Virus record (IMG/VR): IMGVR_UViG_3300034073_003340
Coordinates: 248,001-312,000 of that record
Reading direction: 5' to 3' (one strand)
Length of the DNA stretch: 64,000 nucleotides
In this document: in pieces, positions 1 through 64,000 of the stretch
How the letters are laid out: every line of letters starts with the position of its first letter
Position numbering within the stretch: the stretch's first letter is position 1
Translations under genes and position numbers: made by a program
Notes under the pieces: generated by a model
Seen by the model: only the letters and a program-made list of their open reading frames with translations
Told to the model about the DNA's origin: nothing
Databases searched by the model: none

Positions 1-787
1 TCCAAAGATCAATGGCTAGATTTTCTTCATTGCGAATCAAGTAAGGAAGATCACCTGTATCCAACTTGTCCCAAGACTTTAGATATTCACTTACCCTAGG
101 ATCCAAATGGTCATGATTACCCTCGCGAGCCAACTTGCTGGAAATATTACTGCGCGGCACACAAATGTGGTTAGAGGGCAGCGCCTTAGCGAACCCCTGG
201 TTGTCTGAGCCAAAAACGTATACGACTTTGATTCCATCCGATATGTGTTTTTGGATCGATTCAGTCAGCCTTGCTACCACATCAGTAAAATTGATTTCAG
301 CTGGCATATAGCGTGAGGCCCAAGGATCACAGGATAACCAGCTGCTATCCTGCGTGGCGAGTTCTACCATAGCACAACGGTGAACCGCAGGGATGGCCGC
401 GGTTCCGTTATACTTTTGGCCCACATAACTATCATGACCTGGTGAGAAGAACCCTGCGATTACCTGTGATTTGCCATCCTGTTCTATGAGCTCACGGGCT
501 GCTTCCATCATGGCAATATGACCGTTATGGATTGGTGCCATGCCACCAGTGGTCACTAGGACCACTCGTCTCTTTCCGCTACTGGTTTTGTAATTTTCGA
601 TCAGCTTGTGGAAAGAAGTGGTCAAAAACATTGGATCATAGGCTTTATGATCCTTGGCTAACTTTTCCAGGCCGTCATCAAAAAAGCCAGCATCATAGAG
701 AACTTGAGTGTTCTGATATTGGCTGTAGAGATAGTGATAACAAGGGTCACTTAGCGCCTTCCAAGCATATCGCTGGTCAGGGGTCAT
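1..787 (-). CDS. Nicotinamide/nicotinate mononucleotide adenylyltransferase (NMNAT/NadD-like), runs off the window start
   Basis: Not in the ORF track; manual translation from ATG 787 (GGAG RBS upstream) gives VVLVTTGGMAPIHNGHIAMME (GxxxPxHxGH), GFFSPGHDSY, VYVFGSD and ISS motifs; frame open to base 1. Confidence 0.85.
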   Translation of the reverse strand, partial: MTPDQRYAWKALSDPCYHYLYSQYQNTQVLYDAGFFDDGLEKLAKDHKAYDPMFLTTSFHKLIENYKTSSGKRRVVLVTTGGMAPIHNGHIAMMEAARELIEQDGKSQVIAGFFSPGHDSYVGQKYNGTAAIPAVHRCAMVELATQDSSWLSCDPWASRYMPAEINFTDVVARLTESIQKHISDGIKVVYVFGSDNQGFAKALPSNHICVPRSNISSKLAREGNHDHLDPRVSEYLKSWDKLDTGDLPYLIRNEENLAIDLW

Positions 788-961
788 CGCTCCTTTTTCT
801 TGAAGCGTATAACCATACTCAGCAGCTTCTGAGGGTAGAATGGCCGGATCGACCCCGAGAATCTCATATAGATTCTCAAGAGGTCGATACATTGTTATAC
901 CACAGGCGTAAGTATCTGTCATGTAGCCTATCTGCTACCAAACTGGTGACCTGTCAACCAC

Positions 962-1360
962 TCAGTAGCCAAAAAGACCAGCCCCACCCAGACAGTCGAT
1001 TTCTTCCTTGATCGGCTTTTGGCCCACGGCTTCAAGAACTTTGTTTTGGTTGTAGATGAGCATAGCTTTTTCGCTGAGTTCCTGGGCCTTGATATCCAGG
1101 TCGTGAGCTTCTTTAGCGGTCAGCTTTCGATCAGCCAAAGCCTTGGCGAGATCCATCTTCAAAGCGTTACAGTCGCCCCTTGAATAGCCACTGTCGATTA
1201 TTTCGCTGGCTTGGTCATATTCATAGCGGCCCACTTCCTGATCAGGGCGAACCAACCAGTCTGGCAACATATGCCAAACGCCAGCGACCCCAGCACCCAC
1301 ACAAATCAGCATAATCGAGATGCCAAAAATATCTCGACCACCCTGAGAAATTTTAGCCAT
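962..1360 (-). CDS. Hypothetical membrane-anchored protein
   Basis: N-terminal hydrophobic segment; overlaps the stop of the upstream ORF. Confidence 0.6.
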   Translation of the reverse strand: MAKISQGGRDIFGISIMLICVGAGVAGVWHMLPDWLVRPDQEVGRYEYDQASEIIDSGYSRGDCNALKMDLAKALADRKLTAKEAHDLDIKAQELSEKAMLIYNQNKVLEAVGQKPIKEEIDCLGGAGLFGY

Positions 1361-1754
1361 TGATTATATCCCATTCACTTGCGATGTATGCGTAGTAGGA
1401 ATTTTCCTCGATACGCATGAAGTTGCTGGTCACGCTGGTCGAGCGTTCCACATAGGCGTTGCCCCGGATAGCCTGGCGCATGATGCTCTCACAGATGAAC
1501 TTGACCACTGCCTCTTCATCCTGAGGCTGGGCCGGGCTCAGCATAACCGCGTCGCGAGCAGATTCCCAAACGGAAATCGATACCAGGTAATGATTGGCGA
1601 CCTGTGCGCGGGCTGCGGTGCGCATTGCGCTCTCTGCCCACGAAAACGCATGAACGGCGTTGGTTTCCAGATCGTTCTTGAACTTCGCCAGTTCGACATC
1701 ATTGGCAGTAACCGCATTGGTGAAGAACCGCTTGATTTCTGCGAGGGTAATCAT
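1353..1754 (-). CDS. Hypothetical protein
   Basis: Start reassigned to ATG 1754 after AGGAGA RBS and early promoter. Confidence 0.65.
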   Translation of the reverse strand: MITLAEIKRFFTNAVTANDVELAKFKNDLETNAVHAFSWAESAMRTAARAQVANHYLVSISVWESARDAVMLSPAQPQDEEAVVKFICESIMRQAIRGNAYVERSTSVTSNFMRIEENSYYAYIASEWDIING

Positions 1755-1854
1755 TTCCGATCTCCTTTGTGACTTGCTATTCACCAGTTCTAACAGAAAC
1801 AGGGTAGATGTCAACCATATTCATGGAAAGAGCGGGGAAAACCCCCGCTCTTTT

Positions 1855-2253
1855 TTAGCCGATGGCAATCTGCCTTGGCTTTGCTTCTTCGGGCATTTCC
1901 CGAATTAGGTCAATTAGGAGCAAACCGTGCTCAAGCTTTGCTTCTTTGACATGGACATAATCACCTAGTTTCCATTCTCTAGCAAAGTCCCTGAACGCGA
2001 TTCCTCGATGGATGACCTCAACTGAATCTTCAACAGGTTCCTTTTTACCCTTGACGAGAAGGTAACCATTATTCTCAACAATTGAAATATCATCCTGGGA
2101 ATAACCAGCAACCGCAATAGTCACGCGGAAGTGATCCTCGGAGATTTTCTCAATGTTGTAATGGGGAAAGGTTGGTTGAGTATGGTCGAAGAAACGGTCC
2201 AGGCTGTCTAGACCAATGCCATAACGAAACAGACGATTAACTGTAGAATCCAT
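1855..2253 (-). CDS. ibpA: Small heat shock protein Hsp20/IbpA family
   Basis: FPHYNIEK, IAVAGYS, IHRGIAFRDFAREWKL, AKLEHGLLLIDL, PEEAKPRQIAI. Confidence 0.95.
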   Translation of the reverse strand: MDSTVNRLFRYGIGLDSLDRFFDHTQPTFPHYNIEKISEDHFRVTIAVAGYSQDDISIVENNGYLLVKGKKEPVEDSVEVIHRGIAFRDFAREWKLGDYVHVKEAKLEHGLLLIDLIREMPEEAKPRQIAIG

Positions 2254-2308
2254 AAATCCTCCTTAAAAAGCGAGAAACGTGATCGGCCCAAAGGCACCGA
2301 TCACGTTT
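2251..2308 (-). promoter_or_regulatory. ROSE-like RNA thermometer in the Hsp20 5' UTR
   Basis: Stable hairpin followed by UUCUC-G-CUU-UUU-AAGGAGGA: UCGCU motif pairing with the SD, with a bulged G. Confidence 0.75.
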
Positions 2309-3075
2309 TATTTATTTTGGAGGAATCTGGAAATCAATATTTTAGATGAGGACAATTACTCGTTCATGTGGTCGATTGCCACGTAGTTGGGATTGCTCAG
2401 CATGGCCACACACTGGTAGGACTTGTTACCATCAGCGCGACATTCCTGGTAGAGCATGTAGTTCCAGATCGCACCGGCGACCATGAGAAGCGGAACGAGA
2501 ATGAACATTCCGCCGACGACGATTCTGGGGAAGCGAGACATTTTGGAATCCTTTCTTACTTTATTCGCTTATGATCAAACCACCGCTCTGCGTGAGGGTT
2601 GCTTCCCCAACCAGGGTGGTACGGGCATATTCGATCTCCTGATATTGCCTACGACTCTGGTATAGCGTATTCTACACTAGAGTCAACCACACTCAATCCT
2701 CTTTGGGAAGAAAGCTCACAAACTCACGAGCAGCCCAGATCTCACCCTGTTCCTCACCACGTGAGTAGGCGTCGTCGATATTGCCTCCGCAATATTCGTG
2801 GACCTCGAAATCCGGGTCATCTCCGTCGGCTTCCTGTGCTGCTAGCTTCTTCATGCGAGCAACGTATTCATCTGGGATTTCAATCAACATGATGATTTCA
2901 CTCCTTATGCGTCAATCCAAACTATCCATCCTGGATCGTGACTGATTCGGCATCGCCGGATTGACAACTGTCATTCCAGTTTATGGTAACCGCCTCATCC
3001 AGCTTGTCCTCCGGGATACCGTTGAGGGTATCCCGGAGTTGGCGCACGGTGAGCATTTGCCGGCTGTTTTCCATA

Positions 3076-3405
3076 TCAGTGGCGGGTGTTCAGCTGGCCG
3101 CGCGACATTGCGCTGAAATACTGGCTGGGCATATCGGCCGCGAGACGCGGTGCCAGTATTGCCTGGTAGTTATTGCCCATGACCTCATAGCCCTTGTTGA
3201 GCTTGGCGCGGAGCAGGTCGCGGGGCATGCCGTTGATTTCGGTCTTGAACTTCAGCTTGCCATTGCGGCGACCCCAAAAGCGGACCATCGTGGTGCCGAT
3301 CTTGGCTAGACCCCACACCTTGTCGTTCTGTGCCGCACCGCCGCGGAGACCGCGGTCACCTTCATTGTGGAAGTGGGCCGCCACGAGAATTTCAACCTGT
3401 GCCAT
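3076..3405 (-). CDS. WGR domain protein
   Basis: DKVWG...RFWGRRNG...KLNKGY; AGGAGA RBS and early promoter. Confidence 0.75.
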   Translation of the reverse strand: MAQVEILVAAHFHNEGDRGLRGGAAQNDKVWGLAKIGTTMVRFWGRRNGKLKFKTEINGMPRDLLRAKLNKGYEVMGNNYQAILAPRLAADMPSQYFSAMSRGQLNTRH

Positions 3406-3439
3406 ATTCGATCTCCTGTTTGTGTTTCCGATAAACAAG

Positions 3440-3474
3440 TTCTAGCAGAAACTGGTGAAGTGTCAACCAGTTTC
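3440..3474 (-). promoter_or_regulatory. Type copy of the repeated early promoter (CTGG)TTGAC-N17-TAnnnn
   Basis: CTGGTTGACACTTCACCAGTTTCTGCTAGAAC; related copies near 1790, 3880, 4300, 5190, 7035, 7920, 11150, 11880, 13835, 14340, 18315, 28070, 28670, 35620, 43285, 43930, 48195, 50700, 55250. Confidence 0.85.
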
Positions 3475-3527
3475 TCACCGGGATATTAAAAAGGAATGGT
3501 TTTCGAGGTTGCCCTTACTACTGGTGC

Positions 3528-3842
3528 TTAAGAGCACCAGTAGCTTTCGCTGGCCACGCTACAGGCGTAGGGGGTGTCGATGGGCTCTTCGACCAGCTTG
3601 CCGGTCATCATGTTGACCACCAGCTTGTGACCATCGCGCGGGGTGGGGATCTTCAGCGCCGACTTGATAAACTGGTGAGCAGCCTTTGCCGTGCGGAAAG
3701 TGTTGACGAAATCGCGAGGGGCCTTGGGAACATAATAGCCGTCAGCGAGGGCGATCGAAACCTGCTCGTTGTCCGAGGTGAGGTTGAGCCACTTTACCCG
3801 CTTGTCCAGAGCCAGCTTTGCGAGGACCTTACCGTTCTTCAT
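3528..3842 (-). CDS. Hypothetical protein
   Basis: Early promoter and AGGAGA RBS; GC3-rich codons. Confidence 0.7.
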   Translation of the reverse strand: MKNGKVLAKLALDKRVKWLNLTSDNEQVSIALADGYYVPKAPRDFVNTFRTAKAAHQFIKSALKIPTPRDGHKLVVNMMTGKLVEEPIDTPYACSVASESYWCS

Positions 3843-3931
3843 GTTCGATCTCCTGTTTGCGTTTCCTATGTCACAGTTCTACACTCTGGTGAACAGGAGT
3901 CAACCAGAATCTCACCAGTTTTCAAATTAGA

Positions 3932-4267
3932 TTAGGGCAAGAGACTCCCGAGATCAAAATTGGGATCATCAATCAGGCCGTCCGCACACGTCGGTGATTC
4001 CAGATAGAAGTCGGCATCGAAATCACCAGTGTCATCCAACTGGAATAGTTTGAAACCATGGGCTTCGGAAACCAATAGCGGATCATCTTCCTTGCGCTGG
4101 GTATCCAGGCAGTTGATATCATAGTCCTTGGCCTCAACACTTTTTTCCCAGCGGAGATAAGCTGCGACGCTGGTAAAGGTCTTGGTCCGGTCAATCATGC
4201 GACCAGGGGTGGTATAATGAGCGGTGATCTCGGTGATTGTTTCCGGATTGTCGAACTGCGTTGCCAT
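3932..4267 (-). CDS. Hypothetical protein
   Basis: Early promoter and AGGAGA RBS before ATG 4267. Confidence 0.65.
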   Translation of the reverse strand: MATQFDNPETITEITAHYTTPGRMIDRTKTFTSVAAYLRWEKSVEAKDYDINCLDTQRKEDDPLLVSEAHGFKLFQLDDTGDFDADFYLESPTCADGLIDDPNFDLGSLLP

Positions 4268-4320
4268 TGTCGATCTCCTTTGTCTGCCTATAACCCACAG
4301 TAGCAGAACTGGTGAGAACG

Positions 4321-4740
4321 TCAACCAGTTTTTGTCAAAAGATTGAAAATTTCATCCCAATCAGTCTCTGGATCAAAACCGGCCTTGTCATCGAGCAGAA
4401 TGCTAAAGTAGAACTTTCGCTCAAAGTTACCCGAAGGCGTGTTGGCAATCTCAGGGTTCTCGTTGAAGTAGTCAACCTTGATCCCATGTTGAGCGAGAAA
4501 GCTGATGATCGCCGGATATTCCTCTGGGTGGCACGATGACCAGATGATCAAACGATAGTCAGGAACACCTGAGATAAGCTTGAGGGTCTCAACGGCTTTT
4601 GGAGTGGTAAAGGCATATGCGCCTTGTTCATAGTTGGATCGGAACACCACTCCATGAAGGTCAACCGCCCAATAGATAAGCGGTTCATTCCGCTCAATCG
4701 AAACTTTCAAGGCTCGATTGATTGCTTTGATGATGCTCAT
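4321..4740 (-). CDS. HAD-superfamily phosphatase-like protein
   Basis: WAVDLHGVV (motif I variant), LIIWSS, FNENP, ILLDDKAGF (motif IV). Confidence 0.7.
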   Translation of the reverse strand: MSIIKAINRALKVSIERNEPLIYWAVDLHGVVFRSNYEQGAYAFTTPKAVETLKLISGVPDYRLIIWSSCHPEEYPAIISFLAQHGIKVDYFNENPEIANTPSGNFERKFYFSILLDDKAGFDPETDWDEIFNLLTKTG

Positions 4741-4789
4741 GAGATCCTCTTGAATGGTAGCAGGGGGCCTGGCCCCCTGCCGTTAGCAA

Positions 4790-5152
4790 TCACTTGCGGA
4801 AGAGAGCATCCAGCCGGTCACTGGCTTCGATGAGATCCAGGATACCCTTCTTGGTCATGTAGCCCACCGTCCGCGACTGCCAGGCATCACCATAGGGCAG
4901 ATGGACGAGGAAAAACTTGACCTTGGCGTTGCTGCCGCGCGGGGCTTCTGCCACCATGTATTGCGCATAACCATCGGCAACACCCTCGCGATAGATGCGT
5001 CCCGTATTCTTGCCAGTATATCCGAGATCGGTGAGATACTTCTTGACCGCTTCCTGGTGGGCTTCTTCGGCGGCAATCGCCTTGGCATGGTCGTAGTTCA
5101 TGTAATCGACCTCAGGTGCCGGGACTTCTGCGGGCAGGGAATAGACCTTCAT
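4790..5152 (-). CDS. Hypothetical protein
   Basis: Early promoter, AGGAGA RBS, downstream GC hairpin. Confidence 0.7.
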   Translation of the reverse strand: MKVYSLPAEVPAPEVDYMNYDHAKAIAAEEAHQEAVKKYLTDLGYTGKNTGRIYREGVADGYAQYMVAEAPRGSNAKVKFFLVHLPYGDAWQSRTVGYMTKKGILDLIEASDRLDALFRK

Positions 5153-5602
5153 CTGTTATCTCCTATGTGTGTCTGCGATAAACCAATCTTAGCAGAATAG
5201 GAGAATTAGTCAACCAGATTTCACCAGGCAATTTCACCTGATTTCTTGGCCCGTTCATATTCGGCCCAGGGATCCTCAAACAAAGCGGCGGGACAGATGT
5301 GATCGTCACCATACTTACATTCATACCGCTCAGTTGGTATTTCATCCCCTATTACGTCATCATAGCTCAACCCATAGCAATGTCTCATGTGAGTCCAATA
5401 AAAGGGATCACTGGGCTTTAGACGTTGATCTCTCGTAACTTCTGCCTGTGCGACTCTGAGTTTGTTGGCAACATCATGTTTGATATCATTTAACTGTGAA
5501 ATGATATCAGTGAGGGCGTCGTGTCGATCAGCAAGTCCCTGGATGCTGTCTTCAATTTTGACGGCGCCAAGGGCTCGCAGGACCTTATGGAAGGTTGCTC
5601 GA

Positions 5603-6184
5603 TCAGTCAAGCCAGAATCCTAGCGCAGGAGCAGCCTTGGCATAGGCAGCTTGGAAGGTTTCTACCTCCATGATGGGATGGCGGAGGATCACCGTGTCCA
5701 CACATACTGGCTCACTCTCGAAGCCAACCAGACCGCCTATGAACGTGTTGACACCCTGTCCGTTCACAACCCACTTGCGCTGGGTAACGACCACGTAGTT
5801 ACCACGCTTGCGGACGATGTAGTAGGATTGGTCAGCGGAACGATCCCGCTCCACCCAATAGTATTCGCCTCGGCTCGCGAAGTCGCTGAGCAGCTTGCCG
5901 GAGTTGTTTCCCGCGACGTTGTCCATGAGGTATCGAAAAGCCGACTTGGGATCGCGCACTTTATCGAGGCGATTCCAGTAGCTAGTCTTTTGCTTATAGG
6001 ACTTCCTGTAGCCGCCACTGCTCATACCACTTGCGCGCAAGGACCGCTGCCATTTGCGTTCCTGGTGCTTGGCATATTGCTTGGGTGACATCTGCCAAAG
6101 CCGAGTGTTCTTTTTAGCCACGCGAAATCTCCTTGGGCTGAGTGAGGGAAAGGCTGTTGCGAACGAACTGCCGAAACTCGGCAT
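5603..6184 (-). CDS. Hypothetical basic protein
   Basis: Tiles with neighbouring minus-strand ORFs; start uncertain. Confidence 0.5.
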   Translation of the reverse strand: MPSFGSSFATAFPSLSPRRFRVAKKNTRLWQMSPKQYAKHQERKWQRSLRASGMSSGGYRKSYKQKTSYWNRLDKVRDPKSAFRYLMDNVAGNNSGKLLSDFASRGEYYWVERDRSADQSYYIVRKRGNYVVVTQRKWVVNGQGVNTFIGGLVGFESEPVCVDTVILRHPIMEVETFQAAYAKAAPALGFWLD

Positions 6185-6459
6185 CGCTCAGCTTGTCGTT
6201 GTCCACGTTGGCCCTCAGGGTGGCGCAGAGGCTTACGGCCATTTCGTCGGGGCTGGGCTTCACTGTGGTCGAACTCCAATATAGGCGTAATCGTCCGCGA
6301 TCATAACTGAATAGTCCGCGGTCGTCACGCCGTTGATGGTGAAGTGGACGTCAATGACACCATGGCGCGTGACTTCGTGAGCCTCGTATCCCTGGCTTGT
6401 CATGTTTCCGATGAATTGACGAGCCTCCGCAATTGGGGTGCGGATCTGAATCATCAGCT

Positions 6460-7002
6460 TCAACGCAGGCGCTCCTCGCAGAACGCCTTGTAGCGGCGCT
6501 CGAATTCATCCATGTCATCACGATGGATGCGGATACTATGATAGTCTCCGCTGTTGAGCGGGCGCGTTCCACCGTTGTGGCCTTTGCCGTTGTTGAACCG
6601 CAGTCCCTCACCCAGCGCGGGATAACCTTCGATCCGCCCCTCAATATAGCGCGAGCCATACTGACACTGCTGGCCGAGACGCGATCGGCAGAAATCACCA
6701 AAGAGGCTGTATCCACCGTCATTGAATTCAGGATGGATGATATCGCAATAGACTGCGGAGCCCAAAGCGCTCTCGTCGCACTTTTCGTCTTCGACGTTAG
6801 CAACCGGCGTGACAATGCCGGCTTCAACAAACATGGGAAGAAATTCCATCAGCAACCAACAGCGGTTGGGTTCTGCCTCGAGATGACGAGCACAGCAATA
6901 AGCGTCGACCTCCCAGTTGGATTCGAGGGAAAACATATTGCCGAATTCATTGAAGCAGACATCGACTTCCTGACAGTTATCGAGGGTATTCAGGATCTTC
7001 AT
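6460..7002 (-). CDS. Hypothetical protein
   Basis: Early promoter and AGGAGA RBS. Confidence 0.65.
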   Translation of the reverse strand: MKILNTLDNCQEVDVCFNEFGNMFSLESNWEVDAYCCARHLEAEPNRCWLLMEFLPMFVEAGIVTPVANVEDEKCDESALGSAVYCDIIHPEFNDGGYSLFGDFCRSRLGQQCQYGSRYIEGRIEGYPALGEGLRFNNGKGHNGGTRPLNSGDYHSIRIHRDDMDEFERRYKAFCEERLR

Positions 7003-7065
7003 GCTTCAATCTCCTTGCTGGCTATACAACCGTTCTAACAAATTCTGGTTAGGTGTCAACCAGAA

Positions 7066-7891
7066 TCAGTCAAACATGGATCCATCATAGGGCCGTCGCT
7101 TTGCGACCACTCTACCGTCGCGGATCAGCAGGAAGACCGGATGAATGGTCTCATTACTCATCCCCTTTGGCTCTTCGCCATAGAACGTCACGAAGTCCCC
7201 GTCCCGCGTTTCGCGGAACATACCCAGTCCCGCGCTGCCATCCATCTTGAGATAGCACTCGCTGAGCTTGTAAGGTAGCGAGTTGCCGACCTCGTCGATA
7301 AGGCACTTAGCGTTGTCGGTCTCGAACTCTCGACCCATAACTGTGAACTTCACGAAGCGATCTCCTGTTTGCGTTCGTATAGCCAGCCCATGATGAGCTC
7401 AATGTCGCGCTCCATGAAGCCTTCCATACCCAGGCTGCTCTTGAGATAGTCGAGAAAACGAACTTCGTCGTCGAAAATATCCGGGGCCTGCTTGAGCATC
7501 AGAATAATGCTATTGGCCTTCCAAGCCTTGAGAAAGCCAAAGCTAAAGGAGTTGGCATATTCCTGAAATTCCTTTGACAACTGGTTCATGCTACGATCTC
7601 CGGGGTTGGGCAAGGGTTAATCCAAATCCCCTTCGCCAGGTGAGTGACTCGATCCATGTCTCCCTGTAGATAACAGGCAATCAATCGGATCATTGCGTGA
7701 TAGTTGGAATGAGAATAGGCCGTGCGATTGAATTCGCTCCAGGCCTGACTACGGTCGCGAACGATTTGAACATTCCAGCGACCATCAGCGCCTTTGCTGA
7801 ATGTGCCGACCTGCTCGCCGTTGCGTTGAATCTCATAATGACGATAGGCGGGGATCGGAGAATCTTTGGTAACCTTGAGCTGGATTTTCAT
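7066..7891 (-). other. Operon of three overlapping short hypothetical CDS (7586-7891, ~7350-7589, 7066-7353)
   Basis: ATGA/GTGA overlaps after the early promoter at ~7920-7950. Confidence 0.6.
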
Positions 7892-7943
7892 TTCCGATCT
7901 CCTTATTGCCTATTCTCTGGGTATAACACCAGAGTTGACAAAG

Positions 7944-8357
7944 TCAACCAGAAATATCTTTCTTGTTGTGGGCCTTTAGCCAGTTTTGTCGCTGCCGGAA
8001 ATCCATGGACCCAAGGCGATGTTCAGGCACATCTACGAATTTCCGCCGATCCAAACTCTTGAGAATAATGTATTTGTTACCATCCCACCGCCCAAGCGAC
8101 CATTTACTGTTATTAGAAACTTTACAGTCTGTTGGGCAATGAATTTTACCTTGGCTACGAAAATTCCAATGGTCGCTTATTCTCAAGCAACCAAGCGGAG
8201 TATGATTCCAATCTTTTTCACCTGGAGCGACACTGTAATAGGAATGTCCATATGGAGATTTGCTCCCAACCTCCCAAGACATGATTTCCAGAATCAACTC
8301 CTCTGGCATATGCCAAGGAATATTATTTTCGTGAATAATTTGCTTGGGGTTGATCAA
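7944..8357 (-). CDS. Hypothetical phage protein (LRISDHW motif)
   Basis: TTG start after AGGAGA; early-type promoter. Confidence 0.6.
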   Translation of the reverse strand: MINPKQIIHENNIPWHMPEELILEIMSWEVGSKSPYGHSYYSVAPGEKDWNHTPLGCLRISDHWNFRSQGKIHCPTDCKVSNNSKWSLGRWDGNKYIILKSLDRRKFVDVPEHRLGSMDFRQRQNWLKAHNKKDISG

Positions 8358-8413
8358 AGTGTTCTCCTGTTATTGAAATTTCTAACAAAAATTGGCTAGA
8401 AATCAACCAGAAA

Positions 8414-8779
8414 TCACTCTTCCGCGGCATCACCCCAATAGGTGTCTTCTATGGAAGATTTGGAATCCTTACAGTAGAGCCGTCGCTTCTTGAGGTAGGC
8501 ATGCTCCCACGTCTCGAGGTCCATATTGACTTCCTCAAAGTCACCAAAGGAGTCTTTTATAGTCGTGCTCTTGAGAAAGATGTGCCAAGGCTCTTCACGA
8601 ACCTCAACTACCTTCCAGTCCACATTGGGACCACCCAGGCTTGCTTCGCGCCAGATCTGACCAACCGCAGGCTCAACTTCCTCGGCACGATGCCATTCCC
8701 AGAGGCGGACAGGCACCCGCCAGAACTGCCACACGATACCAACCGCTGTGGCAACAGTTCCGACCGTCATCAATGGCAT
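8414..8779 (-). CDS. Hypothetical membrane-anchored protein
   Basis: TAATG coupling to upstream 8779-8979 ORF. Confidence 0.55.
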   Translation of the reverse strand: MPLMTVGTVATAVGIVWQFWRVPVRLWEWHRAEEVEPAVGQIWREASLGGPNVDWKVVEVREEPWHIFLKSTTIKDSFGDFEEVNMDLETWEHAYLKKRRLYCKDSKSSIEDTYWGDAAEE

Positions 8780-8965
8780 TAGTCAAGCATATCCAAAAAT
8801 TCACCACAGGTCCAAATGCCCAGGGCGACAAGAAAACCAACGAGCGCAGGAAGCCAATACCAAAAAGTGGCAGTTGATATCGTTACACTGCTCAAGCCGA
8901 TCACCAATAGGCTCACAGTCAAGCCCAAAGCAATACAGATCAAACCTGAGATGAATTCACCCATA

Positions 8966-9721
8966 TCAAACTCTTTCAAACATAATATCGGTTCTGATGA
9001 TCAGCTTGCCAGGCTGACGGGGACCGATTGGTTCCCCATCATGTAACAACCGATGATCAAAAATCAAGGCAGAACCGGCCTTGGGATAATTGGCGAGAAT
9101 AACTTCGTCATCGTTACCTGAACGGTCCCAGTCACTGAAGTCCATTTCATCCATACGCTTACCAACTTGTGGATCCCTTAGAAATCGAGTTGCTCCTCCC
9201 TGTGGGTTGTTGGTAATATAGATGACCATGCTCATAAGAGACCGTTGTTTGTCATCCTTGATATAAGCGGCATCATAATGACCAACTAGCTGGCCACCGT
9301 GATCATATCGAATAAACCTCATCAAAGGGTTGACACCGATTGGCTTCCAAAGAGGATGGTTGTCGTGGTCAGTTGGGGTGAAGGGATTACATTCCCTTAT
9401 CGTATCCATTGAGGGCTGTAGACACCGCCACAGGGCATCTGCGAACCCTTCGTTATAGTTGCTCAATCGATAGTTGCCAACTTGGTCAAACGCCTTATCC
9501 GCAATACCGTCGAGACCAACTGCCTTCCAAGCCATATTTTTCAGGTTGCGGTAGAATACTTCCCTGATATGCCAGGGGATCAAGTTGTTGACCTTTCCAA
9601 CGAAATGACCTTGATCGTTAAGATGCTCAACAGAAAAGTCTGAAATGGGCATATCCCAATCACCAGCTAGGATCGCGTTATCGGCCTCGCTGAATTCAAA
9701 GGCGTTGACGAAGCCGTTCAC
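8966..9721 (-). CDS. 2OG-Fe(II) oxygenase (prolyl-4-hydroxylase-like)
   Basis: MRFIRY, GHYDA (HxD), GGATRF, LIFDHRLLHDG, IRTD. Confidence 0.85.
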   Translation of the reverse strand: MNGFVNAFEFSEADNAILAGDWDMPISDFSVEHLNDQGHFVGKVNNLIPWHIREVFYRNLKNMAWKAVGLDGIADKAFDQVGNYRLSNYNEGFADALWRCLQPSMDTIRECNPFTPTDHDNHPLWKPIGVNPLMRFIRYDHGGQLVGHYDAAYIKDDKQRSLMSMVIYITNNPQGGATRFLRDPQVGKRMDEMDFSDWDRSGNDDEVILANYPKAGSALIFDHRLLHDGEPIGPRQPGKLIIRTDIMFERV

Positions 9722-9872
9722 TCGCTCAACCCCCCAATGGGACTAACCGATCCACAAAGGCGCAGCCACGCCCGATGACTCCGGACTTCCTCTTCTTGCT
9801 TGGCTTTGAGCCGCTCGGACTTATAGAGCTTGATTTCTTCAGTCCGCTTTTTAATGCCGTCTGCGTAGCTGC

Positions 9873-10907
9873 TCATTCCGGCCTCCATGCTGGATTGTTC
9901 CACCCATTCTTAACACCAGCTGGCATAATGTCAAGGTGAACTGCGGGGCTCCTGCCCAGATATTTGTGGGCATTATAGCGGTGCATCCGCTCCAGATTTT
10001 CCCAGTATTCGTTGAGCTGCGCAACTGCGCTGCCATCGCCAGTGTCGACCTCATGTTCATGAGCCAGCTGTTCCACCATGGTCCGGCAATCTGTAGACCA
10101 AAGCATATGGGTGAACAGTTCCACAAAATCATAGGGAGCACCAAAGACCACTTCGTCTGTAGTCGCATCAAACATATCACCCGTCGGTGCGCGCTCGAGA
10201 ATTTCAGCAGGGACACCGAGAAGACGACCGACTTCATAAACCTCGGACTTGAACAGGTCGCTAATCAGCTGAACGTCGACCATACCATCACTGGCTTTGC
10301 CAAAATATCCCAGGTAACCGCCTTCCGAGAGGTTGGTGGTGCCGATGACCAGTCCAGGCCGCCCTTGTGCGGAGAGAACGCTGGTCGCATAGTAGTAGGT
10401 GGGTGTCCTGGCATAGCTCACGGCCTGGCCTCGTGCCCAGGTGGGCTTGGGATCCGCAGTGCCGATATTTTCAGGCAAGCCAGGGTGACCCAATTCACGT
10501 TCAACGGAGTTGATGATTGACTCCACAATTGGTCCCACATCAATTCGCAGAGTCTCGACATCAAATGCCTCACATACCTGGTAGGCAAGACGAGTAGCGG
10601 TGTCTTGCCCAGTAACCCCTCGGCTCATAATAGCGGGGAGGGTGATAGCAACGATATGTTGGATTGGACTGTTGGGAAGCTGGCTGGCATACTTGACCAC
10701 GCCGAGGACCACTGCGCTGTCGATACCTCCCGATATTGCGATGACCGCGCTGGAAAGACCTGCCTGCTCATAGTAGGAATTCAGAAGGTCGGCCTTTGCC
10801 TGGAGAACCACCTGGGCATCAAATGCTCGTTCCTGTCGAGCATACCCAAGCGCCTCGACTAGCTTGGGATGCATCTGCATGTTGGTGGTGTGGTTGCGAA
10901 TTTCCAT
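9873..10907 (-). CDS. nadE: NH3-dependent NAD+ synthetase
   Basis: ISGGIDSAV PP-loop, IGTTNLSE, GYFGKASDG, DLFKSEVY, APTGDM. Confidence 0.93.
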   Translation of the reverse strand: MEIRNHTTNMQMHPKLVEALGYARQERAFDAQVVLQAKADLLNSYYEQAGLSSAVIAISGGIDSAVVLGVVKYASQLPNSPIQHIVAITLPAIMSRGVTGQDTATRLAYQVCEAFDVETLRIDVGPIVESIINSVERELGHPGLPENIGTADPKPTWARGQAVSYARTPTYYYATSVLSAQGRPGLVIGTTNLSEGGYLGYFGKASDGMVDVQLISDLFKSEVYEVGRLLGVPAEILERAPTGDMFDATTDEVVFGAPYDFVELFTHMLWSTDCRTMVEQLAHEHEVDTGDGSAVAQLNEYWENLERMHRYNAHKYLGRSPAVHLDIMPAGVKNGWNNPAWRPE

Positions 10908-10916
10908 GATGATCCC

Positions 10917-11120
10917 TTACAGAGCTGCGGTGCTGTGGGTAACCTGTTCGCCGTTCAGCTCGCAGAGAACAACCGATACGTCATAGGACTTGCGGGCCTT
11001 AAAATGGGCGGCCGCTGCCAACTGAGCCTTATAGCTCGAGGGAGCATAAAGGTCGATCGACTTGCCCTTGAAGAAGGCCTTATAGCCGTTGTCGCCGGGA
11101 GCCTGCTGATTGATTGCCAT
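10917..11120 (-). CDS. Small hypothetical phage protein
   Basis: Early promoter and AGGAGA RBS; first gene of the nadE unit. Confidence 0.7.
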   Translation of the reverse strand: MAINQQAPGDNGYKAFFKGKSIDLYAPSSYKAQLAAAAHFKARKSYDVSVVLCELNGEQVTHSTAAL

Positions 11121-11182
11121 AAAATCTCCTATTGTCTATAGGACTGGTTTAACACCAGTCCTATATTCGTCAACCAAATTTC

Positions 11183-11845
11183 TTACAGCGAAGCCAGCTG
11201 CTTGTTAGCCTCTTCGACCTTCCAAATGGCATGTTTCAGACCTGATTTCAGCCATTCCAAGTTCCTGTTTTCTCCAGTAAAATTGTCGACCTGCCACTGA
11301 AGGTTGTTGCGCTCCTTTGTTGCCTTGTTCAGCCGCTTGGTAAAATATTCCCGACGAGAGCGCTTGCTTTCAAAGGGAACACCCTCGGGCCAGTTCAGCT
11401 CTTTGCGATGACCCGAGCCGTTGCTCCAGCTGTTAATCGACATATAGAGGATGTCTTCATCTTCGTTGCCGTTGCTGAGCAGCACAAACAACTTGATCGG
11501 ATTGAACAGCGTGATGACCTTGGTGACCTTGTAATCACCCTTGCCGCATTCCTGTAGGCTTTCGATCATATTCTGGATAATATTCGTCTGCGTCTTGAGG
11601 CGACGCGAGTTCAAAAGGGTTGTGGAATCCAGTGTATCCGACACCGTGCCGATGCCCGAATAGTGACCGCGCTTTGCCTTGAGACTGATGCGTTCCAGCA
11701 GACCTTCGGGATAAGTCACATTGCTTTCCGAGGCACCATAGTGGTAACCACTATCCAGCCGAGGAAACTGACGAATGCTTTCCTCACGAAGATCTTCCAG
11801 TTCCAGGGTTCCGATGACCTCAGTGGAAAAAGTCAGTAGTGCCAT
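11183..11845 (-). CDS. Hypothetical protein
   Basis: Early promoter and AGGAGA RBS before ATG 11845. Confidence 0.65.
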   Translation of the reverse strand: MALLTFSTEVIGTLELEDLREESIRQFPRLDSGYHYGASESNVTYPEGLLERISLKAKRGHYSGIGTVSDTLDSTTLLNSRRLKTQTNIIQNMIESLQECGKGDYKVTKVITLFNPIKLFVLLSNGNEDEDILYMSINSWSNGSGHRKELNWPEGVPFESKRSRREYFTKRLNKATKERNNLQWQVDNFTGENRNLEWLKSGLKHAIWKVEEANKQLASL

Positions 11846-12360
11846 TTTCGATCTCCTTGCCGTCTGCCTATGTTCTGGTTTTAACAGAAACTGGTGAGGA
11901 GTCAACCAGAAAAGTTCAAAAGTCGGCAGATTTGCTGCTTTTTCTGGACCATGATAGATTCGGAACTAAGTCCAAAATATCGCATAGAGGCGGCTTTTCC
12001 GCCCAATGCTCTCTTGAGTGTTGTCATTGGTAGGCAACTAAGAAACCCCTTGCTCTCCTTACAATAAAGAGCAAGGACCTTTTGACCCCGAAGATCAACA
12101 ATCCACCAAGTTTTGGATTTGGATCTTCGTCCCACAAAGTGATTTTTGTGTCCGTTTGATATTTGTGCCCTAAGATTATGCCACTCCTCGGGATCAAGAG
12201 AATCGACACCATATCGCTCCATTAGGCGCTTACTGAAATGATTGAAGGCTCTTGATGATTTACAGGTCATAGGACATTTTAACAGAAATTCTGAACTCAT
12301 TCAAGCTTTTGAATACAACCAAAAGTGACACCAGAGTTCTCCTTCTGTTATAGTATACTG

Positions 12361-12921
12361 ATGAACCCTTGGGAATACCTACTTTTTGATCTAGAATGCG
12401 ATGGATTCAAACCCAAGCGGATATGGTGTATCTGCATGGTGGATTTGATATCGCGGGAAAAGGCTAGCTTTTACGGACCAGAAGGAATAGCTGAAGCTAT
12501 TTTCAGGATACAATCAGCAAAGATGGTAGCCGGTCATAACATCAAGACCTTTGATATTAGGGTTATTGAAAAGATCACCGAAGGGGCAGTTCAGATTGAC
12601 CGCGCCAAGGTTCTCGATACCCTGTATCTTAGTAAGGCTCTGACCACCATGGACAGCCACAAGCTAGAGGATTGGGGTGAGATACTTGGTGTGCCCAAAC
12701 TGGATACACCATTCTCATTCTACAGGTTTGACCCTCGAATGATCCCTTACTGTGAGCGCGATGTGGAACTCAACCTACAGGTGTTCTTGGCTCTTTGGTC
12801 CCTGATGGAAAGTCGTCATGGAGAAAAGATTCCGCCCAAGTGGCAGATGCTGAACGAATATCGTTCAGCTCTTCCTATTGTCGGTCAAGGCCCAAACCAC
12901 TTTGGATCCGTCCTTCTTTGA
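12361..12921 (+). CDS. Stand-alone 3'-5' exonuclease (DEDDy, PolA/T7-type exonuclease domain)
   Basis: FDLECDG (ExoI), AGHNIKTFDI (ExoII), YCERDV (ExoIII); likely leaderless start after TATAGT. Confidence 0.88.
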   Translation: MNPWEYLLFDLECDGFKPKRIWCICMVDLISREKASFYGPEGIAEAIFRIQSAKMVAGHNIKTFDIRVIEKITEGAVQIDRAKVLDTLYLSKALTTMDSHKLEDWGEILGVPKLDTPFSFYRFDPRMIPYCERDVELNLQVFLALWSLMESRHGEKIPPKWQMLNEYRSALPIVGQGPNHFGSVLL

Positions 12922-13262
12922 ACATCGGTTACGAATTTTCTGTGCCGTGGTTCATCAGTCCTCTTCATCCAGATATCCCTCTGGGAGAAACGGATCCTCA
13001 AAGTAGCTGGAACCGCTTTCAGTAAGAGTGATGCTTCCTACGATCGTCTGACCTTCCGGCTTGACCACTGCTTCTCGGCCAAAGTCCTGCATGAGCTCGT
13101 AGGAAACTTCAACATATTGGCGAGGATTCTTGAGAGCAGCCTCGCAGGCCTTTCGATAGGGATCATCCTCGGACAGGAGATCGAGATCCACTGTCACATT
13201 ACAGGGACGCTCATTGAAGTAGTCTTCGGTAACGGTCACGATACGCATAGTTTTTCCTCTTC

Positions 13263-13808
13263 TTAAGGGATGATTTCCACGAATGCTCGCTTTTTCTTGG
13301 GACCCAGCTCATGACGCCCAAGTTCAAGAGGCTTGTCCCAGCCGTTCTTGCGGGCTTGGCCCACACTAGGGAAGAAGCCCAGGTCCACCATTAAGTGAGC
13401 CATGAGGGTTTTATTCTCAGCGGTCATGGCTGATATGCTGATCTGCTGGGCCTTTTGACGAGGGTTACCATCCTCACTAATGTCCCACCAGCCGAGTTCA
13501 GCACCTCGCTCAATACCCTGGCGATTTTTCTCTTTGATTCCTTCGAACCATTCAGCCTTGGTCTGGCCACCCCAGAACTCAAGATCGTCATCCCTGATGA
13601 TAATGAACGCCCGATCAGCAAATAGGAAGGTACAACGGTTCCCCGGACCAGGATCGTTCACAACGACGCCGTGGACTTCTTCAATTTTGTGAACCTTGGT
13701 CTCGATGAGATGACCCATCACCCAAATTTCTTCTTCCTCCTCACGAATCGTGTGGATTTGATGAAAGCCAGGGCTGATAAATTGTCCAGTGGGAAAGGTT
13801 ACTTTCAT
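13263..13808 (-). CDS. Hypothetical protein with possible C-terminal S4-like RNA-binding segment
   Basis: LMVDLGFFPSVGQARK resembles an S4 helix-turn; early promoter. Confidence 0.5.
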   Translation of the reverse strand: MKVTFPTGQFISPGFHQIHTIREEEEEIWVMGHLIETKVHKIEEVHGVVVNDPGPGNRCTFLFADRAFIIIRDDDLEFWGGQTKAEWFEGIKEKNRQGIERGAELGWWDISEDGNPRQKAQQISISAMTAENKTLMAHLMVDLGFFPSVGQARKNGWDKPLELGRHELGPKKKRAFVEIIP

Positions 13809-14014
13809 TGTGATCTCCTGTGACTTCTATCTCTAGTAAGACAGGTCACAAAGTCAACCTATCTCTTCGATGCTTTTGATCTTGGGTAGATCATACTTTG
13901 TGGAGAGCTGGGACATCAGCTTTCGCTTGGCCTGTGGCTTATTGAACGCGGCAATTTCGCGACTTTCACTACCACGGCTGGTGGAAAATGTGATGAGATA
14001 ACGGTTGATCTTCA

Positions 14015-14308
14015 TCACAGGATCTCCTCAAGCTGCCGCTGGACCAGGATCTTGCCAGCGCGGCGATACTTGCGAATAGCTTCGCGACCGTTCTTCTTAC
14101 CAGGGCACTCGCTCCAAGTATCCAGCTTGAAGCCGCCCTCAGAATCGATCTGCGCCGTCTGGCACTTGTCAGAATGAATAGCGCCGTCGTTTCCACGAAG
14201 AACACGTCCAGCGAAGCGGAGGAAGCGATCGCCATGCTCGCCTTCGGCCAGAGCGCGAGCGCTCCAGCGAGCGTTACGAGGATCAACCTTGCGAACCGTC
14301 TTGCCCAT
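14015..14308 (-). CDS. Hypothetical basic protein
   Basis: Early promoter and AGGAGA RBS. Confidence 0.65.
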   Translation of the reverse strand: MGKTVRKVDPRNARWSARALAEGEHGDRFLRFAGRVLRGNDGAIHSDKCQTAQIDSEGGFKLDTWSECPGKKNGREAIRKYRRAGKILVQRQLEEIL

Positions 14309-14361
14309 TGTCTTCTCCTGTGTTTGCCTACATCACCTGTTTAACAGAAAAGGTGATAATG

Positions 14362-14868
14362 TCAACCAGAAAGACGAGCTATCAAATTGCCTACAGCTTT
14401 TAGATCATCTGTAGTAAGATCGGTTTCCTGTCCCGTCGGCTTCAAACAAATTCTGGTTCGAATATGGGTGTCAGTTTCTTGATACAACTCTCGACCTTGC
14501 GAAATCTGCATATTCTGACTTATTAGGTTCTTTTTGTTGAACCCTGATAAGAAGACATCAAAGTCGCCGGATTTCCTCCAGCGATTCAAGCACGTCTTCC
14601 ATATAAACCCATACAGGCCCAGCCTGCGCCAACTTGGACGGGTATATGCTCCGATGCTGTAGATCTCTCGTTGGGCATAAATGGGAGCATAAAAGAGAAC
14701 TGACATCACCTCGTTGTCGTAGAATAGAGCCGCAAAGTAATAGAGGTTGCTGGCGGGCCATGTAGACGGCATTTTTCTCCGCGCCAATTCTCTGTTATAT
14801 CGAGCAAAAACATCAGCCACGTGTGGATAGTCAGCAATTTGACCAATCCTGAAAACAATCTCTGTCAT
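14362..14868 (-). CDS. GNAT family acetyltransferase
   Basis: YTRPSWRRLGLY (acetyl-CoA motif A), NxxSQ motif B. Confidence 0.7.
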   Translation of the reverse strand: MTEIVFRIGQIADYPHVADVFARYNRELARRKMPSTWPASNLYYFAALFYDNEVMSVLFYAPIYAQREIYSIGAYTRPSWRRLGLYGFIWKTCLNRWRKSGDFDVFLSGFNKKNLISQNMQISQGRELYQETDTHIRTRICLKPTGQETDLTTDDLKAVGNLIARLSG

Positions 14869-15262
14869 GCCCTATTTCTAACATGATTAAACTGGTTGTC
14901 AAATCTTTAGTAACCAAAAAACTCACAAGCTTTGCCAACTTTCATTCTTTGGATCTTTGCTCCAGACGTGTCGGTTAGACGTCGCACGATTGCGGCTTCT
15001 CTAGTCAAAAGAGCGTAGAACCAAATCGAAATTGAACCATAGTCTATCGCGGTTTTTGTTTCGTTGTTATAAATCTTGTAATAACCTATTTCGTTGTGAG
15101 GATTCAATTTCCAGCAAATGCCGTTTATAGAATCCAGATCAATAGCCGTTCCAATAGTCCCAAGTATACCATTTTTGTTTTTGGACAGATGTCGCCATAC
15201 CTTCCTGGTGATCAAATCACCAGGAGACAAAAATATAGTGGTTCTGAAAATGGGGTAGGCTA

Positions 15263-15634
15263 TCAAATCCATGGTTTCAAACTCGAAAGAATTTCTTCTC
15301 GATCTTTGACATTGATGGGACCGATGCCAAGGGCAGTGATCATGGGTCGCGGGAACACGGTGAGTCCAGCATCCTTGACCAAAAAGACTCCACATTTTGG
15401 CTTATAAATTCTGCTGAGACTGTGGAGGATTTCCTCATCTGCCTTCAAGCAAACTTTTGCTACCACGTCGGTATCAAGATATGCTTGAGCCATTGAGGGG
15501 AATCTGACTGTTGAATCAACAAAGGCATGGACGAAAGCATGGCCTATCTGCGCTCCCATCTTTCCTCGGTTTCCTTTGCTCTCCGAGATTGCCTCATTAC
15601 TTACAATGGCATAAAGCTTGATATCAGTCATCAC
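15263..15634 (-). CDS. pth2: Peptidyl-tRNA hydrolase, Pth2 (archaeal/eukaryotic-type) family
   Basis: GKMGAQIGHA, KVCLKA, VKDAGLTVF, TALGIGP. Confidence 0.9.
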   Translation of the reverse strand: MMTDIKLYAIVSNEAISESKGNRGKMGAQIGHAFVHAFVDSTVRFPSMAQAYLDTDVVAKVCLKADEEILHSLSRIYKPKCGVFLVKDAGLTVFPRPMITALGIGPINVKDREEILSSLKPWI

Positions 15635-17238
15635 ATCTCTTCAACTGTTTCAATGCCAAGAAGACCAAGACCGGTTTCCAAATAGGCATGTAGATAATAA
15701 ACAAACCCAACACGGCTCGGGTCAGTGGAAATTTGATACTTTCCATAATAAGCTGAGAACTTCTGAGCAATGGTGTAGAGGTATTCGGCTAATAGGTGAG
15801 GACTCAAACTATCCTCCACACGATTCATCACATCAGAAAAAGCCAGCAGGTCCAGGACTATTTGTCGCTCTTCATCGCAAGTAATCTTGATATTACCAAT
15901 ACCTACCGTCTGCTTATCCAAGATGCTCTTCATCCGAACCAGCTGATAAAGAAGATAAGGTCCAGTTTTACCCTCATGAGCGAGAGCACGATCAATGTCA
16001 TATGCGTAGTCGTTTGACCGCTTGTTTTGTAGGTCATTGAATTTGATAGCAGCAATCGCCACCTTACGAGCAATCTCAGGATCAGGATTTTTAGCTAGAG
16101 CCTTTTCGATTGCTTCATCGAGCAAATCGCGCAGCTTGGGAACACCTCCTGCGCGGGTTCGAAAAGGCTTGCCGTCAAACCCTTGAATAGTTCCAAACCC
16201 CGCGTGGGTGAGCTTCATAGTGTGGCCCATTTGCTTGGCAGCATCAAAGACCTGCCGAAAGTGAAGCCCCTGTCGCTGGTCCACCACGTAGATGATCTCT
16301 GTGGGGTTGGCTTGGGCGCGCTCCTGAATAGTCGCAAGATCAGTAGCAGCGTAAAGGTATCCTCCTTCGCTGTTTGTAAACATAAGCGGAGACAACGCAG
16401 GGTCTTTACAATAAATGACCTCGGCGCCTTCACTTGTCTTTAGAATATCCTTTGCCATCAGTTGTGATTCTAAGACCGGCAAAAGAAGAGCGGTATTGCT
16501 TTCACCATTGTATAGATCAAATTTTATATTGAGGATCTCTAGATCAGCCAAAACGCTCTTTTGTGTTGCTTCAACTATCTTACCCCAGATCTCAAGTAAG
16601 TCTGGATCGCCCAGTTGAAGTCGCCGTGTGAACTTCTGAGCTCCTTTCTTGAACCCTTCGTCGTTCTTGGCCCGATCGGCGGCAAGTGGATAGATCTTCT
16701 GTAGATGCTCAATTGTGTAATTGTTACCATCGGATGCCCGGAAGTCCTCATACATCAGAGCAGCAAGAACTAGACCCATCTGGTAGCCCCAGTCACCCCA
16801 GTGAATGTCGGTGATTACATCGTAGCCTTGATAGACCAGAATCTCCCGAAGACTCTTGCCGATCACCAGACTCCGCAGGTGACCAACATGCATCGCCTTA
16901 GCTACATTGGGGCCACCATAGTCGATAATTTTGAGTTGACCTTTGCGGTTAGTCTTTTGTGGAACTCGCAAGGCAATTTCTAAGATCGCGTTATTGGTGC
17001 GAGCATTGATAAAACCGGGTCCAGCAATGGTGAGGTCGAATCGAGGATCGTCAAATGCGTTGATTATCGTCTGAGCTATATCTCGAGGAGACTTACCCAG
17101 TTGCTTGGCTGACACTAGCGCACCGTTACACTGAAAATCGGCCAAGTCGGGACGGTCACTTCGCGTTACGACGGCGAAATGCTCGGGAATACCTGCGGCT
17201 TGGAAAGCCTTTGCGAGAGAATCAGCAAGAATTTTCAT
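15631..17238 (-). CDS. argS: Arginyl-tRNA synthetase
   Basis: ADFQCNGA, GPGFIN, PNVAKAMHVGHLRS, GDWG, YAATDLA, YVVDQRQ, KPFRTRAG, DALR-like C-terminus. Confidence 0.97.
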   Translation of the reverse strand: MKILADSLAKAFQAAGIPEHFAVVTRSDRPDLADFQCNGALVSAKQLGKSPRDIAQTIINAFDDPRFDLTIAGPGFINARTNNAILEIALRVPQKTNRKGQLKIIDYGGPNVAKAMHVGHLRSLVIGKSLREILVYQGYDVITDIHWGDWGYQMGLVLAALMYEDFRASDGNNYTIEHLQKIYPLAADRAKNDEGFKKGAQKFTRRLQLGDPDLLEIWGKIVEATQKSVLADLEILNIKFDLYNGESNTALLLPVLESQLMAKDILKTSEGAEVIYCKDPALSPLMFTNSEGGYLYAATDLATIQERAQANPTEIIYVVDQRQGLHFRQVFDAAKQMGHTMKLTHAGFGTIQGFDGKPFRTRAGGVPKLRDLLDEAIEKALAKNPDPEIARKVAIAAIKFNDLQNKRSNDYAYDIDRALAHEGKTGPYLLYQLVRMKSILDKQTVGIGNIKITCDEERQIVLDLLAFSDVMNRVEDSLSPHLLAEYLYTIAQKFSAYYGKYQISTDPSRVGFVYYLHAYLETGLGLLGIETVEEM

Positions 17239-17276
17239 ACCACTTTTTAACTTGAAAGTGGTAGAAGAGCAAGTGC

Positions 17277-17558
17277 TTAAAATCGCTGTAGTTTCAGCAG
17301 CATGGCAGACTTCAACCCATGCTCTTTAGCATGATAGTAAATCTCACCCGCGTAGTGGAACTGGACTAGCGCGCTATCCAGGTGATCGTTCAAATCCGCC
17401 CCATCAGCCAACAGATATTTGATGACTTTGGAGTTTTCCTCCCATGCCTGTCGCATATTCAAGCCGCGGAAACGACTTCCTCTGAAACCAATTATGTCAG
17501 CCTGTCGCGCTCGTAGACACGCTTCCTTGGTCTTTTCCCTGAGATCCTCGAGCGTCAT
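17277..17558 (-). CDS. Hypothetical protein, paralog of 17555-17824
   Basis: Shared (T/I)xxDLRE start and IYYHAKxHGxxSAxxLKL end. Confidence 0.65.
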   Translation of the reverse strand: MTLEDLREKTKEACLRARQADIIGFRGSRFRGLNMRQAWEENSKVIKYLLADGADLNDHLDSALVQFHYAGEIYYHAKEHGLKSAMLLKLQRF

Positions 17559-17824
17559 GGAGTCGTCAATTTGAGCATCAAAGCCGATCGCATCCCATGC
17601 TTTTTGGCATGATAGTAAATTCGGCCAACTTCATAGAATTTGTAAACGTCAGCAACTGGTTTAGCGGCTGGAGGAAATTTTTCATGAAGCTCTATTATTT
17701 TCCCAACTTCCACCCAAAACTCTCTCATATTGGCCGTTTGGGAGGATTTATGCTTATAGGCCGCACGAGCAGCGGGTAATGCCGCTTTCATCTGTTCCCT
17801 GAGGTCGTCGATCGTTATAGGCAT
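17555..17824 (-). CDS. Hypothetical protein, paralog of 17277-17558
   Basis: Tandem duplicate with the same motifs. Confidence 0.65.
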   Translation of the reverse strand: MPITIDDLREQMKAALPAARAAYKHKSSQTANMREFWVEVGKIIELHEKFPPAAKPVADVYKFYEVGRIYYHAKKHGMRSALMLKLTTP

Positions 17825-18279
17825 TAGCTGCTAGCCATACCACCCACACACCAAACCGTCTTGGTGGACTTGGCGGCTTGTGCTGCTTCAATAGCCCGCA
17901 CCTTTTCTGTTGCCTTGTCCCGGCGAGCAGTCAGTGTCTTGATAACGCTGGGAGCCTTTTTTTCGCGCTTGGCGTTCCAGAGGTTGTTGGCGGCAATTCG
18001 AGATTTTTCGCGGGCCATGAGGAGCGGCTTCGTTTCCCGGATCACCTTGACCTGTGCCCAGTAGGCGTCGTCCTTGCGCTTGTCGGAAAGGAATTCCTCA
18101 AACTCTTCATAGGTGTTGAAGACATGCGAGGTAACCCGACCACTGTTGAGCATACCGATTGCTCCGCTGTAGGAGTGTCCGTCTTCGTGCCGACTCTGCT
18201 CACAGTCTTTGTCCCAAAGCTTCTGCGCCTGAGCCAGCGTCTTGCCGGGATAGCTGCGTCCTACCAAACATGCGCCCAT
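17824..18279 (-). CDS. Hypothetical phage protein
   Basis: Early promoter, AGGAGA RBS; EDGHSYSGAIG motif. Confidence 0.7.
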   Translation of the reverse strand: MGACLVGRSYPGKTLAQAQKLWDKDCEQSRHEDGHSYSGAIGMLNSGRVTSHVFNTYEEFEEFLSDKRKDDAYWAQVKVIRETKPLLMAREKSRIAANNLWNAKREKKAPSVIKTLTARRDKATEKVRAIEAAQAAKSTKTVWCVGGMASS

Positions 18280-19692
18280 TGTCGGTCTCCTCGTTGACTG
18301 TCTATACCCCTACTCTAGCAAAAACAGGTGAGCAGTCAACCAGAAATTAGAGCTGGCTTACTGCTTCACACCCGTCGCAATTGCCGTTTGGATAACAGAT
18401 GGGATGGACCCCACAATCTCCACAAAGCCCCTGGGCATTGCGCTCCTTTATGAGAGCCAAACGAGCATCCCAGAGAGCCCGTCTATGGGCCCGCCAATTG
18501 CTCCAACGTGTCAGCAATGCTTTCAACATAAGACCTCCTCCTTGGACTTCAAATCCCATTCTCAGGGTTGATGGAATCCTTAACCGACTGGGCTTCTCTG
18601 TTAGCTTTGACTGTTGCCAGTATAGCATGATAGAGAAACTTCTCCAAGAACTCACGATCCGCGCTACCAAAGGCTTCTTTAATGGCTTCTGAGACTCCCT
18701 TGGCAAGACCAGTATTTCCGAACTCCGCGCCATTCTTGATCCACGCTGCTATGTCCAACTGCGCAATGGCGCAGGTCAACAGGGTTTCATTAGATTGAGC
18801 CTTGAAAGGCTCAAGAAGCGGATGATCGGCATAGTTCATTGATTTGCCTCGTTTGCCTTTTCGTATTCGCCCTCGAGAGCAAACTCAGCAGCCTGCTCAT
18901 TCTTCCAAGGGCCACTGCCAAGATCACCGGGATTATGAACGGCAAACCAACCCCCAGAGCATTGAAAAAGCTTTGGATATGGACGTTCATCTTCAGGCCA
19001 TTTGATATTCCGAAACATCAGTAACCTGCCGCTTTCATAGTTTTGATCACGTTACACCCACGACGCTTGGTCCACGCAATGGTCTCCTTTACGGATTCCA
19101 AATACCCAGCCAGGATTCCCGGATCTCGCTTGTCCTCAAAATGTCCAAGACGAGGCCAGGGATCCTGTGGATCCAACAGTTCAGCAAGCGACTCAGTGAC
19201 CACGTGGAGATACTCCTCAGGGTCGCGTCCACCGCGGGTGGTATGGATGATTACAACGTTCAGCATAAATTAATCCACATAGATCTGGGAATCACAATGG
19301 TAGCACAGGTCTCCATCAGGTTGACCTCTCGCTATCATCGCCATACTTGATGTTGCGGTGTGCCGAGATACACATGCCCTCCACTACGCCCTCCATTTCA
19401 AGCTGGAGACAATAGTGATCCTCTAGTGTAGGTGTAGTTTCAACTATAGCCAGGCTTCCACCGTCAATCTCTATCAGGTTTTTGACGAGAACGTCCTCGA
19501 GGACAAAGCCGTAGCCATGGAGAAGTTCGTAAGCCTTACTGTCCTCGTTGGGAATGGCAACTATGCGGGGCTCACCATCGGGATGATCTTCCGTTGGTTC
19601 ACCGATGACTACCCGAAGAGTGCTGCTGGGAGTCCATGACTCGTCAAAATCCGGCATGTCTTCGAGACCAATAAAAGGTTTGCGCTTTGCCA

Positions 19693-20328
19693 TTAGACCA
19701 AATCCCAATCCGGATCCTTGACCGATTGACGGGCAAAGAACTTTTCGATCATCGCCTTGACATCAGCAAACAGCTTGGGATCGCCCTCGGTCAGGCCAGG
19801 CAGAACATCGGCCTTTTCCTGAACCCACTTGCGAGCGAAGCCAGGATCATGCGCTACGATGCTGGGCAGGTTGCTCTTGATGTCTGCGAGCTTGACTGTC
19901 TTGCGCTCAGGCGTAGCCAGCCAAGCGTGTTCCTTGTCCAAATTGCGACGGAAGGCACGATTGCCATCTTCGGGCTTGCTGACATCGGAGACTTCAGCGA
20001 CACCTGCGACAATCTCTGCCGCGACATCGTTACCAAACTGTTTGCCGAAGAATTCCCGAATGGCACCGAGGCCCTTGGTAGTGTCCTCTTCGCAGTCATG
20101 TAGCAGGGCAACCGCGACATTGATGGCATCATTGTGGATGCTCAGGCTCACCATTTTGGCCACCTGGATGGGGTGGACTTCATAGTGAGCTTTGGAATAT
20201 TTGCGACGCTGCCCGCCCAGGACCGGGTCAGGCTTCAGCGCATGGTTGCGGTGCGCATCGATCATGAATTCCATTGCCGCAACGACAATGGGATCCTGCA
20301 TTACATCATATGTGGTTTCTTGGTTCAT
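19693..20328 (-). CDS. HD-domain (p)ppGpp hydrolase-like protein (SpoT/Mesh1 small alarmone hydrolase type)
   Basis: AH..QRRKY..YEVHPIQVA, ALLHDCEEDT, VKLADIKSN. Confidence 0.85.
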   Translation of the reverse strand: MNQETTYDVMQDPIVVAAMEFMIDAHRNHALKPDPVLGGQRRKYSKAHYEVHPIQVAKMVSLSIHNDAINVAVALLHDCEEDTTKGLGAIREFFGKQFGNDVAAEIVAGVAEVSDVSKPEDGNRAFRRNLDKEHAWLATPERKTVKLADIKSNLPSIVAHDPGFARKWVQEKADVLPGLTEGDPKLFADVKAMIEKFFARQSVKDPDWDLV

Positions 20329-20630
20329 AACCCTGTTATAACACAGGGGTTTAGGTTGTCAAGCCCAAGTTAATTTGAACATCATAGCGATCTCGGGATC
20401 TTTGAAGAAAAAGGGGGCAGTTTCCCCCTTCCAATCATCCCATACTGACCACTCATCGCTCATAGTATCATCGGGCAATCCGTTGTTGAGTATCCATTCG
20501 ACTACCTCTCGTTTGAGAACGGCCAGGGTGACTCTACCGTTATTGTATTGAATCGAATGAGTATTTTTCAAGGGAGTGTCGTAGACCGGATACATTTCCA
20601 CTCCACGACGGATCTTAACAGCTTTTGCGT

Positions 20631-20891
20631 TCAACCCCATAACATTTTGAACTCCATAGCAATTTGGGGATCTTTGAATAACCATAATCCTGCTACTGGA
20701 ATTAGATAATCGTTACGGGCTTCCTTTGTTCCTCTCTTCAAGCCTCGAGAATCTGCCCACATTCTACGGTCAGCAGCGGCTTCAGAAGTCACTACGCTAC
20801 ATGCCACAGGAATCCAATGTGCGGTTTCCTCATAGATTGGATAAGCGGCAATTATGCGCTCGTGCCAGTTTTCAGCTTTGTTTGACATCAA
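20631..20891 (-). CDS. Short protein of the FxDxxxAMxFKLxW family
   Basis: C-terminus LFKDPQIAMEFKMLWG. Confidence 0.6.
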   Translation of the reverse strand: MMSNKAENWHERIIAAYPIYEETAHWIPVACSVVTSEAAADRRMWADSRGLKRGTKEARNDYLIPVAGLWLFKDPQIAMEFKMLWG

Positions 20892-21544
20892 ACATCAACC
20901 AGAATTTCATCTGGGCAGTCTTCAAGAATAACCCGCTCCAACTCCAAGTTGGCTCTGGCAATCTTCATCTTCTTACGAGCCTGATGCGTGTAAAAGATGG
21001 TTCTGTAGTCAATTGATGCCAGGAAGGTTCTTCGACCAGCAAGATACTGATCCCTACCAAACTTGGAATACTCTCGCCAGATGTTGCGCGAATACTCAAG
21101 ATAGTGATGGTCGGGACAGAGGAAAACGTGCATATCAGCATCGTTCATCATCTTGAACTGATAGGGTAGATCGTTATCTACTTTATGATTTGCGGTCATG
21201 CGAATCATATCAGCAACATTGACAATAGACGATGCGCAGGCAATTCGGCGACGCTTGGCGTAATCCAGCCAAGCCTTGGCTGACATCTCTTCATTGTCTT
21301 TTCTATCCACATCATAAACTGAATCGTGGTAAAAAAGGGCTAACACAACTAATGCCTGCCAGCCATAATGAATATGAACGAACTTGACACATTCGTAAAT
21401 GTGTTGCCAAGTATGATAGAAACGACCGGGAGAGCTATAAGCCTTACGGAGTCTGAAATATTCTTTCCAATCAGGCCAAAGGCCCAGTTCCTTGTGAGCA
21501 AAGAACCAGGCCGGGGCCAACACCATGTCAAATTTCAGACTCAT
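20888..21544 (-). CDS. HD-superfamily metal-dependent phosphohydrolase
   Basis: YSSPGRFYHTWQHI, FYHDSVYD, DNEEMSA, DADM, IWREY. Confidence 0.85.
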   Translation of the reverse strand: MSLKFDMVLAPAWFFAHKELGLWPDWKEYFRLRKAYSSPGRFYHTWQHIYECVKFVHIHYGWQALVVLALFYHDSVYDVDRKDNEEMSAKAWLDYAKRRRIACASSIVNVADMIRMTANHKVDNDLPYQFKMMNDADMHVFLCPDHHYLEYSRNIWREYSKFGRDQYLAGRRTFLASIDYRTIFYTHQARKKMKIARANLELERVILEDCPDEILVDV

Positions 21545-21567
21545 TCGTATAACCTAGCGCAATTTGC

Positions 21568-23142
21568 CTATGAGTCAATATCGTATTGACGTAGCAGGGC
21601 AATTGTATTCTTCAGGCCGTAAGCTTGGGTAAAGGCTCCAAACCTCGGACCGTCACTTGACCCCAAGAGACATTCATAGAGGGCCCGGAACCAAGACCGT
21701 AGAGGTTCAAACCCATGCCGCTTGCCTACTTCATAGACCTGATACTGATAATGCTCTGCTGTCATATTTTCCAGCATACCAGAAAATCGCGCAGCAAGTT
21801 CGTTGAACGCTTGTCGTTCCTTACTTGTTGGCTCACGACGCTCACGATCAAATAGGCCCTTGTCAGCGGCATAGGCAATAACCTTGGGAGCCATCTCCTT
21901 GACATATTGAATTGTAGGTCCCGAAAGCTCGCGACCTTGCTCCAAATAAGCCAGCAACTTGTCGGGCTCTCGAGTTTGGCCCACAATAGCTAGATTCAGC
22001 ATGAGGCTATAGGAAATATCCTCTCCGAGCATTTCCGGATCCTTGATCTGAAAATGCCACGTCGCGTCGTCAGGAGTGATTTCAGCCTTCTGACATAACT
22101 TGATAAACTGATCCTCTAGCTGCGGAACCAAGTCTCTGTAGAGCTTCTTAGCAGCTCGTGGGTTTTGGAACATCAATAACATAAGCGACCCATGTGATCC
22201 ATAGGTCAACCATTCCTCAATAGTGAACCCGTTGCCCTTGCTCTTACTGATCTTGGCTCCGTGCTCATCTAGGAACAACTCATAGGTCAGGTTAAGAGGA
22301 GGAGTGCCGCCGAGGACACGACAGATCTCACTGGAAAGATTGACACTATCCATGAGATCCTTGCCAGACATTTCATAGTCCACGTCAAAAAACGTCCAGC
22401 GCATTGCCCAGTCAACATACCATTGAAGCTTGGCATTGCCATCATGTATATTGCGGAGACCCTCATGGCAGATAATGGTTCCTCGCTCCGCGCCTAGCGT
22501 AACACCGCTGTTGATTACTCGGCCTTGCTCACTCAGCGGCATGAACGGACTATATGTGGATCGACGTTCGTTCTTGAACGTGGGTAGTAGAATATTCAGA
22601 ATGGCCTGATAGTTGTCCCACACGCGATCCAGCATGTCGTTGAAGGCACCGGCCCAGTAGTATTCACTTGAACTCACCATCCCATAGCGAGCTCCCTGAT
22701 GAATGTTGCCAAGTGAGCTACCGTCGAATGATTGAAGAAGAGGCTCAACGAACCTGGCAAGCTTTTCATTGTTGGCTTGCCCAAAGCTAGCCTCTGGGAT
22801 ATCTTCATAGGGATATGGATTAGGGACATGCGTCAGCGGCTTGCCCAGATGCTCGTTCATCCACTCAGGCATATCATCGGGAACCTTACGAAGTGCGTCG
22901 TAATCGTCCGAAAACATAATGAGTCGAGTGCGATAGGCATGATTAGTAAGCTTATTGAAAGCTCGCATCACCCACAAAGTGCGGACAACCTCACCAAAGG
23001 TCCCAATATGTGGCGCCCCTGAGGGACCGTAGCCCGTCTCGAACGTCACCAAATCACCGGGCTTCTTTCCCTTCTTCTCGATATGAGCGAGAAGATTTCG
23101 GGCCTCTTGAAAGGGCCAAGCTCGCGCGTTGGTGACGTTCAT
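21568..23142 (-). CDS. lysS: Class I lysyl-tRNA synthetase
   Basis: AWPFQEA, FETGYGPSGAPHIGTFGE, DYEMSGKDL, KISKSKGN, GPRFG; start reassigned to ATG 23142. Confidence 0.97.
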   Translation of the reverse strand: MNVTNARAWPFQEARNLLAHIEKKGKKPGDLVTFETGYGPSGAPHIGTFGEVVRTLWVMRAFNKLTNHAYRTRLIMFSDDYDALRKVPDDMPEWMNEHLGKPLTHVPNPYPYEDIPEASFGQANNEKLARFVEPLLQSFDGSSLGNIHQGARYGMVSSSEYYWAGAFNDMLDRVWDNYQAILNILLPTFKNERRSTYSPFMPLSEQGRVINSGVTLGAERGTIICHEGLRNIHDGNAKLQWYVDWAMRWTFFDVDYEMSGKDLMDSVNLSSEICRVLGGTPPLNLTYELFLDEHGAKISKSKGNGFTIEEWLTYGSHGSLMLLMFQNPRAAKKLYRDLVPQLEDQFIKLCQKAEITPDDATWHFQIKDPEMLGEDISYSLMLNLAIVGQTREPDKLLAYLEQGRELSGPTIQYVKEMAPKVIAYAADKGLFDRERREPTSKERQAFNELAARFSGMLENMTAEHYQYQVYEVGKRHGFEPLRSWFRALYECLLGSSDGPRFGAFTQAYGLKNTIALLRQYDIDS

Positions 23143-23202
23143 TTTCTTTTCCTCTTGACTTCTCGAGAATACGATACGTGATACCACCGAGAAGTCAATC
23201 AT

Positions 23203-23607
23203 TTAGGCAAGGTGATAAGTCTCGACCACCTTCTTTTCAACCTTGCCCATATCGATCAGTATCGGGAGCCAGTTGCGATCGATTTCAGCAGCAGTTTCCG
23301 GCTTTACCACACTATAATGGCGATAGCGCTCGATCTGAACAGCAACAACCCGATCCAGGAGCTCGTCGATATTGAACACCTGATCCAGAACTGAATATCG
23401 TCCTTCGATCACGATCTGAAGCTTGGGCGCGTCAACAACACGGAGGGTGATATTCCCTTCCTTGTAAAAGCCGTTCAACTTGAGCTGAAAACCCTTGGTT
23501 TCATCATAGGAGACCTCATTGGGGATCCTCGATAGAATGGGCGAGAGGGCAGTGAGAACTTGCGCAAACGCCTGGGCACGAGCTTGAATCATTAAAATCT
23601 CCATCAT
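23203..23607 (-). CDS. Hypothetical phage protein
   Basis: Early promoter at ~23620-23648. Confidence 0.6.
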   Translation of the reverse strand: MMEILMIQARAQAFAQVLTALSPILSRIPNEVSYDETKGFQLKLNGFYKEGNITLRVVDAPKLQIVIEGRYSVLDQVFNIDELLDRVVAVQIERYRHYSVVKPETAAEIDRNWLPILIDMGKVEKKVVETYHLA

Positions 23608-23644
23608 TGCTGTTGTCCTAATTCTAACACAAGCTGGTGAATTG

Positions 23645-24115
23645 TCAATACCAGTATATATTCCTAGACCAATGACGCCGCTTTTGTTTTCCAAGAATCT
23701 TTTTATTCAGCTTATTGTCTGGCTTCTTTCGCAGGGTAGATGGATCAAGGTCCAAATCTGGCCATTTGTCAATTTTGGTTTCCAAACATCTAGCCATCTT
23801 GTTGAGATAAGATCGCATATTCAAAATATTGGCATTGTATTCCTTTGAACGTTTGATATCCATCATAAATCTGGATTGGTCGAATGGTTTGGTAGCTGGA
23901 AGGTCACCTTTTGGGTTTCTAGCAGCTAGCTCACACTGTTCCAATTCAGTTCTAGTTTTGATATATCGCTTCAAATGCTTTTCAACGGACCAATACTCGC
24001 AAAGTCTTAGCATAATGCCCATGACTTTCTCATGCGCAGACTCAACCCCTGCCTCCTTCAAAGCTTCTATAATTTTCAGGGGATCGTTATAAATCTGCTT
24101 CAAACTGGGGCGCAT
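23645..24115 (-). CDS. Hypothetical protein
   Basis: ORF track; tiling. Confidence 0.5.
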   Translation of the reverse strand: MRPSLKQIYNDPLKIIEALKEAGVESAHEKVMGIMLRLCEYWSVEKHLKRYIKTRTELEQCELAARNPKGDLPATKPFDQSRFMMDIKRSKEYNANILNMRSYLNKMARCLETKIDKWPDLDLDPSTLRKKPDNKLNKKILGKQKRRHWSRNIYWY

Positions 24116-24764
24116 GGTTTAACCTTGATTGGGTGCTCAATAGCACTACTGACACTCAACTAGATTACATAACAGGCTACTCAGAGTCAATTTTGAAAGG
24201 ATTGCTATTTTCGGCAAGAATATTCAAAATTGCCTGTCTGATGTCAGCATTTTGCTTGGCTTCTTTGATAATAGTAACCGAAAGAACGGTAAGCCAGAAC
24301 TCCCGATCATCGCCGTAGCCATATGGTCCACGATTACGTGTCGTTTCTTTTATCAGTCCTACTTTTTTTCAAGAGGTCAAAAGCACTTTCGATCTCTGGT
24401 TTCCGTAGCCAATAGCTGGCATAACTATGTGTTTCTCCGGTTACCGCTTCTCGGATCTCCTGGCCATTTGCCATTGTCGGATCCGATTGACCTGACAGCT
24501 TTTTATAGACACATTGGTCTTTGATTGCCATAAAGATTGATAGAGCCGTCTGATGAGATCCGTAGGTTGATTTACCAAACATCCAACGGTAATCGGAGTG
24601 AATAAACACTCGAGTCTCAATCATACGTTTGACAAAATCTGCGGTCTTTTCGGTCATGAGATTTTGTTAGCACAGGTTGATTTTTTGTCATCCTAATATT
24701 GAAAATAAGGTTAAGTATATCATACAATGAAATTTGGTCGCGCAACTAAGGATAGTTTGAAATA

Positions 24765-25067
24765 ATGTCTGGTCTGAAGATTAAACAAATCAGCAACTCA
24801 GGGTCACCGCCAGACTCCTACATTGCTTTCAACGGCGCAATGAATGTGTGGCAGAAGATCCGCCATGTGGTTGAATTCACTTCTGCTGATTTGGTTAATG
24901 GAGTCCTGACTGTTCAACATGATCTTGGGCGCAAATACGTAGTGGTAACAGTATATGACGAAGATGACGCACAGATAATTGCCGATCAAGTGCGAGTCTT
25001 TGACAATATGGTTGAGATTACCCTGAATAGCTTCAATGTTACCAACTGGGTTGCTATTATTTCATAA
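24765..25067 (+). CDS. Virion structural protein (tail-fibre-associated small domain)
   Basis: NGVLTVQHDLG...VYDE is similar to the C-terminus of the next ORF. Confidence 0.6.
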   Translation: MSGLKIKQISNSGSPPDSYIAFNGAMNVWQKIRHVVEFTSADLVNGVLTVQHDLGRKYVVVTVYDEDDAQIIADQVRVFDNMVEITLNSFNVTNWVAIIS

Positions 25068-25127
25068 CTCCTAGTTTAGCACCTCGGAAAGTCGCTAAAT
25101 ATAGCGACTATTTCCGAGGGGTTTTGA

Positions 25128-26243
25128 ATGAAAACTGGTCTTATCACCCAGATCGGCGCTATAACAACGGCGTCAGGATCATCCGTTGGTGCATCTGGAA
25201 CCAATCTTAATTTCAATTTGGGATCTGGCAATCCATCCGGTAACTCATCCGGTGGGAGCCTACGAATCAAGCCAGGCGCTTCGTCCGGTAGTGGTTCCGG
25301 GGGTAGTGTTGACATCCTACCCTTCAACACTTCAAATGGATCGACTTCTGCCCTAAAGTTCTTTGGAACAAACTCTACAAATTTTGTTGCGCTAAAGGCT
25401 CCTGATTCTCCAACCAACACCGTTTGGACTCTACCGGATACAGACGGCGGCACCGGACAAGTTCTTCAAACAAACGGATCTGGGACACTGTCATGGATTG
25501 ATGTTCCGCTATCTGCTTCTTTTGCTGCCAATACTGGCTTGATCTTCTTGGATTTCAGTGTTGACACCTTGGCCATAGATGGCGGACCCGGTATTAATAC
25601 CGTTGCCAGTCAGGGCACCAGCAATAAGGTCGAAATAAGCCTAACCCGCAGTAATCTTCCAGCCAAATCAACTCCAGTTTCTGCTGACCAAGTTTTGATC
25701 TTCAATAGCGCCTCAAGTAACGCTCCTTCTTACTCCACGATATCGTCTCTTTTAAGCGGTCTGAATATTGTGACAGCTTCTTCTAACGGTTATCTAGTTA
25801 GAACAGCAGCTAACACCTATACTTCAAGATTGATCATAGCTAGCACTACCGCAGGACAGCAAGGTATTGTAATAACCAATGGAAACGGTGGTGTAGGAGA
25901 CACCTCGATTGGTCTTAGTATCAATAGCCTAACCACTGGTTCAGTCAGTTCAACAACTACAATACCAGCATTCAACGGTACAAATAATGTCAAGATCAGT
26001 CCGGCACAGATCACCGCTTCTCGTATTGTCAGAGCGCAGTTTGAGATTTCAAATATAACTAACGGAGTCCTGTCAGTTTCTCATCAGTTGAATGTGGGCA
26101 GTGTCTTGGTTCAGATATATGATGAAAACAATAGATTGGTTCAACCTGACGAAATAACTCTAGTGAATAACAATACTGTATCAGTTGACTTGAGTTCTTT
26201 TTCTCCCATTAGTGGGGCTTGGTCCTATATAATTTTTGGATAA
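25128..26243 (+). CDS. Tail fibre / virion structural protein
   Basis: G/S/T/N-rich; LPDTDGGTGQVLQTNGSGTLSW fibre motif; TAAATA upstream. Confidence 0.7.
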   Translation: MKTGLITQIGAITTASGSSVGASGTNLNFNLGSGNPSGNSSGGSLRIKPGASSGSGSGGSVDILPFNTSNGSTSALKFFGTNSTNFVALKAPDSPTNTVWTLPDTDGGTGQVLQTNGSGTLSWIDVPLSASFAANTGLIFLDFSVDTLAIDGGPGINTVASQGTSNKVEISLTRSNLPAKSTPVSADQVLIFNSASSNAPSYSTISSLLSGLNIVTASSNGYLVRTAANTYTSRLIIASTTAGQQGIVITNGNGGVGDTSIGLSINSLTTGSVSSTTTIPAFNGTNNVKISPAQITASRIVRAQFEISNITNGVLSVSHQLNVGSVLVQIYDENNRLVQPDEITLVNNNTVSVDLSSFSPISGAWSYIIFG

Positions 26244-26252
26244 GGATAGAAT

Positions 26253-27608
26253 ATGCGTGTAGGAAAAGAAAACGGTCTTCTGTTACCAAACACCAATGGT
26301 GGTGTAGGTCAGGTTCTATTCAGTCAAGGTAACGGGAACGTTTCGTGGGGAACTCCTGATCCTGCGGCTATCGGTGCTGTCACAATCGCCACCACTCAAA
26401 CCGTAACTGGACAGAAAACTTTCTCGGCCTCGCAGACTAATTTTGGTTCATCGGGAGGGGCAATCCTCAACACATCAGGAAACCAGATAGTTTTTCAACA
26501 AACTGGATCTTCTAGCGGAACATCTCGTCTAACCCTGACCAACGACTTTCAGAGGAACGGAGCCGTATTTGAACAGGTTGGCGGCCCAGATCTAGTAGAC
26601 TTTGCCTTCCTGACCCAAACAGGTCAAGGTAACGTTCGTTATGAGAGAAGATCAAGCAATTTCCGGGAAGGTGGTACCACCTTTGAATTCCAGATAGGAA
26701 CACCTGATAGCCCAGAGCTAGTGGTAGCCAACAACAGCGTAACCGTAAAAGCTGGAATGCCTTTGAAAGCAGGTAATGTCAGGTTAGATGAGGAAGTCCC
26801 AAGTGTTTCAGCAGAGAACTCAGTTACTCTGGGAGCTCGCAATCTAGCTGGAAGAATGATGCCAGCTTTTATTGGACCAAGTGGCCTAGATGCCACTCTA
26901 CAGGCTCATATTGGTCGAAACAAAATTAGTATGTTGATGCCAATTGTTGGTGCGTCTGCTCCTAGCCTTTGGGGTTTGGCGGCACAGGCTATAATTGGAA
27001 CTGCGGGATCTAGGACAATAGCAAGCACCAGTCTTCTCGCAAGCTTGAGAAGAATCGGGTATCTAAGCGGAACATCATCCACCTCCGGTGCTGGCTATCG
27101 AAATCCAACCCTTCAGTGGTGGAGAGGCAACTTCCCCAACGCCGGTGGATTTCATTATCATCATACCTTTGGTATAGTGGATTCAACCGTCAATGGAAGC
27201 AAGAGAATGTTTGTAGGAATGCTAGGTTCAACTGCTGCGCCAACCAACGTTCAACCCAACACTATCCTGAATACCCTGGGAGTTTGTAAGATGGCAGGAT
27301 CTAACAATATGCAGATGGTGTGTAACTCAGGTAGCGGTACGGGAACACTTGTTGATCTTGGATCTAATTTTCCAGCAACTGGTAGCAATTTGGTTTATAC
27401 CCTCTCGCTATTCTCACCACCAAACGGCAGCTTTGTGGGATGGAGACTGGATAGACAAGATCAGACATTCACGGCATCTGGAGTTTTCAATTCAAATATT
27501 CCGGCATCAGATCAATTTTTGACTACATCAGCGTGGGCCGTGACCAACGTGACTGGGCCAACAGTGTCTATTGAGTTAATTAACTTTTACGTTGAAACAG
27601 ACAACTGA
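26253..27608 (+). CDS. Tail fibre / receptor-binding-like protein
   Basis: LPNTNGGVGQVLFSQGNGNVSW, QTVTGQKTF motifs, beta-rich C-terminus. Confidence 0.7.
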   Translation: MRVGKENGLLLPNTNGGVGQVLFSQGNGNVSWGTPDPAAIGAVTIATTQTVTGQKTFSASQTNFGSSGGAILNTSGNQIVFQQTGSSSGTSRLTLTNDFQRNGAVFEQVGGPDLVDFAFLTQTGQGNVRYERRSSNFREGGTTFEFQIGTPDSPELVVANNSVTVKAGMPLKAGNVRLDEEVPSVSAENSVTLGARNLAGRMMPAFIGPSGLDATLQAHIGRNKISMLMPIVGASAPSLWGLAAQAIIGTAGSRTIASTSLLASLRRIGYLSGTSSTSGAGYRNPTLQWWRGNFPNAGGFHYHHTFGIVDSTVNGSKRMFVGMLGSTAAPTNVQPNTILNTLGVCKMAGSNNMQMVCNSGSGTGTLVDLGSNFPATGSNLVYTLSLFSPPNGSFVGWRLDRQDQTFTASGVFNSNIPASDQFLTTSAWAVTNVTGPTVSIELINFYVETDN

Positions 27609-27640
27609 AGATATGGCGGGCAAAGCCCGCCATATCTTCA
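27606..27640. terminator. Bidirectional hairpin terminator
   Basis: TGAAGATATGGCGGGC-AAA-GCCCGCCATATCTTCA between convergent genes. Confidence 0.8.
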
Positions 27641-28109
27641 ATAAACGTCTTAGAGAACGATCTAGTCGTCAACCGTCGCTACATACACAACCTTGAGATA
27701 CGGGCTCTCAAGGGATCTCAGAACATCAGCGGCCCCTTCGATATTGTCGATTTTATCAGCTTCATCGACGACCACTATGCCGCATTTTGCGAGAGCCAGT
27801 TCACGAATATGCTCGGCATCAATACAGTGCGGCAGACGGATACAAGTGACGGGAAAATGATACTTGGCTTCATTGCTCATTCGAACGAGCTGGTCCATAA
27901 CGTGGGTAAAGATCCCATACGCCGGTTTCTTGTTGATATGAACGCTATTGGTGGTGCCGTAGATCAGTTCGATCAATGCTGCGTTGACCTGTGAAAGGGA
28001 AATTTTGTCATTTTCAACCGCGTTCACCAAAAGCATTTCGATCTCCTGTTCATGTGCCTATGTCTGGGTTTTAATGGATTCTGGTTAAATGTCAACCAGA
28101 ATCCATTAA

Positions 28110-28637
28110 TCAATATTCACGATCAGTGTCGGCATAGACCTTGTTGGTGGTGATTTCAGCCCTATAGATACCGGGCGTACCACCTGAGGCAATAAAGGAG
28201 AACTGATCATCCCTGGTGGTGTGGCGGCCGGCTGGCAAATTCAACGTGATGATATGATCCTCGCGTCGAATATAATCGCAGCTCTGCAGGGGTTGATCAT
28301 ATGAATCACACCGATAAAGGATGCCCGACAATTCGGCCGTTTCTACAAGATATTCCGAATTGTTGACAAACTTCCAATTGATACGAAACATTGGGCTAAT
28401 GTCAGCCGGACGATTTCCGTCCATTTCGTCCAACATGGGAGTGCTCACTGAAAACTCATACTGGTCTTCAGTGAGGACCTTGGAAGTCCACCACGAATCC
28501 CAGAGAAAAGTCGAAAGTGCGATTGACACAATGATCAGGAATAGAATCCTGAATGTCTGGAACGTTGACAGAAATCCTACGAAAAGGCCGGTAGCGATTG
28601 CTGCGCCCCAACCTTCGTTCTTTGACTTTGCCACCAT
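28110..28637 (-). CDS. Hypothetical membrane protein
   Basis: N-terminal hydrophobic segments; early promoter. Confidence 0.6.
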   Translation of the reverse strand: MVAKSKNEGWGAAIATGLFVGFLSTFQTFRILFLIIVSIALSTFLWDSWWTSKVLTEDQYEFSVSTPMLDEMDGNRPADISPMFRINWKFVNNSEYLVETAELSGILYRCDSYDQPLQSCDYIRREDHIITLNLPAGRHTTRDDQFSFIASGGTPGIYRAEITTNKVYADTDREY

Positions 28638-28821
28638 GATCTCCTCGTGTCTGCCTATAAACCAGAGTTAGCATAGAATGATCATATGTCAACCAGAAAG
28701 GAGAACCCTGCCTTTTGGGCAGGGTTCTCATCCTCGGGATGGGTGGGCGAGGATTGGGTTTTGTCAACAAGGAGTATCGACAGATATCTTCTGCTGTCTG
28801 CAGAAGAGTTTGTCAACAGCC

Positions 28822-29187
28822 TTATACGTTGAGGGTGAACTCAACAGTGATATAGAGATCCGCTGATCCTTGAATTTTTAGGTCGGAGCCGATTCTGTTG
28901 GCGGCAAGCGCATTGGCAAATCTGAGAAGGTGCGCCAGTGGCATCCCCGAACCCGTGTCTATCTTCACCTCAACGATGTTTGCTTCGTCAATATGGATAG
29001 GATAGTTGTCTACCAGATCGATACCGATCTTGCGAGCAATGCGCTTGATGTTTTGCTCGACATTCCTCTCCCACACACGAGAATCGGCGTTGGATTCAAC
29101 ATCAGATGATGTGATGTTAACCTGCGAGTCTTCAACCAGGAGGCTCTTTAGCCCAGCAAGTTGTAAAAGTCTATCGTGATCTGACAT
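28822..29187 (-). CDS. Putative virion (head) protein
   Basis: N-terminal RLLQLAGL motif, which I associate with jumbo-phage head proteins. Confidence 0.45.
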   Translation of the reverse strand: MSDHDRLLQLAGLKSLLVEDSQVNITSSDVESNADSRVWERNVEQNIKRIARKIGIDLVDNYPIHIDEANIVEVKIDTGSGMPLAHLLRFANALAANRIGSDLKIQGSADLYITVEFTLNV

Positions 29188-29306
29188 GAAAATCTCCATT
29201 CACCATTTTATCTACTTATCTGGTGAAAGGAAATCAACCACTTTCAGAATTTCAGTCAAAAGAAAGGCGGGCTTTGGTGCCCGCCTTTCTTGTAGCCCTG
29301 GAAAGG

Positions 29307-29657
29307 TTACGCGGTGGGTTCCGACACTGCGACTTCGGCGCCTTCGATCACGGACGTGTCACCTTCAGCAGCTTCGCCGGTGGTCATTGCGAACCAGCCA
29401 TACTTGTCGCTGCGCAGACCGAACGTGCTGGCGTCGGCCAGTTCGCCGGCAACGCCCAGCTTTTCCAGCTGCTTGTCGGTGATCTCGATCTTGGCAGTCT
29501 TGCCGCTGGTCACGATCTCGGTCAGAACGTGCGGGCCAGCCTTGCGATCAGTCGGACGCAGCATGAGAGCGCCGTCCTTGACGTCCAGACGAAGCTTGCC
29601 GCCCGTGCGGCCCTGGATAGCAGCGGTTGCCTGAGCGTTGAAATTCAGAATTCGCAT
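29307..29657 (-). CDS. Hypothetical protein, paralog of 31466-31759
   Basis: LRPTDRK and GLRSDKYGWFA shared; strong codon bias; GGAGA RBS. Confidence 0.75.
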   Translation of the reverse strand: MRILNFNAQATAAIQGRTGGKLRLDVKDGALMLRPTDRKAGPHVLTEIVTSGKTAKIEITDKQLEKLGVAGELADASTFGLRSDKYGWFAMTTGEAAEGDTSVIEGAEVAVSEPTA

Positions 29658-29887
29658 TTCGATCTCCATATTCTTTGTTACACAACAGCAATAGCTTGTT
29701 GTCTGAATTCATATTAGCTGAATTGCCCTAAACGTCAATACCTAGGAGCAGGATTTTTCATTCTTTTTAAGCTAGTTACACCTAGATACCTCAGAAATGC
29801 TTGTATCTCGGAAGATTTTTGAATCTTCCGAGATTCAAAAGATTGAAAAATATTGCGACGATCTTGCCGGTAAGCTATAAAGAGAGC

Positions 29888-30141
29888 ATGGGGTTTAGAA
29901 ATAAATCTCAGACTAGCAGCCCCGCTAAGTGGGAACCGTCTACCGGGTTACGGGGTAGGGCATATGACACGTGCCACACGAGTGTCAGCGATTGTGGACA
30001 TTGCCAAGGTTCCACCTCGGTTGTTGAGTAGAAACGCGGAAGGATGCTGATCCCCCTAAAAATAATCAGCACGGGGAAATCCGTCGAGGTCACCGAAGCC
30101 TCAAGAGCTCAGAATCGGATTAGTCAACCGATTCTGAGCTC
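29888..30141 (+). ncRNA. Orphan structured RNA candidate
   Basis: TTGCGA-N17-TATAAA promoter, several nested stems, H-type pseudoknot, strong terminator hairpin 30105-30141. Confidence 0.55.
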
Positions 30142-30159
30142 AATTTAGTAAATATGTTT

Positions 30160-30254
30160 GACGGAGACGCCTAATTGGTATGGGCGCTCACTCACATGGG
30201 CAGGCGTATCCAGAGTGAGAGTGTAGTAGGGTTCAAATCCTTACCCCGTCACCA
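30160..30254 (+). tRNA. tRNA-like RNA with expanded anticodon arm (undetermined)
   Basis: GACGG/CCGTC-ACCA acceptor, D arm, GGTTCAAATCC T arm; 7-bp CTCACTC/GAGTGAG stem closing 19 nt. Confidence 0.6.
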
Positions 30255-31465
30255 ACTGATTTCCACAATAGCACATTCAAGCTCTGATGGGACTAGACCT
30301 TCGCGAGGAACGATCCAGATGACTCGTTCTACTCGATATAAAGATTCGTTACAAAGATCAGTGCTACGGGCAAAATAATGGCCCCTTTCAGGAATTTGTG
30401 GCAGGAAGACAACTTCATCATTCCTGCCTGCCATTCGTAAAATGATTTTGATCATTTGACTTTAACAGTAGTCCTAAGAGAGACTATATTACAGTTAGGA
30501 CCAGCTTCTCGGCGCAGCTGGATTATTCCAGTCCGTACCTGCACCCAAAGTCAACATTACTTCAGGGACAGCGACATTGGACTCCCCGGGTTCAGGTAGA
30601 TATACCGACCACGTGACGTTCTGAATGAGATAGCTTGTTCCGTTGACGAAGATATATTTTCCTTCATCAGGGACTTGTGTCATCAACATTTGCCCCATTG
30701 GGGCAAAGAGGTCTGGGTTTGGATTGCCAGCATCTAAATCCTGTCGATGTTCGTCCATGGTTCTACGTCGACGAAAGTGGACGATAATATGAGGATCAAG
30801 TGTCATGAAGCAAAATCCGGATCAATAGCTCTGGGGTTTTCAACCGATGCGTCCCAACCCATACGATAATCCGCTGATCCGTTTTCATAACGACTCAACA
30901 GTTCTAGATGACCGTCTGCTCTATAGCGGGTTCCATCCATAAGTCCAGCCTGATATTCGGCTTGATTAACAGGCTGCGCGGTTTGAGAAATTAACTGTTT
31001 CATAACGTCAAGCTAACGGTAAGGATATTTTAGTCAAGACTTTTGTCTACTATCAACTCACCTTTTCTGTTACCCTTCATAATCAACCCATAATAGCTAA
31101 CCTCAAAACGATCCCACAATTTCAGACAAAGATCGTTTGAATGATCAAATCCATTGTATTGGGACTGACGCGTCTTGATATGATCAAAAGCAATCTTAAA
31201 GAGATCGTCTTTCTTCACAAAACGGCTATCAGTGGGAGGGAAGGTAAAGCGACCTACCATTATATTGTTTCTGAAAAGAGAAACAATATGATCGGGCATT
31301 AATATCTTTTGTTTGATTCTGCCATTTCTTAAGAACATATTATCCTCCTGTTATTTTACCCGAGTTTACATATCGGGTGTTAAAAGAACGTTAACAGGTA
31401 GATTTCTGTCACAGACAGAAACGGCGGCCCCCTACAACCGCCGTTCCCGCCGAATGGCTATTCGA

Positions 31466-31759
31466 TTAGTCGGCGATCTTCACCGATGCGCCACGGCCGG
31501 TGTGACCCGGGGTCAGCGCGAACCAGCCATACTTGTCGGCCCGCAGCCCGTAGGCGCCGGCGGTCAGATCCTGGCCTTCGATGGTTGCCTTGCCGCCCGA
31601 CAGGTCGACCAGGAGCTCGTCCTTCTTCAGATTCACACGCGCCTTGCGATCGGTGGGGCGAATGAACATGACGCCGTCACGCACCTGGGTGCGAAGCTTG
31701 GTGGCTGCTGAGAAACGGTCCAGACCGCGAGCAGCGGTATTCAGGGTTAGAGTTGACAT
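31466..31759 (-). CDS. Hypothetical protein, paralog of 29307-29657
   Basis: IRPTDRK, YGLRADKYGWFA; structured ~85-nt leader. Confidence 0.75.
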   Translation of the reverse strand: MSTLTLNTAARGLDRFSAATKLRTQVRDGVMFIRPTDRKARVNLKKDELLVDLSGGKATIEGQDLTAGAYGLRADKYGWFALTPGHTGRGASVKIAD

Positions 31760-32051
31760 TTTCGATCTTTCTGTGTTGCTGTTCACTTCAATGAGTGATA
31801 CTTCACTCAGGGTTGTGAACAGCGGGATTGCCGTCCACAGCCCAGAACATACGCATTGATGTCTAAAAGTCAACCGAAGAAATGTTGTTTTTATTGAATT
31901 CTAGGCATCTTTTGAGTGTGTCAAGCATAAAATTCGCTGATTTCTGCGGTTTCTCATACCAAAATAATTCAATTTTTTCTTGCCCTATCTGTCAAATACA
32001 CTACGATACCTGATACAAAATGCTGGTTTGAAGCAAATTATTGGATTTGAA

Positions 32052-32582
32052 ATGACCCAAAAGCCAACTTGCCAAGACGGTTCTAGCCTCCCTGGTTTGA
32101 TGGGAGAATACACCGATGAAGAGCTCAACGAGCATACCATCAAGCACGCCAAATACTTTACGGTGGTTCAAATCACTAGGGGTGGATTTGTTGGCGGTGG
32201 CAAAAACTATGATCGCCATCAAGTTGATTCTCTTGAAAGTGCTAACCAGCTCGCCGCAGATCTCTATCGGGACGATCCCAAGAAAAGAGGCATTATCATA
32301 TATGCGGTGGCCGATTTTGCCGGCGCTAATGGTTTTAGCCGCCCAGTTGGTAACTATCCACCAACTACGTATATGAGCAAAAGTGACAAGGCTCGGCATG
32401 AAAAGAAGCGCAAAGCAGAAGCACGGGAAAAGCTTCGCGCAGCTCGTATGAGCTTGGGCGAGGGAAGACTTGTTTCAGCAACTAAGTTGCCCTCACAGGT
32501 CGTCGCTGACGATCAGCAGACTTCTGAGGAAGCTTGGATGAACGCAGATGTTCCGCTTGCCTTTATATCAGACGACGATTAA
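32052..32582 (+). CDS. Hypothetical protein
   Basis: Long ORF convergent with 32579-32950; start uncertain. Confidence 0.55.
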   Translation: MTQKPTCQDGSSLPGLMGEYTDEELNEHTIKHAKYFTVVQITRGGFVGGGKNYDRHQVDSLESANQLAADLYRDDPKKRGIIIYAVADFAGANGFSRPVGNYPPTTYMSKSDKARHEKKRKAEAREKLRAARMSLGEGRLVSATKLPSQVVADDQQTSEEAWMNADVPLAFISDDD

Positions 32583-33000
32583 GGCTTTGCCAACTTGGTA
32601 ACAGATTCCCAATCACGACGAAGTTGAAGCATCTTATCCTTGTCGGCCTGGGTTAGCGTCCCAAGTTTGTTGAGATTTCTACAACGTTCCAATTCTTCTC
32701 GGTATCGTTTGAAGAGCGAATACTGTAGAATATCCTCTTCACTTGGTTGGCTTTCCAACTGTAGATCAGAACTTTTGATTACATCATACCAAGGAACTCC
32801 AATGAGTTCAGGCCCGAGAAGTCCTTGATCAAGAATGCTCTGAATGGCTTTGTCAATTCTCATATCAGCAGCAGGGCCAAGATCTTTCAGGGTGAATGCT
32901 TGATCGCCAATAAAGAGAAAGATGCGATCATCTATAGATTTCTTGGCCATTTTTAATACCTAAATTGACTATATGGATATTATGAACATAGGATTATCCT

Positions 33001-33327
33001 ATGTCAAATAGTCGCACGAGTATTTACGTTATTGGCCCCGAGGGTGGGCCTTTTAAAATTGGTTATAGCGCCTGTCCACACAGCCGGTTATCATCGCTCC
33101 AGACTGGATCAACTCAAAAGTTGATTTTACATTATAGCGAAGAAACAGACACCGAAATTGCGAGGGTGATTGAACAATTGATCCATCGCCAGATTGGACA
33201 CAAGAGAATTCGTGGAGAATGGTTTGATGTTGGTTTGGATGAAGCAATTGGAGAGGTAAGGTTCGCCTTTATCCGTTGGGAAGATGAACCTTACCTAGTT
33301 TCCAAATTCAAAAACAAGCTTCTTTAG
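33001..33327 (+). CDS. GIY-YIG-like T5orf172/MUG113 nuclease domain protein
   Basis: IYVIG..FKIGYS..RL..LQTG...E..IH...RIRGEWF. Confidence 0.85.
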   Translation: MSNSRTSIYVIGPEGGPFKIGYSACPHSRLSSLQTGSTQKLILHYSEETDTEIARVIEQLIHRQIGHKRIRGEWFDVGLDEAIGEVRFAFIRWEDEPYLVSKFKNKLL

Positions 33328-33773
33328 GAAAGAAGCGACTTCACAATGGCACTGGCCTTTGCCTTGTCCAGCGAAGTCCCAAAGGTCTTGGTCAGGCTGG
33401 CCATGATGCCACCCATTGCCTTCATGTTCTTTTCCGACAAGCTAGCAATCAAGCTTTCAGCTTCGCCACGGATCTCATCCTCACTGGCCATCTGCGGCAG
33501 CAAGGACTCGAGGATCTCGAGTTCAGCCAGCGACAGTTCGTGGTCAGGCTTGAGGCTTAGGGTGTCCTTGACCTGCTTGATAGCCTTTTGAATTGCCCGC
33601 AGGGCGTCCTCATCATTGGCCTTGACCGTCGAGAGATCAGCACCGGCCTTGACCGCGCGCTCCTTGGCATTCGCAGTAGCGGTAGCTTGGACGCTCTGGA
33701 AGCTGCCGGCAAGCGGGTCGCGGGCCTTCCGCAGTTCGAGGGTTTTTGCGTTCAATGCGGCGAGCACACTCAC
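33324..33773 (-). CDS. GatB/YqeY domain protein
   Basis: ELEILESLLPQMASEDEI, KAMGGIMASL, ASAIVKSLL. Confidence 0.85.
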   Translation of the reverse strand: MSVLAALNAKTLELRKARDPLAGSFQSVQATATANAKERAVKAGADLSTVKANDEDALRAIQKAIKQVKDTLSLKPDHELSLAELEILESLLPQMASEDEIRGEAESLIASLSEKNMKAMGGIMASLTKTFGTSLDKAKASAIVKSLLS

Positions 33774-34567
33774 TGTGATTCTCCATTTTCCATCTTGATC
33801 GTCACTTTAACGTCCAAACCCTCATAACATTTTCTGAGTCGTTCGCAAGTGGAATTCACCCTATCTTGTCGCCTAAATTTTTTGGCTTCCTCTATCGTGT
33901 CCACGAGTTTGGGAGATAGCTTGCCAGTGAACTCATTCTTGATTGACTTCTCAATAGGCGGCAAAGGCTTGGAATAAGTGGGCAGGGTTCCCTTTCGGTG
34001 GTCGCGTTCATAGCGGGTGCGATTCGGACCGCGACGAAACGGATAACCAACTCGACTCTCTGCCCATCGTTGCTGTAAAGCTATCGAGGGGTTGCCGTCC
34101 TTTTCAAAGTAACGCACCATGGGTTCTTGATTACTCACCGTGACTTCAATGGTCTCAGCGATCTCCCCACCATAGAAGCGATGCCCCACTTGAATATAAA
34201 AGTAGGAACCTCGGGGTAGTTTCTCATCACTGCGCAGGGTTGGTAAATTAGCCACGAGGCGTAAATCTCCACGTGTGGCTATTTTCGGGAGTCCAGGATA
34301 GTTTGGCTTTCAACATATCGCGTCCACAGGTTTCCCAACAAGCCAACATACTCATAAAAGGCTCTGAAAGGAATATATCAATCATCTCCTCACCAATTGG
34401 ATTTGGATTGTCATTAGCGGCGATAAACTGTTTCTGGAGATCTTCAAATATCTCATTAAAAGAAGTCCCGTTTAAGCGATTCGCGGCCCTGCTCAACGCC
34501 TCATAACTGAAATTTTGAAATCGGTTGAACGTATCCTTTGATTCGTCGCTGCCACCAAAACCGGACA

Positions 34568-35125
34568 TCAGTCGTTCCTTCTACCATTCCAGGTTTTCAG
34601 CTTGAGGCGATTGTCAGGCACACCTAGCCAATGATCCCTGACCTTACCAATGGTAAGGTGTAGACCAAAGTCATAGGGAAGATCAAACTCCTTGCGAATA
34701 TCCAAGAGCCAAGGACTCTTGACTTCAACAAAGAAGAACTCACCTTTTGCCAATTGGACATTAGGGCTATAGAGGAAGTCAACCTCTCGTCCCTGATACT
34801 TGCCCCACATAGCATCCTTTTGCCACTTGGGAACCTGGCGAAGATCATTCCTGCCACGAATGACACTGACATGAGCATCACCGCTGGGCTGAAGAATTCC
34901 ATGGCCTTCAGCGCCGGTCATGTTCATAAGGTTGCGATCCACGAACCAACGGAACATTCGAGTGATTTCACGATCGACCTCGAGGACCAGCCAATCTTGC
35001 GTATTCTTCTTGTTCTTACGCTTGGGGTCATAGACTAGCACGCCACGGCTTTTATGCCATCCGGCCTCGCCCAGCATCAGCTTGGGCTTTAGGGCTTCGC
35101 GCCTTCCAGGGGTCAACGTGTTCAT
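34568..35125 (-). CDS. 2H phosphoesterase family protein
   Basis: Paired AHVSVI and LHLTIG motifs about 72 aa apart. Confidence 0.7.
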   Translation of the reverse strand: MNTLTPGRREALKPKLMLGEAGWHKSRGVLVYDPKRKNKKNTQDWLVLEVDREITRMFRWFVDRNLMNMTGAEGHGILQPSGDAHVSVIRGRNDLRQVPKWQKDAMWGKYQGREVDFLYSPNVQLAKGEFFFVEVKSPWLLDIRKEFDLPYDFGLHLTIGKVRDHWLGVPDNRLKLKTWNGRRND

Positions 35126-35213
35126 GTCTTGGTTTTAACACCAGTTCTTATCCTGTCAAGGAAAAAGGGCAGATTTCTCTGCCCTTTTCCAACTTTGGTG
35201 CGACCCAAAGGAT

Positions 35214-35588
35214 TCAAACAGCTTCGACAAATTTCTTCTTGGAGACGTCCCAATCATAGGACTTGCCGGCCATGCGCAGAGCAACCAGAGCGTCGAGGTT
35301 GATGTTTCGGAAGGCACCCTTTTCCATCTCTTCAACGCTTTTGCCCGCGTTGTAGGGAGCCTTGGGGTCCATCTTCTGCATGTCGAAAACCGTCAGGAGG
35401 TTTTTGCTTGCCGGATCATAGGACTGGCCAACTCCCTTGACACCCTTCTTCACGCCGCGACGACAATTCATAGTGCGCAGGGAGGGCTCGCCGGGCTTTG
35501 CCGTGCGCTTGACAAAGTCCACAGTGAACAGTTGTCCACCCTTGGTATTCTCGAGGAACTGTTCCAAAGTCATTTCGGCTCGCGCCAT
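35214..35588 (-). CDS. Conserved phage protein (SH3-like fold likely)
   Basis: FTVDFVKR..LRTMNCRRGV...FRNINLD; early promoter, terminator. Confidence 0.65.
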   Translation of the reverse strand: MARAEMTLEQFLENTKGGQLFTVDFVKRTAKPGEPSLRTMNCRRGVKKGVKGVGQSYDPASKNLLTVFDMQKMDPKAPYNAGKSVEEMEKGAFRNINLDALVALRMAGKSYDWDVSKKKFVEAV

Positions 35589-35616
35589 GTGCGATCTCCC
35601 TAAAAGTTGATACATA

Positions 35617-35988
35617 TCAATTAACAGAGAAATCGCACCTTGTCAACCGACCCTTAGACTTTTTTCGTCTTTTTGAACTATTGACGGTTTTCTTCGGTGG
35701 CATCTTAATTCCACCGTAGCCAATACTCTGAACTTGGGCTCCGTTCTTAGCAGTAACCACAAGATCATGATCACATGCGTTGAGCAAAGCTCTTACAGTA
35801 GCAAGCTGTGGAAAGCGCGTTTCCCTGTAAAGCCACTTGCTGATCGTCTGAGGGGTCGGGCCGCCCCTCTCATGAACCCGTTTGAGTGACTGACCACTGT
35901 TGATCATAACAGCAATGCTGTCGTCGCGAAGATCCTCAAGGTCGACAAGAGGCTTTCTCGCGCCCGGTTCATCTAACTTCTTAGCCAT
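35617..35988 (-). CDS. XRE-type HTH protein
   Basis: SLKRVHERGGPTPQTISKWLYRETRFPQLATV. Confidence 0.7.
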   Translation of the reverse strand: MAKKLDEPGARKPLVDLEDLRDDSIAVMINSGQSLKRVHERGGPTPQTISKWLYRETRFPQLATVRALLNACDHDLVVTAKNGAQVQSIGYGGIKMPPKKTVNSSKRRKKSKGRLTRCDFSVN

Positions 35989-36000
35989 GTTTCGATCTCC

Positions 36001-37329
36001 TTAAAGGCTTGGCAATTCCCACTTGATTCGGATACCCCGAATCTTCTTGTTCTTCTGAAAGGCCAAAAATCCTCGGAAGAGAACTTCTACCTTCTGCTCT
36101 CTTACCAAGGAACTGAACGCGATCAGCTTTTCGCGAGTAATATAAGCTGGACTGTCAGCAGAGATATTCACTCCAGTTATGACCTGATCTAGGAACGTTT
36201 GGGCAGCAACAGGATCCGCTTTGCTCATAGCATAGTGACAAAACGCCATAACACTTGGCGGGGCTAGACGTTTGCTCTTATTACCATGCTTGTATGGATA
36301 TTGGCTAGAGATGTCGAGTTGTTTGTCAGAGCGTGCTCGCTCGTAAATCTCACTAGCTGTGATGCGATTCATATAGGCAAAGTTCTGCCCTTGGTTACGC
36401 TCATAGGCTAAAACAAACCGGGCAAGAGCAGCCAGAGTGGTTGGTTGAGTAAATCCGTCAACGCTTAGATGATCATGGGCTCCTCTATTGGCACCAGTAT
36501 CAACTGTTCTGCGAGTGTTGCGCTCAATACCAAATACAAAGAGCACCGGGATGCTCTTACCTGTCTCGATTACAGCAAGGCTACGATGCTGACCATTGTT
36601 GACTAGGCCTTCCTTGCTGATAATGATTGTTTCGCCGTTGAAGTCCCAGCGACCTTCGTTGATGTCCGAGACGTACTGACTCAATTTAGAGGTCCGAACC
36701 GGACGATTTCCGTCGTTATGGTCGATAAGGACCCTAGCTAGAGCTGGGGTCATGTCAACCTTTTGGGTATGAACTTTGGCTTTGCCTTTTTGGACCTGTG
36801 ATTCATACCAAAGAGCTGCTCCTTCATCAGTATCCAAGTCAGCCTGGATAGCATTATCGGCTTCAACCGCCATAATGTCTTCGGAGAAGTGTGTTCCGGG
36901 GAAATGAGTTTCAAAGGAAGTCTCTTCCTTTAGAGCTTCAATATCAAGAAAAGTGCTTGTCACTGCCGTAGGTAGTTCGTCGATAAATTCAATCGACTCA
37001 CGATCTGGATTGAACCTGCCCTGGAGGCGTAGAGCTTTCAACTCCATCCCAGGGGTGGTTAATCCTGTAAGATGATGCTCACCAAGACTATTGGCATAAG
37101 CAAATCTGCCTTTTACACTAGTCGAGAGCTTTACACCTTCAGTCCCAAGATCTAGACTAAGAATGCCGTCTTTATGTGACATCTTAATTCTCTGATGTTC
37201 TTCTGGAACGTTGACCAGAAATTCCTTGCTAACTCCAACTGACCATACCAGTCTTGAATGGGATTTGCTTCCCATTCTAACACTACTGAGTCTCAGGTCG
37301 ATAGGGGCTTGAAACACATTTTTAGTCAT
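36001..37329 (-). CDS. ParB/Srx-like domain protein
   Basis: MTPALA..NRPV..YVSDINEGRW.FNGETI...NGQHR. Confidence 0.75.
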   Translation of the reverse strand: MTKNVFQAPIDLRLSSVRMGSKSHSRLVWSVGVSKEFLVNVPEEHQRIKMSHKDGILSLDLGTEGVKLSTSVKGRFAYANSLGEHHLTGLTTPGMELKALRLQGRFNPDRESIEFIDELPTAVTSTFLDIEALKEETSFETHFPGTHFSEDIMAVEADNAIQADLDTDEGAALWYESQVQKGKAKVHTQKVDMTPALARVLIDHNDGNRPVRTSKLSQYVSDINEGRWDFNGETIIISKEGLVNNGQHRSLAVIETGKSIPVLFVFGIERNTRRTVDTGANRGAHDHLSVDGFTQPTTLAALARFVLAYERNQGQNFAYMNRITASEIYERARSDKQLDISSQYPYKHGNKSKRLAPPSVMAFCHYAMSKADPVAAQTFLDQVITGVNISADSPAYITREKLIAFSSLVREQKVEVLFRGFLAFQKNKKIRGIRIKWELPSL

Positions 37330-37564
37330 TGGTAGGTTCCGATCTCATAGTTGATATTACGGTTTTAACAAAGGTCTTTTCAGCAGCTTGTTTGTCGCTT
37401 TGGAATTCATCCAAAGCTCGTTGTAGAGCCGGATTAGTCTCAGGGTCAAAGAACAGTTTTATGACAGTACTGGCCAGATATAGCTTACTCATACCAGTCT
37501 GTTTGGCAATAACATCTAGGGCCTGGCTGGCTTCTTTGGTTATGGCAACGCTGGTGTGGCTCAT
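37322..37564 (-). CDS. Putative ribbon-helix-helix protein
   Basis: TSVAITKEASQALDVIAKQTGMSK pattern. Confidence 0.5.
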   Translation of the reverse strand: MSHTSVAITKEASQALDVIAKQTGMSKLYLASTVIKLFFDPETNPALQRALDEFQSDKQAAEKTFVKTVISTMRSEPTND

Positions 37565-38556
37565 GGACGTCTTTCAATAAATTGATATTGCTGGAACAGG
37601 TAGACGCACCGGTGTCATATCATGAACTGTGGAATGTGGTTTGAGGTAAAATACCTTCTTCAATTTTCCAGCCGGTTCCAAAGTATATCGGGTTCGTCGG
37701 TCAAGCCCAAAAGTTTCAAACTCTTGGAGTGGGATACAAAGTTGCCCAATAGTCTTGTGTTGGTAGAAATAAGGCACCATTGTTTTCTCAAGACTGGCAT
37801 TTTTTGAGAAACGGAGGAATGTGTTGTCTTTGACGTTTTCAAAGACAACATAACTACCAAGAGATGTCATAATCCTATGACAATGTATATTGAGATGAAT
37901 CCTGACTCGGTTAGAATCATACAGCGGATCCAGTTGTCTGGCTACTGATTTTCGCCAGTCCCAGTTTCTATAATCGCCGCCCATACTGATCCGATCTATA
38001 AGTTGGCGTTGTCAGCTAACTTATAGATTTGCTATAGATTGTCAAGAACTTGCTTATAGCTAGATTATAGCTTTGATTTTAGACTCCAGGATCTCATCTA
38101 CTATAGCAAAAAGCATTGCTTTTTGAACGATCTGTAGAGCCGTGGTGTTTCTATTATGTTGACTATTCAGAGACAGAAAGAGGCCGCATGTCTGATAGCT
38201 GAAAAGATCAAACGATTCGATATTTTCAAAACTAACCTTCATATGAAGGCCGTTGAGCTTGAGTAGATTTACCTCCAAGCTCTTTTTAAAATCTCTTATG
38301 AACCAAGGCCCTCCGGCCATTGCTATCATATTTTTGTCAGCAAAAAATCGGCCTTTGGGCTCACGCTTGTGTAGCTCAAATACGAGGTAAGGGGTTGACA
38401 GGCAAATAGTCTCATTGGAGTCACTGAATTTGCTAGTGAAGCTATCGCCCCTGAAAATTCGGGCAGTGTCTGTTATGTTTCTTGTTAGCTTGCTCATGTG
38501 TCACTTTATAAGATAATGACGGGGAGAACAAGCCAAAGCCGTTCTCCCCGTCATCG

Positions 38557-38718
38557 TTAGCCTGTTTACCCAGCATCTAATCTCATATCGGGTCGCAAGT
38601 CAATACGGAGATCAAACACTATACCACATGCCTATGCCGAGTCCAAGAACCTCCTAAGAGCCCCAGTCTAGCCTATCCCCACTGCTAAGGCAACAACGGG
38701 AACCCCTCAACAGGCCAC
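38557..38718 (-). ncRNA. Orphan structured RNA candidate
   Basis: TTGCAC-N17-TATGAT promoter, GGCCTGTT/AACAGGCT terminal stem, terminator 38515-38555, no ORF. Confidence 0.55.
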
Positions 38719-38784
38719 TTCTTATCATAATCTTTTAGCATCAATAGTGCAAGAAGTTTACCTATGTGAACCCAGTATCTGCGT

Positions 38785-39276
38785 TCAGCCGTGCTTTTTC
38801 GTCGACGAGTGTGTGAAAAGTGCTACACCAGAAAGTGCTAGTCCCATAATAGGGACAGTGAATAATCCAAATCTAACAATGAGCATCACTGCCGTGCTGA
38901 CTTCGCTATATGTCAGGTAACCTGCAAAATGAATTACCATGGTTATCATAAACAAAGCAAAACATAGAGCAAAAGATGAAGCAACAGCTATAGCCCAACT
39001 TGCTGCGATATCTTCCGCAAGGCTTGCTGGTTTTTCCGGTTCTTGAAAATGCTCGACGACTTTCCATCCCGACTTTTGGGCCAATTCGTCGGCGTAACGA
39101 TCTGCCATAGCCTTGTTGTTGGTGTTGAAGATCACTTTGATATGAACCCCCTCGGGGGTTTCAAAATATGCTTCGTAGGATTCAGGAGCCGATGTGTTGC
39201 CTGAACTGGGTATGAATACGGGGATCAGCTGAGGACCGTTGGGACCAGTAGTCATACCAAAAGTTATCTGTGTCAT
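38785..39276 (-). CDS. Hypothetical membrane protein (2 TM)
   Basis: Leaderless promoter; C-terminal hydrophobic helices. Confidence 0.6.
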   Translation of the reverse strand: MTQITFGMTTGPNGPQLIPVFIPSSGNTSAPESYEAYFETPEGVHIKVIFNTNNKAMADRYADELAQKSGWKVVEHFQEPEKPASLAEDIAASWAIAVASSFALCFALFMITMVIHFAGYLTYSEVSTAVMLIVRFGLFTVPIMGLALSGVALFTHSSTKKHG

Positions 39277-39660
39277 GTGTCAATGATACACTTTGATACA
39301 TGGAAGTCAATCCTACATAAAGGTGATGCGAAGATAATTAGTTGTCATCGCCATACGGGGACCATCATCTACTATAGGCCCGCTTATACTTTCAATACGA
39401 TCAAATACATAGCCTCCGGCTTTGTCGCAGATTCTCGCGCTCATGATCTTTTTGAGGTCAGCAACGGATAGGTCACTGTCAACTATCATACGAAACATTC
39501 TGATATCGTGATGTTCATTGAACTGTGCCACATGAACATAGATGCCAAACTCTTTGGCCACGACTTCAGTAAAAAGATGATCTTTGGGATATTCACGAAC
39601 ATCGATAATCATACGGACCTCGCAGGTTGCTATCCTACTTATCCGTCGATTGGATAAAGA

Positions 39661-40088
39661 GTTCTTGAGTAGAAAGGCCAGTTTCCCCTATTGATCTGGC
39701 ACCACCCGCAGGGCTCCAAGCAACCTTGATAGTATCTAGGCATTGTTCTACCCAAGCTATGGTGTCTTCTCGAGGAAGAACTCTTCAACCGCGCCGGGGT
39801 TTCCATCCCACCTATCTTTGATAGGATCTATATCATACTATCAACTTACTACTCAAAAATCTCAGTCATACGTCTGGCCTCCACATTACCAGCACCGGCG
39901 TAAAGAGGTATTCAAGACCTCTTGGCCCATCCAGAGCCTCACCTAGAGCACCATGGGTGGCCTCTACGCCCTAAAGAGAATCGAACTCTTTGCCGCTTGA
40001 GGATCTGCCCTTGTTGCCGGCCGAACAACATAACCGCCCATCTACATGGGCTTGGCGTTGAGCAGGGCCACGGCCCCATCATATGACT
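39661..40088 (-). ncRNA. Two tandem orphan structured RNA domains
   Basis: TTGACA-N17-TATGAT promoter; AGTCATATG/CGTATGACT and TTGAGTAG/CTACTCAA closing stems; T-loop-like hairpins. Confidence 0.6.
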
Positions 40089-40155
40089 TCCCTTATCATA
40101 AGATAGGTTTTCAAAGTTGTCAAACTAAATAGGTCATATGATGAGGTAACCCATT

Positions 40156-40881
40156 ATGTTTGTGAGAATCCTATCCATGGTGTCTATCTTCCTGCTTTTT
40201 ACAGGGGATAGCTTACCAGAGATGGGAAAGCTAGGTCAACCCGAGGGAGTGGTAATAGAAACAGTCCCACAACAAATCTTAAACAAGATCGACCCTCCCC
40301 AGTCAAAAATTCTAACCTGGGAACAATATCAAAAAGCTTTGGATTATGGTAAAGTTGCCCTCGAAGATCAATGTCAGGAGCAACCAGAAGCACTATGGTG
40401 CTCTGATCAACCCTTGAAAGAAAAGACATTAACTCCTTGGCAGATTATGAATATTAGTTTGGAAACCAAGGATAACTTTAGATATGTTTCAGACTTAATT
40501 GATATCTGGCGTATTCACAGCTCTTCAGTTATAGATGGAAAAGTCTGGAGAGGTGATTGTGACGATCTTGTGTCAACTACCAATGATATGATGATCAGAA
40601 ATGGACAACCTCGCAACAAGGTCTGGTTTGCCTTAGTGAACGTTTCTAATCGAAAGATATTGGATCATCTTGTAGGAATTGTCGAGGATGCCGACGGTCG
40701 CTATTGGGTAGTGGGTGATACTTCCCAGCAGAATGCTTATCCAATTGAGCATTTGAAATACAAAGTGGTAGCAATAGCGAGAGCCTCGGATGTAAAGGCT
40801 TGGTTTGATCCTAGAGAGGTCAAATTCTTCCCTGTGAGGGTCTTAGAGAACCAACCCAACATAGAAACAGTTGCGCTATAG
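40156..40881 (+). CDS. Transglutaminase-like cysteine protease (BTLCP/LapG-like), secreted
   Basis: Signal-like N-terminus, YVSD..D.W, GDCDD, DHLV, VVGD; TAAATA upstream. Confidence 0.75.
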   Translation: MFVRILSMVSIFLLFTGDSLPEMGKLGQPEGVVIETVPQQILNKIDPPQSKILTWEQYQKALDYGKVALEDQCQEQPEALWCSDQPLKEKTLTPWQIMNISLETKDNFRYVSDLIDIWRIHSSSVIDGKVWRGDCDDLVSTTNDMMIRNGQPRNKVWFALVNVSNRKILDHLVGIVEDADGRYWVVGDTSQQNAYPIEHLKYKVVAIARASDVKAWFDPREVKFFPVRVLENQPNIETVAL

Positions 40882-41229
40882 AAGGAAACGGGGAGGCTCA
40901 GCCTCCCCGTTTTCTACCAACAGACGCCTATTAGACTATCTGCAACCAACCTGCCCAAGAACCTCAAATCCTCAAATTTTCGAAATATACTCTAGACTTC
41001 TATTGGATTTAAAGCTGGTAGACCTTGGAGGCTTCTTTATGGGATCCACAACTTGGTAGCTACTCCTGTGTGAACGGTCGACGGCCAGGCGAATTGGCGA
41101 CTATTAGCAATTTAGTCCAAAGTTTCGCGGCTGGTCCCGTCCCTCCTATATAGAGCTTGTCTTTCTAAGACCCAGCAACAGTCTATTATCGAAAAAGGCT
41201 CATGATATCTAGCTTTGCTTTGCTAGACT

Positions 41230-41820
41230 TTAACCATTTAGTTGTGACCTATCATCGGTGTCAACCTCGATTTTGGCTGAGAGATAGATTTTTTCACTCT
41301 GTCCCAGCCCAGGGCCACCAGCTGATTCAAGGCTATATGAAGCCATTCTTGCTCCATTGGAATACACATCTCGATGTGAACCAGGTTCCTTGAATTCAAT
41401 GGAAGAGATGCTACCGCCAAGCTTACTGGCTTCCGCCTTGGCCTTTTCAATAATAGCAAGGCGGAGATCAGACTCAGCATCGCGCTTTTGGAACAGCGGG
41501 ATGCTTGTATCAGTATCACAAATCTGTAGAGTCAGAATTCCACGCTCATTGAGATCAGTGGCTTTCTGTTCCAGCTGATCATTGAGCGACGCATCGACTC
41601 TTGTTGATGCCTGAACCCGGAAAGTAAACCCATCGGGTTGGAAAGAAAAATTGCTGAATGCCCAGCTAGCCCCAGGGAAGAACTTGTTGGCCAGTTCAAG
41701 AGCTGAACTCTCAAGAGCGGGCCGGTCCTGTCCGTTGATAACGCCGGTGATAGCGACTGTTACCTTTACCGTATTGTTGGTAATGGTAACCTCGTCGGTT
41801 AGGTCAAATTTGATTTTCAT
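41230..41820 (-). CDS. SIMPL/DUF541-like protein
   Basis: LAIIEKAKAEASKL..ISSIEF pattern. Confidence 0.4.
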   Translation of the reverse strand: MKIKFDLTDEVTITNNTVKVTVAITGVINGQDRPALESSALELANKFFPGASWAFSNFSFQPDGFTFRVQASTRVDASLNDQLEQKATDLNERGILTLQICDTDTSIPLFQKRDAESDLRLAIIEKAKAEASKLGGSISSIEFKEPGSHRDVYSNGARMASYSLESAGGPGLGQSEKIYLSAKIEVDTDDRSQLNG

Positions 41821-41905
41821 GTTGGCTTCCCTCGTATGGAAGCTAGATTATGTGCGAATGTAGATTTCTTGTCAAGATAATGGCGGGATCAATCCCGCCA
41901 TTATT

Positions 41906-42202
41906 TTACTTCTTGATTTTGCCACCGCAGCCAATAATTCCTGCTTCTAAAGCAATGATATATGACTTCTGTTGAGCAATAGTTTCGCGCATAGCAGCGT
42001 TTTGCTCTTCCAATGGGCGACCTTTTTCCATTGAGTCCAATTTTATTTTAGCTTTTTCCAATTCAACAGTACATAGGACCGGAACAGGAACCTCTTGAGT
42101 TATGACTTCTGAGTTCTTTGGAGGAGGTGGAAGTTTGATGTCATCTTTCCCACCACAAGCGGCCAATACCATTACACTGGCCAGAATAAGATATTTCTTC
42201 AT
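41906..42202 (-). CDS. o-spanin-like lipoprotein (Rz1)
   Basis: Lipobox VLAAC, Pro-rich, VPVPVLC; overlaps the i-spanin stop. Confidence 0.75.
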   Translation of the reverse strand: MKKYLILASVMVLAACGGKDDIKLPPPPKNSEVITQEVPVPVLCTVELEKAKIKLDSMEKGRPLEEQNAAMRETIAQQKSYIIALEAGIIGCGGKIKK

Positions 42203-42735
42203 TGTGCTGCCTTCTTCCATTCGCCTATGAACTCATCGTTGGTTCGTTCTTCTCTTTCAATCCTTTCTTCAGGTGCGCCCGAAGAAGGGTTGATTCTTCC
42301 AAATTGTTCGGCTAGCTCGTTATAACGTTGCTGATCCTTTTTAGCCGCCACACCAGCAGCTTGCGCTCGGGCTAGGGCATTGTCAGCAACACGCTTTAGG
42401 CGAGCAACTGCTTCGTTGCTTCTGTTGATAGAGGCAACATGGTTTTGCTTTTCAACCTTGAGAGCAGTAACATATTCTTTTAGAACTCGATCTTGCCCTT
42501 TGATGAATAGAACTTTCTCCTCAACGATCTGTTGAGTCTCAACCAGTTCCTTCTTTGTGTTGAATCCATACCATGCGGCGCCGATCAGGGCAAGTGATAG
42601 GACGATTGTTAGAAACTGAAAGGGCTTTGCCATAGCAAAGCTGGCAACACCCTTGATAAAATCCCATACCCAGCCTAGTAACATTTTACCGAAACCAAAG
42701 CCTTTGAGTAGGAAACTTAGAGCCAAACCTAGCAT
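42199..42735 (-). CDS. i-spanin-like protein (Rz)
   Basis: N-terminal TM followed by coiled coil; TAAATA late motif upstream. Confidence 0.7.
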   Translation of the reverse strand: MLGLALSFLLKGFGFGKMLLGWVWDFIKGVASFAMAKPFQFLTIVLSLALIGAAWYGFNTKKELVETQQIVEEKVLFIKGQDRVLKEYVTALKVEKQNHVASINRSNEAVARLKRVADNALARAQAAGVAAKKDQQRYNELAEQFGRINPSSGAPEERIEREERTNDEFIGEWKKAAQ

Positions 42736-42825
42736 GGCTATCTCCTAAAAGAAGTTCATTGTGACTTCTTATTTAGCCATGGAAATGGCGGGGATTTCCC
42801 CGCCATTTCTGTAGATGGGAAGTGA

Positions 42826-43248
42826 TTAACGGGCCAGAACCATCATCTGACCGCCGTCCTCCGATGCCCAATAGATCGACTGATTGTTGAAGCTGATGGG
42901 GTTGAGATAGCGGCTAATGAAACCACGCGAAGGGTCTACGACCGTGCCACGCTCACCCAGATTATCAGCCAGCGCAGTCGCATGGGAGATTGCGTCAACG
43001 AGATTTTCGAAAACAAACGACGGATTCTGCCAGGGGGTTTTATTATCAGTCGTCTTATAGAGAAAAGTATCAGCGGCACACATGATATGACCACCGGCAA
43101 TACCCTCAACCAGGATACGCCATCCAACGGCAACTTCATGCTTTCCGGTCTTGATGACCTTGACCGTGCTGCCGAAACGAAGTTCAGTAACATTCGCAGC
43201 ATACTTGGCGATAAAGGCCTGGCTGACTGCGTCGATCTGGTTGGTCAT
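42826..43248 (-). CDS. Hypothetical protein
   Basis: Early promoter, AGGAGA RBS, terminator. Confidence 0.65.
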   Translation of the reverse strand: MTNQIDAVSQAFIAKYAANVTELRFGSTVKVIKTGKHEVAVGWRILVEGIAGGHIMCAADTFLYKTTDNKTPWQNPSFVFENLVDAISHATALADNLGERGTVVDPSRGFISRYLNPISFNNQSIYWASEDGGQMMVLAR

Positions 43249-43314
43249 AAAATGTCTCCTTGTTTGCTGTCTACTCACCTGTTTTAACAGAAATAGGTGA
43301 GTAGTCAACCAGAA

Positions 43315-43905
43315 TTATCCAAGAAGTGACCTAAAAGTCAAAGAGATTCTCGACTTCGACTGAAAGCCAGCCTTGGGAATCCTGTGCTGATGCGTGGACT
43401 GAAACCCGGCGGGCATCAAGCAAAGCGATCCCTGTTCCAAAGGCTGATCAACAACCGGACCATAGGTCATCTTGCCGTCGACTTCACCTAGTTTTTCGCG
43501 GAACTGAATGCTCCTCGGTTTGCTGGATCCTTCGCCACCATACAGCGTAACAATTGCGATGGGCTTGGTATGATCGATGCCGGGGTCGTCATCTTCATGC
43601 CAACCCAACCAGTCATGAGCACCCTCATATCCGTTGAGGAAACATCCCTCAAAGTCCACAAGCACCGCAGCATGGTTCATGAGAGCCAAGGTACATTCAT
43701 CAATCACATTGTGGGAATCCTGGCTGTGATAGGTCCGGAGACCTGCACCGCGACCATAGGAATAGTCCCGACCAAAGATGTTGGTCCAGTATTCCCTCCG
43801 GGGAGCATCGCTGCGCCGTTCCCAGTTGAGCCCATTCCAGAGCTCATTGAACATCTCGGCCGCTCGTTCGACGCTGACGAAATTAGGAATGTAGATTGCG
43901 CTCAT
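43315..43905 (-). CDS. alkB: AlkB-like 2OG-Fe(II) dioxygenase (ALKBH2/3-type)
   Basis: CFLNGY, LGWHEDD, HQHRIPK, RISLTFR. Confidence 0.9.
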   Translation of the reverse strand: MSAIYIPNFVSVERAAEMFNELWNGLNWERRSDAPRREYWTNIFGRDYSYGRGAGLRTYHSQDSHNVIDECTLALMNHAAVLVDFEGCFLNGYEGAHDWLGWHEDDDPGIDHTKPIAIVTLYGGEGSSKPRSIQFREKLGEVDGKMTYGPVVDQPLEQGSLCLMPAGFQSTHQHRIPKAGFQSKSRISLTFRSLLG

Positions 43906-43965
43906 GTCGATCTCCTTTCAAACTGGAGATAACATGAAATAGAATGGTGTCAACCATCAATGTTT

Positions 43966-44006
43966 TGGTAGGCCCACCGGGAATCGAACCCGGACCATCC
44001 GCTGAT
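43966..44006 (-). pseudogene. 3' half of an interrupted tRNA (Ile-like ends)
   Basis: CCGGG-TTCGATT-CCCGG T arm then TGGGCCT-A-CCA. Confidence 0.75.
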
Positions 44007-44099
44007 TGGTGGAAGTGCCCGGACTTGAACCGGGATCGTCGCCTAATCTGGGCTTTCGCGAGGTATAAGCTCACCCGCTCTACCTTGAGCTACACTTCC
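44007..44099 (-). tRNA. tRNA-Ile(UAU) with long variable arm
   Basis: GGAAGTG/CACTTCC-ACCA; GTGAG-CTTATAC-CTCGC; GCC/GGC variable stem; 93 nt. Confidence 0.8.
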
Positions 44100-44102
44100 A
44101 TT

Positions 44103-44810
44103 TTAAAGTATCTTTTGTATTTCAGACCAACAGAGTTGATCTTTTGATAACATCAAAACCTTAATACTATTTTGATTTGAAACTAGTTCAATCTTTCTAC
44201 GGTCTTTTCTCATCAAGTATGGATTTTTAGGATCTAAGTAGATCCTATAGTCCGGTAAAAAGAAGTCTGGTATATACCGTCTAGTTTGACCTTGATCATC
44301 AATGTAAGAGATAGATGAAGGTCGTATCCACTTGATCTGATGCTTATCTAAATCTTTGGCAAGAATAAGTTCGTACGAGCTGTCAAGTAAAATACCGTTG
44401 TATATAGTCCTCTTTGAGTAGAATGGTTTCTTCAATAATCTGTCTACCATCAACTTAGATAATTTGTCTTTAGTCTTTAGACTGTGTGTTTTAGGATCAT
44501 TCTTCTGATAGAATAGGGTCAATGATTCATGTTTAGTTCTAGTCTTTAAACCACTTCTCAGAAGAGTCGCAGTAGTCACGTTCAACTTTTTCGCTACTTC
44601 TCGAATTGTGAAACCGGAATCATATAGTTTTTGGGCTTCTTCTTGATCCAAAATAGAAACACCAATGGGCCAGTATATTGCTCCTCTGGCTTCAGCTTTG
44701 GTAATTGCCATTGGAGAGAATCCAAAGTTCTTTGCTACCTCAACTCTCAGGACTTGAGGATTCGAATCTATAAAATTTTGGATTTTAACCCAATCAATAC
44801 GCTTAGTCAT
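44103..44810 (-). CDS. Putative homing endonuclease (HTH + PD-(D/E)XK, TnsA-like)
   Basis: SGFTIREVAKKLNV HTH; LDSSYE, YIPDFFLP..IYLDPK; AT-rich relative to flanks. Confidence 0.8.
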   Translation of the reverse strand: MTKRIDWVKIQNFIDSNPQVLRVEVAKNFGFSPMAITKAEARGAIYWPIGVSILDQEEAQKLYDSGFTIREVAKKLNVTTATLLRSGLKTRTKHESLTLFYQKNDPKTHSLKTKDKLSKLMVDRLLKKPFYSKRTIYNGILLDSSYELILAKDLDKHQIKWIRPSSISYIDDQGQTRRYIPDFFLPDYRIYLDPKNPYLMRKDRRKIELVSNQNSIKVLMLSKDQLCWSEIQKIL

Positions 44811-44836
44811 AAATGCTGGTCTTGGTATTCATCCCA

Positions 44837-44868
44837 AGACCCCTGTTCTACCATTAAACTATAGGCCC
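44837..44868 (-). pseudogene. 5' half of an interrupted tRNA
   Basis: GGGCCTA-TA-GTTT-AATGGTA-GAAC-A-GGGGTCT; acceptor strand pairs with 43970-43976. Confidence 0.7.
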
Positions 44869-45257
44869 ATGTGTTAGAATATATACGAAGCCTGGGTGGC
44901 TATCTCATACCAAAGTGGCTTGAGTTCATCAATGATGATATTAACTTGGTATTGGCAAACTTCGTCAGGTATATTCTGCATCATAGCATCTCTTAATTCC
45001 TCGGCCATTAATTCCAAGGCTCTGAATGGATACTTTTTCTCAACCCAAAGCGGCATAACATGACAGACCAAACCGACAACAATAGCGTCGAGAGCTTGAT
45101 CTGGCGTGAGAAGCTCACGCCTTATAGAAGCGGGAGGAGCCTTGGGTTCAGGCAAGCGAAAGTCTAGAATTTTTGCCACACTTTATTTAGCGGGCTATAA
45201 CTCTAGAGAGGACTTTAGCCTCGTATGCTCTCGCGCATTTGACTTCCTTACAAAACT

Positions 45258-45333
45258 TGGTGGCCCATATGGGACTCGAACCCACAACCGACAGATTTTA
45301 GAGATCCCTGCTCTACCATTGAGCTAAAAGGCC
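45258..45333 (-). tRNA. Amber suppressor tRNA (CUA)
   Basis: 76-nt cloverleaf; loop CT-CTA-AA; CCA encoded; one mismatch each in the acceptor and anticodon stems. Confidence 0.8.
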
Positions 45334-45378
45334 ATGCTCTCTTTATGGAGTCGCATGGCCCTTTTGTCAACCTAAGAT

Positions 45379-46140
45379 TTATTCCATACCGGCTGGAGTC
45401 TGTGGACGCCAGTCATCCCAACCATCGGGAGTTGTGTAGCCAATTCGCTGTAGATAGGCTTCAGTGTCTGCTACACTCGTGAAGGATTCAATCTCTTCCG
45501 AGGACAGAGCGACGTAAAACTTACCAAGCTCGTAGTGGACCTGGGCAGGCGCATACATGGGATCACCCTGGTAGATTGCCGCATAACCTTGGTCCGCTTC
45601 AACTTCCCAATCGGGGACGACGCTTCCAAACAATTTGATGTTTTCCTCGGACTCATTCACCAGGTCAACGTATTTGGTGCCAGGCTTGGCCTTTAGAAGC
45701 TTCTTGTGCCTTGCCTTGATTGCGTTGAGTGCTGCGGCCATAGTTGGCTGAGTTGGCAGTTGAAACTTGTGATAGTTGCTGGCATACCAAGTTGGAATGA
45801 AGCCACCGTTTTCAGAAGCTCTGACTTCGCCCTTGCAGACGTTATCAAGTTTGTCCTTGTTGGCTAGATAGTAGAGACCAGCAGTCTTGCGTCCAGGATA
45901 GATGCGAGCTTCGTAGTCGCCGGACTTCTTGACTAGAGTCTGCTTGCTTTTGGGAACAGGCTTGGGCGCTGGCTTTGGTGCCTGGTTGGTTTGGGCCGCC
46001 TTCCTTGGCTTAGCCTGCCAACCACACTGTCCACAATATTCATTGTCATTGGCAATGACTTCGCTTTCCTTGCCAAGATAATCGCCACACTCAGGGCAAT
46101 TGTAATCAGTGGCTTCAGTTACGATTTCTTTCCAGCGCAT
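45379..46140 (-). CDS. Putative virion internal protein with Zn-ribbon
   Basis: MRWKEIVTEA leader, CPECG/CGQCG, TAAATA upstream. Confidence 0.55.
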   Translation of the reverse strand: MRWKEIVTEATDYNCPECGDYLGKESEVIANDNEYCGQCGWQAKPRKAAQTNQAPKPAPKPVPKSKQTLVKKSGDYEARIYPGRKTAGLYYLANKDKLDNVCKGEVRASENGGFIPTWYASNYHKFQLPTQPTMAAALNAIKARHKKLLKAKPGTKYVDLVNESEENIKLFGSVVPDWEVEADQGYAAIYQGDPMYAPAQVHYELGKFYVALSSEEIESFTSVADTEAYLQRIGYTTPDGWDDWRPQTPAGME

Positions 46141-46166
46141 ATCAGATCTCCTTGGAGTTCCGATAT

Positions 46167-46700
46167 TTAGCGATTATACCCACCGCGATTGATTTCAACC
46201 AGCTTGGGGAAAAGCATCAGCTTTTCTGTGTAGTAGGTCTTGACAATCTGGAGGAGTTCTCCCCCGAGACCCAAGTAGTCATCCACGTATTCAATCATCA
46301 ACCGATTGGGAAACATCGCAGGACGATGAGCCTTCATCCAGTCAAAGGCAGACTGTGGATCCATACCGTTCTGAATCAGGATACCAATACCCACGGCCGT
46401 ACTGCGGCTCTTACCAGCAGTACAATGAACCAACAGCTTGCCATTCTCAGGAACCATTGCGGCAACTTCTAGTATACTCCTGATATCCCGGCGTGTGGGC
46501 ACGACGTATTCGGTCGCAGCATCGTTTTCCACATCATGAAAGCTGAAGATATAGTGATCGCTATGTTGGCGATCAATTACCGTTGCGCCAAAGTCGCCGC
46601 CTGCCTCGTTGACAATGCTGATAATATGGGTGGGCCAGTCCTCGGCGATGAGGTGCTTGGCTTTGTGAATTCCATCAACTTTAAGTTCCATCTGTCCCAC
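46167..46700 (-). CDS. Protein-tyrosine/dual-specificity phosphatase-like protein
   Basis: FHDV, LLVHCTAGKSRSTA (CX5R), RPAMFPN. Confidence 0.88.
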   Translation of the reverse strand: MGQMELKVDGIHKAKHLIAEDWPTHIISIVNEAGGDFGATVIDRQHSDHYIFSFHDVENDAATEYVVPTRRDIRSILEVAAMVPENGKLLVHCTAGKSRSTAVGIGILIQNGMDPQSAFDWMKAHRPAMFPNRLMIEYVDDYLGLGGELLQIVKTYYTEKLMLFPKLVEINRGGYNR

Positions 46701-46708
46701 CCTTATCC

Positions 46709-47077
46709 TTATTCAACCGGAGTAATCAGACAAACCAGCTTTTCATCAACCAGTGCCTGATAAGCAATGTCCCAATCCTGGCCCGACTTTTCCCAAGCAA
46801 AATCCATGAGATCCTTGCGAATCACAATTGGAGGACTCTTCACTGTTGAAAGAACGTAGAATTCCTGTCCGGTGTTCCAACGAATTTCACATCCAAACAG
46901 TGTTACCCTAACGGTCTGGCGACCAATCGTTAGAGGAGCAATTCTACCATCTAGCTGACCAAGGCTAGCAGAGAAGATTTTTACATGCGAGGGAGGCGTG
47001 ACCTGTGCCATTGCCGGGGTTGCGAAAGTCGCAGTCAGCGCAACCAGAGCGCTGAGAATCATTTTGATCATATTCAA
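46709..47077 (-). CDS. Hypothetical secreted protein
   Basis: Signal peptide ending ATPAMA. Confidence 0.55.
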   Translation of the reverse strand: MNMIKMILSALVALTATFATPAMAQVTPPSHVKIFSASLGQLDGRIAPLTIGRQTVRVTLFGCEIRWNTGQEFYVLSTVKSPPIVIRKDLMDFAWEKSGQDWDIAYQALVDEKLVCLITPVE

Positions 47078-47189
47078 TTCTCCAGGCAGGCGCCCTAATG
47101 CGCTTTGTGCCTGTTATCACTATATAGTAAACAGGTGATCAAATCCTATATTGAAGTCAAAGAAAAAGCCGTCACTAAGGACGGCTTTT

Positions 47190-47278
47190 TGGCGGAGCGT
47201 CTGGGATTCGAACCCAGGGAGGTTTTACCCTCGTCAGTTTTCAAGACTGGTGCAATAATCCATCTCTGCCAACGCTCC
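47190..47278 (-). tRNA. tRNA-Ser(UGA)
   Basis: GGAGCGT/ACGCTCC-GCCA; CT-TGA-AA loop; long variable arm. Confidence 0.92.
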
Positions 47279-47734
47279 AATACATTCTATTTAGCACTGG
47301 CTATCAACAATGTCAATACCCAATGTAGTTAAAATCTTCAATCAGAATCATCTTTTTGGTATCAAGAATACTGATAGCTTCCTTGATAGAATCAGCACGT
47401 TGACCATTGAGTCCGAGATCATGCTTTTCAATGACCTCATTCATGGCTTCACAATAGTCATTGTTTTCCTTATAGAGATCCTCGACCTCATCCATTTGGA
47501 CCTGGTCGAGGATCCAGTAGGTGAGATCTTCGCCACACCCACTGGCCTCCACTGCGATATATCCAGCTTGGTAGCCGGCAGGGATCGTAACCATTAGAAA
47601 ATAATGGCTCCAGCGACAAAAGCAATAGCTGCTGTTGCCACTGGGTGCTGCGAAATCCAAAGCTGAACTCGGTCCATGGTAATCTCCTTCCCAACCTACA
47701 TAGCTGGGAAGGAGACTAGTGTCAATATTTTGCC

Positions 47735-48157
47735 TTACTTGCGGGCAGCAATAACGGAGTGCTTGACCAAGTCAGTGAAGCTGACTTCCTTGCCGCTGCC
47801 AATTTCGATGAAGCGGTAGGGATACTTTGCGCGCCGGTGAGTGTTGAAGCCGATCAGCTTGTATTGCTTGCCCCTCGAGGTAATGATCGCGCCGAAGTCC
47901 CCGGGTTCCAGATCATAATACTTGGCAAAGTCGTTGAAGCTTTCACGCTGCTTGGCTTCGATGCCTTCCTCACCGCCGACCACAAAGCGGATCTTCAGTT
48001 CCATGGTCTTGCCATCGCGGAACAGTCCCCACTTGCCTTCCTGCTTGACGCCGAGGCCGAGAGTAGCAGCATATTCAGCCAGCTTTTCCAGGGCACCATC
48101 GACCACCTCTGCGCCGTTCTTGAACGTAAGGTGGGTAATATGCGTTTCCTTGGGCAT
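47735..48157 (-). CDS. Hypothetical phage protein
   Basis: Early promoter, AGGAGA RBS. Confidence 0.7.
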   Translation of the reverse strand: MPKETHITHLTFKNGAEVVDGALEKLAEYAATLGLGVKQEGKWGLFRDGKTMELKIRFVVGGEEGIEAKQRESFNDFAKYYDLEPGDFGAIITSRGKQYKLIGFNTHRRAKYPYRFIEIGSGKEVSFTDLVKHSVIAARK

Positions 48158-48204
48158 GTTTCGATCTCCTGTTTGCGTTTCCGATAAACAGGTGATAGCA
48201 GATT

Positions 48205-48729
48205 TTAGGAGTGAGTCAACCTGTTTTTCCTGATTGTCATCAAAGCCGCCTGATAAATGGTTTGCTTATATACATCAAGGCGATCCTTGATGGCGTCAGG
48301 GCTTATGACTACCGGGTTCAGACATTCATCGTTTTCAACGTATGGCGTACAACGCATTACATCTGCGACATAAAATTGCTGATAGGAAACGGGCCAAGGA
48401 TATGAATACAGTTCCGGGCGGTTACCTTCACAGGTTTGTTCCAAGTAACCCACCGCTCTGATATGACTTACCCAGCAGCCAGTTTCTTCAAAGCATTCAC
48501 GATGCGCTGCGGCACATGACGTCTCCCCTAGATTGATATGACCACCAGGAAACTCCAGTCCGCGCCGACGATTGTTGGCCATTACCAAGCTGCCATCGGC
48601 CAACAAAGGAACCATAAAGGCAGTGCTAGTTGACTCCGCCGGAGATAGATCATCGTCTAGATAAAATATTACCTTGTTGGGCTTTGACAAGTAACTGATG
48701 TCGTCAATCTGATAGGTCTTTTGCTTCAT
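48205..48729 (-). CDS. Nudix hydrolase (YtkD-like)
   Basis: RRGLEFPGGHINLGETSCAAAHRECFEETG Nudix box. Confidence 0.92.
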   Translation of the reverse strand: MKQKTYQIDDISYLSKPNKVIFYLDDDLSPAESTSTAFMVPLLADGSLVMANNRRRGLEFPGGHINLGETSCAAAHRECFEETGCWVSHIRAVGYLEQTCEGNRPELYSYPWPVSYQQFYVADVMRCTPYVENDECLNPVVISPDAIKDRLDVYKQTIYQAALMTIRKNRLTHS

Positions 48730-48739
48730 ACCAGATAGC

Positions 48740-49093
48740 TTACACGTTTTTGGTGTATCCGTCTAGTTCATACTCAATCGCGGTTAGTTTTTCGTTTACG
48801 CGGCGTTGTAGATCCAGAAGGTCACGCTGGGTGGTGCGGATCTCTCGGAGCATCTGGTGTAGCTCAGTAGTATCACGATTTTGGGTATTTTGTAGGAGGA
48901 AAACCATCAGAAAGGTGGCAATGGTGGTGCCTGTATTGACAATAAGCTGCCATGTTTGACTGAAGCCAGCGAATGGGCCCCAGATGGCCCATACTAGAAT
49001 AGCAGAGAAAGCCAGAGTGAATGCTATTGGTTTGCCTAAACTATCTGCAATCCATTCGGAAACGTGATCAAATTTCTTGCTTAGATAGGCCAT
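48740..49093 (-). CDS. Low-affinity iron permease (Fet4) family membrane protein
   Basis: GPFAGFSQTWQLIVNTGTTIATFLMVFLLQNTQNRD. Confidence 0.88.
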   Translation of the reverse strand: MAYLSKKFDHVSEWIADSLGKPIAFTLAFSAILVWAIWGPFAGFSQTWQLIVNTGTTIATFLMVFLLQNTQNRDTTELHQMLREIRTTQRDLLDLQRRVNEKLTAIEYELDGYTKNV

Positions 49094-49967
49094 GTTGTCA
49101 CTCCCGCGACTATTCTGGTGTCATAGGACTCCTGATGGTTGATGAAAAAACTAAGGGAAACCCTCGGATTATTTAGTGAAACTACTTGAATTCGTTCAGT
49201 AGTGGTGTGGCTCTTCTTCAAGAGCCTGCATCTCTGACATGCGATCAAGCAGAACATTACCTGCGTTATCGACGACCTTGCCAACATGATCACCGTAGAC
49301 GTTGAAAAGGTCCTCGGCAAAGGTTTCCGCTGAGGGAAAAGGTTCACCTGCCTTACGCCAACCACGATCCATGACACTGTCATAGGTGGGAAAGTGCTGC
49401 TCCTCGACCATTCGGGTTTCATGGTTCCAATATGTTACGTGGAAACCATTGAAGGTCAGCTTGGCCAAAACTTCTACCTGTTTAGTCACGCTCCAGAATC
49501 CTTAGATTCTGTAAGACTTCTACTGATGAACACCTTTCACCGACCGCATTGGGATCGTTTGTGGCAAAAAAGAATCCAGCCCGATCGTTTTCAACAATCG
49601 TTATATTGCCTGTCTTCAAAGCGTTGCTAATGATGTCACCGTCAGCTTCATCACATTTGATGCCAAGACTTACACTTTGGCCGTAAGTCTGTAGATCCCC
49701 ATTATCATGCAGATAGATAAAGCCCGCAGATGCCACATTGTTGGGATTGCCAACAAAGCTTACCAGGACCGAATGCTCAACTCCAGCATACTTACTGATA
49801 AAAGCAAATACCCCGTTGTTGAGCATAACATACTTGGTGTAGCTCAAGGACGTTTCTCCCTAATCCATGTTTCACAGGAACGGCACTGACGTTGGTAGTG
49901 CCTGGGTGTTACAGCAAGGCAGTTGGTGTTGTGCCAGCCTAGCCAGCACAACACCTTCTGAACCAGT

Positions 49968-50660
49968 TTACGCATAGTAAAAGCTACCAGCGTAGTTCTG
50001 ACCACCAGTGCGGATTGCGAGGATCGATGCCAGCCCGATCGAGCGCACGATGACCTGGTTCTCGGCCTTCAGACCGCCCTGGATCTGCGCACCTTCCTTG
50101 AGGACCGGCTTTTCATATCCCACGATGTCGGCTTCGTCGATGGGCTGGCCATCCAGGAAAAACTCGGTCTTGCCAGCGCGGAGGAAAATGGTGTCCAGGT
50201 AAAAGTTGGGGTGGACTTCTCCGGCCTTGACGTGCCGGATGATCGGGGTGTTGGGAATACGTTCGCCCCACTTGCGGGCCTGAACTTCAAAGCGCTCTTC
50301 AGCAGCATCCTTGCGCTCGGCTTCACCGGCGACCAGCGCAGCTTCGATCTTCGCCGACAGTTCATCGAGCTCTGCGGGAGTCAGGAGGTCGACCAGCAGA
50401 CCCTTGCCTTCTTCAGCCTTGTTGGCTGCGTCGGCCAGCAGCTCGCCTGCGATGCGGTTGCGAACCATATTCTGGTAGGTGTTGGTGTTCTTGTTCTGTG
50501 CGACCAGCACCGTCGAACCAGTAACCCGCTTGGTCACGCGACCCTGCATTTCGTTCTTCTTGCCGCCCTTGAGCGGAACGACCGTTTCCATATCGAGGCC
50601 GATGAACGAAACGCCGCGGAGTGCGGCCAGGACCGTTGCTACGTTGTGAATCTGTGCCAT
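49968..50660 (-). CDS. Conserved hypothetical phage protein
   Basis: Early promoter, RBS, strong GC3 bias. Confidence 0.7.
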   Translation of the reverse strand: MAQIHNVATVLAALRGVSFIGLDMETVVPLKGGKKNEMQGRVTKRVTGSTVLVAQNKNTNTYQNMVRNRIAGELLADAANKAEEGKGLLVDLLTPAELDELSAKIEAALVAGEAERKDAAEERFEVQARKWGERIPNTPIIRHVKAGEVHPNFYLDTIFLRAGKTEFFLDGQPIDEADIVGYEKPVLKEGAQIQGGLKAENQVIVRSIGLASILAIRTGGQNYAGSFYYA

Positions 50661-50833
50661 GTTGTCGATCTCCTTTGTGTTGCCTATGCTCTCTTTCTAT
50701 ACAAAATAGGTGAGCAGTCAACCAGAAATTTGAAAAATTTGAATCAGTGGTTGCGACAAAGTATCACATCATCAAGATGGCGTGTCAACCATTCATGGCG
50801 GGACCCCGGCCACAAGAGACCAGGGTCCAAAAA

Positions 50834-51553
50834 TTACTTGGTTACGATGAAATCGAAAACGTGATCTTCACCGGCAAAATTAACAGTGACCGAGATATTC
50901 TCAGGATACTTGGTCTTTTTGATCTTGTTGAGAACCACCCGACCGCCGTAGGTTCCATCCGGATCCACGGTGGTGGTTTGGAGGATCTCATCATTGAGAT
51001 TGTCGAGTGTTTGCTGGAGCCGATACTGACTCAGAGCAATACCACCAGCCCCGGCTGCGATAGCTGCTACCTGTCCGCCACTGAGACCGGGATTCTGAAT
51101 CCGTGTGGTATAAATGCCACCGCGAGGGGTTTGAGTAGTGATGATAGTGTTGTTGTTCTGTGCTGCTGCCGCAACCCCTGCCAGCATCGCTATGCCGATC
51201 TGTGACCACATCGCTCGGTTTTTGGCTTTGCTTTCCAGTTCATCCTTGGTAAAGCAAGCGATCCGTTCTGCACCGCGAGTCATGAAAACATTCTCGACGC
51301 CGAAGTTGGTGGACTCAGTTCCTTTGTTGAATGCGACCACCATGAACTGGAGACTGCCATGATCCAGAGAAGGAATGGGCATAATGCGAACAGCGCCGTT
51401 GGTCATGTCATCCTCGATAGTCGGATCGCCCTTCTCATACCGAACGGTCTGTCCTTCACGTGGAACAGGTTTGATGCTGATTGGCTTTGCCAAGGCCGGC
51501 ACTGAAATACACATGGCAGCAGCTAGTGCCACGCTGATAAAGCTCTTGAACAT
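50834..51553 (-). CDS. Hypothetical secreted protein
   Basis: Signal peptide VPALA; AGGAGA RBS. Confidence 0.65.
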   Translation of the reverse strand: MFKSFISVALAAAMCISVPALAKPISIKPVPREGQTVRYEKGDPTIEDDMTNGAVRIMPIPSLDHGSLQFMVVAFNKGTESTNFGVENVFMTRGAERIACFTKDELESKAKNRAMWSQIGIAMLAGVAAAAQNNNTIITTQTPRGGIYTTRIQNPGLSGGQVAAIAAGAGGIALSQYRLQQTLDNLNDEILQTTTVDPDGTYGGRVVLNKIKKTKYPENISVTVNFAGEDHVFDFIVTK

Positions 51554-51649
51554 TTCGATCTCCTTTTTAAGATAATCAAACGTAACAAAGGCTTAGAGGA
51601 TGTCAAGTTCAGATGTGGAGAACCCCCAGCCGTTTCCGACCGGGGGTTC

Positions 51650-52505
51650 ATGAAAGGTTGAGAATACACCTTTTACAAAACGTCTTCGAGCATTATCCCT
51701 GGCTTCTGACCAGTTTTCTCTCGATTTCCACTAAGCGTAGCCGAAGCAGTCACTTAGTAACGTTCCAAAGCCGCCAACTTATAGACCGCTGGCATTAGCG
51801 GTGTCCTTACGGGCCTTTCGGTAGTGTCTAGTTACGCCTGGAATCGCTTCCAGTTAAGCGGCCGCTAAGCCACAACATACCCTCTTCTACCAACACTAGT
51901 AGACGTTTGCCCCTACCAGTGTCCCTGTTAGCTTGCGCCCAGGGAATTAGGCTTTTTCAGCCTCGTAAGCGAGTCAGGCTTTCATTTTTTGACAGCTATG
52001 TCTAAAACAGCTATGTTTAACCCATTGCGATGTGCTGACTCAGTAGCTTCAAAGGCTTTTGACCTCCAAAATACTACACACCACGTATCTTTCGCCTTGC
52101 GGGGCTACTTGATCAGTTTTCAAGAACTGTAACACACGGCTGAACCCGTATATTCCAATCCTATCAACTTGCCACTTGCCCTTGGCGCGACCCTCGGACT
52201 GTAGTGACTATCTCTTCCCACTTGGTACTGACCATATTTCGCTGGCGACGTTGGGGTGCGAAACCCATTATCGAGCCATCCGTTGGACCACTCGACGTAT
52301 ACCGCTTTCGCGGAACAGTCATCCTATGGCGTCCTACCTATCTCCGCAACCCGTAAAGGCCCGAAGAGCTATCTTTTGGATAGCAGGGTGAGACTTGCTT
52401 GTTATTGACCTATATTGCTATAGGCGAGACCTATTGGGTTTCAGCCCCTTTCCCTAAGTTGCCCCAGGTTATCTGCTACAAGCAGCAATCTCTAATCTCT
52501 TGAGC
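51650..52505 (-). ncRNA. Large structured ncRNA, GOLLD-like
   Basis: ~855 nt without a credible ORF, between a TTGACA-N17-TACTTT promoter and a terminator at 51620-51649; many GNRA-capped hairpins; GTGGTGTGTAGTATT..CAAAAG and GTGTATTCTCAACC segments recall GOLLD. Confidence 0.7.
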
Positions 52506-52659
52506 CTCTAAAGTAACACCAAAGCATCACCTTGTCAACAAAAAAGATTCGATCGTTACCAACATTTTGCTTTGCGTAGCTCTGCGCCGTGTTGGTCTCA
52601 CTCTTATATGTAGATTCAACAAAGGCGTCAACAACAAAAATGTGCTCTATGACATTTTC

Positions 52660-53790
52660 TTACGCGGCTATTCTTTCTTCAATTCTTTCAGAGAGTTCCA
52701 GAATGGCAGAACGCGCTTCCTCAACTGACATCTGAAACCATTCACCGTTTGGTCCACGCTTTTTAGCAAAAAACTTATGGATCACCTTTTCTGCAAGAGC
52801 TCGATCTAGAAAACCATGATAGAACGCGAATGAGAAGTCACTGTGAGGATTGTGGGTATTGAAAGCCACCAACCGTTGCTGCAGATCCATGGTCTGTCCG
52901 ATCTTCACCCATCCAGGAAACGTAGGTGACGTCACTACATATACAAAGCCACGCTTGTCACTGGATCTACTCTGCACCGTTCGCAGTTTGGGTTGAGCAT
53001 TGCGAAGAGCCTGTTGGAAGGCTTCCTGCTCGGCGACACGCACAGATTCCACTTGTTCTGTATTAGCGTCTTCGTGGGCTAATGAAGCTTTAAGGAAGGG
53101 CCCTACTTTATCCAACAGCGCGGCGCGTATATCAGCATCTGACGTTTTACCACTCTGATATAGTTTGACTATAAATTCTCGTCTGGCTTGGTTGCCTCCT
53201 AACGCTGAATTCAGTCGCTGTATGCTTCTACGACGACGCAGGTTATGTTCTATAACAAGGTTTCGCCAAGTTGCTTGAAAACGCCTCTGGAAACGTATGT
53301 AGGAAACATCCTCTATCTTTTCTTCTTTGTATTCTTGAGAACGAGCTTGGATTACCTTTTCAATCCATTCGGGAACTGACCTCCCGTAAGAAGCAAATAG
53401 ATCTCGAAACCGTTGCTGGCGATTGATCGCCCGTTCGTCGCGCACCTCTCTAGATAGGGGAACAATAGCAGTAGGACGTGATGCTAGAATCTGTCCTACT
53501 TCTAATATGAATTCTTTTCGAACGGCATCCAACACCGTCGGCGCTAGTAATTCACGCTCCCATAATAGAGGTTCACCTAGAAAACCATGATCAACGATCT
53601 TTGAGAACTGATACTTAGTTCCATAGTACATAAGGATATGATCATCAGCATCAGCTCGAGAAATTGTGCCCAGACCAAGATTCTTTCTGATACTGTTGTA
53701 AGTGTTGAAGCAAGAACGAAACTGTTTTTCACATATTGTCCAGCCACCGAATGGCACTACGGCTAACTCAGACTTGTTCTTTTTGCCCAC
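52660..53790 (-). CDS. Protein with C-terminal T5orf172/GIY-YIG domain
   Basis: GFVYVVTSPTFPGWVKIGQT..RL..FNT...AEKVIH...GEWF. Confidence 0.8.
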   Translation of the reverse strand: MGKKNKSELAVVPFGGWTICEKQFRSCFNTYNSIRKNLGLGTISRADADDHILMYYGTKYQFSKIVDHGFLGEPLLWERELLAPTVLDAVRKEFILEVGQILASRPTAIVPLSREVRDERAINRQQRFRDLFASYGRSVPEWIEKVIQARSQEYKEEKIEDVSYIRFQRRFQATWRNLVIEHNLRRRRSIQRLNSALGGNQARREFIVKLYQSGKTSDADIRAALLDKVGPFLKASLAHEDANTEQVESVRVAEQEAFQQALRNAQPKLRTVQSRSSDKRGFVYVVTSPTFPGWVKIGQTMDLQQRLVAFNTHNPHSDFSFAFYHGFLDRALAEKVIHKFFAKKRGPNGEWFQMSVEEARSAILELSERIEERIAA

Positions 53791-54490
53791 GGCTAAACTC
53801 CTTTGTTAGGAGTTTAGCATCAACTAAAAAGACATCAATCAGGAAGAACTAAGGGCCCTACTAGCTGTTAGCAGATAGTAACCTAGAGGAATTTCGTCGT
53901 GAGCAGTGGTAAAAGAGAGTCGACCCGTGGGGATTGACCATCGATTTGAAACTCAACCTGCCGTGATTTCTCTCACTGCCACACAGATAGGTTTAGGGCT
54001 CCAAACGCCCTAAAGCCTTTGGAGCCCAACCAATAACAAAGACCTAAATCTTTGTTATGGTTTCCTTGCTGGGTTCTAGAGCCGACCCGAAGGCTAAGCT
54101 CAATAGTCCATACTTGGAATCGGTTTAGGGATCCTGATCTGTTTGACCATTTCAGGATCCCAACCAACACAGACATTTCTATCTGTGTGGTTTTTGTGAA
54201 GTGTTCTACTGTTTCTTTGAAATTAACCGAAGTCAACTCCAGGGAGTTCAATAGCTCTTTCACAAAACTCGGGTTTAGACCAGCTGGGTATTAGTCGAAA
54301 CTAATGGCACCAGCTGGTCAACCAACATGAACCGAAATCCATATGGTATCAGGAGTGTTCTGCGTCTTTACAATCTACTATCTACCAAAGCATCTAGTAA
54401 ATTGTTAAGTGCGTCTGCGCTTCCGATATCTCTTATCTATGCGCAATCGATCGTCCACGCAAGAATTTTTACAGGAATGTTACGGTTTTG

Positions 54491-54511
54491 TGTGGATAAG
54501 ACTGTGGATAA
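54491..54511 (-). promoter_or_regulatory. Two tandem perfect DnaA boxes
   Basis: TGTGGATAA at 54491-54499 and 54503-54511 (TTATCCACA on the minus strand). Confidence 0.55.
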
Positions 54512-54512
54512 C

Positions 54513-55222
54513 TCAGGCAGTCGCAAAAACCCAGCCGGTCTTGCTGGCGTTTTCAACCAAAGTATCCATGAACCGCGCTGCCACCACGATATCGTCTCCA
54601 AAACATGGCCAATCTGCCTGGCAATAGTTGTTGGCAACAGCATCCATGAGATAGTCGCGTTCATAAGTGTCAAGCGTTCCATCGCTCACATCACCCGGAT
54701 AGTAGGCTTTGAGACATCTTACCAACGTGGGCGATGTCATGACAATGGCTGCTAGGATTGCTTTGTTGGGAGCAATCATACCGCGTTCACGGAGAGTATT
54801 GTCGCAGATATCAATCTGCGCCGCAGTAAGGGTGGCCAGCCTGGGCATCAGAGGGCTCCTTCCTTGGGAACCCTGAATGTGATTTCCAGTCTCGAGCTAG
54901 GCTCCCGGTCATAGGGCTCGTGGTAGGCCTCGCTGTCGATGTAATCGATTACCGCGGTTCCTCCCTCGAGGAGAAACTCAATATCTACTAGCTGCCGAAT
55001 AGCCTCGCCGTTGAGATTACCAGTAAAAATTACCAGCGACCGTTCGGAAACCTTCACACCACTGATGTAGAAATCCAGCGTTTCAGAAACATAACGGAAC
55101 TGCGCAGTCGCAATATCACGAGGCGTCCGTTCAGAGAAATAAAGAGTAGCAGGGTTTTCTGCCATTCTGGCCAACCAAGCATCGAGCCATTCAATGGTAG
55201 CCAACTTCATATCGATCTGCAT
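54513..55222 (-). other. Two coupled hypothetical CDS (54848-55222, 54513-54848)
   Basis: Early promoter ~55245-55277, AGGAGG RBS, TGATG coupling. Confidence 0.6.
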
Positions 55223-55295
55223 TGAGCACCTCCTATCTTGCCACCAGATATAGCACCAGGTTTTTAGGCGTCAACCGTTTAGGTGAATAAATTCA

Positions 55296-56324
55296 TTACC
55301 ACTTACATGCGGTCTTCCATCTTGGATCTGAGTAAATCCCCAGAAGGTCATCTTTGAAAGCTGTGAACTCTCTTAGAGACACCAATTGGATTCCTTGGTC
55401 CTTGGAAGGAAAGAGGCGACGGTATACGAGATTTTCGGATATCTTTAGGACATGATGATGCTTTTTGGCAAAGCTTTGGATCTGATTATATGCCCATTGC
55501 TGGTCTGGTCGAAAAAGTTCTTCGGGGATCCATGTCGCCATTTGAAGGGTAACATGACCTTCAACCCCGTCCATGACGTCAGAAAGAGAACTCTTATGGG
55601 GTATGGATTGGATGCCGCCGTGTGTGATCGAATTGAAAAAGCGAATAGATTGTTGATTCCAACCTTCTTCAGAGATACAATATTTGGTAAACCCTATCTT
55701 GCCAAGGATTGCGCCTCCGCTAAACGGTATGATAACGTTCGAGCCTTTGAACTTGGAAAAATACTTTCCGCTTATCATGAATAGAGTTGCGTATTTCCCC
55801 CAGTCTGAAATGCTGTTAGTCAGTAGAGCAATGGGGTCCCTGCCGACTGCGCCTCTTTGAAGCATCCTGTAAAGGGTATGCTGATTGACGATGATATGAG
55901 AGGAGATCACGTCAACATAAAGCTTGCGCTTGCCGATCGCATAATTGATATTGTGTAGCTCAAGAAACTTTTCAAAACGTTCTTCTTGGGATGCCAGTTT
56001 GTCAATACAAGCCATCTCCTTGAAGTCCCAGACAAACTGACTGCTAACATCTAGCACTGGGCCGTTGTCTTCCATGCGACTACGATTTAAAATATGGTTG
56101 AAGGATCCTAGTCTAGACTTGATCTGATTGCTTACCTGGTTTTTGACCTTCTTGAGCTTGACATCTGAGAGGCTAGTATGCCCAGAATAGAAATTCTTGT
56201 CACCGGCCCAGAATATATCCAAGATAGTATCTATCAAGGCCCCTTCTGTTCTCGGTTTCACTAGGCGGCGGATCTCGTCTTTTACAAGACCCCAAGCCAG
56301 CTTGTCATAGTCTTGATCCAACAT
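55296..56324 (-). CDS. Hypothetical protein
   Basis: 342-aa ORF with AGGAGA RBS. Confidence 0.65.
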   Translation of the reverse strand: MLDQDYDKLAWGLVKDEIRRLVKPRTEGALIDTILDIFWAGDKNFYSGHTSLSDVKLKKVKNQVSNQIKSRLGSFNHILNRSRMEDNGPVLDVSSQFVWDFKEMACIDKLASQEERFEKFLELHNINYAIGKRKLYVDVISSHIIVNQHTLYRMLQRGAVGRDPIALLTNSISDWGKYATLFMISGKYFSKFKGSNVIIPFSGGAILGKIGFTKYCISEEGWNQQSIRFFNSITHGGIQSIPHKSSLSDVMDGVEGHVTLQMATWIPEELFRPDQQWAYNQIQSFAKKHHHVLKISENLVYRRLFPSKDQGIQLVSLREFTAFKDDLLGIYSDPRWKTACKW

Positions 56325-56912
56325 TGATCGATCTCCTCAATCTGATCAATAACATGGACTATGTCTTTGTCAATCAGAACAAATAGACAACTAAGGAACC
56401 TTCCCAAGCTGGATATCAATCCATGCCAATTTGGCCAACATTGCTGATTGTTCGTTTGGGAGGAGGGCCTGTAGCTTTGTTTTCTTTTCTCCAAACCCCC
56501 TATCTGAAACCATATGCGAAGCCAACCATGATAGATTTCGCGCTATAATTTCTCTGGATTGTTCAGGGGTAAGCCCAGTCTCGGCATCATTGCCTACCAA
56601 AACCCAACCAGACGCATGATTATTAAGCCATTCATAAAGAAAAGGCAACTCCTTGCGGGCTACGGTGATTTTGGCCGGTATTTTCATATGATTCAGGTTA
56701 CTGGATTTTGAAGAAAAATCAACCAGAAACAACAAGACCCGGTGGAAACCACCGGGTCTTGTCTAGGGACTTTCACCCCATGCGCTCGACCGTCTGTGCT
56801 CTGAGCCGGCGAACCGGTTATCCAAGGGATGGAAGAGCACATCTCATTCCCTTTTATCTACCGAGGTCAACCTATGTCGAGAGGTTGATTTAACTCGATA
56901 GCGACTTCTAAG

Positions 56913-56987
56913 CATCGGGGGATGGGCTCGAACCACCGCCGACCGCAGCTTCACGCCGCAGCGCTCTACCAACTGAGCTACCCCGAT
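56913..56987 (-). tRNA. tRNA-like RNA with abnormal anticodon arm, no encoded CCA
   Basis: ATCGGGG/CCCCGAT acceptor, canonical D arm and T arm; CTGCGGC-GTGAA-GCTGCGG arm. Confidence 0.65.
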
Positions 56988-57096
56988 ATAAGGGGTGGAG
57001 ACTTGCCGGTCTCCACCCCTAGGAGGTGCGTCGCTAGGCTTGCACCGCCTCTGTCACAATGGCTACAATAACTCATAGCCAATGTCAACAGATATT

Positions 57097-57810
57097 TTAG
57101 TCGTCCGACTTGATTCCCACAAAACGTAGGATAAAGAGGAACATATTCAGGAAGTCGAGGTAGAGGTTCAAGGCCCCCATGACCACGATGCGACCCTGTG
57201 TGTCACCGCTCATGCTGGGATCGTAGGCGTCCTTGAGACTCTGCGTATCCCAGGCAGTCAGACCAGCGAAGATCAAAATACCCGCAATACCAATGAACAG
57301 ATTCAAGCCGCTGCTGGGAATGAAAATATTCAAGATCATGAGAGCAATCAGACCAAACAAAGCAAATACCAGAAATGCTCCAATTGGTCCTAGATCACGC
57401 TTGGTGGTGTAGCCGTAGAGGCTACACCCTGCAAAGCCAACCGCACTAGCAAGAAAAGCCATGAGGATAGATCCTCCTGTGTATCGGCTCAAAATCACCG
57501 AAAGTCCCAACCCTTCGAGGACCACAAAGGTCCAATACAAAGTGTGGAGAGTTGTCAGCTTCATGCGCTCAACACCCAGACTCATCGCCAGCACAAGACC
57601 CAACGGGGACAATGCCACCAGCCAGAACAGGAGACCACCCTGCTTTAAAATCTCCAACATGCCACTCGCAGTAGCAAACCATGCTGCGCCTGCGCTGACC
57701 AAGAGACCCATAAGCATCATGTTATAGATGCCCGTCATATAGTTGCGAAGTCCCTGGTCATAGGACACGCTTCGTGAAATTTCCATGTGATCATTCTCCC
57801 TAGGGTTCAC
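57097..57810 (-). CDS. Bax inhibitor-1/YccA family membrane protein
   Basis: DQGLRNYM, YGYTTKRDL, AGLTAWDTQ, GALNLYLDFLNMFLFILR. Confidence 0.93.
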   Translation of the reverse strand: MNPRENDHMEISRSVSYDQGLRNYMTGIYNMMLMGLLVSAGAAWFATASGMLEILKQGGLLFWLVALSPLGLVLAMSLGVERMKLTTLHTLYWTFVVLEGLGLSVILSRYTGGSILMAFLASAVGFAGCSLYGYTTKRDLGPIGAFLVFALFGLIALMILNIFIPSSGLNLFIGIAGILIFAGLTAWDTQSLKDAYDPSMSGDTQGRIVVMGALNLYLDFLNMFLFILRFVGIKSDD

Positions 57811-57846
57811 AGATCCAGTATAATGGAGGAATACCCAAAGGTCAAC

Positions 57847-59043
57847 TTACTTGATGAGACTCTGAATCTCCATGAGCAGGAGAGCTGGCGTAATCTCTTC
57901 AGCATGTTGTTTTCCTAGGCGTCGTAATGAAACCACGCCTTTTTCAACATCACGTTGACCAATCACTACGATCCAGTTGCGCTTCATCTCACTATGTTCT
58001 TTTATCTTTTGTTTTAGATTCTCATCTCGGTCGTCGTAAATCACGCGAGCACCTTGGACCTGTGCCAAATCTCTAAAGGCCTCTGATGCTTTTTCTCCGC
58101 CTGGTAACGGTATCACCACTACATTCTCAGGTGAAAGCCAGAACGGCAGATTGCCTTCATAGTTTTCAAGCAATATACCAATAAAGCGTTCAAAAGAGCC
58201 GAGAATAGCGCGATGTAACATAACAGGTCGCTGACGACTACCATCTGCGGCCACATATTCAGCCTCTAGGCGTTCTGGTAATACCATATCCAATTGGATC
58301 GTGCCGCATTGCCATTGACGTCCTTTGAGATCCTTGAGAGCAAATTCTAGTTTGGGACCGTAGAATGCCCCTTCGCCTTTCTGAATGACAAAGTCCAGGC
58401 CAGCAGCTTTGACAGCTTCTGAAAGATCGTGCTCTGCTTTGTTCCAGTCTTCTTCGGAACCAGCTCGCACCGCTGGGCGGGTCGATAGGCCGACCACAAC
58501 ATCAGAGAACCCAAAGTCATTATACACCTCCTTTAGCAAGAGGATGAAAGACTTTACCTCATCAACTACCTGCTCAGGCGCGCAAAATATATGCGCATCG
58601 TCTTGCGTAAACTGTCGAACTCTCATGATTCCATGTAGAGCGCCACTTGGTTCACTGCGATGACAACAGCCAAACTCTGCCAAGCGAATTGGAAGTTGTC
58701 TATATGAAACTACACCACTGTTGAATATCTGGACATGACCAGGACAGTTCATTGGCTTAATCGCAAACTGCCTTTGGTCATCATCTAGAACATACATATG
58801 ATCTTGGAACTTCTCCCAATGACCAGACTTCTCCCATAGGGATTTATCAACCAGCTGCGGCGTCTTGACCTCTTGGTAGCCATCACGTCTGAGTTTTGAT
58901 CGTATATACTCTTCAATAATCCTGAAGAGTTCATAGCCCCGAGGATGCCAAAATACTGACCCCGCGGCATCATCCTGGAGATGAAAAAGTTTGAGGTCAC
59001 GACCAAGACGACGATGGTCGGAATTAGAAAGTTGAATATCCAT
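57847..59043 (-). CDS. thrS: Threonyl-tRNA synthetase lacking N-terminal TGS/editing domains
   Basis: DHRRLG, KPMNCPGH, MRVRQFTQDDAH, GAFYGPK, QCGTIQLD, HRAILGSFERF; 398 aa. Confidence 0.97.
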   Translation of the reverse strand: MDIQLSNSDHRRLGRDLKLFHLQDDAAGSVFWHPRGYELFRIIEEYIRSKLRRDGYQEVKTPQLVDKSLWEKSGHWEKFQDHMYVLDDDQRQFAIKPMNCPGHVQIFNSGVVSYRQLPIRLAEFGCCHRSEPSGALHGIMRVRQFTQDDAHIFCAPEQVVDEVKSFILLLKEVYNDFGFSDVVVGLSTRPAVRAGSEEDWNKAEHDLSEAVKAAGLDFVIQKGEGAFYGPKLEFALKDLKGRQWQCGTIQLDMVLPERLEAEYVAADGSRQRPVMLHRAILGSFERFIGILLENYEGNLPFWLSPENVVVIPLPGGEKASEAFRDLAQVQGARVIYDDRDENLKQKIKEHSEMKRNWIVVIGQRDVEKGVVSLRRLGKQHAEEITPALLLMEIQSLIK

Positions 59044-59929
59044 AAAACACCACTAGAATTTGAAACAAGGAAATAATCACAAAAGCCAAGGGTTATCAGT
59101 CCTTGGCGGTGGTAGTCGATGTTTCTGTGGTGATTGGATTAGCTTGAACTAGCTTTTTGAGATGGTTGATGATAACACCGTCCATACTACCAATGCGGCC
59201 CAAAGCGCGATATTCGTCGAACTTGCTATCAAGCCACGACTGAACTTCGGCATCAGTAAGAGGAAAGGCGAGGGTGTTACGCATCGTGACCTATTTATAA
59301 CTTATTAAGGCCAAGGACAAGAATAAAAATCCAACTAGCATAGATCCAGTTGTTCCATTTGATTCTCTGTTGGATTTTGTGCCAATCTCTTAGAGAGTTT
59401 TGACATCGAGTAGCATGGTCTGGATTAGGCCCAGTGACCACATTTAGCTTACCGTTTTTGTCCACCCAGCAACGGAAACTTGGTCTTCCAAAATGTTTAC
59501 GAGAATTCCAGATACGTGCGTTTTGGGCGTCTCTATCCGTCACTATGTTGGCTATAATTCGCAAAGTAAAATAGGCTATCAACCAGATGGCACTACATTG
59601 CCACATCACTTCTATGGTGGCATTCTCAAACCACAAAATCCCCCAGATCAGAGGAAGAAAGAGTATACCGCCCATTAGTTCAGACGCCGCGCGGCTGTTT
59701 CACAGGCAGAAACCACCTCATCGTTATTGTAACCTGGACGGTTGCTTGCTCGTTCCAAACAAGCCAGGAATAACTCTCGACGCGCAACATCTTTTCTAGC
59801 CCGTTGAACAGCGGTTTCAGGGCTAACAGGGCTACAGGCCGAAATCAAGCCAATACAGCAAGCGATGTGAATAGCAGTTTTCATTGCCTATACCTACATG
59901 ATAGAGGCAAACTTTACAATAATGAAAGT

Positions 59930-60065
59930 TGCGACGGGCAAAGTGGCGTCTATGGGGGTTGCCTGTTGCTCTACCAACTGAGCTATTTTGCCGTTTTAGC
60001 AGCAAAAGTAGGATTCGAACCTACGGCCTTCTGGTTTGATAATCCACAAACTACGGCCCGTCGCA
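59930..60065 (-). ncRNA. Circularly permuted tRNA mimic, YrlA/Y RNA-like (copy 1)
   Basis: Terminal stem GCGACGGGC/GCCCGTCGC; T arm precedes a loop-closed acceptor stem, then the D arm AGCTCAGTTGGTAGAGC. Confidence 0.8.
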
Positions 60066-60102
60066 TCTTCGTTATGGCGTAATTACGCCATAGGATCAAG
60101 TA

Positions 60103-60282
60103 TCAAATACCTGCGCTTCTTAGAAGACCAGAATGCTGTAGAAAATATAGCAAAGCTACCAATGCCACAATCACCTTGAGAATCTGATTAAGAGGTCTCG
60201 GAAGCGTCATCATGTCAATTACTAGGATGATGACATAGACGATGAGAGCTAGGAATAGCAGACTGATTAGAGCTGATACCAT
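60103..60282 (-). CDS. Small 2-TM membrane protein
   Basis: AGGAGA RBS; two hydrophobic helices separated by LPRP. Confidence 0.65.
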   Translation of the reverse strand: MVSALISLLFLALIVYVIILVIDMMTLPRPLNQILKVIVALVALLYFLQHSGLLRSAGI

Positions 60283-60344
60283 GAGTATTCTCCTTAGTTG
60301 GTATGAAACCATTATACTAAGGGGAATACTCAGAGTCACTAACT

Positions 60345-60421
60345 TGGTGGGCATAGTGGGATTCGAACCCACACTGTGAGGATTTTAAGTCCCCTGACTC
60401 TACCGATTGGCCTATATGCCC
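60345..60421 (-). tRNA. tRNA-Leu(UAA) with short variable loop
   Basis: GGGGA-CTTAAAA-TCCTC; 77 nt; CCA encoded. Confidence 0.85.
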
Positions 60422-60466
60422 AACGCCAAACTCTCTTATAGCGTAAAAGAGCTTGGATCAACTATT

Positions 60467-60979
60467 TTAGTTATCAGATTCAGATTCGTCCACAGCTTTC
60501 TGGATAATGTCACACAAGAGCTGATTGAATGTGATATCACGTTCATGCGCCAACTTAAACAAAACCAAGAGCTGATCATCGTCCAAATCCAGAGGGATAA
60601 TAACCCTTGGATCGAATTTTTCGTTTGCCAGCATCGCGACACCTTTTTCCAAGATGTCATCGACTACTTCTAGATCAATGTAGTCAAGACCCTCATATGC
60701 TTCACTGCGATTGACTCCACGCTTGGTAGCTTCTGCCATAATGGCATCGCGGTAATCAGGATTGATCCAACGATAAGCTGCCTGCTCGTTCGCATCCAGA
60801 CCACTAGCAACTGTGATCTCGATCACGGTCTGGTCTTCGCGCTTGAACGCAACACTCATTGTGGCGAATTCGTTATCACATCCAAGGACCTGTGCGCCTT
60901 CATATGAAGACCACTGGTGCTCCCATGCGTCGTTGATACGATACTGGATTGCGTCTAAAAACTGTTGGAGAATGTTCAT
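60467..60979 (-). CDS. Hypothetical protein, possible C-terminal RHH
   Basis: LFKLAHERDITFNQLL. Confidence 0.55.
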   Translation of the reverse strand: MNILQQFLDAIQYRINDAWEHQWSSYEGAQVLGCDNEFATMSVAFKREDQTVIEITVASGLDANEQAAYRWINPDYRDAIMAEATKRGVNRSEAYEGLDYIDLEVVDDILEKGVAMLANEKFDPRVIIPLDLDDDQLLVLFKLAHERDITFNQLLCDIIQKAVDESESDN

Positions 60980-61017
60980 GTTAGATCTCACATCTGGGGG
61001 TTCCGATCTAATCATCT

Positions 61018-61938
61018 CTAGATAGTAGGATCATCACCTGGTGTCAATCTACTTTCTGCATAAGCTATATACTGTGGATCAATATCAAATCCCACCCACT
61101 TCAAGCCCATTTCTTTGGCGGCAACCGCACTTGTGCCAGTGCCCATAAAGGGATCAAGTAAGGTTCCAGATGCGCCACTGAACTTGATAGCTCGTCTCGC
61201 TAGTTCAATAGGAAAGGTAGCAGGATGAGTGCCCCTTTGTATGTTGCGATCCACAATCGTGTCATAAGGTATATACCAAGTATTTCCAGGGCAATGGACG
61301 TCCTCTACGGGTCCATGACTAGAGATCTTTAGTGCGAGCGCGTCTTCGAGTTGTTGGCGCTCTATAGGGCTCGCTGAAGCATCAAAGGCCTTTTTGTTGG
61401 CGTAGCCCATCTTCTTAATCAATTTACCACGCCAACGACTTGTCTTGTCCAAGTTACCTTTGTCGGCATACGGCACACCAATGGCATTCTTGTCACAGGG
61501 AACTGTACCAGTCTTGGTAAAATGGAAAAGATGTTCCCAAGTGGGGTTGGCAAATCTTTTGCTGTTGATTGGCTTATAGTGACCAATTTGCTGATCATCT
61601 ATCGCAATACTCTTGACCCAGGTGAAATTGTTCTGGAGGATCATGTATTGACGAGCTACATTGGCGACATCCATTCCAACCCAAGGATCTACATTGCTAT
61701 AACCCATATTGAGAAAGAAGTGACCATTGGGTTTTAAGACTCGATTGATTTGGTCAAACACATCAGACAACCAGTTGAGATATTCATCTCTGGGCTTACT
61801 GTCCTTGTATTCTCCATATTTGATATCAAGATTGTAAGGCGGACTAGTGATACAGATATCAATGCTCTCACATTCCAGAGCTTTCATTCCATCAACGCAA
61901 TCTTGTAATTTGATAGTCATATCGTACTTATTAGGCAC
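61018..61938 (-). CDS. DNA methyltransferase, N4-C/N6-A beta class
   Basis: ITSPPYN, HPATFP, LLDPFMGTGTS. Confidence 0.93.
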   Translation of the reverse strand: MPNKYDMTIKLQDCVDGMKALECESIDICITSPPYNLDIKYGEYKDSKPRDEYLNWLSDVFDQINRVLKPNGHFFLNMGYSNVDPWVGMDVANVARQYMILQNNFTWVKSIAIDDQQIGHYKPINSKRFANPTWEHLFHFTKTGTVPCDKNAIGVPYADKGNLDKTSRWRGKLIKKMGYANKKAFDASASPIERQQLEDALALKISSHGPVEDVHCPGNTWYIPYDTIVDRNIQRGTHPATFPIELARRAIKFSGASGTLLDPFMGTGTSAVAAKEMGLKWVGFDIDPQYIAYAESRLTPGDDPTI

Positions 61939-62378
61939 GATATATCTTTTCTATCACCCAAGACGAATCCCCGGCTAGTTGCCTAGCCGGGGATTGATGT
62001 CAAATGCTAGACTTGTCTCGATTTGCTTCCATGGCAATTCGTTCAGCTTCGGCCTGCGCTTTGCGCTCTGCCTTTGTTGGAACAGCCGTCATAGCTTTGA
62101 TGTAACCGGCCTGTTCCTCGGCACCCATACGAGATAACACATCTTCTCGAATGAATTCAAACCGACTAATTTCTGTGCTTTCTGCGTTATGACCCCGGAG
62201 ACTTCGTAGTCGCATATCAATCAACTGGAGATACTTCTGGTTTTCCGTGAGGATGATCTTATCGTCGGCCATGCTTGTTCCTTTTGCTCTAGTGAGAACA
62301 CCAGTAGAGCAAGGCAACGCAGGTAACAATATCTTTTTTGCTCAAAAGAAAACCCCCGGCCTTTGAGACCGGGGGTTT

Positions 62379-62464
62379 TGGCGGAAAGCTAGAGACTCGA
62401 ACTCTACCCCTTGCGGAGCACATTCCTTAGCAGGGAAGTCCAGACCCTGTCTGGTTAACTTTCC
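62379..62464 (-). tRNA. tRNA-Ser(GCU), extended D stem
   Basis: CT-GCT-AA loop; CCAGAC-AGG-GTCTGG D arm; long variable arm. Confidence 0.85.
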
Positions 62465-62483
62465 GTAATGCTGACTAACAGCT

Positions 62484-62569
62484 TGGCGGATAGCGAGGGA
62501 CTCGAACTCTACCCCTTGCGGAGCCAATCGCTTTCCAGGCGATGCCACACCCTGTGTGGTTCACTATCC
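62484..62569 (-). tRNA. tRNA-Ser(GGA), extended D stem, mismatched T stem
   Basis: ATCGC-CTGGAAA-GCGAT; CCACAC-AGG-GTGTGG D arm. Confidence 0.82.
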
Positions 62570-62570
62570 G

Positions 62571-62659
62571 TGGAGGAAGACTAGGGACTTGAACCCTACA
62601 CCCATAAGGGTGCCCACTGGTTTCGAATCAGGTCCGGGGCCCTCCCCGGTTAATCTTCC
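62571..62659 (-). tRNA. tRNA-Ser(CGA), extended D stem
   Basis: TT-CGA-AA loop; CCGGGG-AGGG-CCCCGG D arm; CCA encoded. Confidence 0.8.
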
Positions 62660-62668
62660 ATGGTATTT

Positions 62669-62816
62669 AGTTGAGGGCAAGTATCCGTATGGCATCTTTC
62701 CGTTGCGTTTGCCAATTCCGCCACTTCCCGTCACAGAGTCGGGAAGCCAGGACTCGAACCTGGAAGACTAAAAGTCCACAGTTTTCTTTGATAAGCCAAA
62801 CAATCGGCCCTCAACT
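62669..62816 (-). ncRNA. Circularly permuted tRNA mimic, YrlA/Y RNA-like (copy 2)
   Basis: AGTTGAGGGC/GCCCTCAACT stem; CCAGGTTCGAGTCCTGG, CTTCCCG-loop-CGGGAAG, Leu-like D arm TGGCGGAATTGGCAAACGC. Confidence 0.8.
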
Positions 62817-62819
62817 TTG

Positions 62820-62892
62820 CGACCTATAGGGGAATCGAACCCCTCAAATTCCGCTAGACAGGCGGTTCTCTTTCCCAGCTGAGTCATAGGCC
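62820..62892 (-). tRNA. tRNA-Asp(GUC), CCA not encoded
   Basis: CCGC-CTGTCTA-GCGG; GGCCTAT/ATAGGTC-G. Confidence 0.8.
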
Positions 62893-63135
62893 ATATGACA
62901 CATTTTATGATGTGTAGCTATCAACAATCTTAGCAATTGCTCGATGTCTTTGTCTATATTCTTTTGCCGAAGCATTGGCTTCAAAATCCGTTGAATGGTA
63001 GGTTCCCATAACCAAGGTCCTACAATCCTCGCTGATCATAAACCATCGGAAGCGCCCACAAGGCTGAAGCAACACTTCGATCATTTTTCACCAATAATAT
63101 GAGTGGATTATGCTCATATTTACCTGGTGTTAGTT

Positions 63136-63274
63136 TCAACGGGCAAGTTGCGAAAAGGATGTTTTTCGGTGTCCTAACCACTAGACGAACCCCGCATAAT
63201 ATAGAGCGGGGTATGGGATTCGAACCCATGTAACCGGCGTGATAAGCGATAACCCTTATCAGTCGGCCCGTTGA
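63136..63274 (-). ncRNA. Circularly permuted tRNA mimic, YrlA/Y RNA-like (copy 3)
   Basis: TCAACGGGC/GCCCGTTGA stem; ATGGGTTCGAATCCCAT, ACCCCGC-loop-GCGGGGT, Glu-like D arm TCGTCTAGTGGTTAGGAC. Confidence 0.8.
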
Positions 63275-63682
63275 TTATTTTGGATTGCGCATCATATCCA
63301 CTGCGCCGTCAACCTCATCTAAAACCTCGAAGCCATGCTTTTTATACCAAGCCACCAAAGCTTCAGTCGAGGTATCAGCATAACCATCGGCACTGAGTTT
63401 GATAGTCACGCCATGCTTGTCGGCGAGATCGCATATGGCGCGCAAAGCTTGGGTTCCGGAACCGGAGCCTGAGCCCTGTATATCACTTAAACGAATAGAG
63501 CTATTTCCTTGACCTCGGACTTCCACCTTGGCTGATCCAATAAGTCTCTGACGATGATTGAATGGACTCTCTTGTGAGATGCTATCAAGTTCATCAAGCA
63601 ACCTCTGAGTGGGAGAATCAGGATCAGGAGTGGTCTTCCCCAATTTTATGGTTAGCTCATTTGTGATTTCATTCCAGCGCAT
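63275..63682 (-). CDS. GNAT acetyltransferase with MRWxEI leader (possible virion protein)
   Basis: GSGSGTQALRAICDLADKHGVTIKLSA, LVAWYKKHGF; TAAATA just upstream. Confidence 0.75.
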   Translation of the reverse strand: MRWNEITNELTIKLGKTTPDPDSPTQRLLDELDSISQESPFNHRQRLIGSAKVEVRGQGNSSIRLSDIQGSGSGSGTQALRAICDLADKHGVTIKLSADGYADTSTEALVAWYKKHGFEVLDEVDGAVDMMRNPK

Positions 63683-63693
63683 GTTGTATTTAT

Positions 63694-63764
63694 TGGCGCT
63701 CCGAGTAGGATTCGAACCTACAATAGCAGTCTTAGGAGGACCGCTCCCATCCATTGGCCGGAGC
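63694..63764 (-). tRNA. tRNA-Arg(CCU), compact atypical cloverleaf
   Basis: 71 nt; CT-CCT-AA loop in a 6-7-bp stem; minimal D arm; CCA encoded. Confidence 0.7.
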
Positions 63765-63947
63765 ATCTTTCCAAGTCAACTTAAACAACATAGCGTCTTT
63801 GGGATCCACAAAGCTGAAGCCTCGACGATGATCATCTGTGTAAAGCTTATAGGTAAAATACTTGATCTTGCGCTCTTCCAGCCAGTTGATCAATATCATC
63901 CATATGGGAGGATCCGCATATGTGTCCAACACATCTATTTCCAACAT
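63732..63947 (-). CDS. Short protein of the FxDxxxAMxFKLxW family
   Basis: FVDPKDAMLFKLTW; C-terminus reads into the tRNA-Arg gene. Confidence 0.55.
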   Translation of the reverse strand: MLEIDVLDTYADPPIWMILINWLEERKIKYFTYKLYTDDHRRGFSFVDPKDAMLFKLTWKDAPANGWERSS

Positions 63948-64000
63948 AAAGGTGACCTGTAGTTTTTCCGCAAGATCACCTAGATTGGCACGATTGCGAT

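What the first reader, a model, noticed from the sequence alone, without database searches (positions are those of the whole stretch)
1..10907. NAD+ synthesis genes (NMNAT/NadD-like and NadE): possible deamidated NAD-restoration route
Seen: an adenylyltransferase missed by the ORF track (1-787, continuing beyond the NMNAT fold out of the window) and a NadE co-transcribed with a 2OG-Fe(II) oxygenase. Established: phage NARP1 (Adps/Namat) and NARP2 (Nampt/Nmnat) rebuild NAD+ depleted by Thoeris/SIR2-type defences, and neither uses NadE. Inference: a Preiss-Handler-type variant (NaMN to NaAD to NAD+).
Basis: partly seen in the sequence, partly recalled or inferred. Interest (0 to 1): 0.62.

Follow-up and report, generated by a model that had tools for sequence, protein, structure and literature searches.

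The report
Phage NAD synthesis module, newly recognised
A 436-kb phage carries both a standard four-enzyme pathway that turns nicotinamide into NAD+ and a second gene set for NAD synthesis, apparently undescribed and shared with many bacteria, whose chemistry is only partly predictable.

Summary
Window 2-922 (-) is the first 307 residues of a 579-aa protein. It has an unassigned N-terminal domain, a eukaryote-type NMNAT domain, and, beyond the window edge, a divergent type I phosphoribosyltransferase (PRT) domain. Window 9873-10907 (-) is an NH3-type NadE ("NadE2"). Window 8966-9721 (-) is a prolyl-hydroxylase-like 2OG-Fe(II) oxygenase.

The same 435,856-bp phage has a cluster about 214 kb away: NadE1, PncB, Nudix, a NadM-type NMNAT and a PncA-like nicotinamidase. 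It has no PRPP synthetase, Nampt or PnuC. A deamidated Nam->NA->NaMN->NaAD->NAD route is therefore encoded.

The window genes are not part of that cluster. They form a separate conserved module. NadE2, the oxygenase and the NMNAT-PRT protein are adjacent in 25 of 27 bacterial species loci and in a Burkholderia cenocepacia isolate. NadE2 is often fused to the oxygenase. In at least 24 protein clusters NadE is fused with the NMNAT-PRT part, mostly with the oxygenase as well. The NAD regulator NrtR lies beside the module in five loci.

My best reading is a compact nicotinate-to-NAD unit with a non-canonical PRT. The oxygenase's reaction is unknown, and any counter-defence role is untested. Preiss-Handler clusters in jumbo phages are already published; I found no description of this module.

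The parts
2..571 (-). NMNAT (pyridine-mononucleotide adenylyltransferase) domain of the 579-aa fusion protein. These are residues about 118-307; the rest of the domain and the whole C-terminal type I PRT-like domain lie left of the window at G000:C1:247183-248000.
   Evidence: PF01467 at 36.4 bits against a cutoff of 21. Mammalian NMNAT1/3 at E 1e-12. Motifs GGMAPIHNGH and SSKLAR are present. Full ORF. The PRT domain model has pLDDT 94.2. Type I PRTs fill the structural hit list at Z 5-7.3. A profile of the domain hits APRT at E 3e-4.
572..922 (-). N-terminal domain of the fusion protein (residues 1-117), with the start codon ATG at 922. No family could be assigned. It carries the conserved motifs RYAWKAL.DP.Y and AGFFDDG. 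To my eye it resembles a J domain lacking HPD; this was not confirmed.
   Evidence: No Pfam hit at E<=1. It is conserved across 35 homologues.
8966..9721 (-). Prolyl-4-hydroxylase-like 2OG-Fe(II) oxygenase, 251 aa. It is a module component that is fused to NadE2 in many bacteria.
   Evidence: PF13640 at 32.9 bits against a cutoff of 27. Invariant H148, D150, H223, H227 and R243. Model pLDDT 94, with P4H structures at E 5e-8. Fused to NadE in L017 and L019 and in 20 of 30 long homologues.
9873..10907 (-). NadE2: an NH3-type NAD synthetase-family PP-loop enzyme, 344 aa, with no glutaminase domain.
   Evidence: PF02540 at E 4.9e-28. TIGR00552 at 97 bits against a cutoff of 63.65. SGGIDS is present. 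It is 38-48% identical to the NadE next to the fusion gene in bacteria, against 25-33% for the phage's other NadE.

Best explanation
The window holds three genes of a conserved NAD-biosynthesis module: NadE2, a prolyl-hydroxylase-like 2OG oxygenase, and a three-domain protein (unassigned N-terminal domain, NMNAT, type I PRT). The last gene is cut by the window edge.

Proposed working of the module:
- The PRT domain joins a pyridine carboxylate, most likely nicotinate, to PRPP to give NaMN. This step is inferred.
- The fused NMNAT domain adenylylates NaMN to NaAD. This follows from homology and intact motifs.
- NadE2 amidates NaAD to NAD+ using ATP and ammonia. This also follows from homology and intact motifs.
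- The oxygenase is physically coupled to NadE2, but its reaction is unknown. It is dispensable in some lineages.

The phage also has a canonical cluster 214 kb away (PncA-like, PncB, NadM-type NMNAT, NadE1, Nudix). It therefore encodes two parallel routes to NAD+ through deamidated intermediates, and this pairing is conserved in related megaphages.

The purpose is either to refill NAD+ for the phage's own NAD-consuming enzymes or to offset NAD-depleting defences. The data do not decide between these.
For: Domain identities rest.

Functional linkage:
- NadE2 lies immediately upstream of the fusion gene in 24 of 27 species loci from at least 8 bacterial lineages, and downstream of it in one more. 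The oxygenase sits between them in most.
- The same operon occurs in a B. cenocepacia isolate.
- NadE-oxygenase fusions are seen in L017 and L019.
- Of 30 long homologues, 24 carry NAD_synthase, 26 carry CTP_transf_like and 20 carry 2OG-FeII_Oxy_3.

Link to NAD metabolism:
- NrtR, the NAD regulator (PMC2330246), is adjacent in 5 loci.
- In L041 the module is embedded between NrtR and PncA-PncB. In L043 it lies beside NrtR and Nampt.

The PRT domain as the mononucleotide-forming step:
- In the Shapirobacteria genome G004 the module is the only NadE and the only CTP_transf_like gene found. No NAPRTase-family gene and no QAPRT were found there.
- G013 likewise lacks any type II pyridine PRT.
- The same PRT fold is fused to a HAD phosphatase in other proteins. 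This fits a nucleotide-forming enzyme.

The second route in the phage is shown. Both routes are conserved in related megaphages of 416 and 465 kb. The phage encodes an NAD-dependent DNA ligase.
Against: - No biochemistry exists for any component.
- All known nicotinate, nicotinamide and quinolinate PRTs are type II; a type I enzyme for a pyridine has no precedent.
- The PRPP loop is one residue shorter than the canonical loop, and Pfam PF00156 does not detect the domain.
- 14 of 20 module-bearing genomes also have a NAPRTase-family gene, adjacent to the module in two. The PRT domain is therefore not simply a PncB replacement.
- The genomes without PncB are metagenome-assembled genomes of unknown completeness.
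- Two complete routes in one phage, and in one Saccharibacteria operon, suggest that the module does something the canonical enzymes do not.
- The oxygenase has no role in a plain Preiss-Handler scheme.
- In the phage, the NadE2-oxygenase pair and the fusion gene are about 8 kb apart, and a strong terminator-like hairpin at 2308-2275 lies between them.
Confidence: 0.55

Rival explanations
1. The module is NAD-related, but the PRT-like domain does not make the mononucleotide. NaMN or NMN comes from PncB, Nampt or the host. The NMNAT domain and NadE2 do the last two steps. The PRT-like domain would be regulatory (sensing PRPP, ADP-ribose or a nucleotide, as in PyrR and PurR) or would act on a ribose-phosphate substrate as PRPP synthetase and Adps do.
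For: A NAPRTase-family gene is present in 14 of 20 module genomes and is adjacent to the module in L041 and L043. The phage has its own PncB. The structural hits include PyrR, PurR and PRPP synthetases at Z values similar to true PRTs. The PRPP loop is atypical.
Against: The genomes G004 and G013 have the module but no PncB, Nampt or QAPRT. The domain has about 16 invariant polar residues across phyla, more than a sensor domain would need. The profile hit to APRT covers both the catalytic flexible loop and the PRPP loop.
Confidence: 0.2
2. The module makes or processes a compound other than NAD+. This could be a hydroxylated or otherwise modified pyridine dinucleotide, or a dinucleotide built on another carboxylated base. 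The 2OG oxygenase, and in 8 loci an Asp/Glu-racemase-family enzyme, would supply or tailor the base. In phages the product could interfere with NAD-derived immune signalling.
For: The oxygenase is fused to NadE in many lineages, which implies an obligatory chemical coupling. An Asp_Glu_race gene is conserved in 8 loci. The module co-exists with complete canonical routes in the phage and in L041. Structural neighbours of the oxygenase include the nucleoside-phosphate oxygenases PolD and PasI.
Against: The oxygenase and the racemase are missing from several module loci, including G004, where the module is the only NadE and NMNAT found. NrtR linkage points to ordinary NAD homeostasis. The nearest folds are protein prolyl hydroxylases. 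The phage has no racemase homologue.
Confidence: 0.13
3. On biological role: the genes are ordinary auxiliary metabolic genes that raise NAD+ supply for phage replication, for example for the NAD-dependent ligase. They would serve as redundant back-ups, not as a dedicated answer to NADase defences.
For: The module looks like housekeeping NAD synthesis in CPR bacteria. The phage encodes an NAD-dependent DNA ligase. Reviews of jumbo phages note multiple NAD-synthesis enzymes as back-ups (PMC7824862; PMC11662467).
Against: NAD-salvage pairs tested so far (NARP1, NARP2, NARP3) do rescue phages from Thoeris, DSR and SIR2-HerA. PncA uses nicotinamide, which is the product of NADase cleavage. The two roles are not exclusive.
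Confidence: 0.45

Closest known systems
Preiss-Handler / salvage I pathway (PncA, PncB, NadD, NadE), including the pncB-nadD-nadE clusters reported in jumbo phages (PMC11662467)
   Same: The overall chemistry is predicted to be the same: a pyridine carboxylate is converted to NaMN, then NaAD, then NAD+ by a NadE-family amidation. The phage also carries a canonical copy of this pathway.
   Different: In the window module the PRT is a divergent type I fold fused to a eukaryote-type NMNAT, not a type II PncB. NadE2 is a separate subfamily, 25-33% identical to the canonical phage NadE1. A 2OG oxygenase is attached, and the five domains can form a single polypeptide.
NARP2 (Nampt + Nmnat, e.g. Vibrio phage KVP40 NadV/NatV)
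   Same: Both are phage-encoded pairs of a PRT and an adenylyltransferase that rebuild NAD+ from a free pyridine base and PRPP.
   Different: No Nampt was found in this genome. The only NAPRTase-family gene scores as PncB (NF003704, 432.8 bits against a cutoff of 379). The route needs NadE. The PRT domain is type I and is fused to the NMNAT.
NARP1 (Adps + Namat)
   Same: Adps is a PRPP-synthetase-like enzyme with a type I PRT fold, and the module's C-terminal domain shares that fold class.
   Different: No match to the PRPP-synthetase N-terminal domain exists in the genome. There is no Namat. Nothing indicates use of ADPR-PP.
Francisella NadE*/NadM route (NaMN -> NMN -> NAD)
   Same: The F. 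tularensis NadE (3fiu) is the second-best solved relative of NadE2. The phage's first cluster pairs a NadE with a NadM-type NMNAT and a Nudix.
   Different: Which NadE, if either, amidates the mononucleotide rather than the dinucleotide cannot be told from sequence.
NadM-Nudix and NadR bifunctional NMNATs
   Same: In each, an NMNAT domain is fused to the enzyme of a neighbouring step in NAD metabolism.
   Different: Here the partner domain is a type I PRT, plus an N-terminal domain. I found this architecture in none of the papers searched.

Membership tests
NMNAT/NadD (HIGH-motif nucleotidyltransferase) | (H/T)xGH motif and ISxxxxR motif | tested here: met
   GGMAPIHNGH at residue 126 and SSKLAR at residue 261. 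Both are invariant in 35 homologues.
NMNAT/NadD (HIGH-motif nucleotidyltransferase) | Score above curated family cutoffs | tested here: inconclusive
   Pfam PF01467 scores 36.4 against a cutoff of 21, which is met. The NCBIfam equivalog TIGR00482 scores 40 bits against a cutoff of 112.45, which is not met. The best solved relatives are mammalian NMNAT1/3 at E 1e-12.
NMNAT/NadD (HIGH-motif nucleotidyltransferase) | NaMN versus NMN substrate preference | not testable with these tools
   This needs an enzyme assay.
NH3-dependent NAD synthetase (NadE) | PP-loop SGGxDS and family score above cutoff | tested here: met
   SGGIDS at residue 59. PF02540 scores 98.3 against a cutoff of 21. TIGR00552 scores 97 against a cutoff of 63.65.
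NH3-dependent NAD synthetase (NadE) | Absence of the nitrilase-type glutaminase domain | tested here: met
   The only Pfam match is NAD_synthase over residues 35-290 of 344. By contrast, the Gln-type NadE in L041 carries CN_hydrolase.
Type I phosphoribosyltransferase | PRPP-binding loop (acidic pair followed by a TG.T-type turn) | tested here: inconclusive
   The loop VMVEDDCVTGGT is present with D430, D431 and G435 invariant and T437 nearly so. It is one residue shorter than the canonical loop. Pfam PF00156 gives no hit. A family profile hits APRT at E 3e-4.
Type I phosphoribosyltransferase | Fold | tested here: met
   The model has pLDDT 94.2. Type I PRT-fold proteins dominate the top hits at Z 5-7.3, which is a middling score.
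2OG-Fe(II) oxygenase (P4H-like) | HxD...H iron triad, basic residue for 2OG, and double-stranded beta-helix fold | tested here: met
   H148, D150, H223/H227 and R243 are invariant. PF13640 is above its cutoff. Prolyl hydroxylase structures match at E 5e-8.
Preiss-Handler pathway (whole genome) | PncA, PncB, NaMN adenylyltransferase and NadE all present | tested here: met
   PncB scores above two NCBIfam cutoffs. The PncA-like gene scores above the Pfam cutoff, with D/K/C and metal motifs visible, but below the NCBIfam equivalog cutoff. There are two NMNATs and two NadEs.
NARP1 | Adps (PRPP-synthetase-like) plus Namat | tested here: not met
   There is no PF13793 match in the genome. The sole NAPRTase-family gene is PncB-type.
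NARP2 | Nampt plus Nmnat | tested here: not met
   Only one NAPRTase-family gene was found, and it scores as nicotinate PRT with a NAPRTase_N domain, not NAMPT_N.
NARP3 | PnuC transporter plus NadR | tested here: not met
   There is no PF04973 match in the genome. The NadR kinase domain was not searched.

The most novel reading that the evidence does not exclude
The NadE2 / 2OG-oxygenase / NMNAT-PRT module is a previously unrecognised route to NAD+. Its C-terminal domain would be the first type I PRT acting on a pyridine base. Its oxygenase would be mechanistically coupled to NadE, for example by supplying ammonia, tailoring the substrate, or gating by O2 and 2OG. In megaphages it would serve as a fourth kind of NAD+ reconstitution pathway against NAD-depleting immunity.
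Probability: 0.3. Interest if true: 0.8.

Novelty: new variant of a known kind. Interest (0 to 1): 0.6.

Why it matters
NAD+ depletion is a major bacterial anti-phage strategy, and three phage NAD+ reconstitution pathways have been shown experimentally. This genome shows a fully deamidated route in a megaphage.

More usefully, it exposes a conserved multi-domain module. The C-terminal domain alone has 1,161 cluster representatives, found in CPR bacteria, Obscuribacterales, Armatimonadota, Myxococcota, Burkholderia and a megaphage clade. The papers I could search do not describe it.

If the PRT domain makes NaMN, this is a non-homologous replacement for PncB. It would explain how some minimal CPR genomes make NAD. 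The obligatory NadE-oxygenase fusion points to unknown enzymology.

The module occurs in a cultivable species, B. cenocepacia, so the question can be tested directly.

Tried and rejected
- A megablast search of window 1-11000 against GenBank phages found no match.
- Pfam, NCBIfam and PHROGs gave nothing for the C-terminal 279 aa or the N-terminal 120 aa of the fusion protein. My impression that the N-terminus resembles a J domain stays unconfirmed.
- Foldseek against the PDB gave only weak PRT hits for the C-terminal model, E >= 0.03. VIA-align and a sequence profile were needed to place it.
A narrower alignment worked.
Physical association therefore rests on the natural fusions only.
- No RNA sequencing run holds the window, so I did not use read laying.
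- Promoter and terminator scans were at chance level overall.
- PHROGs gave no function for ten intervening small genes.
- I looked for an Asp/Glu-racemase homologue in the phage and found none.
- I rejected NARP1, NARP2 and NARP3 membership.
- I rejected the idea that the window NadE is simply the partner of the distant PncB cluster. That cluster has its own NadE1.
- I considered a defence-island origin. Only the Burkholderia copy sits near a TraG-like gene, and no defence genes recur around the module.

Full report
**Setting**

The window is G000:C1:248001-312000 of a 435,856-bp virus record with direct terminal repeats, rated complete. The region 1-13000 is read almost entirely on the minus strand. 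The DNA occurs in subsurface, soil and wastewater metagenomes, and no RNA run holds it.

**The observation**

The ORF at window 2..922 (-) starts at the ATG at 922 and runs off the window. The full gene, fetched from the genome (L001:683-2422, -), encodes 579 aa.

- Residues about 118-285 are a nucleotidyltransferase: PF01467 at 36.4 bits, and mammalian NMNAT1/3 at E 1e-12. The motifs GGMAPIHNGH and SSKLAR are present.
- Residues 1-117 match no family.
- Residues about 290-579 also match no Pfam or NCBIfam model, but they contain the PRPP-loop-like stretch VMVEDDCVTGGT.
- A model of this part built on 35 homologues is confident, with pLDDT 94.2 and pTM 0.91.
- An exhaustive structural comparison puts type I PRT-fold proteins (OPRT, HGPRT, XGPRT, APRT, PRPP synthetase, PyrR, PurR) throughout the top hits, at Z 5-7.3.
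- A profile of the domain hits APRT chains at E 3e-4, across the flexible loop and the PRPP loop.

So this is a divergent type I PRT homologue with an added helical subdomain.

The oxygenase model (pLDDT 94) is closest to prolyl-4-hydroxylases at E 5e-8. The nucleoside-phosphate oxygenases PolD and PasI are also among the hits.

Family searches of the whole phage genome found a cluster at about 28.7-34.2 kb, all on one strand:

| Gene | Size | Evidence |
|---|---|---|
| NadE1 | 331 aa | PF02540, E 5e-41 |
| PncB | 437 aa | NF003704, 432.8 bits against a cutoff of 379; TIGR01514, 277 bits against a cutoff of 269.55 |
| Unknown | 113 aa | none |
| Nudix | 225 aa | PF00293 |
| NadM/archaeal-type NMNAT | 201 aa | NCBIfam NF002243, E 8e-14, below its cutoff |
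| Two unknowns | 112 and 169 aa | none |
| PncA-like isochorismatase | 210 aa | above the Pfam cutoff; nicotinamidase model at E 5e-14, below its cutoff; D/K/C and metal motifs visible |

No PRPP-synthetase N-domain was found. No PnuC was found. No second NAPRTase-family gene was found, and hence no Nampt or Namat.

The phage therefore encodes every step of Nam -> NA -> NaMN -> NaAD -> NAD+. However, that cluster has its own NMNAT and NadE, so the window genes need their own explanation.

**The window genes are a conserved module**

The fusion protein has 136 full-length relatives in the word search. Many lie on contigs of 250-470 kb, and others are in bacteria.

- In a Candidatus Obscuribacter genome the homologue abuts a 613-aa protein that is NadE fused to the 2OG oxygenase. 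A second bacterial contig shows the same arrangement.
- A scan of one genome per prokaryotic species returned 27 loci. They come from Armatimonadota, several CPR (Candidate Phyla Radiation) lineages, Obscuribacterales, Myxococcota, Gammaproteobacteria, Clostridia and Burkholderiales.
- In 24 of the 27, a NadE sits directly upstream of the fusion gene. In one more (L043) it lies just downstream. This NadE is 38-48% identical to the window's NadE2, against 25-33% to NadE1.
- Seventeen of the 27 have the oxygenase between or beside them. Eight have NadE2 but show no oxygenase. One of these, L026, is cut at the contig end.
- A Burkholderia cenocepacia isolate carries an overlapping four-gene operon: an Asp/Glu-racemase-family gene, NadE2, the oxygenase and the fusion gene (34% identity). 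It lies near a TraG-like gene.
- A profile search of 1.84 billion cluster representatives with the PRT domain found 1,161 hits at E <= 0.001. Many are 1,130-1,230 aa long. Of 30 long ones, 24 carry NAD_synthase, 26 carry CTP_transf_like and 20 carry 2OG-FeII_Oxy_3. Most of the domains, and in many cases all of them, therefore sit on one chain.

These fusions are the strongest evidence that the three window genes act together.

**The phage clade**

In phages the order NadE2, oxygenase, then the fusion gene is kept, but 9-12 kb of small genes intervene. The megaphage-like copies form one clade with support 96 in a quick, unrooted tree.

**Link to NAD metabolism**

Clustering of the neighbouring ORFs, followed by Pfam, showed NrtR next to the module in five loci. 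NrtR is the ADP-ribose-responsive regulator of NAD synthesis (PMC2330246).

- In Saccharibacteria locus L041 the gene order is Gln-type NadE, NrtR, racemase-like gene, NadE2-oxygenase, fusion gene, PncA, PncB, Nudix.
- In L043 the order is NrtR, Nampt, fusion gene (split into two ORFs), racemase-like gene, NadE2-oxygenase.

**What the PRT domain does**

Across 20 module-bearing genomes, 14 also have a NAPRTase-family gene.

- In the roughly 1-Mb Shapirobacteria genome G004 the module supplies the only NadE match and the only CTP_transf_like match. That genome has no NAPRTase-family gene and no QAPRT.
- G013 and G008 also lack any type II pyridine PRT.

In such genomes something must make the mononucleotide, and the fused PRT domain is the obvious candidate. 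Completeness of these metagenome-assembled genomes is unknown, so this is suggestive only.

The same extended PRT fold (TM 0.75-0.87) occurs alone and fused to a HAD phosphatase. This fits a nucleotide-forming catalytic domain whose product is then adenylylated or dephosphorylated.

**What remains unexplained**

- The oxygenase has no role in a plain Preiss-Handler scheme. Yet it is fused to NadE in many lineages and absent in others.
- An Asp/Glu-racemase-family gene accompanies the module in 8 loci, but the phage has none.
- Both the phage clade and L041 keep a canonical route beside the module. This argues that the two are not fully redundant.

These points keep alive the readings that the PRT domain is not a nicotinate PRT, or that the product is not plain NAD+.

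**Comparison with what is known**

- NARP1 and NARP2 do not involve NadE. NARP3 is PnuC plus NadR. None of the three fits this genome.
- Jumbo-phage Preiss-Handler clusters (pncB, nadD, nadE) have been reported from metagenomes (PMC11662467). Reviews note multiple NAD enzymes in jumbo phages but list only NadV, NadM and NadR.
- Seven full-text searches found no description of an NMNAT fused to a type I PRT, or of a NadE-oxygenase fusion. That is not proof of absence from the literature.

**Biological role in the phage**

The phage encodes an NAD-dependent DNA ligase. PncA consumes nicotinamide, which is the product of NADase defences. Both a general NAD supply and a counter-defence role are plausible. 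Nothing here discriminates between them.

**Verdict**

A deamidated route in a phage is not in itself new. The module exposed by the window is, as far as I could find, an undescribed variant of NAD salvage with open enzymology.

Noticed in passing
G000:C1:28740-35359 (locus L013:4740-11359): This is the canonical NAD cluster: NadE1, PncB, a 113-aa unknown, Nudix, NadM-type NMNAT, and the PncA-like gene. It is followed directly by a nucleoside 2-deoxyribosyltransferase-like gene (PF15891) and an RNA ligase (PF09414), so NAD supply and RNA repair genes are co-located.
   Followed up: partly
window 1855-2253 (-): An Hsp20/alpha-crystallin small heat-shock protein (PF00011 at E 4e-13, phrog_432 at E 8e-34) lies between the module genes. 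A strong terminator-like hairpin with a 13-bp stem sits just upstream at 2308-2275.
   Followed up: no
window 12325-12921 (+): A 198-aa ORF on the opposite strand matches the exonuclease region of phage DNA polymerases (phrog_17 at E 1.5e-21; phrog_403, exonuclease subunit). It could be a split polymerase or a stand-alone proofreading subunit.
   Followed up: no
window 3076-3438 (-) and 4321-4740 (-): The 120-aa protein is about 80% identical in related megaphages, far above its neighbours, and has no family. The 139-aa protein is 75% identical and hits phrog_1238, which is annotated as phosphoheptose isomerase.
   Followed up: no
G000:C1:116805-120095 (locus L003): GTP cyclohydrolase I (FolE), a QueE-like radical SAM enzyme and a 182-aa type I PRT lie side by side. 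This looks like a 7-deazaguanine pathway, probably for DNA modification.
   Followed up: no
G000:C1:134854-135495 (-): A NAD-dependent DNA ligase adenylation domain (PF01653, E 1e-28) sits in a 668-aa open frame. This is an NAD+ consumer encoded by the phage itself.
   Followed up: no
L047 (Burkholderia cenocepacia GCA_001541445.1, contig LNCR01000023.1): The whole module, with the Asp/Glu-racemase-like gene, forms an overlapping operon a few kb from a TraG-like P-loop gene. This suggests carriage on a conjugative element in a cultivable host.
   Followed up: partly
L043:5905-7784, and L044 and L045: In one 'Gammaproteobacteria' metagenome-assembled genome of 1.1 Mb the NMNAT and PRT halves are separate overlapping ORFs. 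In two Patescibacteria loci only the N-terminal and NMNAT part matched (residues about 12-322). The halves can therefore exist apart.
   Followed up: no
G000:C1:110158-110580 and 62613-63008: Two further cytidylyltransferase-like ORFs (187 and 205 aa open frames) lie elsewhere in the phage genome. Their substrates were not examined.
   Followed up: no
L041:752-2686: The Saccharibacteria operon holds a glutamine-dependent NadE (CN_hydrolase plus NAD_synthase) just upstream of NrtR and the NadE2-oxygenase gene. Two different NadE types thus sit in one NAD operon, mirroring the two NadEs of the phage.
   Followed up: no

What the first reader, a model, noticed from the sequence alone, without database searches (positions are those of the whole stretch)
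15263..59043. Phage-encoded tRNA charging and recycling module: three aminoacyl-tRNA synthetases, Pth2 and YqeY alongside non-canonical tRNAs
Seen: ArgRS coupled to Pth2, class I LysRS, ThrRS, a stand-alone YqeY protein, a SpoT-like hydrolase, and about 9 tRNAs, many with atypical folds. Established: aaRS genes are uncommon in phages and multiple aaRS are better known from eukaryotic giant viruses; Pth2 frees tRNA from peptidyl-tRNA. Inference: a semi-autonomous tRNA supply system that keeps translation running under host tRNA- or aaRS-targeting defence or the stringent response. The phage enzymes might charge the atypical phage tRNAs, for example the compact Arg-CCU.
Basis: partly seen in the sequence, partly recalled or inferred. 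Interest (0 to 1): 0.72.

Follow-up and report, generated by a model that had tools for sequence, protein, structure and literature searches.

The report
Huge phage's scattered translation-support genes
A complete 436-kb phage genome carries its own tRNAs, six tRNA-charging enzymes and tRNA-rescue enzymes, which is a known habit of huge phages, but its threonine and valine enzymes have lost their proofreading domains, as they have in related huge phages.

Summary
The window holds Pth2 joined to ArgRS, a SpoT-type HD hydrolase, class I LysRS, YqeY, ThrRS and 7 confident tRNAs plus about 4 weak tRNA-like loci. All enzymes keep their catalytic motifs.

The contig is a complete tailed phage of 435,856 bp. 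It is not cellular and not chimeric.

Three parts of the reading need correction:
- The genes are not a compact module. They lie among about 75 mostly unknown genes on the edge of a 34-kb tRNA island, 59 tRNAs genome-wide.
- The genome has six full aaRS: Arg, Lys-I, Thr, Val, Cys and Glu.
- Multiple aaRS, Pth2 and alarmone hydrolases are already published for huge and jumbo phages, as is the idea that they charge phage tRNAs.

What I add:
- ThrRS lacks its N-terminal editing domain and ValRS lacks its CP1 editing domain. No editing domain was found anywhere in the genome.
- The same short forms recur in huge-phage contigs, while all 80 nearest cellular ThrRS are full length.
- Several tRNAs have the wrong architecture for their anticodon.
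- A GOLLD RNA lies inside the span.
- The ArgRS–Pth2 junction is specific to this lineage.

Verdict: a new member of a known kind, with an under-described enzyme variant.

The parts
15263..15634 (-). Pth2-type peptidyl-tRNA hydrolase, 122-123 aa. Its start overlaps the ArgRS stop codon.
   Evidence: PF01981 at 47.5 bits against a cut-off of 23. The GKM.AQ..HA and DAG.T motifs align to archaeal Pth2 structures. Relatives at 60-73% identity occur in four huge-phage contigs.
15631..17238 (-). Arginyl-tRNA synthetase, 535 aa, full three-domain architecture.
   Evidence: PF03485, PF00750 and PF05746. TIGR00456 at 328 bits, above the cut-off. The HVGH motif aligns to bacterial ArgRS structures. The gene is absent from this position in four syntenic relatives.
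19693..20328 (-). Single-domain RelA/SpoT-type HD hydrolase, similar to a small alarmone hydrolase, 211 aa.
   Evidence: PF13328 at 32 bits against 27.2. The LLHDCEEDT motif is present. It is 68-77% identical in syntenic huge-phage relatives. A second copy lies at genome 344193-344633.
21568..23202 (-). Class I lysyl-tRNA synthetase, 544 aa.
   Evidence: PF01921 at 302 bits. NF001968 at 539 bits, below its cut-off. HIGT and KISKS motifs align to the P. horikoshii LysRS structure. Many relatives sit on contigs of 250-470 kb. The nearest named cellular relatives are Alphaproteobacteria at 44-46% identity.
33324..33773 (-). Stand-alone YqeY / GatB-tail-like protein, 149 aa.
   Evidence: PF09424 at 50-52 bits against a cut-off of 27.
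43315..43905 (-). AlkB-like 2OG-Fe(II) oxygenase next to the first tRNA. It may repair nucleic-acid methylation damage.
   Evidence: PF13532 at 35 bits against 31.2.
44007..44099 (-). tRNA with anticodon UAU, 93 nt. It has a long variable arm (type II), base A73 and an encoded CCA end.
   Evidence: ARAGORN. Rfam tRNA model at 49.9 bits.
45258..45333 (-). Amber suppressor tRNA, anticodon CUA, 76 nt.
   Evidence: ARAGORN. Rfam at 54.1 bits. No signal of TAG recoding in the genome.
46167..46700 (-). Dual-specificity phosphatase-like protein.
   Evidence: PF00782 at 34.1 bits against 33.5.
47190..47278 (-). tRNA-Ser(UGA), 89 nt, canonical type II.
   Evidence: ARAGORN. Rfam at 49.4 bits.
48205..48729 (-). 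NUDIX hydrolase, similar to the RNA pyrophosphohydrolases YtkD and RppH.
   Evidence: PF00293 at 38.6 bits. TIGR02705 at 50.7 bits, below its cut-off.
51655..52084 (-). GOLLD RNA, conserved part, lying in a 1.1-kb gap without genes.
   Evidence: RF02032 at 164 bits against a gathering score of 150, covering the full model 1-416.
56912..56987 (-). Atypical 76-nt tRNA. It has anticodon UGA but a short variable loop, G33 in place of U33, and no encoded CCA.
   Evidence: ARAGORN. Rfam at 44.1 bits. An identical copy is in the close relative L019.
57847..59043 (-). Threonyl-tRNA synthetase, 398 aa. It has only the catalytic and anticodon-binding domains, with no TGS or editing domain.
   Evidence: TIGR00418 at 474 bits, matching model positions 169-562 only. 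It aligns to E. coli ThrRS residues 240-615 with the zinc ligands and motifs 2 and 3 kept. dN/dS is about 0.04. Short forms recur in huge phages, while 80 of 80 cellular relatives are full length.
59931..60065 (-). Element resembling a tRNA or Y RNA, below threshold.
   Evidence: Rfam YrlA at 30 bits against 69, and a 36-bit hit to an unrelated sRNA model. ARAGORN calls it only at a lowered threshold.
60345..60421 (-). tRNA with the Leu anticodon UAA, 77 nt. It has a short variable loop (type I) but a Leu-type D arm and A73.
   Evidence: Rfam at 59.3 bits. ARAGORN. The relative L019 carries a type II version with the same acceptor stem. Two paralogous type I Leu-anticodon tRNAs lie in the main array.
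62379..62892 (-). Tight cluster of degenerate tRNA or tRNA-like genes. It includes Ser(GGA) at 62484-62569, a Sec-like fold with anticodon CGA at 62575-62659 and Asp(GUC) at 62819-62892. It continues into the main tRNA array to the right of the window.
   Evidence: ARAGORN at default and lowered thresholds. Rfam tRNA-Sec at 37.8 bits against 47, and Rfam tRNA at 33.6 bits.

Best explanation
The window is the left flank of the tRNA island of a complete 436-kb tailed 'huge' phage from subsurface and soil metagenomes. Its likely host is a proteobacterium, perhaps an alphaproteobacterium.

The phage carries a dispersed set of translation-support genes:
- 59 tRNAs, with every amino acid represented and two amber suppressors among them;
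- six catalytically intact aaRS (Arg, class I Lys, Thr, Val, Cys, Glu);
- an archaeal/eukaryotic-type peptidyl-tRNA hydrolase (Pth2);
- two small SpoT-type HD hydrolases;
- a YqeY tRNA-binding-type protein;
- a GOLLD RNA.

Inferred mechanism. During infection the phage tops up and maintains the pool of charged tRNA for its own mRNAs as host tRNAs, aaRS and the stringent response or tRNA-targeting defences shut translation down.
- The aaRS charge phage and host tRNAs.
- Pth2 frees tRNA from peptidyl-tRNA or N-blocked aminoacyl-tRNA.
- The HD hydrolases remove (p)ppGpp and/or the 3'-pyrophosphate that toxic alarmone synthetases put on the tRNA CCA end.

Shown here: gene identities, intact motifs, purifying selection, viral origin, and conservation of LysRS, the HD hydrolase, Pth2, the short ThrRS and the short ValRS in related huge phages.

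Inferred, not shown: every enzymatic activity, the substrates and the timing.

A distinctive shown feature is that the phage's aaRS set has no editing function. ThrRS lacks its N-terminal editing domain. ValRS lacks its CP1 editing domain. No free-standing editing domain was detected.
For: Viral and complete:
- IMG/VR record with direct terminal repeats, and CheckV estimates 100% completeness.
- Baseplate, tail fibre, virion protein and T4-type DNA polymerase by PHROGs.
- Four aaRS families that hit all 14 control cellular genomes are absent.
- The same stretch was assembled independently as 62-kb and 75-kb contigs. A second strain about 90% identical also bridges the Pth2–ArgRS junction.

Gene identities.

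Motifs intact.

Selection: ThrRS dN 0.059 against dS 1.36.

Conservation:
- The order LysRS, HD_4, Pth2 is syntenic in relatives of 277-465 kb.
- The short ThrRS sits in an 11-member clade made only of huge-phage sequences, with SH-aLRT support of 97.
- The 26 closest clusters are all 397-405 aa.
- The short ValRS occurs in 9 or more huge-phage contigs and about a dozen clusters at 50% identity.

Cognate tRNAs exist for all six aaRS.

Literature:
- Huge phages with up to 67 tRNAs and 15 aaRS (PMC7162821).
- Pth2 and HD alarmone hydrolases in jumbo phages (PMC7824862).
- A phage small alarmone hydrolase removes the tRNA modification installed by a toxic alarmone synthetase (PMC11245113).
- GOLLD RNAs lie near phage tRNA islands.
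Against: - There is no expression or biochemical data. No RNA run holds the sequence.
- The genes are scattered among unrelated genes rather than forming an operon.
- ArgRS is missing from the syntenic position in four relatives, and Pth2 is missing next to ArgRS in three others. The set is therefore fluid.
- Only six of twenty aaRS are present, so the phage stays dependent on the host.
- The HD_4 and Pth2 scores are modest. Both fall below the NCBIfam equivalog cut-offs.
- The host is unknown, so no mismatch between host and phage tRNAs or codon usage could be tested.
Confidence: 0.6

Rival explanations
1. The editing-free enzymes are a selected trait. The phage runs a relaxed-fidelity or partly orthogonal charging system. 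Its short ThrRS and ValRS, and perhaps LysRS and ArgRS, would serve the architecturally odd phage tRNAs. The phage would then either tolerate or exploit mischarging, or escape host control of aaRS.
For: - ThrRS lacks the TGS and editing domains, and ValRS lacks CP1. The genome has no tRNA_SAD or YbaK domain.
- Short forms are conserved and under selection across huge phages, while all 80 nearest cellular ThrRS are full length.
- Many phage tRNAs have non-canonical architecture, including Thr(CGU) at 82 nt, Lys(UUU) at 81 nt and Lys(CUU) at 88 nt.
- From my own knowledge: E. coli ThrRS without its N-terminal domain is active but mischarges serine.
Against: - Domain loss may simply be genome streamlining with no effect on phenotype.
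- Host ThrRS and ValRS could edit in trans.
- Odd tRNAs are not concentrated among the cognates of the phage aaRS.
- The canonical identity elements G1-C72, C2-G71, G35 and U36 are present in all three phage tRNA-Thr.
- No mischarging data exist.
Confidence: 0.15
2. The aaRS and tRNA genes are loosely held host-derived passengers. They were acquired piecemeal, are individually dispensable, and have no coherent function as a system.
For: - The layout is scattered.
- ArgRS is present here but absent from the syntenic place in relatives.
- There are HisRS and GlyRS-like fragments.
- T5orf172 and GIY-YIG-type mobile-element genes are interspersed.
Against: - ThrRS, LysRS and ValRS fall in deep groups made only of phage sequences, 40-60% identical to any cellular protein. 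They are not recent captures.
- Purifying selection is strong.
- The remodelled domain architecture is shared across phages.
Confidence: 0.12
3. The aaRS supply aminoacyl-tRNA, or aminoacyl-adenylate, for something other than protein synthesis. Examples are tRNA-dependent DNA hypermodification, cell-wall or metabolite chemistry, or signalling. Proofreading would then be unnecessary.
For: - Phage tRNA-dependent DNA modification exists: Mu Mom uses Gly-tRNA (PMC13219725).
- The editing domains are lost.
- DNA-modification genes are nearby, namely an N6/N4 methyltransferase and 2OG oxygenases.
Against: - All anticodon-binding domains are retained.
- Full sets of cognate tRNAs sit beside the genes.
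- No aa-tRNA-dependent transferase was identified in the window.
Confidence: 0.08
4. The contig is cellular (a reduced symbiont) or a chimeric assembly, so the 'phage aaRS' are really host genes.
For: It carries many tRNAs and several aaRS. The genome size overlaps that of tiny symbionts.
Against: - Structural phage genes are present.
- Direct terminal repeats, and CheckV estimates 100% completeness.
- Four universal aaRS families are missing.
- GC content is uniform.
- The same stretch occurs in single contigs in two runs, and a variant strain occurs in two more.
Confidence: 0.01

Closest known systems
Huge phages of Al-Shayeb et al. 2020 (Nature 578:425; PMC7162821)
   Same: - Genome over 200 kb from environmental metagenomes.
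- Dozens of tRNAs and several aaRS.
- The aaRS are related to, but distinct from, those of the host phylum.
- The paper proposes that the phages charge their own tRNA variants.
- Its supplementary GenBank files already contain a 1245-nt ThrRS and a 1410-nt ValRS, which are the same short forms.
   Different: - This genome is a separate IMG/VR record.
- In what I could read of the paper and 200 supplementary files, the loss of editing domains is not mentioned.
- The ArgRS–Pth2 junction is specific to this lineage.
Jumbo-phage RNA-repair and counter-alarmone genes (Iyer et al. 2021, PMC7824862)
   Same: [quoted passage not shown] Pth2 is read there as a ribosome-rescue and tRNA-recycling enzyme.
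   Different: That survey notes that jumbo phages usually lack aaRS complements. Here Pth2 and the HD hydrolase sit within 8 kb of two aaRS, in an order that is conserved for LysRS, HD_4 and Pth2.
E. coli ThrRS lacking its N-terminal domain (PDB 1EVK/1EVL), yeast mitochondrial ThrRS (3UGQ) and crenarchaeal ThrRS-cat (3A31)
   Same: - They share the catalytic plus anticodon-binding architecture without an editing domain.
- The phage protein matches the E. coli and Salmonella truncated constructs (E about 1e-132) from the construct's first residues as far as phage residue 379.
- The zinc ligands are kept.
   Different: - The E. coli form is a laboratory truncation.
- The natural editing-less forms come from mitochondria and archaea and are much more distant (E 1e-76 and 1e-57).
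- The phage form is a natural, bacterial-type protein conserved in viruses.
Phage small alarmone hydrolase PaSpo of Salmonella phage SSU5
   Same: It is a single-domain RelA/SpoT-type hydrolase encoded by a phage. It is reported to remove the tRNA modification made by the toxic alarmone synthetase FaRel2 (PMC11245113).
   Different: No direct sequence comparison with PaSpo was made here. The activity of the window's protein is untested.
aaRS sets of giant viruses of eukaryotes (Nucleocytoviricota)
   Same: They also have multiple aaRS and tRNAs in a virus. Some giant-virus metagenome bins also carry short ThrRS.
   Different: Their hosts and origins are eukaryotic, and their virions are unrelated. 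This is a tailed bacteriophage.

Membership tests
Huge/jumbo tailed phage with expanded translation genes | Viral genome over 200 kb with tailed-phage hallmark genes | tested here: met
   435,856 bp with direct terminal repeats, and CheckV estimates 100% completeness. Baseplate wedge at 1089 bits, baseplate hub, tail fibre, virion protein and family B DNA polymerase.
Huge/jumbo tailed phage with expanded translation genes | Many tRNAs and one or more aaRS | tested here: met
   59 tRNAs. Six full aaRS and two fragments.
Arginyl-tRNA synthetase | N-terminal domain, class I catalytic domain with the HIGH motif, and DALR anticodon-binding domain. Score above the equivalog cut-off. | tested here: met
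   PF03485, PF00750 and PF05746. TIGR00456 at 328 bits against 261.65. HVGH aligned.
Class I lysyl-tRNA synthetase | tRNA-synt_1f domain with HIGH and KMSKS motifs | tested here: met
   PF01921 at 302 bits against 27. HIGT and KISKS aligned to structure 1IRX.
Class I lysyl-tRNA synthetase | Score above the NCBIfam equivalog cut-offs | tested here: not met
   NF001968 at 539 bits against 648. TIGR00467 at 140.9 against 147.55. It is a divergent phage lineage, 44-46% identical to the nearest named bacterial proteins.
Bacterial threonyl-tRNA synthetase | Class II catalytic core with zinc ligands and motifs 2 and 3, plus an anticodon-binding domain | tested here: met
   TIGR00418 at 474 bits against 383.65. 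The alignment to E. coli ThrRS keeps the MNCPGH, DDAHIF and HRAILGS segments.
Bacterial threonyl-tRNA synthetase | N-terminal TGS and editing (tRNA_SAD) domains | tested here: not met
   - The protein starts at about E. coli residue 240.
- There is no upstream open frame, and the neighbouring 126-aa protein has no family hit.
- PF07973 is absent from the whole genome.
Peptidyl-tRNA hydrolase Pth2 | PTH2 domain with conserved Lys and Asp active-site motifs | tested here: met
   PF01981 at 47.5 bits against 23. GKMGAQIGHA and KDAGLT aligned to structures 2ZV3 and 1WN2. It falls below the NCBIfam equivalog cut-offs.
Small alarmone hydrolase (RelA/SpoT hydrolase domain only) | Single HD_4 domain with the HD motif and no synthetase domain | tested here: met
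   PF13328 at 32 bits against 27.2, 211 aa. HDCEED motif. Only the N-terminal hydrolase part of TIGR00691 is matched.
Small alarmone hydrolase (RelA/SpoT hydrolase domain only) | Hydrolysis of (p)ppGpp or of 3'-pyrophosphorylated tRNA | not testable with these tools
   This needs an enzyme assay.
GOLLD RNA | Match to the covariance model above the gathering score, in a phage and near tRNA genes | tested here: met
   RF02032 at 164.1 bits against 150, covering the full model. The nearest tRNA genes lie about 4.4 kb (47190-47278) and 4.8 kb (56912-56987) to either side.
Stop-codon-recoded phage (suppressor tRNA with TAG or TGA read as sense) | Suppressor tRNA present | tested here: met
   Two tRNAs with anticodon CUA.
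Stop-codon-recoded phage (suppressor tRNA with TAG or TGA read as sense) | Coding density or gene continuity rises specifically when one stop codon is read as sense | tested here: not met
   No stop-specific gain was seen in any region. In-frame extensions after TAG are no longer than after TAA.

The most novel reading that the evidence does not exclude
Huge phages maintain, as a selected and vertically conserved trait, an aaRS set without proofreading. This set includes ThrRS without its N-terminal editing domain and ValRS without CP1, with no trans-editing factor. The consequence would be one of the following: phage-directed translation runs at altered fidelity; the enzymes escape host regulation or inhibitors that act through the lost domains; or these enzymes are the dedicated chargers of the phage's architecturally non-canonical tRNAs.
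Probability: 0.2. Interest if true: 0.7.

Novelty: new member of a known kind. Interest (0 to 1): 0.42.

Why it matters

The added value is specific and testable. The two phage aaRS that should proofread, ThrRS and ValRS, have both lost their editing domains. The same short forms are conserved under purifying selection across many huge-phage contigs, and none of the 80 nearest cellular ThrRS is short.

If this changes fidelity, or frees the enzymes from host control, it would be a natural experiment in minimal, editing-free aaRS. It would also be a source of compact bacterial-type synthetases.

The tRNA set offers natural cases for studying tRNA identity and evasion of tRNA-targeting defences. 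Examples are tRNAs with Leu anticodons but short variable loops, tRNAs with Ile, Met or Lys anticodons but long variable arms, and a Sec-like fold.

Tried and rejected
- Megablast of the aaRS region against GenBank phages found no match.
- Alternative genetic code: coding coverage with each stop codon read as sense and in-frame extension after each stop type gave no signal. I rejected recoding despite the two suppressor tRNAs.
- A conserved ArgRS–Pth2 operon is rejected. Three ArgRS relatives have no Pth2 nearby. Four Pth2 relatives have the same neighbours but no ArgRS.
- A separately encoded ThrRS editing domain or another trans-editing factor was not found. PF07973 and PF04073 are absent genome-wide.
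- A recent host donor for ThrRS was not found. The nearest cellular proteins are only 50-61% identical and branch outside the phage clade.
- Names for the NCBI-sourced short ThrRS clusters: none are on record.
- The 'compact Arg-CCU' tRNA appears only as weak or intron-mode calls.
- Most small ORFs of the span have no Pfam hit, so their role could not be assessed.
- Literature searches for editing-less phage ThrRS or ValRS returned nothing relevant. That library is incomplete, so this is not proof of novelty.

Full report
**What the contig is**

The window is bases 248,001-312,000 of a single 435,856-bp contig. IMG/VR classes it as a virus with direct terminal repeats, and CheckV estimates it 100% complete. 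It is JGI record 3300034073 Ga0310130_0000004.

- The first and last roughly 73 bases repeat.
- GC content is even, 0.44-0.53.
- PHROGs finds a baseplate wedge protein (1089 bits), a baseplate hub/tail lysozyme, a tail fibre, a virion structural protein, a T4-type DNA polymerase and an NAD-dependent ligase elsewhere in the genome.
- Four aaRS families that hit all 14 control cellular genomes are absent: PF00152, PF00579, PF01409 and PF01411.
- The ArgRS region occurs in single 62-kb and 75-kb contigs in two subsurface-metagenome runs. A second strain about 90% identical in two further runs also bridges the Pth2–ArgRS junction.

The 'cellular or chimeric' refutation therefore fails. This is a complete huge tailed phage.

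**The observation**

| Gene | Window coordinates | Main evidence |
|---|---|---|
| Pth2 | 15263-15634 | PF01981 |
| ArgRS | 15631-17238 | three Pfam domains, TIGR00456 above cut-off |
| HD_4 RelA/SpoT-type hydrolase | 19693-20328 | PF13328 |
| Class I LysRS | 21568-23202 | PF01921 |
| YqeY | 33324-33773 | PF09424 |
| ThrRS | 57847-59043 | TIGR00418 above cut-off |

The ArgRS stop codon overlaps the Pth2 start.

Alignments to solved structures show intact motifs:
- HVGH in ArgRS;
- HIGT and KISKS in LysRS;
- the zinc ligands and motifs 2 and 3 in ThrRS;
- the Lys and Asp motifs of Pth2;
- the HD motif in the hydrolase.

ThrRS shows dN 0.059 against dS 1.36 versus a 92%-identical relative. The 'inactive' refutation is therefore unlikely.

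**tRNAs**

ARAGORN tRNAs in the window. Rfam supports six of them and adds a Sec-like locus. Lowered thresholds add about four weak tRNA-like loci.

The atypical folds are real:
- anticodon UAU on a 93-nt tRNA with a long variable arm;
- Leu anticodon UAA on a 77-nt short-loop tRNA;
- Ser anticodon UGA on a 76-nt short-loop tRNA with G33;
- an amber suppressor;
- a degenerate cluster at 62379-62892, which includes a tRNA-Sec-like fold with anticodon CGA.

The UAA tRNA has a Leu-type D arm and A73. In a close relative the same acceptor stem sits on a normal long-arm tRNA-Leu. It is therefore most simply a tRNA-Leu that lost its variable arm. Two paralogues with anticodons CAA and UAG lie in the main array.

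The 'compact Arg-CCU' was not found as a credible call.

**Context changes the picture**

- The genome has 59 tRNAs, and 55 of them lie between genome 292 kb and 326 kb. The window is the left shoulder of that island.
- The finding's 44-kb span holds about 75 genes, most without any Pfam hit. Interspersed are NadE, 2OG oxygenases, T5orf172 proteins, a Bax1-I membrane protein, a DNA methyltransferase, a NUDIX hydrolase and a phosphatase. It is a neighbourhood, not a module.
- A GOLLD RNA (164 bits, above the gathering score) lies at 51655-52084. GOLLD RNAs are known to lie near phage tRNA islands.

Genome-wide, my scans of aaRS families give six full enzymes:
- Arg, Lys-I and Thr in the window;
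- Val at genome 124127-125518;
- Cys at genome 100291-101640;
- Glu at genome 213662-214930.

There is also a 150-aa HisRS fragment and a 272-aa GlyRS-like protein.

**Editing domains are missing**

ThrRS.
- It matches only positions 169-562 of the ThrRS model.
- It matches E. coli residues 240-615.
- It is thus the natural equivalent of the laboratory N-terminal truncation.

ValRS.
- It aligns to T. thermophilus ValRS in two pieces, residues 40-169 and 334-694.
- It lacks the intervening CP1 editing insert and the C-terminal coiled coil.
- It keeps the HIGH and KMSKS motifs.

The other four aaRS belong to families that, to my knowledge, carry no editing domain. No tRNA_SAD or YbaK-type editing domain exists anywhere in the genome.

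This is not a quirk of one genome.
- In viral contigs, every ThrRS on a contig of 190-608 kb is 386-490 aa. ThrRS genes at prophage borders are about 640 aa.
- All 80 nearest cellular ThrRS are Proteobacteria at 50-60% identity, and all carry an N-terminal extension. It is at least 233 aa in the 76 whose contig does not cut off the gene start.
- The 26 closest protein clusters are all 397-405 aa.
- On a tree, the window's ThrRS sits in an 11-member clade made only of huge-phage sequences (SH-aLRT 97), outside the proteobacterial clade. The reference set was limited to Proteobacteria and the tree is unrooted.
- The short ValRS recurs at 49-76% identity in nine huge-phage contigs. It forms about a dozen short single-stretch representatives among the 150 best matches in a library of 1.8 billion proteins.
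- The supplementary GenBank files of Al-Shayeb et al. include a 1245-nt ThrRS and a 1410-nt ValRS. 'Editing' occurs nowhere in the 200 files searched.
- My literature searches found no description of this loss.

**What is conserved and what is not**

- Four huge-phage relatives (277-465 kb) share the order LysRS, a 218-aa protein, HD_4, then Pth2 and its downstream genes. They have no ArgRS before Pth2.
- Three ArgRS relatives at 43-47% identity have no Pth2.
- The ArgRS–Pth2 coupling is therefore lineage-specific, while LysRS, HD_4 and Pth2 form the older core.
- LysRS has many relatives on contigs of 250-470 kb. Its nearest named cellular relatives are Alphaproteobacteria at 44-46% identity.
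- The nearest named ThrRS are also alphaproteobacterial, from the Rhodospirillales, at 57-61% identity.
- This points weakly to a proteobacterial, perhaps alphaproteobacterial, host or ancient donor. It is an inference only.

**Mechanism**

Shown: gene identities, intact motifs, selection, conservation, and cognate tRNAs for all six aaRS.

Inferred: the set sustains charged tRNA for phage translation when host supply fails or is attacked.
- Pth2 is already read as a tRNA-recycling and ribosome-rescue enzyme in jumbo phages, and HD alarmone hydrolases as counter-alarmone enzymes (PMC7824862).
- A phage small alarmone hydrolase removes the CCA-end modification made by a toxic alarmone synthetase (PMC11245113).
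- From my own knowledge, YqeY resembles the tRNA-binding tail of GatB and the C-terminal domain of Deinococcus GlnRS.

By my rough count, odd tRNAs are not enriched among the cognates of the phage aaRS.

**Comparison with what is known, and verdict**

- Huge phages with up to 67 tRNAs and 15 aaRS were published in 2020, along with the proposal that they charge their own tRNA variants (PMC7162821).
- A 2026 review repeats that phage aaRS came from many bacterial hosts.

The finding is therefore a new member of a known kind. The statement that multiple aaRS are mainly a giant-virus trait is outdated.

The part worth following up is the conserved, editing-free architecture of the phage ThrRS and ValRS, together with the non-canonical tRNA architectures. 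I give the strong reading, a selected change in fidelity, regulation or tRNA pairing, a probability of about 0.2.

Noticed in passing
window 51655-52084 (-), in the gene-free gap 51553-52660: A complete GOLLD RNA match (164 bits, gathering score 150) lies inside the finding's span. The 5' variable part may extend towards 52660.
   Followed up: partly
window 62575-62659 (-): A tRNA-Sec-like fold with a 6-bp D stem, a 4-nt D loop and a long variable arm, but anticodon CGA. It scores 37.8 bits, below the gathering score of 47. ARAGORN in intron mode reads the same place as Arg(CCU) with a 64-nt intron. From my own knowledge, it is reminiscent of 'allo-tRNA'-type folds.
   Followed up: partly
window 59931-60065 (-): A structured element containing a tRNA-like D-arm segment. 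It gives sub-threshold matches to the Y-RNA-like YrlA model and to an unrelated sRNA model.
   Followed up: no
window 60345-60421 (-) compared with L019:4819-4905: The tRNA with the Leu anticodon UAA is short-armed (77 nt) here. In a phage with 92% ThrRS identity it is long-armed (87 nt) with the same acceptor stem. This looks like a recent change in tRNA architecture.
   Followed up: partly
genome 124127-125650 (outside the window; L003): The 44 codons upstream of the first Met of the short ValRS are open and resemble the conserved ValRS N-terminus, but contain no ATG, GTG or TTG. Relatives start with GTG where this genome has GTT. An ATG with a strong ribosome-binding site lies one frame off. 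This could be an unusual start codon, a frameshift or a shortened protein.
   Followed up: partly
genome 319008-319460 and 97921-98739 (outside the window; L008, L009): A 150-aa HisRS fragment sits inside the tRNA array, and a 272-aa GlyRS-like protein lies elsewhere. Both are too short to be complete synthetases.
   Followed up: partly
window 45258-45333 and genome 99130-99204: There are two amber-suppressor tRNAs with anticodon CUA, although the genome shows no sign of TAG recoding. TAG is the rarest stop codon (70 of 646 called genes).
   Followed up: yes
window 17277-17824 (-): Two tandem paralogous genes of about 93 aa lie upstream of ArgRS. A co-occurring strain about 90% identical differs here by a 184-bp skip.
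   Followed up: no
window 52660-53790 (-) and 33001-33327 (+): Two T5orf172/MUG113-domain proteins, of the type associated with mobile elements, are interspersed with the translation genes. One lies directly beside YqeY.
   Followed up: no
window 57097-57810 (-): A well-conserved Bax1-I (BI-1/YccA-type) membrane protein (180 bits) lies immediately downstream of ThrRS.
   Followed up: no
genome 213662-214930 (outside the window; L010): The bacterial-type GluRS is only 422 aa. It matches its model in two pieces, with about 40 positions missing. Like the short ThrRS and ValRS, it appears trimmed.
   Followed up: partly

What the first reader, a model, noticed from the sequence alone, without database searches (positions are those of the whole stretch)
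29888..30141. Stand-alone plus-strand structured RNA with multiway junction and pseudoknot
Seen: its own promoter (TTGCGA-N17-TATAAA) and terminator, against the direction of the surrounding genes. It has a 5' GAAA hairpin, then a junction closed by GCAGCC/GGTTGT and GGAACC/GGTTCC with three inner stems (CTACC/GGTAG, TGACAC/GTGTCA, GCGAT/ATTGC). After that, a TGCTGAT/ATCAGCA stem has a CCCC loop that can pair with the following GGGG (H-type pseudoknot). No credible ORF. Function unknown.
Basis: seen in the sequence. Interest (0 to 1): 0.65.

Follow-up and report, generated by a model that had tools for sequence, protein, structure and literature searches.

The report
Knotted phage RNA with tRNA mimic
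A giant bacteriophage carries a previously uncatalogued, independently transcribed RNA gene: a tightly knotted ~255-base RNA followed by a tRNA look-alike with no anticodon. The pair is conserved in related giant phages, and its function is still unknown.

Summary
The finding is real, but its 3' boundary is too short and some pairings are wrong. Window 29888-30254 (+) is a non-coding RNA gene in a 436-kb phage genome with terminal repeats. It lies in an 825-nt gap between minus-strand ORFs.

I found 10 distinct homologues, all in 277-465 kb phage records or metagenome contigs. All ten share:
- a TTGNNN-N17-TATA(A/G)N promoter;
- a GNRA-capped 5' hairpin;
- several covarying hairpins;
- at least two H-type pseudoknots;
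- pairing between the 5' GACUAG and the loop of the last long hairpin.

It has a canonical acceptor, D arm and T arm. The anticodon arm is replaced by a 7-bp stem with an invariant GGGCAGGCGUA loop. An A6·C67 mismatch is invariant.

Rfam 15 and ARAGORN recognise neither module. There is no conserved ORF, and these phages have no tmRNA and no SmpB.

Short contigs from wastewater runs, three of them labelled RNA-Seq, cover only the inside of the 5' domain. This hints at a stable transcript.

My best guess for function is inferred, not shown. A two-part precursor is cut by RNase P at the tRNA mimic, giving a stable structured RNA plus a CCA-ended tRNA decoy.

The parts
29853..29881 (+). Sigma-70-type promoter: -35 TTGCGA (29853-58), 17-nt spacer, -10 TATAAA (29876-81). 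Predicted start near 29888.
   Evidence: One TTGNNN-N17-TATA(A/G)N element at the equivalent position in 10/10 homologues, with varying spacer sequence. Sequence.
29890..29909 (+). P1: 5' hairpin GGGGTTTA-GAAA-TAAATCTC with a GNRA loop.
   Evidence: A hairpin occupies this position in every homologue, with GCAA, GGAA or GAAA loops in most (sequences).
29911..29916 (+). GACTAG: 5' strand of the long-range pairing with the P9 loop (30120-30125).
   Evidence: Invariant in 10/10. Complementary to the P9 loop in 10/10. L051 extends it with a double change, GGACUAG:UUAGUCC against UUGACUAG:YUAGUCAA.
29921..29933 (+). P2: small hairpin 29921-24 / 29930-33 with a conserved RCUNA loop.
   Evidence: RNAalifold pairs 63-75, 64-74, 65-73 and 66-72, with CG to UA changes in L051 and L054.
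29934..29937 (+). AACC: tentative 5' strand of the junction-closing helix. Partner GGTT 30019-22, or alternatively GGTT in the P3 loop (29946-49).
   Evidence: Equivalent NCCC/GGGN pairs abut pseudoknot A stem 2 in 7-8 of 10 sequences: AACC/GGUU, GUCCC/GGGAC, ACC/GGU, ACU/AGU, UCC/GGA, CCC/GGG. Ambiguous.
29940..29958 (+). P3: hairpin CTACC / GGTAG with a GGGNNAC-type loop.
   Evidence: 9 helix versions in 10 sequences. Own partner perfect in 10/10, foreign partner in 6/88.
29965..29987 (+). P4: hairpin TGACAC / GTGTCA.
   Evidence: A hairpin at the same position in all homologues with different stem sequences.
29988..30015 (+). Pseudoknot A: S1 GCGAT 29988-92 / ATTGC 30000-04; S2 GTGGA 29994-98 / TCCAC 30011-15.
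   Evidence: Interleaved complementary stems in the same order in 9/10 homologues. Strands were picked by hand, so this is tentative.
30019..30022 (+). GGTT: tentative 3' strand of the junction-closing helix.
30042..30070 (+). Pseudoknot B: S1 GGAT 30042-45 / ATCC 30050-53; S2 GCTG 30046-49 / CAGC 30067-70; A-rich third loop.
   Evidence: Both stems covary, with 8 versions each. Own partner perfect in 10/10. Foreign partner perfect in 1/84 (S1) and 9/84 (S2). S2 is also found by RNAalifold.
30071..30084 (+). P7: hairpin ACGGG-GAAA-TCCGT, a GNRA loop closed by G·U.
   Evidence: RNAalifold pairs with GC to AU and GC to CG changes. Loops are GAAA, GUAA, GCAA or GUGA.
30086..30102 (+). P8: hairpin GAGG / CCTC with a CANCGNA-type loop.
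30105..30141 (+). P9: 14-bp hairpin. Its loop ATTAGTCAA (30119-27) carries TTAGTC, which pairs with 29911-16.
   Evidence: 17 RNAalifold pairs, most with compensatory changes, and an invariant TAGTC in the loop. No T-run follows, and the terminator scan finds nothing.
30142..30159 (+). Linker. TAAATA (30149-54) lies exactly 5 nt before the first base of the tRNA-like element.
   Evidence: TAAATA-N5-G in 7/10 homologues. The linker is 6-26 nt in 9 homologues and about 200 nt in L012.
30160..30254 (+). tRNA-like element.
- Acceptor stem: 30160-66 / 30244-50, with an A·C mismatch at 30165/30245.
- D arm: 30169-85.
- 7-bp arm: 30187-93 / 30213-19, carrying the invariant loop GGGCAGGCGTA (30198-208) in place of an anticodon arm.
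- T arm: 30227-43.
- Discriminator: A30251.
- CCA: 30252-54.
   Evidence: 26 pairs, 93.8% paired against 35-58% when slid. 11 pairs have compensatory changes, with 0/500 shuffles as high. One copy per genome at 101-112 bits, against 39 bits or less for true tRNAs. Missed by ARAGORN and the Rfam tRNA model.

Best explanation
Window 29888-30254 (+) is one gene for a two-module non-coding RNA of a giant phage.

Shown:
- A conserved sigma-70-type promoter drives a ~255-nt 5' domain (29888-30141).
- That domain folds into a compact, pseudoknot-rich structure. It has two GNRA-capped hairpins, a junction holding P3, P4 and pseudoknot A, then pseudoknot B, then three hairpins. The loop of the last hairpin pairs back to the 5' GACUAG.
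- 6-26 nt downstream (about 200 nt in one homologue) lies a tRNA-shaped element (30160-30254) with a canonical elbow and acceptor/T minihelix but no anticodon.

Inferred:
- The two modules are made as one precursor.
- Host RNase P cuts at the 5' end of the tRNA mimic, as at any pre-tRNA. This sets the 3' end of the 5' domain just after its protective 14-bp hairpin.
- The mimic's own 3' end is trimmed and given or kept CCA, like the phage's true tRNAs.
- The 5' domain then acts in trans as a stable structured RNA, binding a protein, the translation apparatus or copies of itself.
- The anticodon-less mimic cannot decode. It acts as the processing and stability handle, or as a decoy for a factor that reads tRNA shape and the invariant arm loop.
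For: The gene is real and conserved.
- 10 distinct homologues carry both modules in the same order, all in 277-465 kb phage records or metagenome contigs.
- The promoter is conserved in 10/10.
- There is one copy per genome.

The structure is supported.
- RNAalifold gives 34 pairs, 22 of them with compensatory changes.
- P3 and both stems of pseudoknot B are perfect with their own partner in 10/10, but in only 1-11% of foreign pairings.
- The tRNA-like cloverleaf has 11 of 26 pairs with double changes, and no shuffle out of 500 reaches that.

It is not coding. Stops occur in all frames and no peptide is conserved.

The tRNA-type ends fit.
- The window copy ends ACCA, as do 5 of the 7 tRNAs in the window.
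- Relatives end A-C followed by a non-CA base, as do many tRNAs of those genomes.

Co-transcription fits.
- Three homologues have linkers of only 6-8 nt, too short for a second promoter.
- P9 lacks a U-tract.

There is a hint of expression. Contigs of 171-178 nt at 100% identity, from 4 wastewater runs of one study (3 labelled RNA-Seq cDNA), cover only 29900-30098. Nothing covers the flanking genes.

Known precedents exist.
- RNase P cuts a tRNA-like element to form the MALAT1 3' end (PMC8457004).
- GOLLD and ROOL lie near tRNAs and may be co-transcribed with them (PMC5737381).
Against: - No transcript ends, RNase P cleavage, CCA addition or binding partner were observed.
- The tool itself rates the RNA-labelled runs as 'probably DNA'. 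They come from a single study, and their contigs cover neither P9 nor the tRNA mimic.
- 7 of 10 homologues carry TAAATA exactly 5 nt before the mimic. That could be a second promoter, which would make the mimic an independent transcript.
- In L012 the modules are about 200 nt apart, and P9 is followed by GCUUUU.
- Position 8 is A or C rather than U, and the A6·C67 mismatch is invariant. Either could alter recognition by tRNA enzymes.
- The invariant GGGCAGGCGUA loop points to a specific role for the mimic that a mere processing handle would not need.
Confidence: 0.4

Rival explanations
1. The tRNA mimic is the effector and the 5' domain serves it. The CCA-ended, possibly aminoacylated, anticodon-less tRNA look-alike titrates or misleads a host factor that reads tRNA shape. 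Candidates are a defence nuclease, a nucleotidyltransferase toxin, a synthetase, EF-Tu or the ribosome. The 5' domain would be a leader or chaperone, or would stay attached.
For: - The mimic is the most conserved part: 83% mean column identity against 60% for the 5' domain.
- It carries an invariant 11-nt loop and an invariant A6·C67 mismatch.
- Its ends resemble those of the co-resident tRNAs.
- A possible promoter of its own is present in 7/10 homologues.
- These phages invest heavily in tRNAs, with 25-58 per genome.
Against: - Without an anticodon loop it cannot decoy anticodon nucleases.
- The 5' domain is far too elaborate and covarying to be a plain leader.
- No partner was identified.
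- No complement to the loop exists elsewhere in the phage genome.
Confidence: 0.2
2. The 5' domain is a self-assembling RNA in the manner of GOLLD, ROOL and OLE. The GACUAG:CUAGUC pairing and the GNRA loops would act between copies, building a multimer. The tRNA mimic would be a tethered or co-packaged partner.
For: - Both partners of the 5'/P9-loop pairing contain the self-complementary CUAG. Covariation cannot tell intramolecular from intermolecular pairing.
- Two conserved GNRA loops are present.
- The same phage carries GOLLD at 51655-52084.
- In ROOL, a pairing first read as tertiary from covariation proved to be a quaternary kissing loop. GOLLD linkers sometimes hold tRNAs (bioRxiv 10.1101/2024.12.08.627333).
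Against: - There is no structural or biochemical data.
- At ~255 nt it is much smaller than GOLLD or ROOL.
- It has no similarity to either family by Rfam models.
Confidence: 0.12
3. It is an unusual tmRNA or another ribosome-rescue RNA. The tRNA-like domain plus a string of pseudoknots would enter stalled ribosomes.
For: - The overall parts list, a tRNA-like domain plus several H-type pseudoknots, recalls tmRNA.
- The mimic gives a weak hit to the ends of the tmRNA model (12.7 bits).
Against: - There is no conserved reading frame or tag in any frame.
- There is no G3·U70 pair; pair 3-70 is C-G, A-U or U-A.
- The tRNA-like domain is contiguous and closed, not formed from the 5' and 3' ends.
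- No match passes the tmRNA cut-off, and SmpB is absent from all five genomes.
- ARAGORN calls no tmRNA.
Confidence: 0.03
4. The 5' domain is a ribozyme, either self-cleaving or acting on the adjacent tRNA mimic, or a cis-acting riboswitch or leader.
For: - It has high structural complexity and conserved unpaired nucleotides in loops.
- It always lies next to a tRNA-shaped substrate.
Against: - No ribozyme, RNase P or riboswitch model matches even at E up to 5-10.
- No plus-strand gene lies downstream to regulate; the flanking ORFs are on the minus strand.
- There is no biochemical data.
Confidence: 0.07

Closest known systems
MALAT1 / mascRNA (and NEAT1 / menRNA) in vertebrates
   Same: A long structured non-coding RNA is followed directly by a tRNA-like element without a working anticodon. 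RNase P cutting at that element makes the 3' end of the upstream RNA, which ends in a protective structure (PMC8457004). The mimic gives weak, sub-threshold hits to Rfam mascRNA-menRNA (about 20 bits in L050 and L054).
   Different: The setting is a bacteriophage rather than the vertebrate nucleus. There is no sequence homology. The upstream RNA is a 255-nt pseudoknotted fold, not a kilobase transcript ending in a triple helix. Processing is not shown here.
GOLLD and ROOL RNAs
   Same: They are large, pseudoknotted, phage-borne RNAs of unknown function that sit near tRNAs and may be co-transcribed with them (PMC5737381). GOLLD is present in this same window.
   Different: There is no match to either model. 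This RNA is a third to a half of their size. It is tied to one dedicated anticodon-less tRNA mimic rather than to ordinary tRNA islands. Multimerisation is untested.
tmRNA
   Same: It combines a tRNA-like domain with several H-type pseudoknots.
   Different: Here there is no tag reading frame, no G3·U70, and a contiguous tRNA-like domain with its arm closed by a loop. SmpB is absent, and scores are below threshold.
Bacterial Y RNAs (YrlA) and plant-virus 3' tRNA-like structures with upstream pseudoknot domains
   Same: These are RNAs that mimic the tRNA elbow and acceptor without decoding. In plant viruses a tRNA-like 3' end is preceded by pseudoknots. Pseudoknot B of L054 gives a weak hit to TMV_UPD-PK3 (21.8 bits, E 0.12). 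What I state about YrlA comes from my own knowledge and was not tested.
   Different: In YrlA it is the acceptor end that is closed and the anticodon side that opens into the Ro-binding stem, the opposite of the arrangement here. No Ro gene lies nearby. Plant-virus elements are the 3' ends of RNA genomes. No Rfam family of these kinds passes threshold.
Canonical tRNA
   Same: It has a 7-bp acceptor stem, a 4-bp D stem with a GG-containing D loop, a 5-bp T stem with a GGTTCRAATCC loop, a discriminator base and an (A)C(CA) 3' end.
   Different: It has no anticodon stem-loop, A or C at position 8, an invariant A6·C67 mismatch and a 6-7-nt variable region. ARAGORN and the Rfam tRNA model do not call it.

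Membership tests
Any Rfam 15 family | Match to a curated covariance model at or near its gathering score | tested here: not met
   No match at the gathering score in the window or in 6 homologous loci. At E up to 5-10 there are only scattered weak hits that are not shared across homologues.
Canonical tRNA | Cloverleaf with acceptor, D and T arms and a conserved elbow | tested here: met
   Acceptor, D and T helices covary, and the GG and TTCRA loops are invariant.
Canonical tRNA | 5-bp anticodon stem with a 7-nt loop carrying U33 and an anticodon | tested here: not met
   It is replaced by a 7-bp stem, a 3-4-nt bulge, 2-3 further pairs and an 8-10-nt loop containing the invariant GGGCAGGCGUA. 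ARAGORN and RF00005 do not call it.
tmRNA | Tag reading frame with a resume codon and stop | tested here: not met
   No conserved frame or peptide in 10 homologues.
tmRNA | G3·U70 alanine identity pair, and a tRNA-like domain formed by the 5' and 3' ends | tested here: not met
   Pair 3-70 is C-G, A-U or U-A. The tRNA-like domain is contiguous at the 3' end.
tmRNA | Model score over the cut-off, and a cognate SmpB in the genome | tested here: not met
   Best RF00023 score at the locus is 12.7 bits against a cut-off of 47. SmpB (TIGR00086) is absent from G000-G004. The host's SmpB could not be tested.
GOLLD / ROOL | Match to the family model | tested here: not met
   GOLLD matches only 51655-52084. 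Nothing matches at 29888-30254.
GOLLD / ROOL | RNA-only multimeric assembly | not testable with these tools
   Needs native gels or cryo-EM.
lncRNA with a tRNA-like 3' processing module (MALAT1 / mascRNA type) | tRNA-like element directly downstream on the same strand, with a canonical RNase P-recognised acceptor/T minihelix and elbow | tested here: met
   Seen in 10/10 homologues. The linker is 6-26 nt in 9 of them.
lncRNA with a tRNA-like 3' processing module (MALAT1 / mascRNA type) | RNase P cleavage at the mimic's 5' end and CCA addition to the released mimic | not testable with these tools
   Only contigs were available, and they do not reach the junction.
   The scan lists no terminator there. 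The tail is AAUUUAGUAAA. The hairpin loop is invariant and pairs with the 5' end.

The most novel reading that the evidence does not exclude
This is a new class of phage RNA machine. A small, multiply knotted RNA, either alone or assembled into multimers through its GACUAG:CUAGUC and GNRA contacts, would work together with a dedicated CCA-ended, anticodon-less tRNA mimic. Together they would capture or reprogramme part of the host's tRNA or translation apparatus, or a tRNA-directed defence. It would be an ORF-less functional cousin of tmRNA, or a miniature GOLLD/ROOL with a built-in tRNA cargo.
Probability: 0.15. Interest if true: 0.88.

Novelty: new variant of a known kind. Interest (0 to 1): 0.68.

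Why it matters
Giant phages carry many translation-related genes, and a few enigmatic large RNAs such as GOLLD and ROOL always sit near tRNAs. Nobody knows what those RNAs do.

This locus offers a smaller, sharply defined case. A ~255-nt RNA is physically coupled to one dedicated tRNA mimic, with a clear promoter, strong covariation and a handful of invariant features: the arm loop, the A·C mismatch and the loop-to-5' pairing. That makes the link between ornate phage RNAs and tRNA biology directly testable by RNase P cleavage, CCA addition, charging, pull-downs and cryo-EM.

It also adds a family to catalogues that currently miss it, and it shows that tRNA finders overlook anticodon-less tRNA mimics in phages.

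Tried and rejected
- **Known RNA family.** Rfam at gathering and E-value thresholds, on the window and on homologues, gave nothing.
- **tRNA or tmRNA by ARAGORN.** Not called.
- **tmRNA.** No tag frame, no G3·U70, no SmpB.
- **Protein-coding.** ORFs 29801-30031 (+) and 29908-30093 (-) are not conserved, and stops occur in every frame in the homologues.
- **Cis-regulatory leader.** No plus-strand gene lies downstream.
- **Kissing between the mimic's arm loop and the P3 loop.** There are 8 complementary bases in L005 and 6 in L017, but RNAduplex finds no consistent partner across the 10 sequences. Dropped.
- **Alternative pairing of the arm loop AGGCGU with ACGCCU at positions 8-13 of the mimic.** L050 changes the D stem to GCAC/GUGC and keeps the loop, so the D stem is supported and the alternative is not.
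- **Antisense targets of the arm loop in the phage.** The motif occurs once, and its complement nowhere, in 436 kb.
- **Cultured relatives.** None by DNA. A neighbouring protein gives only distant hits.
- **Bacterial genomes.** The strict pattern finds none. The looser pattern finds only ordinary tRNAs and chance sites.
- **Functional clues from neighbours.** PHROGs and NCBIfam give nothing beyond a very weak AbrB/MazE-like signal for the conserved 120-aa neighbour.
- **TAG recoding.** A crude open-frame count gave no clear signal.
- **Pattern scans for the 5' domain alone.** They returned only known members plus chance coding-region hits.

Full report
**Setting.** The window is bases 248001-312000 of a 435,856-bp virus record with direct terminal repeats. 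Nearly all of its genes lie on the minus strand, and it has no close cultured relative. Rfam finds a GOLLD RNA at 51655-52084 (-). Rfam lists six tRNAs and ARAGORN seven, all on the minus strand, including one with a CTA anticodon. The finding lies in an 825-nt gap between minus-strand ORFs 29307-29669 and 30495-30806.

**Checking the observation.** The quoted motifs are all in the sequence. The plus strand folds better than shuffles (z = -3.6, 0/200 as good), and the minus strand less so (z = -2.5). No Rfam family matches the region at gathering score, or at E up to 10. The consensus promoter/terminator scan lists nothing here. Its rule needs a T at the end of the -10 hexamer, and no T-run follows the last hairpin.

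Reading beyond the stated end, 30160-30254 folds as a cloverleaf with a GGTTCAAATCC T loop and a 3' ACCA. ARAGORN and the Rfam tRNA model do not call it.

**Relatives.** A neighbouring 120-aa protein led to two related phage records. DNA search of these showed that the tRNA-like part and the 3' part of the RNA are conserved. Pattern scans of IMG/VR and the metagenome collection then gave 10 distinct homologues in all:
- the window itself;
- L005 (277 kb), L006 (417 kb), L012 (462 kb) and L017 (465 kb);
- metagenome contigs L046, L049, L050, L051 and L054.

Every one carries both modules in the same order and orientation. None was found in 185,579 bacterial and archaeal species genomes: the strict pattern gave zero hits, and the looser pattern gave ordinary tRNAs or chance sites. 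Other pattern hits were chance matches inside coding regions. Gene order around the locus, a set of small hypothetical genes, is also conserved.

**Promoter.** All 10 homologues have exactly one TTGNNN-17 nt-TATA(A/G)N element. It ends 25-59 nt before the invariant GACTAG, and the spacer sequences differ. Transcription should start near 29888, one or two bases before hairpin P1.

**Structure of the 5' domain.** On a MAFFT alignment, RNAalifold recovers 34 pairs, 22 with compensatory changes: P2, stem 2 of pseudoknot B, P7, P8 and the long P9. MAFFT misaligns the variable centre. I therefore located helices by hand in each sequence, verified their complementarity and order by script, and compared each 5' strand with the 3' strands of other sequences as a control.

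| Helix | Own partner perfect | Foreign partner perfect |
|---|---|---|
| P3 | 10/10 | 6/88 |
| Pseudoknot B stem 1 | 10/10 | 1/84 |
| Pseudoknot B stem 2 | 10/10 | 9/84 |

These hand-picked strands carry some selection bias, but their positions are collinear in all sequences.

The architecture in window coordinates is:
- **P1:** 29890-29909, GNRA loop.
- **GACUAG:** 29911-16.
- **P2:** 29921-24 / 29930-33.
- **Junction:** probably closed by AACC 29934-37 with GGUU 30019-22. It encloses three elements:
  - P3 (29940-44 / 29954-58);
  - P4 (29965-70 / 29982-87);
  - pseudoknot A (S1 29988-92 / 30000-04; S2 29994-98 / 30011-15).
- **Variable segment:** other homologues have one or two more hairpins here.
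- **Pseudoknot B:** S1 30042-45 / 30050-53; S2 30046-49 / 30067-70.
- **P7:** 30071-84, GNRA loop.
- **P8:** 30086-30102.
- **P9:** 30105-30141.

The invariant TAGTC in the P9 loop pairs with the 5' GACUAG in 10/10 sequences. Most of that pairing is simply conserved. The one informative change is L051, where GGACUAG faces UUAGUCC instead of UUGACUAG facing YUAGUCAA.

Two points stay open:
- The NCCC after P2 could pair with the GGG in the P3 loop instead of the distal GGGN.

**The tRNA-like element.** On an alignment of the 10 copies (83% mean identity), I tested a cloverleaf with acceptor, D arm, a long arm and T arm.
- 93.8% of cells are paired, against 35-58% when the partners are slid.
- 11 of 26 pairs have double changes, and 0/500 shuffles reach that.
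- Pairs 2-71, 3-70 and 4-69 each have two or three versions.
- Pair 6-67 is A·C in all ten.
- The D stem changes from GCCU/GGGC to GCAC/GUGC in L050.
- The arm that replaces the anticodon arm is a 7-bp covarying stem bearing the invariant GGGCAGGCGUA.
- Position 8 is A or C, not U.

A covariance model of this element finds exactly one copy per genome in five phage genomes (101-112 bits). Their 25-58 true tRNAs score 39 bits or less.

The 3' end behaves like that of the resident tRNAs. The window copy ends ACCA, as do 5 of the 7 tRNAs in the window. Relatives end A-C followed by a non-CA base, a pattern common among the tRNAs of those genomes.

**Not coding, not tmRNA.** All three forward frames contain stops, and no peptide is conserved. 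No tmRNA model hit passes the cut-off, and SmpB is absent from all five genomes. There is no G3·U70 pair.

**Expression.** The region's DNA is held fully by subsurface and soil metagenome runs of one study, which is probably the source. Four wastewater runs of another study, three labelled 'METAGENOMIC RNA-Seq cDNA', hold only about 14% of the sampled words. Laid on the window, each gives one contig of 171-178 nt at 100% identity covering 29900-30075 or 29930-30098. Nothing covers the flanking genes, P9 or the tRNA mimic.

Genomic DNA of this phage would also cover the flanks, so these look like fragments of an abundant transcript of the 5' domain. The tool, however, rates the runs as probably DNA, and they represent a single study. 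I count this as a hint only.

**How it most likely works.**
- *Shown:* a conserved promoter, a conserved and covarying multi-pseudoknot fold, an obligatory downstream tRNA-shaped element with tRNA-like ends, one copy per genome, and restriction to giant phages.
- *Inferred:* co-transcription. Three homologues have linkers of only 6-8 nt, and P9 has no U-tract.
- *Inferred:* RNase P cleavage at 30159/30160. This would leave the 5' domain ending just after its 14-bp hairpin and release a ~95-nt mimic that is CCA-tailed.
- *Analogy:* this is the logic of MALAT1/mascRNA (PMC8457004). It also fits the long-noted association of GOLLD and ROOL with tRNAs (PMC5737381; bioRxiv 10.1101/2024.12.08.627333).

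What the mature RNAs do is unknown. The invariant arm loop and the A·C mismatch argue that the mimic is more than a handle. The TAAATA exactly 5 nt before it in 7/10 homologues leaves room for a promoter of its own. I put 0.4 on the processing model, 0.2 on the mimic being the main effector, 0.12 on a self-assembling RNA, 0.07 on a ribozyme or leader and 0.03 on a tmRNA-like role.

**Comparison and novelty.** The locus fails the membership tests for every Rfam family, for canonical tRNA (no anticodon arm), for tmRNA and for GOLLD/ROOL. It works most like a structured RNA with a tRNA-like 3' module, and it belongs with the ornate phage RNAs that travel with tRNAs. As a family it is uncatalogued in Rfam 15, and I found no description in the searched literature. 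I rate it a new variant of a known kind. A more radical reading remains open at about 0.15.

Noticed in passing
window 51655-52084 (-): GOLLD RNA (Rfam RF02032, 164 bits, E 3e-44) in the same phage, about 21 kb from the finding. The Rfam model covers only part of a full GOLLD.
   Followed up: partly
window 45258-45333 (-): tRNA with a CTA anticodon, an amber suppressor that ARAGORN labels Pyl. Relatives G003 and G004 have one too. TAG is the rarest stop among long open frames (7 of 62), but a crude open-frame count gave no clear sign of recoding.
   Followed up: partly
L010 32-72(-), L011 789-829(-), L016 12183-12223(+), L018 218-258(+): A second, unrelated-looking ~85-nt tRNA-like family in small low-GC phage contigs. 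It has an acceptor stem, a T arm and a 6-bp arm whose 18-nt loop also contains GGGCAGGCGU. It stands alone just after a terminator. ARAGORN and Rfam do not call it, and cultured phages have no match. Because the search pattern required this motif, the recurrence may be selection bias.
   Followed up: partly
L013 2088-2137(+); L014 902-961(+); L015 4436-4495(+): Further odd tRNA-like elements in other large phage contigs. They have an acceptor stem and T arm but non-standard middles, and they contain GGCAGGCGU. The L014/L015 copy is a ~60-nt minihelix-type element ending CCACCA.
   Followed up: no
G000-G004 whole records: These phages carry 25-58 tRNA genes each. In G002-G004 more than half lack an encoded CCA and end with the discriminator plus C.
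   Followed up: partly
window 29307-29669 (-): A conserved 120-aa neighbour (58-68% identical in relatives) with a very weak AbrB/MazE-like N-terminal signal (NCBIfam E 0.03). Paralogues occur on the other side of the RNA in L005 and L006.
   Followed up: partly
window 30249-30455 (-) and 30495-30806 (-): These two ORFs together correspond to the N- and C-terminal halves of a single ~107-112-aa gene in L005 and L006 that ends right after the tRNA mimic. In the window, the stop codon of the downstream ORF overlaps the mimic's 3' acceptor strand.
   Followed up: no
window 33324-33773 (-): A 149-aa protein matching a PHROG annotated as tRNA amidotransferase (GatB/YqeY-like, E 2e-17), about 3 kb from the RNA.
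   Followed up: no
L012 9493-9690: In one homologue about 200 nt are inserted between the 5' domain and the tRNA mimic, and P9 is followed by GCUUUU. The two modules may be separate transcripts there.
   Followed up: no

Follow-up and report, generated by a model that had tools for sequence, protein, structure and literature searches.

A modular structured non-coding RNA of jumbo phages without a match in Rfam 15

The locus and its genomic setting

The DNA analysed here (the window, 64,000 nt) spans bases 248,001-312,000 of IMG/VR record IMGVR_UViG_3300034073_003340, a 435,856-bp phage genome with direct terminal repeats (G000 hereafter). By its large terminase (about 44-46% identity) the phage is a distant relative of the RaK2-like jumbo phages, Alcyoneusvirus and Asteriusvirus. 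The genome carries 59 tRNA genes, about 55 of which form an island at 292-326 kb that starts 4 kb from the feature under study and contains a GOLLD RNA. The feature is a stretch of about 435 nt on the minus strand, richer in G+C (up to 0.545) and G-rich on that strand, lying between a divergently oriented gene for a 241-aa BTLCP-like peptidase (p241) and a gene encoding a 99-aa protein (p99). The peptidase gene is the only plus-strand gene in a long run of minus-strand genes, its start codon lies about 30 nt from the -35 box of the RNA promoter, and no sigma-70-like plus-strand promoter was found for it. The features of the locus, together with others recorded in the same genome, are collected in Table 1.

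Table 1. Position of the RNA, its parts and further features (window coordinates unless a G000 coordinate is given)
Feature	Position	Strand	Description
Promoter, sigma-70 type	40095..40123	-	-35 TTGACA at 40123-40118, 17-nt spacer, -10 TATGAT at 40100-40095 (11 of 12 matches); predicted start about 40088
Domain 1 (D1)	39864..40088	-	225 nt; closed by P1 (40088-80 with 39872-64), AGTCATATG/CGTATGACT; 11 helices around a four-way junction formed by P2, P3, P7 and P8
P6 hairpin	40013..40029	-	GTTGTT-CGGCC-GGCAAC; loop palindrome GGCC (CGGCCG with the closing G), candidate symmetric kissing loop; 3 of 6 pairs with double changes
P7 hairpin	39973..39991	-	T-arm type, AAAGAG-TTCGATT-CTCTTT; 3 of 6 pairs with double changes
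P8 hairpin	39959..39970	-	GGC-GTAGAG-GCC, next to the T-arm
P10 hairpin	39903..39923	-	AAGAGGT-CTTGAAT-ACCTCTT, conserved loop CUUG(A/U)A; 4 of 7 pairs with double changes
P11 block	39874..39896	-	GGTG-CTGGT-AATGTGGAG-GCCAG; near-invariant 3' signature of each module
Domain 2 (D2)	39665..39856	-	192 nt; closed by TTGAGTAGTAAG/CTTTCTACTCAA; inner helix TTGATAGTAT/ATACTATCAA (39844-35 with 39735-26)
Linker	39613..39664	-	52 nt to the SD (GAGG) and ATG of p99
Peptidase gene (p241)	40156-40881	+	BTLCP-like, 241 aa
Second structured stretch	40885-41225	-	Between the 196-aa gene and the 3' end of the peptidase gene; ends in a terminator-like hairpin; conserved loop GTCTAATAGGC
tRNA-Ile(UAU)	44007-44099	-	93 nt
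Suppressor-type tRNA	45258-45333	-	Anticodon CUA
GOLLD RNA	51655-52084	-	164 bits against a gathering score of 150; AGATCGAR motifs at 52807 and 51561
T-arm-type hairpins outside ARAGORN-called tRNA genes	43993, 60024, 62406, 62598, 62763, 63229, 63721	-	5 bp plus a TTCRANN loop, within the tRNA island
AGATCGAR motif (examples)	42493, 48167, 50350	-	Possible phage-specific promoter or regulatory motif
rsr (Ro60/Rsr orthologue)	G000:C1:13339-15140 (L155 5339-7141)	-	TROVE and vWA_Ro60 domains
Group I intron	G000:C1:9999-10215 (L155 2000-2216)	-	85 bits, E = 5.6e-21

A first-pass annotation made from the sequence alone had described the stretch as a promoter-preceded, two-domain structured RNA without a credible ORF, and this observation was confirmed, as every string it named is present at its place. 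Taken alone the promoter is weak evidence, since the genome has 14 sites of that quality against about 8 in shuffled sequence, and the minimum-free-energy fold of the single sequence is no better than shuffles (z = -1.0). A scan against Rfam 15, one of the checks proposed with the annotation, returned no family at gathering score and only a chance snoRNA hit at E = 4 in a permissive scan. The only GOLLD hit in the window is the copy at 51655-52084, and the GOLLD model gave nothing at E ≤ 10 in 39400-40300 nor at E ≤ 0.1 in three homologous contigs (L022, L024 and L025), the ROOL model (RF03087) likewise did not match, and no intron or ribozyme model matched, although the same search detected the genuine group I intron elsewhere in the genome. 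Literature searches found no description of this RNA.

Other features of the neighbourhood deserve mention. The second conserved structured non-coding stretch has 48 alifold pairs, 29 of them compensatory, and no Rfam match, and a wastewater strain carries 12 substitutions at 40952-41029. The suppressor-type tRNA and the tRNA-Ile(UAU) are found as the same pair in the homologous contig L021, but genes here nevertheless read well with code 11. The T-arm-type hairpins outside called tRNA genes may be uncalled tRNAs or further tRNA-like RNAs. The AGATCGAR motif occurs 59 times on the minus strand of the genome against 15 on the plus strand, with about 13.5 expected per strand; it sits just upstream of the rsr start here and of the helicase starts in relatives, and after modules D4/D5 there.

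Conservation and structure of the RNA

Relatives of the RNA were not recovered by blastn against cultured phages, by exact and degenerate motif scans of IMG/VR, by two motif scans of GTDB genomes, or by single-protein scans of IMG/VR with p241 and p99. DNA and covariance model (CM) searches of the three closest complete relatives by terminase (G001, G002 and G005), of RaK2 and of JNE01 also found nothing. The neighbouring peptidase gene proved to be the key, as contigs encoding its homologues carry the same non-coding sequence in the same divergent position: L024 (nhmmer E = 3.5e-87), L021, L022 and L023 (E about 1e-62), L025 (E = 5e-31), L139 (E = 8e-143) and, after a profile search, L148 and L149. 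One further partial copy, L118, came from a metagenome motif scan in which one of 110 matches was real. The RNA is therefore not an orphan, as the annotation had assumed, but is carried by eight other metagenomic sequences in five further lineages of related jumbo phages. Public runs from subsurface, soil and wastewater hold near-identical strains, and an L139-like variant matches domain 1 at about 93%.

The existence of covarying homologues, whose absence had been named in advance as a reason to abandon the RNA reading, was examined by fitting covariance models of the two domains to all homologues (scores of 157-254 bits for D1 and 99-230 bits for D2). In D1 (9 sequences, 64 pairs) 94.7% of pair cells are canonical and 31 pairs show changes on both sides, while with the 3' partners slid by 1-3 columns only 42-48% are paired and 3-10 pairs show double changes. 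In D2 (8 sequences, 51 pairs) 87.9% of cells are canonical and 21 pairs show double changes, against 32-45% paired in the slid controls. For both domains 0 of 500 column shuffles reached these values. The significance comes thus from covariation and not from folding energy, albeit with only 9 sequences in about 6 lineages available. G-U pairs outnumber A-C mismatches 58 to 8 in D1 and 18 to 7 in D2, so the minus strand is the RNA and the plus strand was rejected. Between G000 and L024 the RNA is 84.5% identical, while the flanking genes are 66.7% and 74.3% identical. The locus (39313-40881) is moreover mosaic with respect to L022 and L024, the RNA of this genome being closest to L024/L139 (84.5%) and its flanking proteins to L022 (78-83%), which suggests recombination.

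A translated small ORF, the other explanation that had been named beforehand as fatal to the RNA reading, received no support. All six frames carry several stops of all three kinds in every homologue, so that stop-codon recoding cannot rescue a frame; the 47-aa and 55-aa ORFs of this genome are truncated or absent in the relatives, and variable columns are spread evenly over codon positions (23/29/23 and 35/31/32). The promoter, by contrast, gains weight from comparison, as the -35 box TTGAC(A/G) sits at the same place in 8 of the 9 homologues, followed by a 17-nt spacer of free sequence, a TA-rich hexamer (TATGAT only here; TATAAA, TATAGA, TACAAA, TAAAAC and TAATAA elsewhere) and a fixed distance to helix P1. 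No TTGAC was found upstream of D1 in L149. That the stretch is not a functional RNA but a decayed gene, a DNA-level palindromic element or chance could be argued from the z-score and from the absence in this genome of the DEAD-box helicase and the 162-aa gene that precede p99 in G001, G002 and G005; however, no tblastn trace of those genes is found in the region, there is a single copy per genome, and the strong covariation with its strand-specific G-U pairs already contradicts this reading, which we consider very improbable.

In D1, P2 and P3 lead into a long arm (P4, the variable P5 and P6), P3 runs directly into P7, and P7 is followed by P8, closing the four-way junction, after which come P9, P10 and the P11 block, invariant in 9 sequences. 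Of the stems proposed by the annotation, the D1 closing helix, the T-arm hairpin, the AAGAGG...CCTCTT hairpin (better drawn as 7 bp with loop CTTGAAT), the D2 closing helix TTGAGTAG/CTACTCAA (12 bp) and the D2 inner helix (10 bp) all carry compensatory changes. GCCCAT/ATGGGC (P5) is a variable hairpin, absent from three homologues and only 72% paired. GGCGTA/TACGCC exists in this sequence but is not kept in relatives, where GGC pairs locally with GCC (P8) and covaries GGC/GCC, GGA/TCC, GAC/GTC, and that stem was therefore rejected. D2 further contains a variable hairpin, a multi-branch core and two 3' hairpins; a GCCT/AGGT hairpin drawn there by RNAalifold was rejected in favour of the 10-bp helix, which covaries.

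Hairpin P7 is an exact tRNA T-arm, with the G53-C61 closing pair and a UUCRANY loop. Its G-C closing pair is invariant and its loop is identical to that of the phage's own tRNA-Asp; among homologues the loop is TTCGATT, TTCAATT or TGCGATT, with L149 deviating (TTCGACA). This part of the D1 model hits tRNA T-arms weakly (about 10 bits, E about 0.6). The T-arm is most simply a T-loop tertiary module. The annotation's suggestion of a tRNA-elbow mimic, or a role as partner of tRNA-recognising factors, is possible but untested: the second hairpin loop, CUUG(A/U)A, does not fit one T-loop register across the homologues, a D-loop partner was not examined, and the order of arms around the junction (P2, P3 arm, T-arm, P8) is not that of a tRNA or of YrlA. 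Neither ARAGORN nor the Rfam tRNA and tmRNA models recognised a cloverleaf, and there are no acceptor-like stems and no CCA.

The T-arm also raises the possibility that the RNA is a Y-RNA-like partner of the phage's own Ro60/Rsr protein, the closing stem binding Rsr and the T-arm module mimicking a tRNA as in bacterial YrlA, since the genome encodes a Ro60 orthologue and no Rfam Y RNA was found within 6-7 kb of rsr on either side. Nevertheless, the RNA lies 273 kb from rsr (287.7-288.1 kb and about 13.3-15.1 kb of the genome, respectively), whereas YrlA genes lie within 4 kb on the same strand (PMC4201824). The Rsr-site motif GNCGAAN0-1G is absent from D1-D2 of every homologue but L025 (it is lacking in G000, L024, L139, L022, L021 and L118), the arm order T, AS, D is not present, and the size is 4-10 times that of Y RNAs. 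Binding to Rsr was not assayed. A better candidate for a Y-like or other large RNA is the ORF-poor 900-nt stretch upstream of rsr (L155 7600-8496), which holds four CUUCGG-type hairpins and gave no Rfam hit, and we consider the Y-RNA reading of the present RNA unlikely.

Additional modules and palindromic loops in relatives

After D2, L024, L139, L025, L148 and L149 continue for 500-670 nt of conserved non-coding sequence and L021/L022 for 300 nt, giving totals of about 730 to 1075 nt. This stretch folds into further self-closed modules (D3-D5), with 75 alifold pairs, 30 of them with compensatory changes. The D1 model matches D4 of L149 at 25 bits (E = 6.6e-8) and D3 weakly, the D2 model touches D5 of L021, and blocks related to P11 recur in D2-D5 of relatives; the modules are therefore paralogous. 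The two-domain form described by the annotation is a shortened version of a 3-5-module RNA found in relatives, and D3-D5 were not found anywhere in this genome. By inspection, the short gaps of apparently RNA-less loci (L027, L150-L154) and of relatives without p241 (L018-L020) appear to hold one to several modules of the same design upstream of the helicase promoter, L020 (G005) having about 1 kb of them, including a T-arm hairpin (GGGG-TTCAATT-CCCC) and GGCC-loop hairpins. This rests on eye and a weak nhmmer signal, and no significant CM or nhmmer hit backs it for most of those loci. The D5-type module, which on inspection appears to recur most widely in the clade, is lacking here, and the short form could therefore be a partly disabled remnant.

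No intrinsic terminator lies between D2 and the SD or ATG of p99, so in this genome the RNA may be the 5' part of the p99 message, and L024 and L022 also have p99 directly after the RNA. A cis-acting 5' leader regulating p99 or its operon is nonetheless disfavoured by the changing downstream gene, which is p99 in three lineages and a helicase with its own promoter in others. In L025, L148 and L149 the RNA is followed by a hairpin, a separate TTGACT promoter and a helicase gene, and L139 shows the same hairpin and promoter before its contig ends; p99 lies 2 kb further on in L025 and beyond the helicase in L149. Closer terminase relatives have p99 behind the 162-aa gene with no such leader, no alternative-pairing expression platform was seen, and five self-closed modules over 0.4-1.1 kb are unlike any known leader. 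We regard this reading as unlikely. As for a transcript, which had also been named as a requirement, there is no evidence: the only run labelled as RNA-seq holds a contig that also spans the promoter and is flagged as probably DNA, and was uninformative. An alternative is a precursor cut into separate small RNAs, one per module, like a tRNA array. Each module is closed by its own terminal helix, linkers are only 6-10 nt, module number varies freely between phages, T-arm-type hairpins are present and the tRNA island is nearby, but in the absence of processing data and of the tRNA hallmarks sought above this remains possible yet doubtful.

The repeated 3' hairpins with A/G-rich loops (AUGUGGA, AUGAGGA, GGGGAAA), one per module and the best-conserved block of each, might suggest a protein sponge or scaffold, in which they would be repeated binding sites for one protein in the way CsrB/RsmZ bind CsrA. 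There is about one GGA-loop hairpin per module and GGA is missing in the D1 loop of L139 and L022, observations that do not settle whether the RNA is of the CsrB/RsmZ type. The rest of the structure is far more elaborate than a sponge needs and no partner protein was identified, and the support for this reading is weak.

The apical loop of P6 carries GGCC in eight sequences and GAUC in L025 (AUGAUCA, with the palindrome UGAUCA), over a covarying stem, and a D5 hairpin has the tetraloop GGCC in five sequences and GCGC in L021/L022. In each case the other GGCC loops of the same molecule stay unchanged, so self-pairing rather than loop-to-loop pairing within one molecule fits. By rough odds, a random 7-nt loop holds a 6-nt palindrome about 3% of the time and a random tetraloop is palindromic about 6% of the time; each switch is nevertheless a single evolutionary event. 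Kretsch et al. used this very pattern as support for intermolecular kissing loops in OLE L9.3 and GOLLD L21a (PMC12286853).

Interpretation and relation to known phage RNAs

The first-pass interpretation, a new ornate phage ncRNA and perhaps another tRNA-elbow mimic, is partly supported. What the analysis demonstrates is that 40088-39665 on the minus strand is a gene for a structured non-coding RNA made of two independently closed modules and preceded by a positionally conserved sigma-70-type promoter, belonging to a previously uncatalogued family confined, as far as the searches reach, to one clade of environmental jumbo phages, by terminase distant relatives of the RaK2-like phages. Members are strings of 2 to 5 modules of one design, with a closing helix, GGUGC motifs, a 3' hairpin with an A/G-rich loop, GGCC-loop hairpins and T-arm-type hairpins. 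More distant loci of the clade appear, by eye and by a weak nhmmer signal, to hold a single module. The mechanism, on the other hand, is an inference. In this view host RNA polymerase would transcribe the RNA, which would act in trans as a stable folded molecule; D1, built on its four-way junction, would display the T-loop as a tertiary-structure building block and would pair with a second copy of itself through the P6 loop, forming a symmetric kissing dimer, while full-length relatives, having a second self-complementary loop in D5, could form larger homo-oligomers in the manner of OLE, ROOL and GOLLD. We hold this explanation as a whole to be only somewhat more likely than not, and self-association through P6, and through D5 in relatives, to be less likely than not; it rests on the indirect loop signature and neither dimerisation nor quaternary structure was modelled or measured here. 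The biological role is unknown, although the position at the edge of the tRNA island, in a genome that also encodes GOLLD, points to the same still-unsolved biology.

With more than 400 nt, many covarying helices, no ORF and a phage location near tRNA genes, the RNA has the attributes of the large ornate phage RNAs, and we regard it as a new family among them. GOLLD (RF02032) is likewise a large, ornate, phage-encoded RNA of unknown function near tRNA islands, with a variable and a conserved part and loop palindromes that switch while staying palindromic, and a copy lies 12 kb away; the architecture here is however a string of self-closed paralogous modules whose number varies from 1 to 5. ROOL is a phage or prophage ornate RNA near tRNA genes whose assembly uses kissing loops (PMC12286853), but no pseudoknot-rich single fold is evident here, and taxonomic range and size differ. 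In OLE, L9.3 switches GGCC to GAUC or AGCU in a symmetric kissing loop of a homodimer (PMC12286853), the same GGCC/GATC alternation as in P6, yet OLE is a bacterial (Bacillota) RNA with protein partners, unrelated in sequence, structure and context. YrlA shares a closing stem plus a module with a tRNA-type T-arm. Stable RNAs C and D of phage T4 are non-coding RNAs of unknown function of about 120-140 nt, single units encoded with the tRNA cluster of a T4-type phage, and no comparison with them was run.

A more far-reaching possibility, which we consider less likely than not but which is not excluded, is a new class of self-assembling RNA built from a variable number (1-5) of paralogous, self-closed modules, each protomer carrying one or two self-complementary kissing loops (P6 in D1 and a tetraloop hairpin in D5). 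The two-module RNA of this genome would then form a dimer and the five-module relatives chains, rings or cages, and it would be a third, independently evolved phage RNA architecture beside GOLLD and ROOL, with natural truncation variants that dissect the assembly.

Large ornate phage RNAs such as GOLLD and ROOL are among the least understood abundant RNAs, their nanocage structures having been solved in 2025 while their function is still unknown. The present family offers natural one-, two-, four- and five-module variants for structure-function work, and the short 435-nt form is a convenient size for cryo-EM, SHAPE and dimerisation assays. Unrelated to GOLLD and ROOL but sitting in the same genomic niche, coexisting with GOLLD in one genome and showing the same palindromic-loop signature, a further family of this sort would show whether this biology is general.
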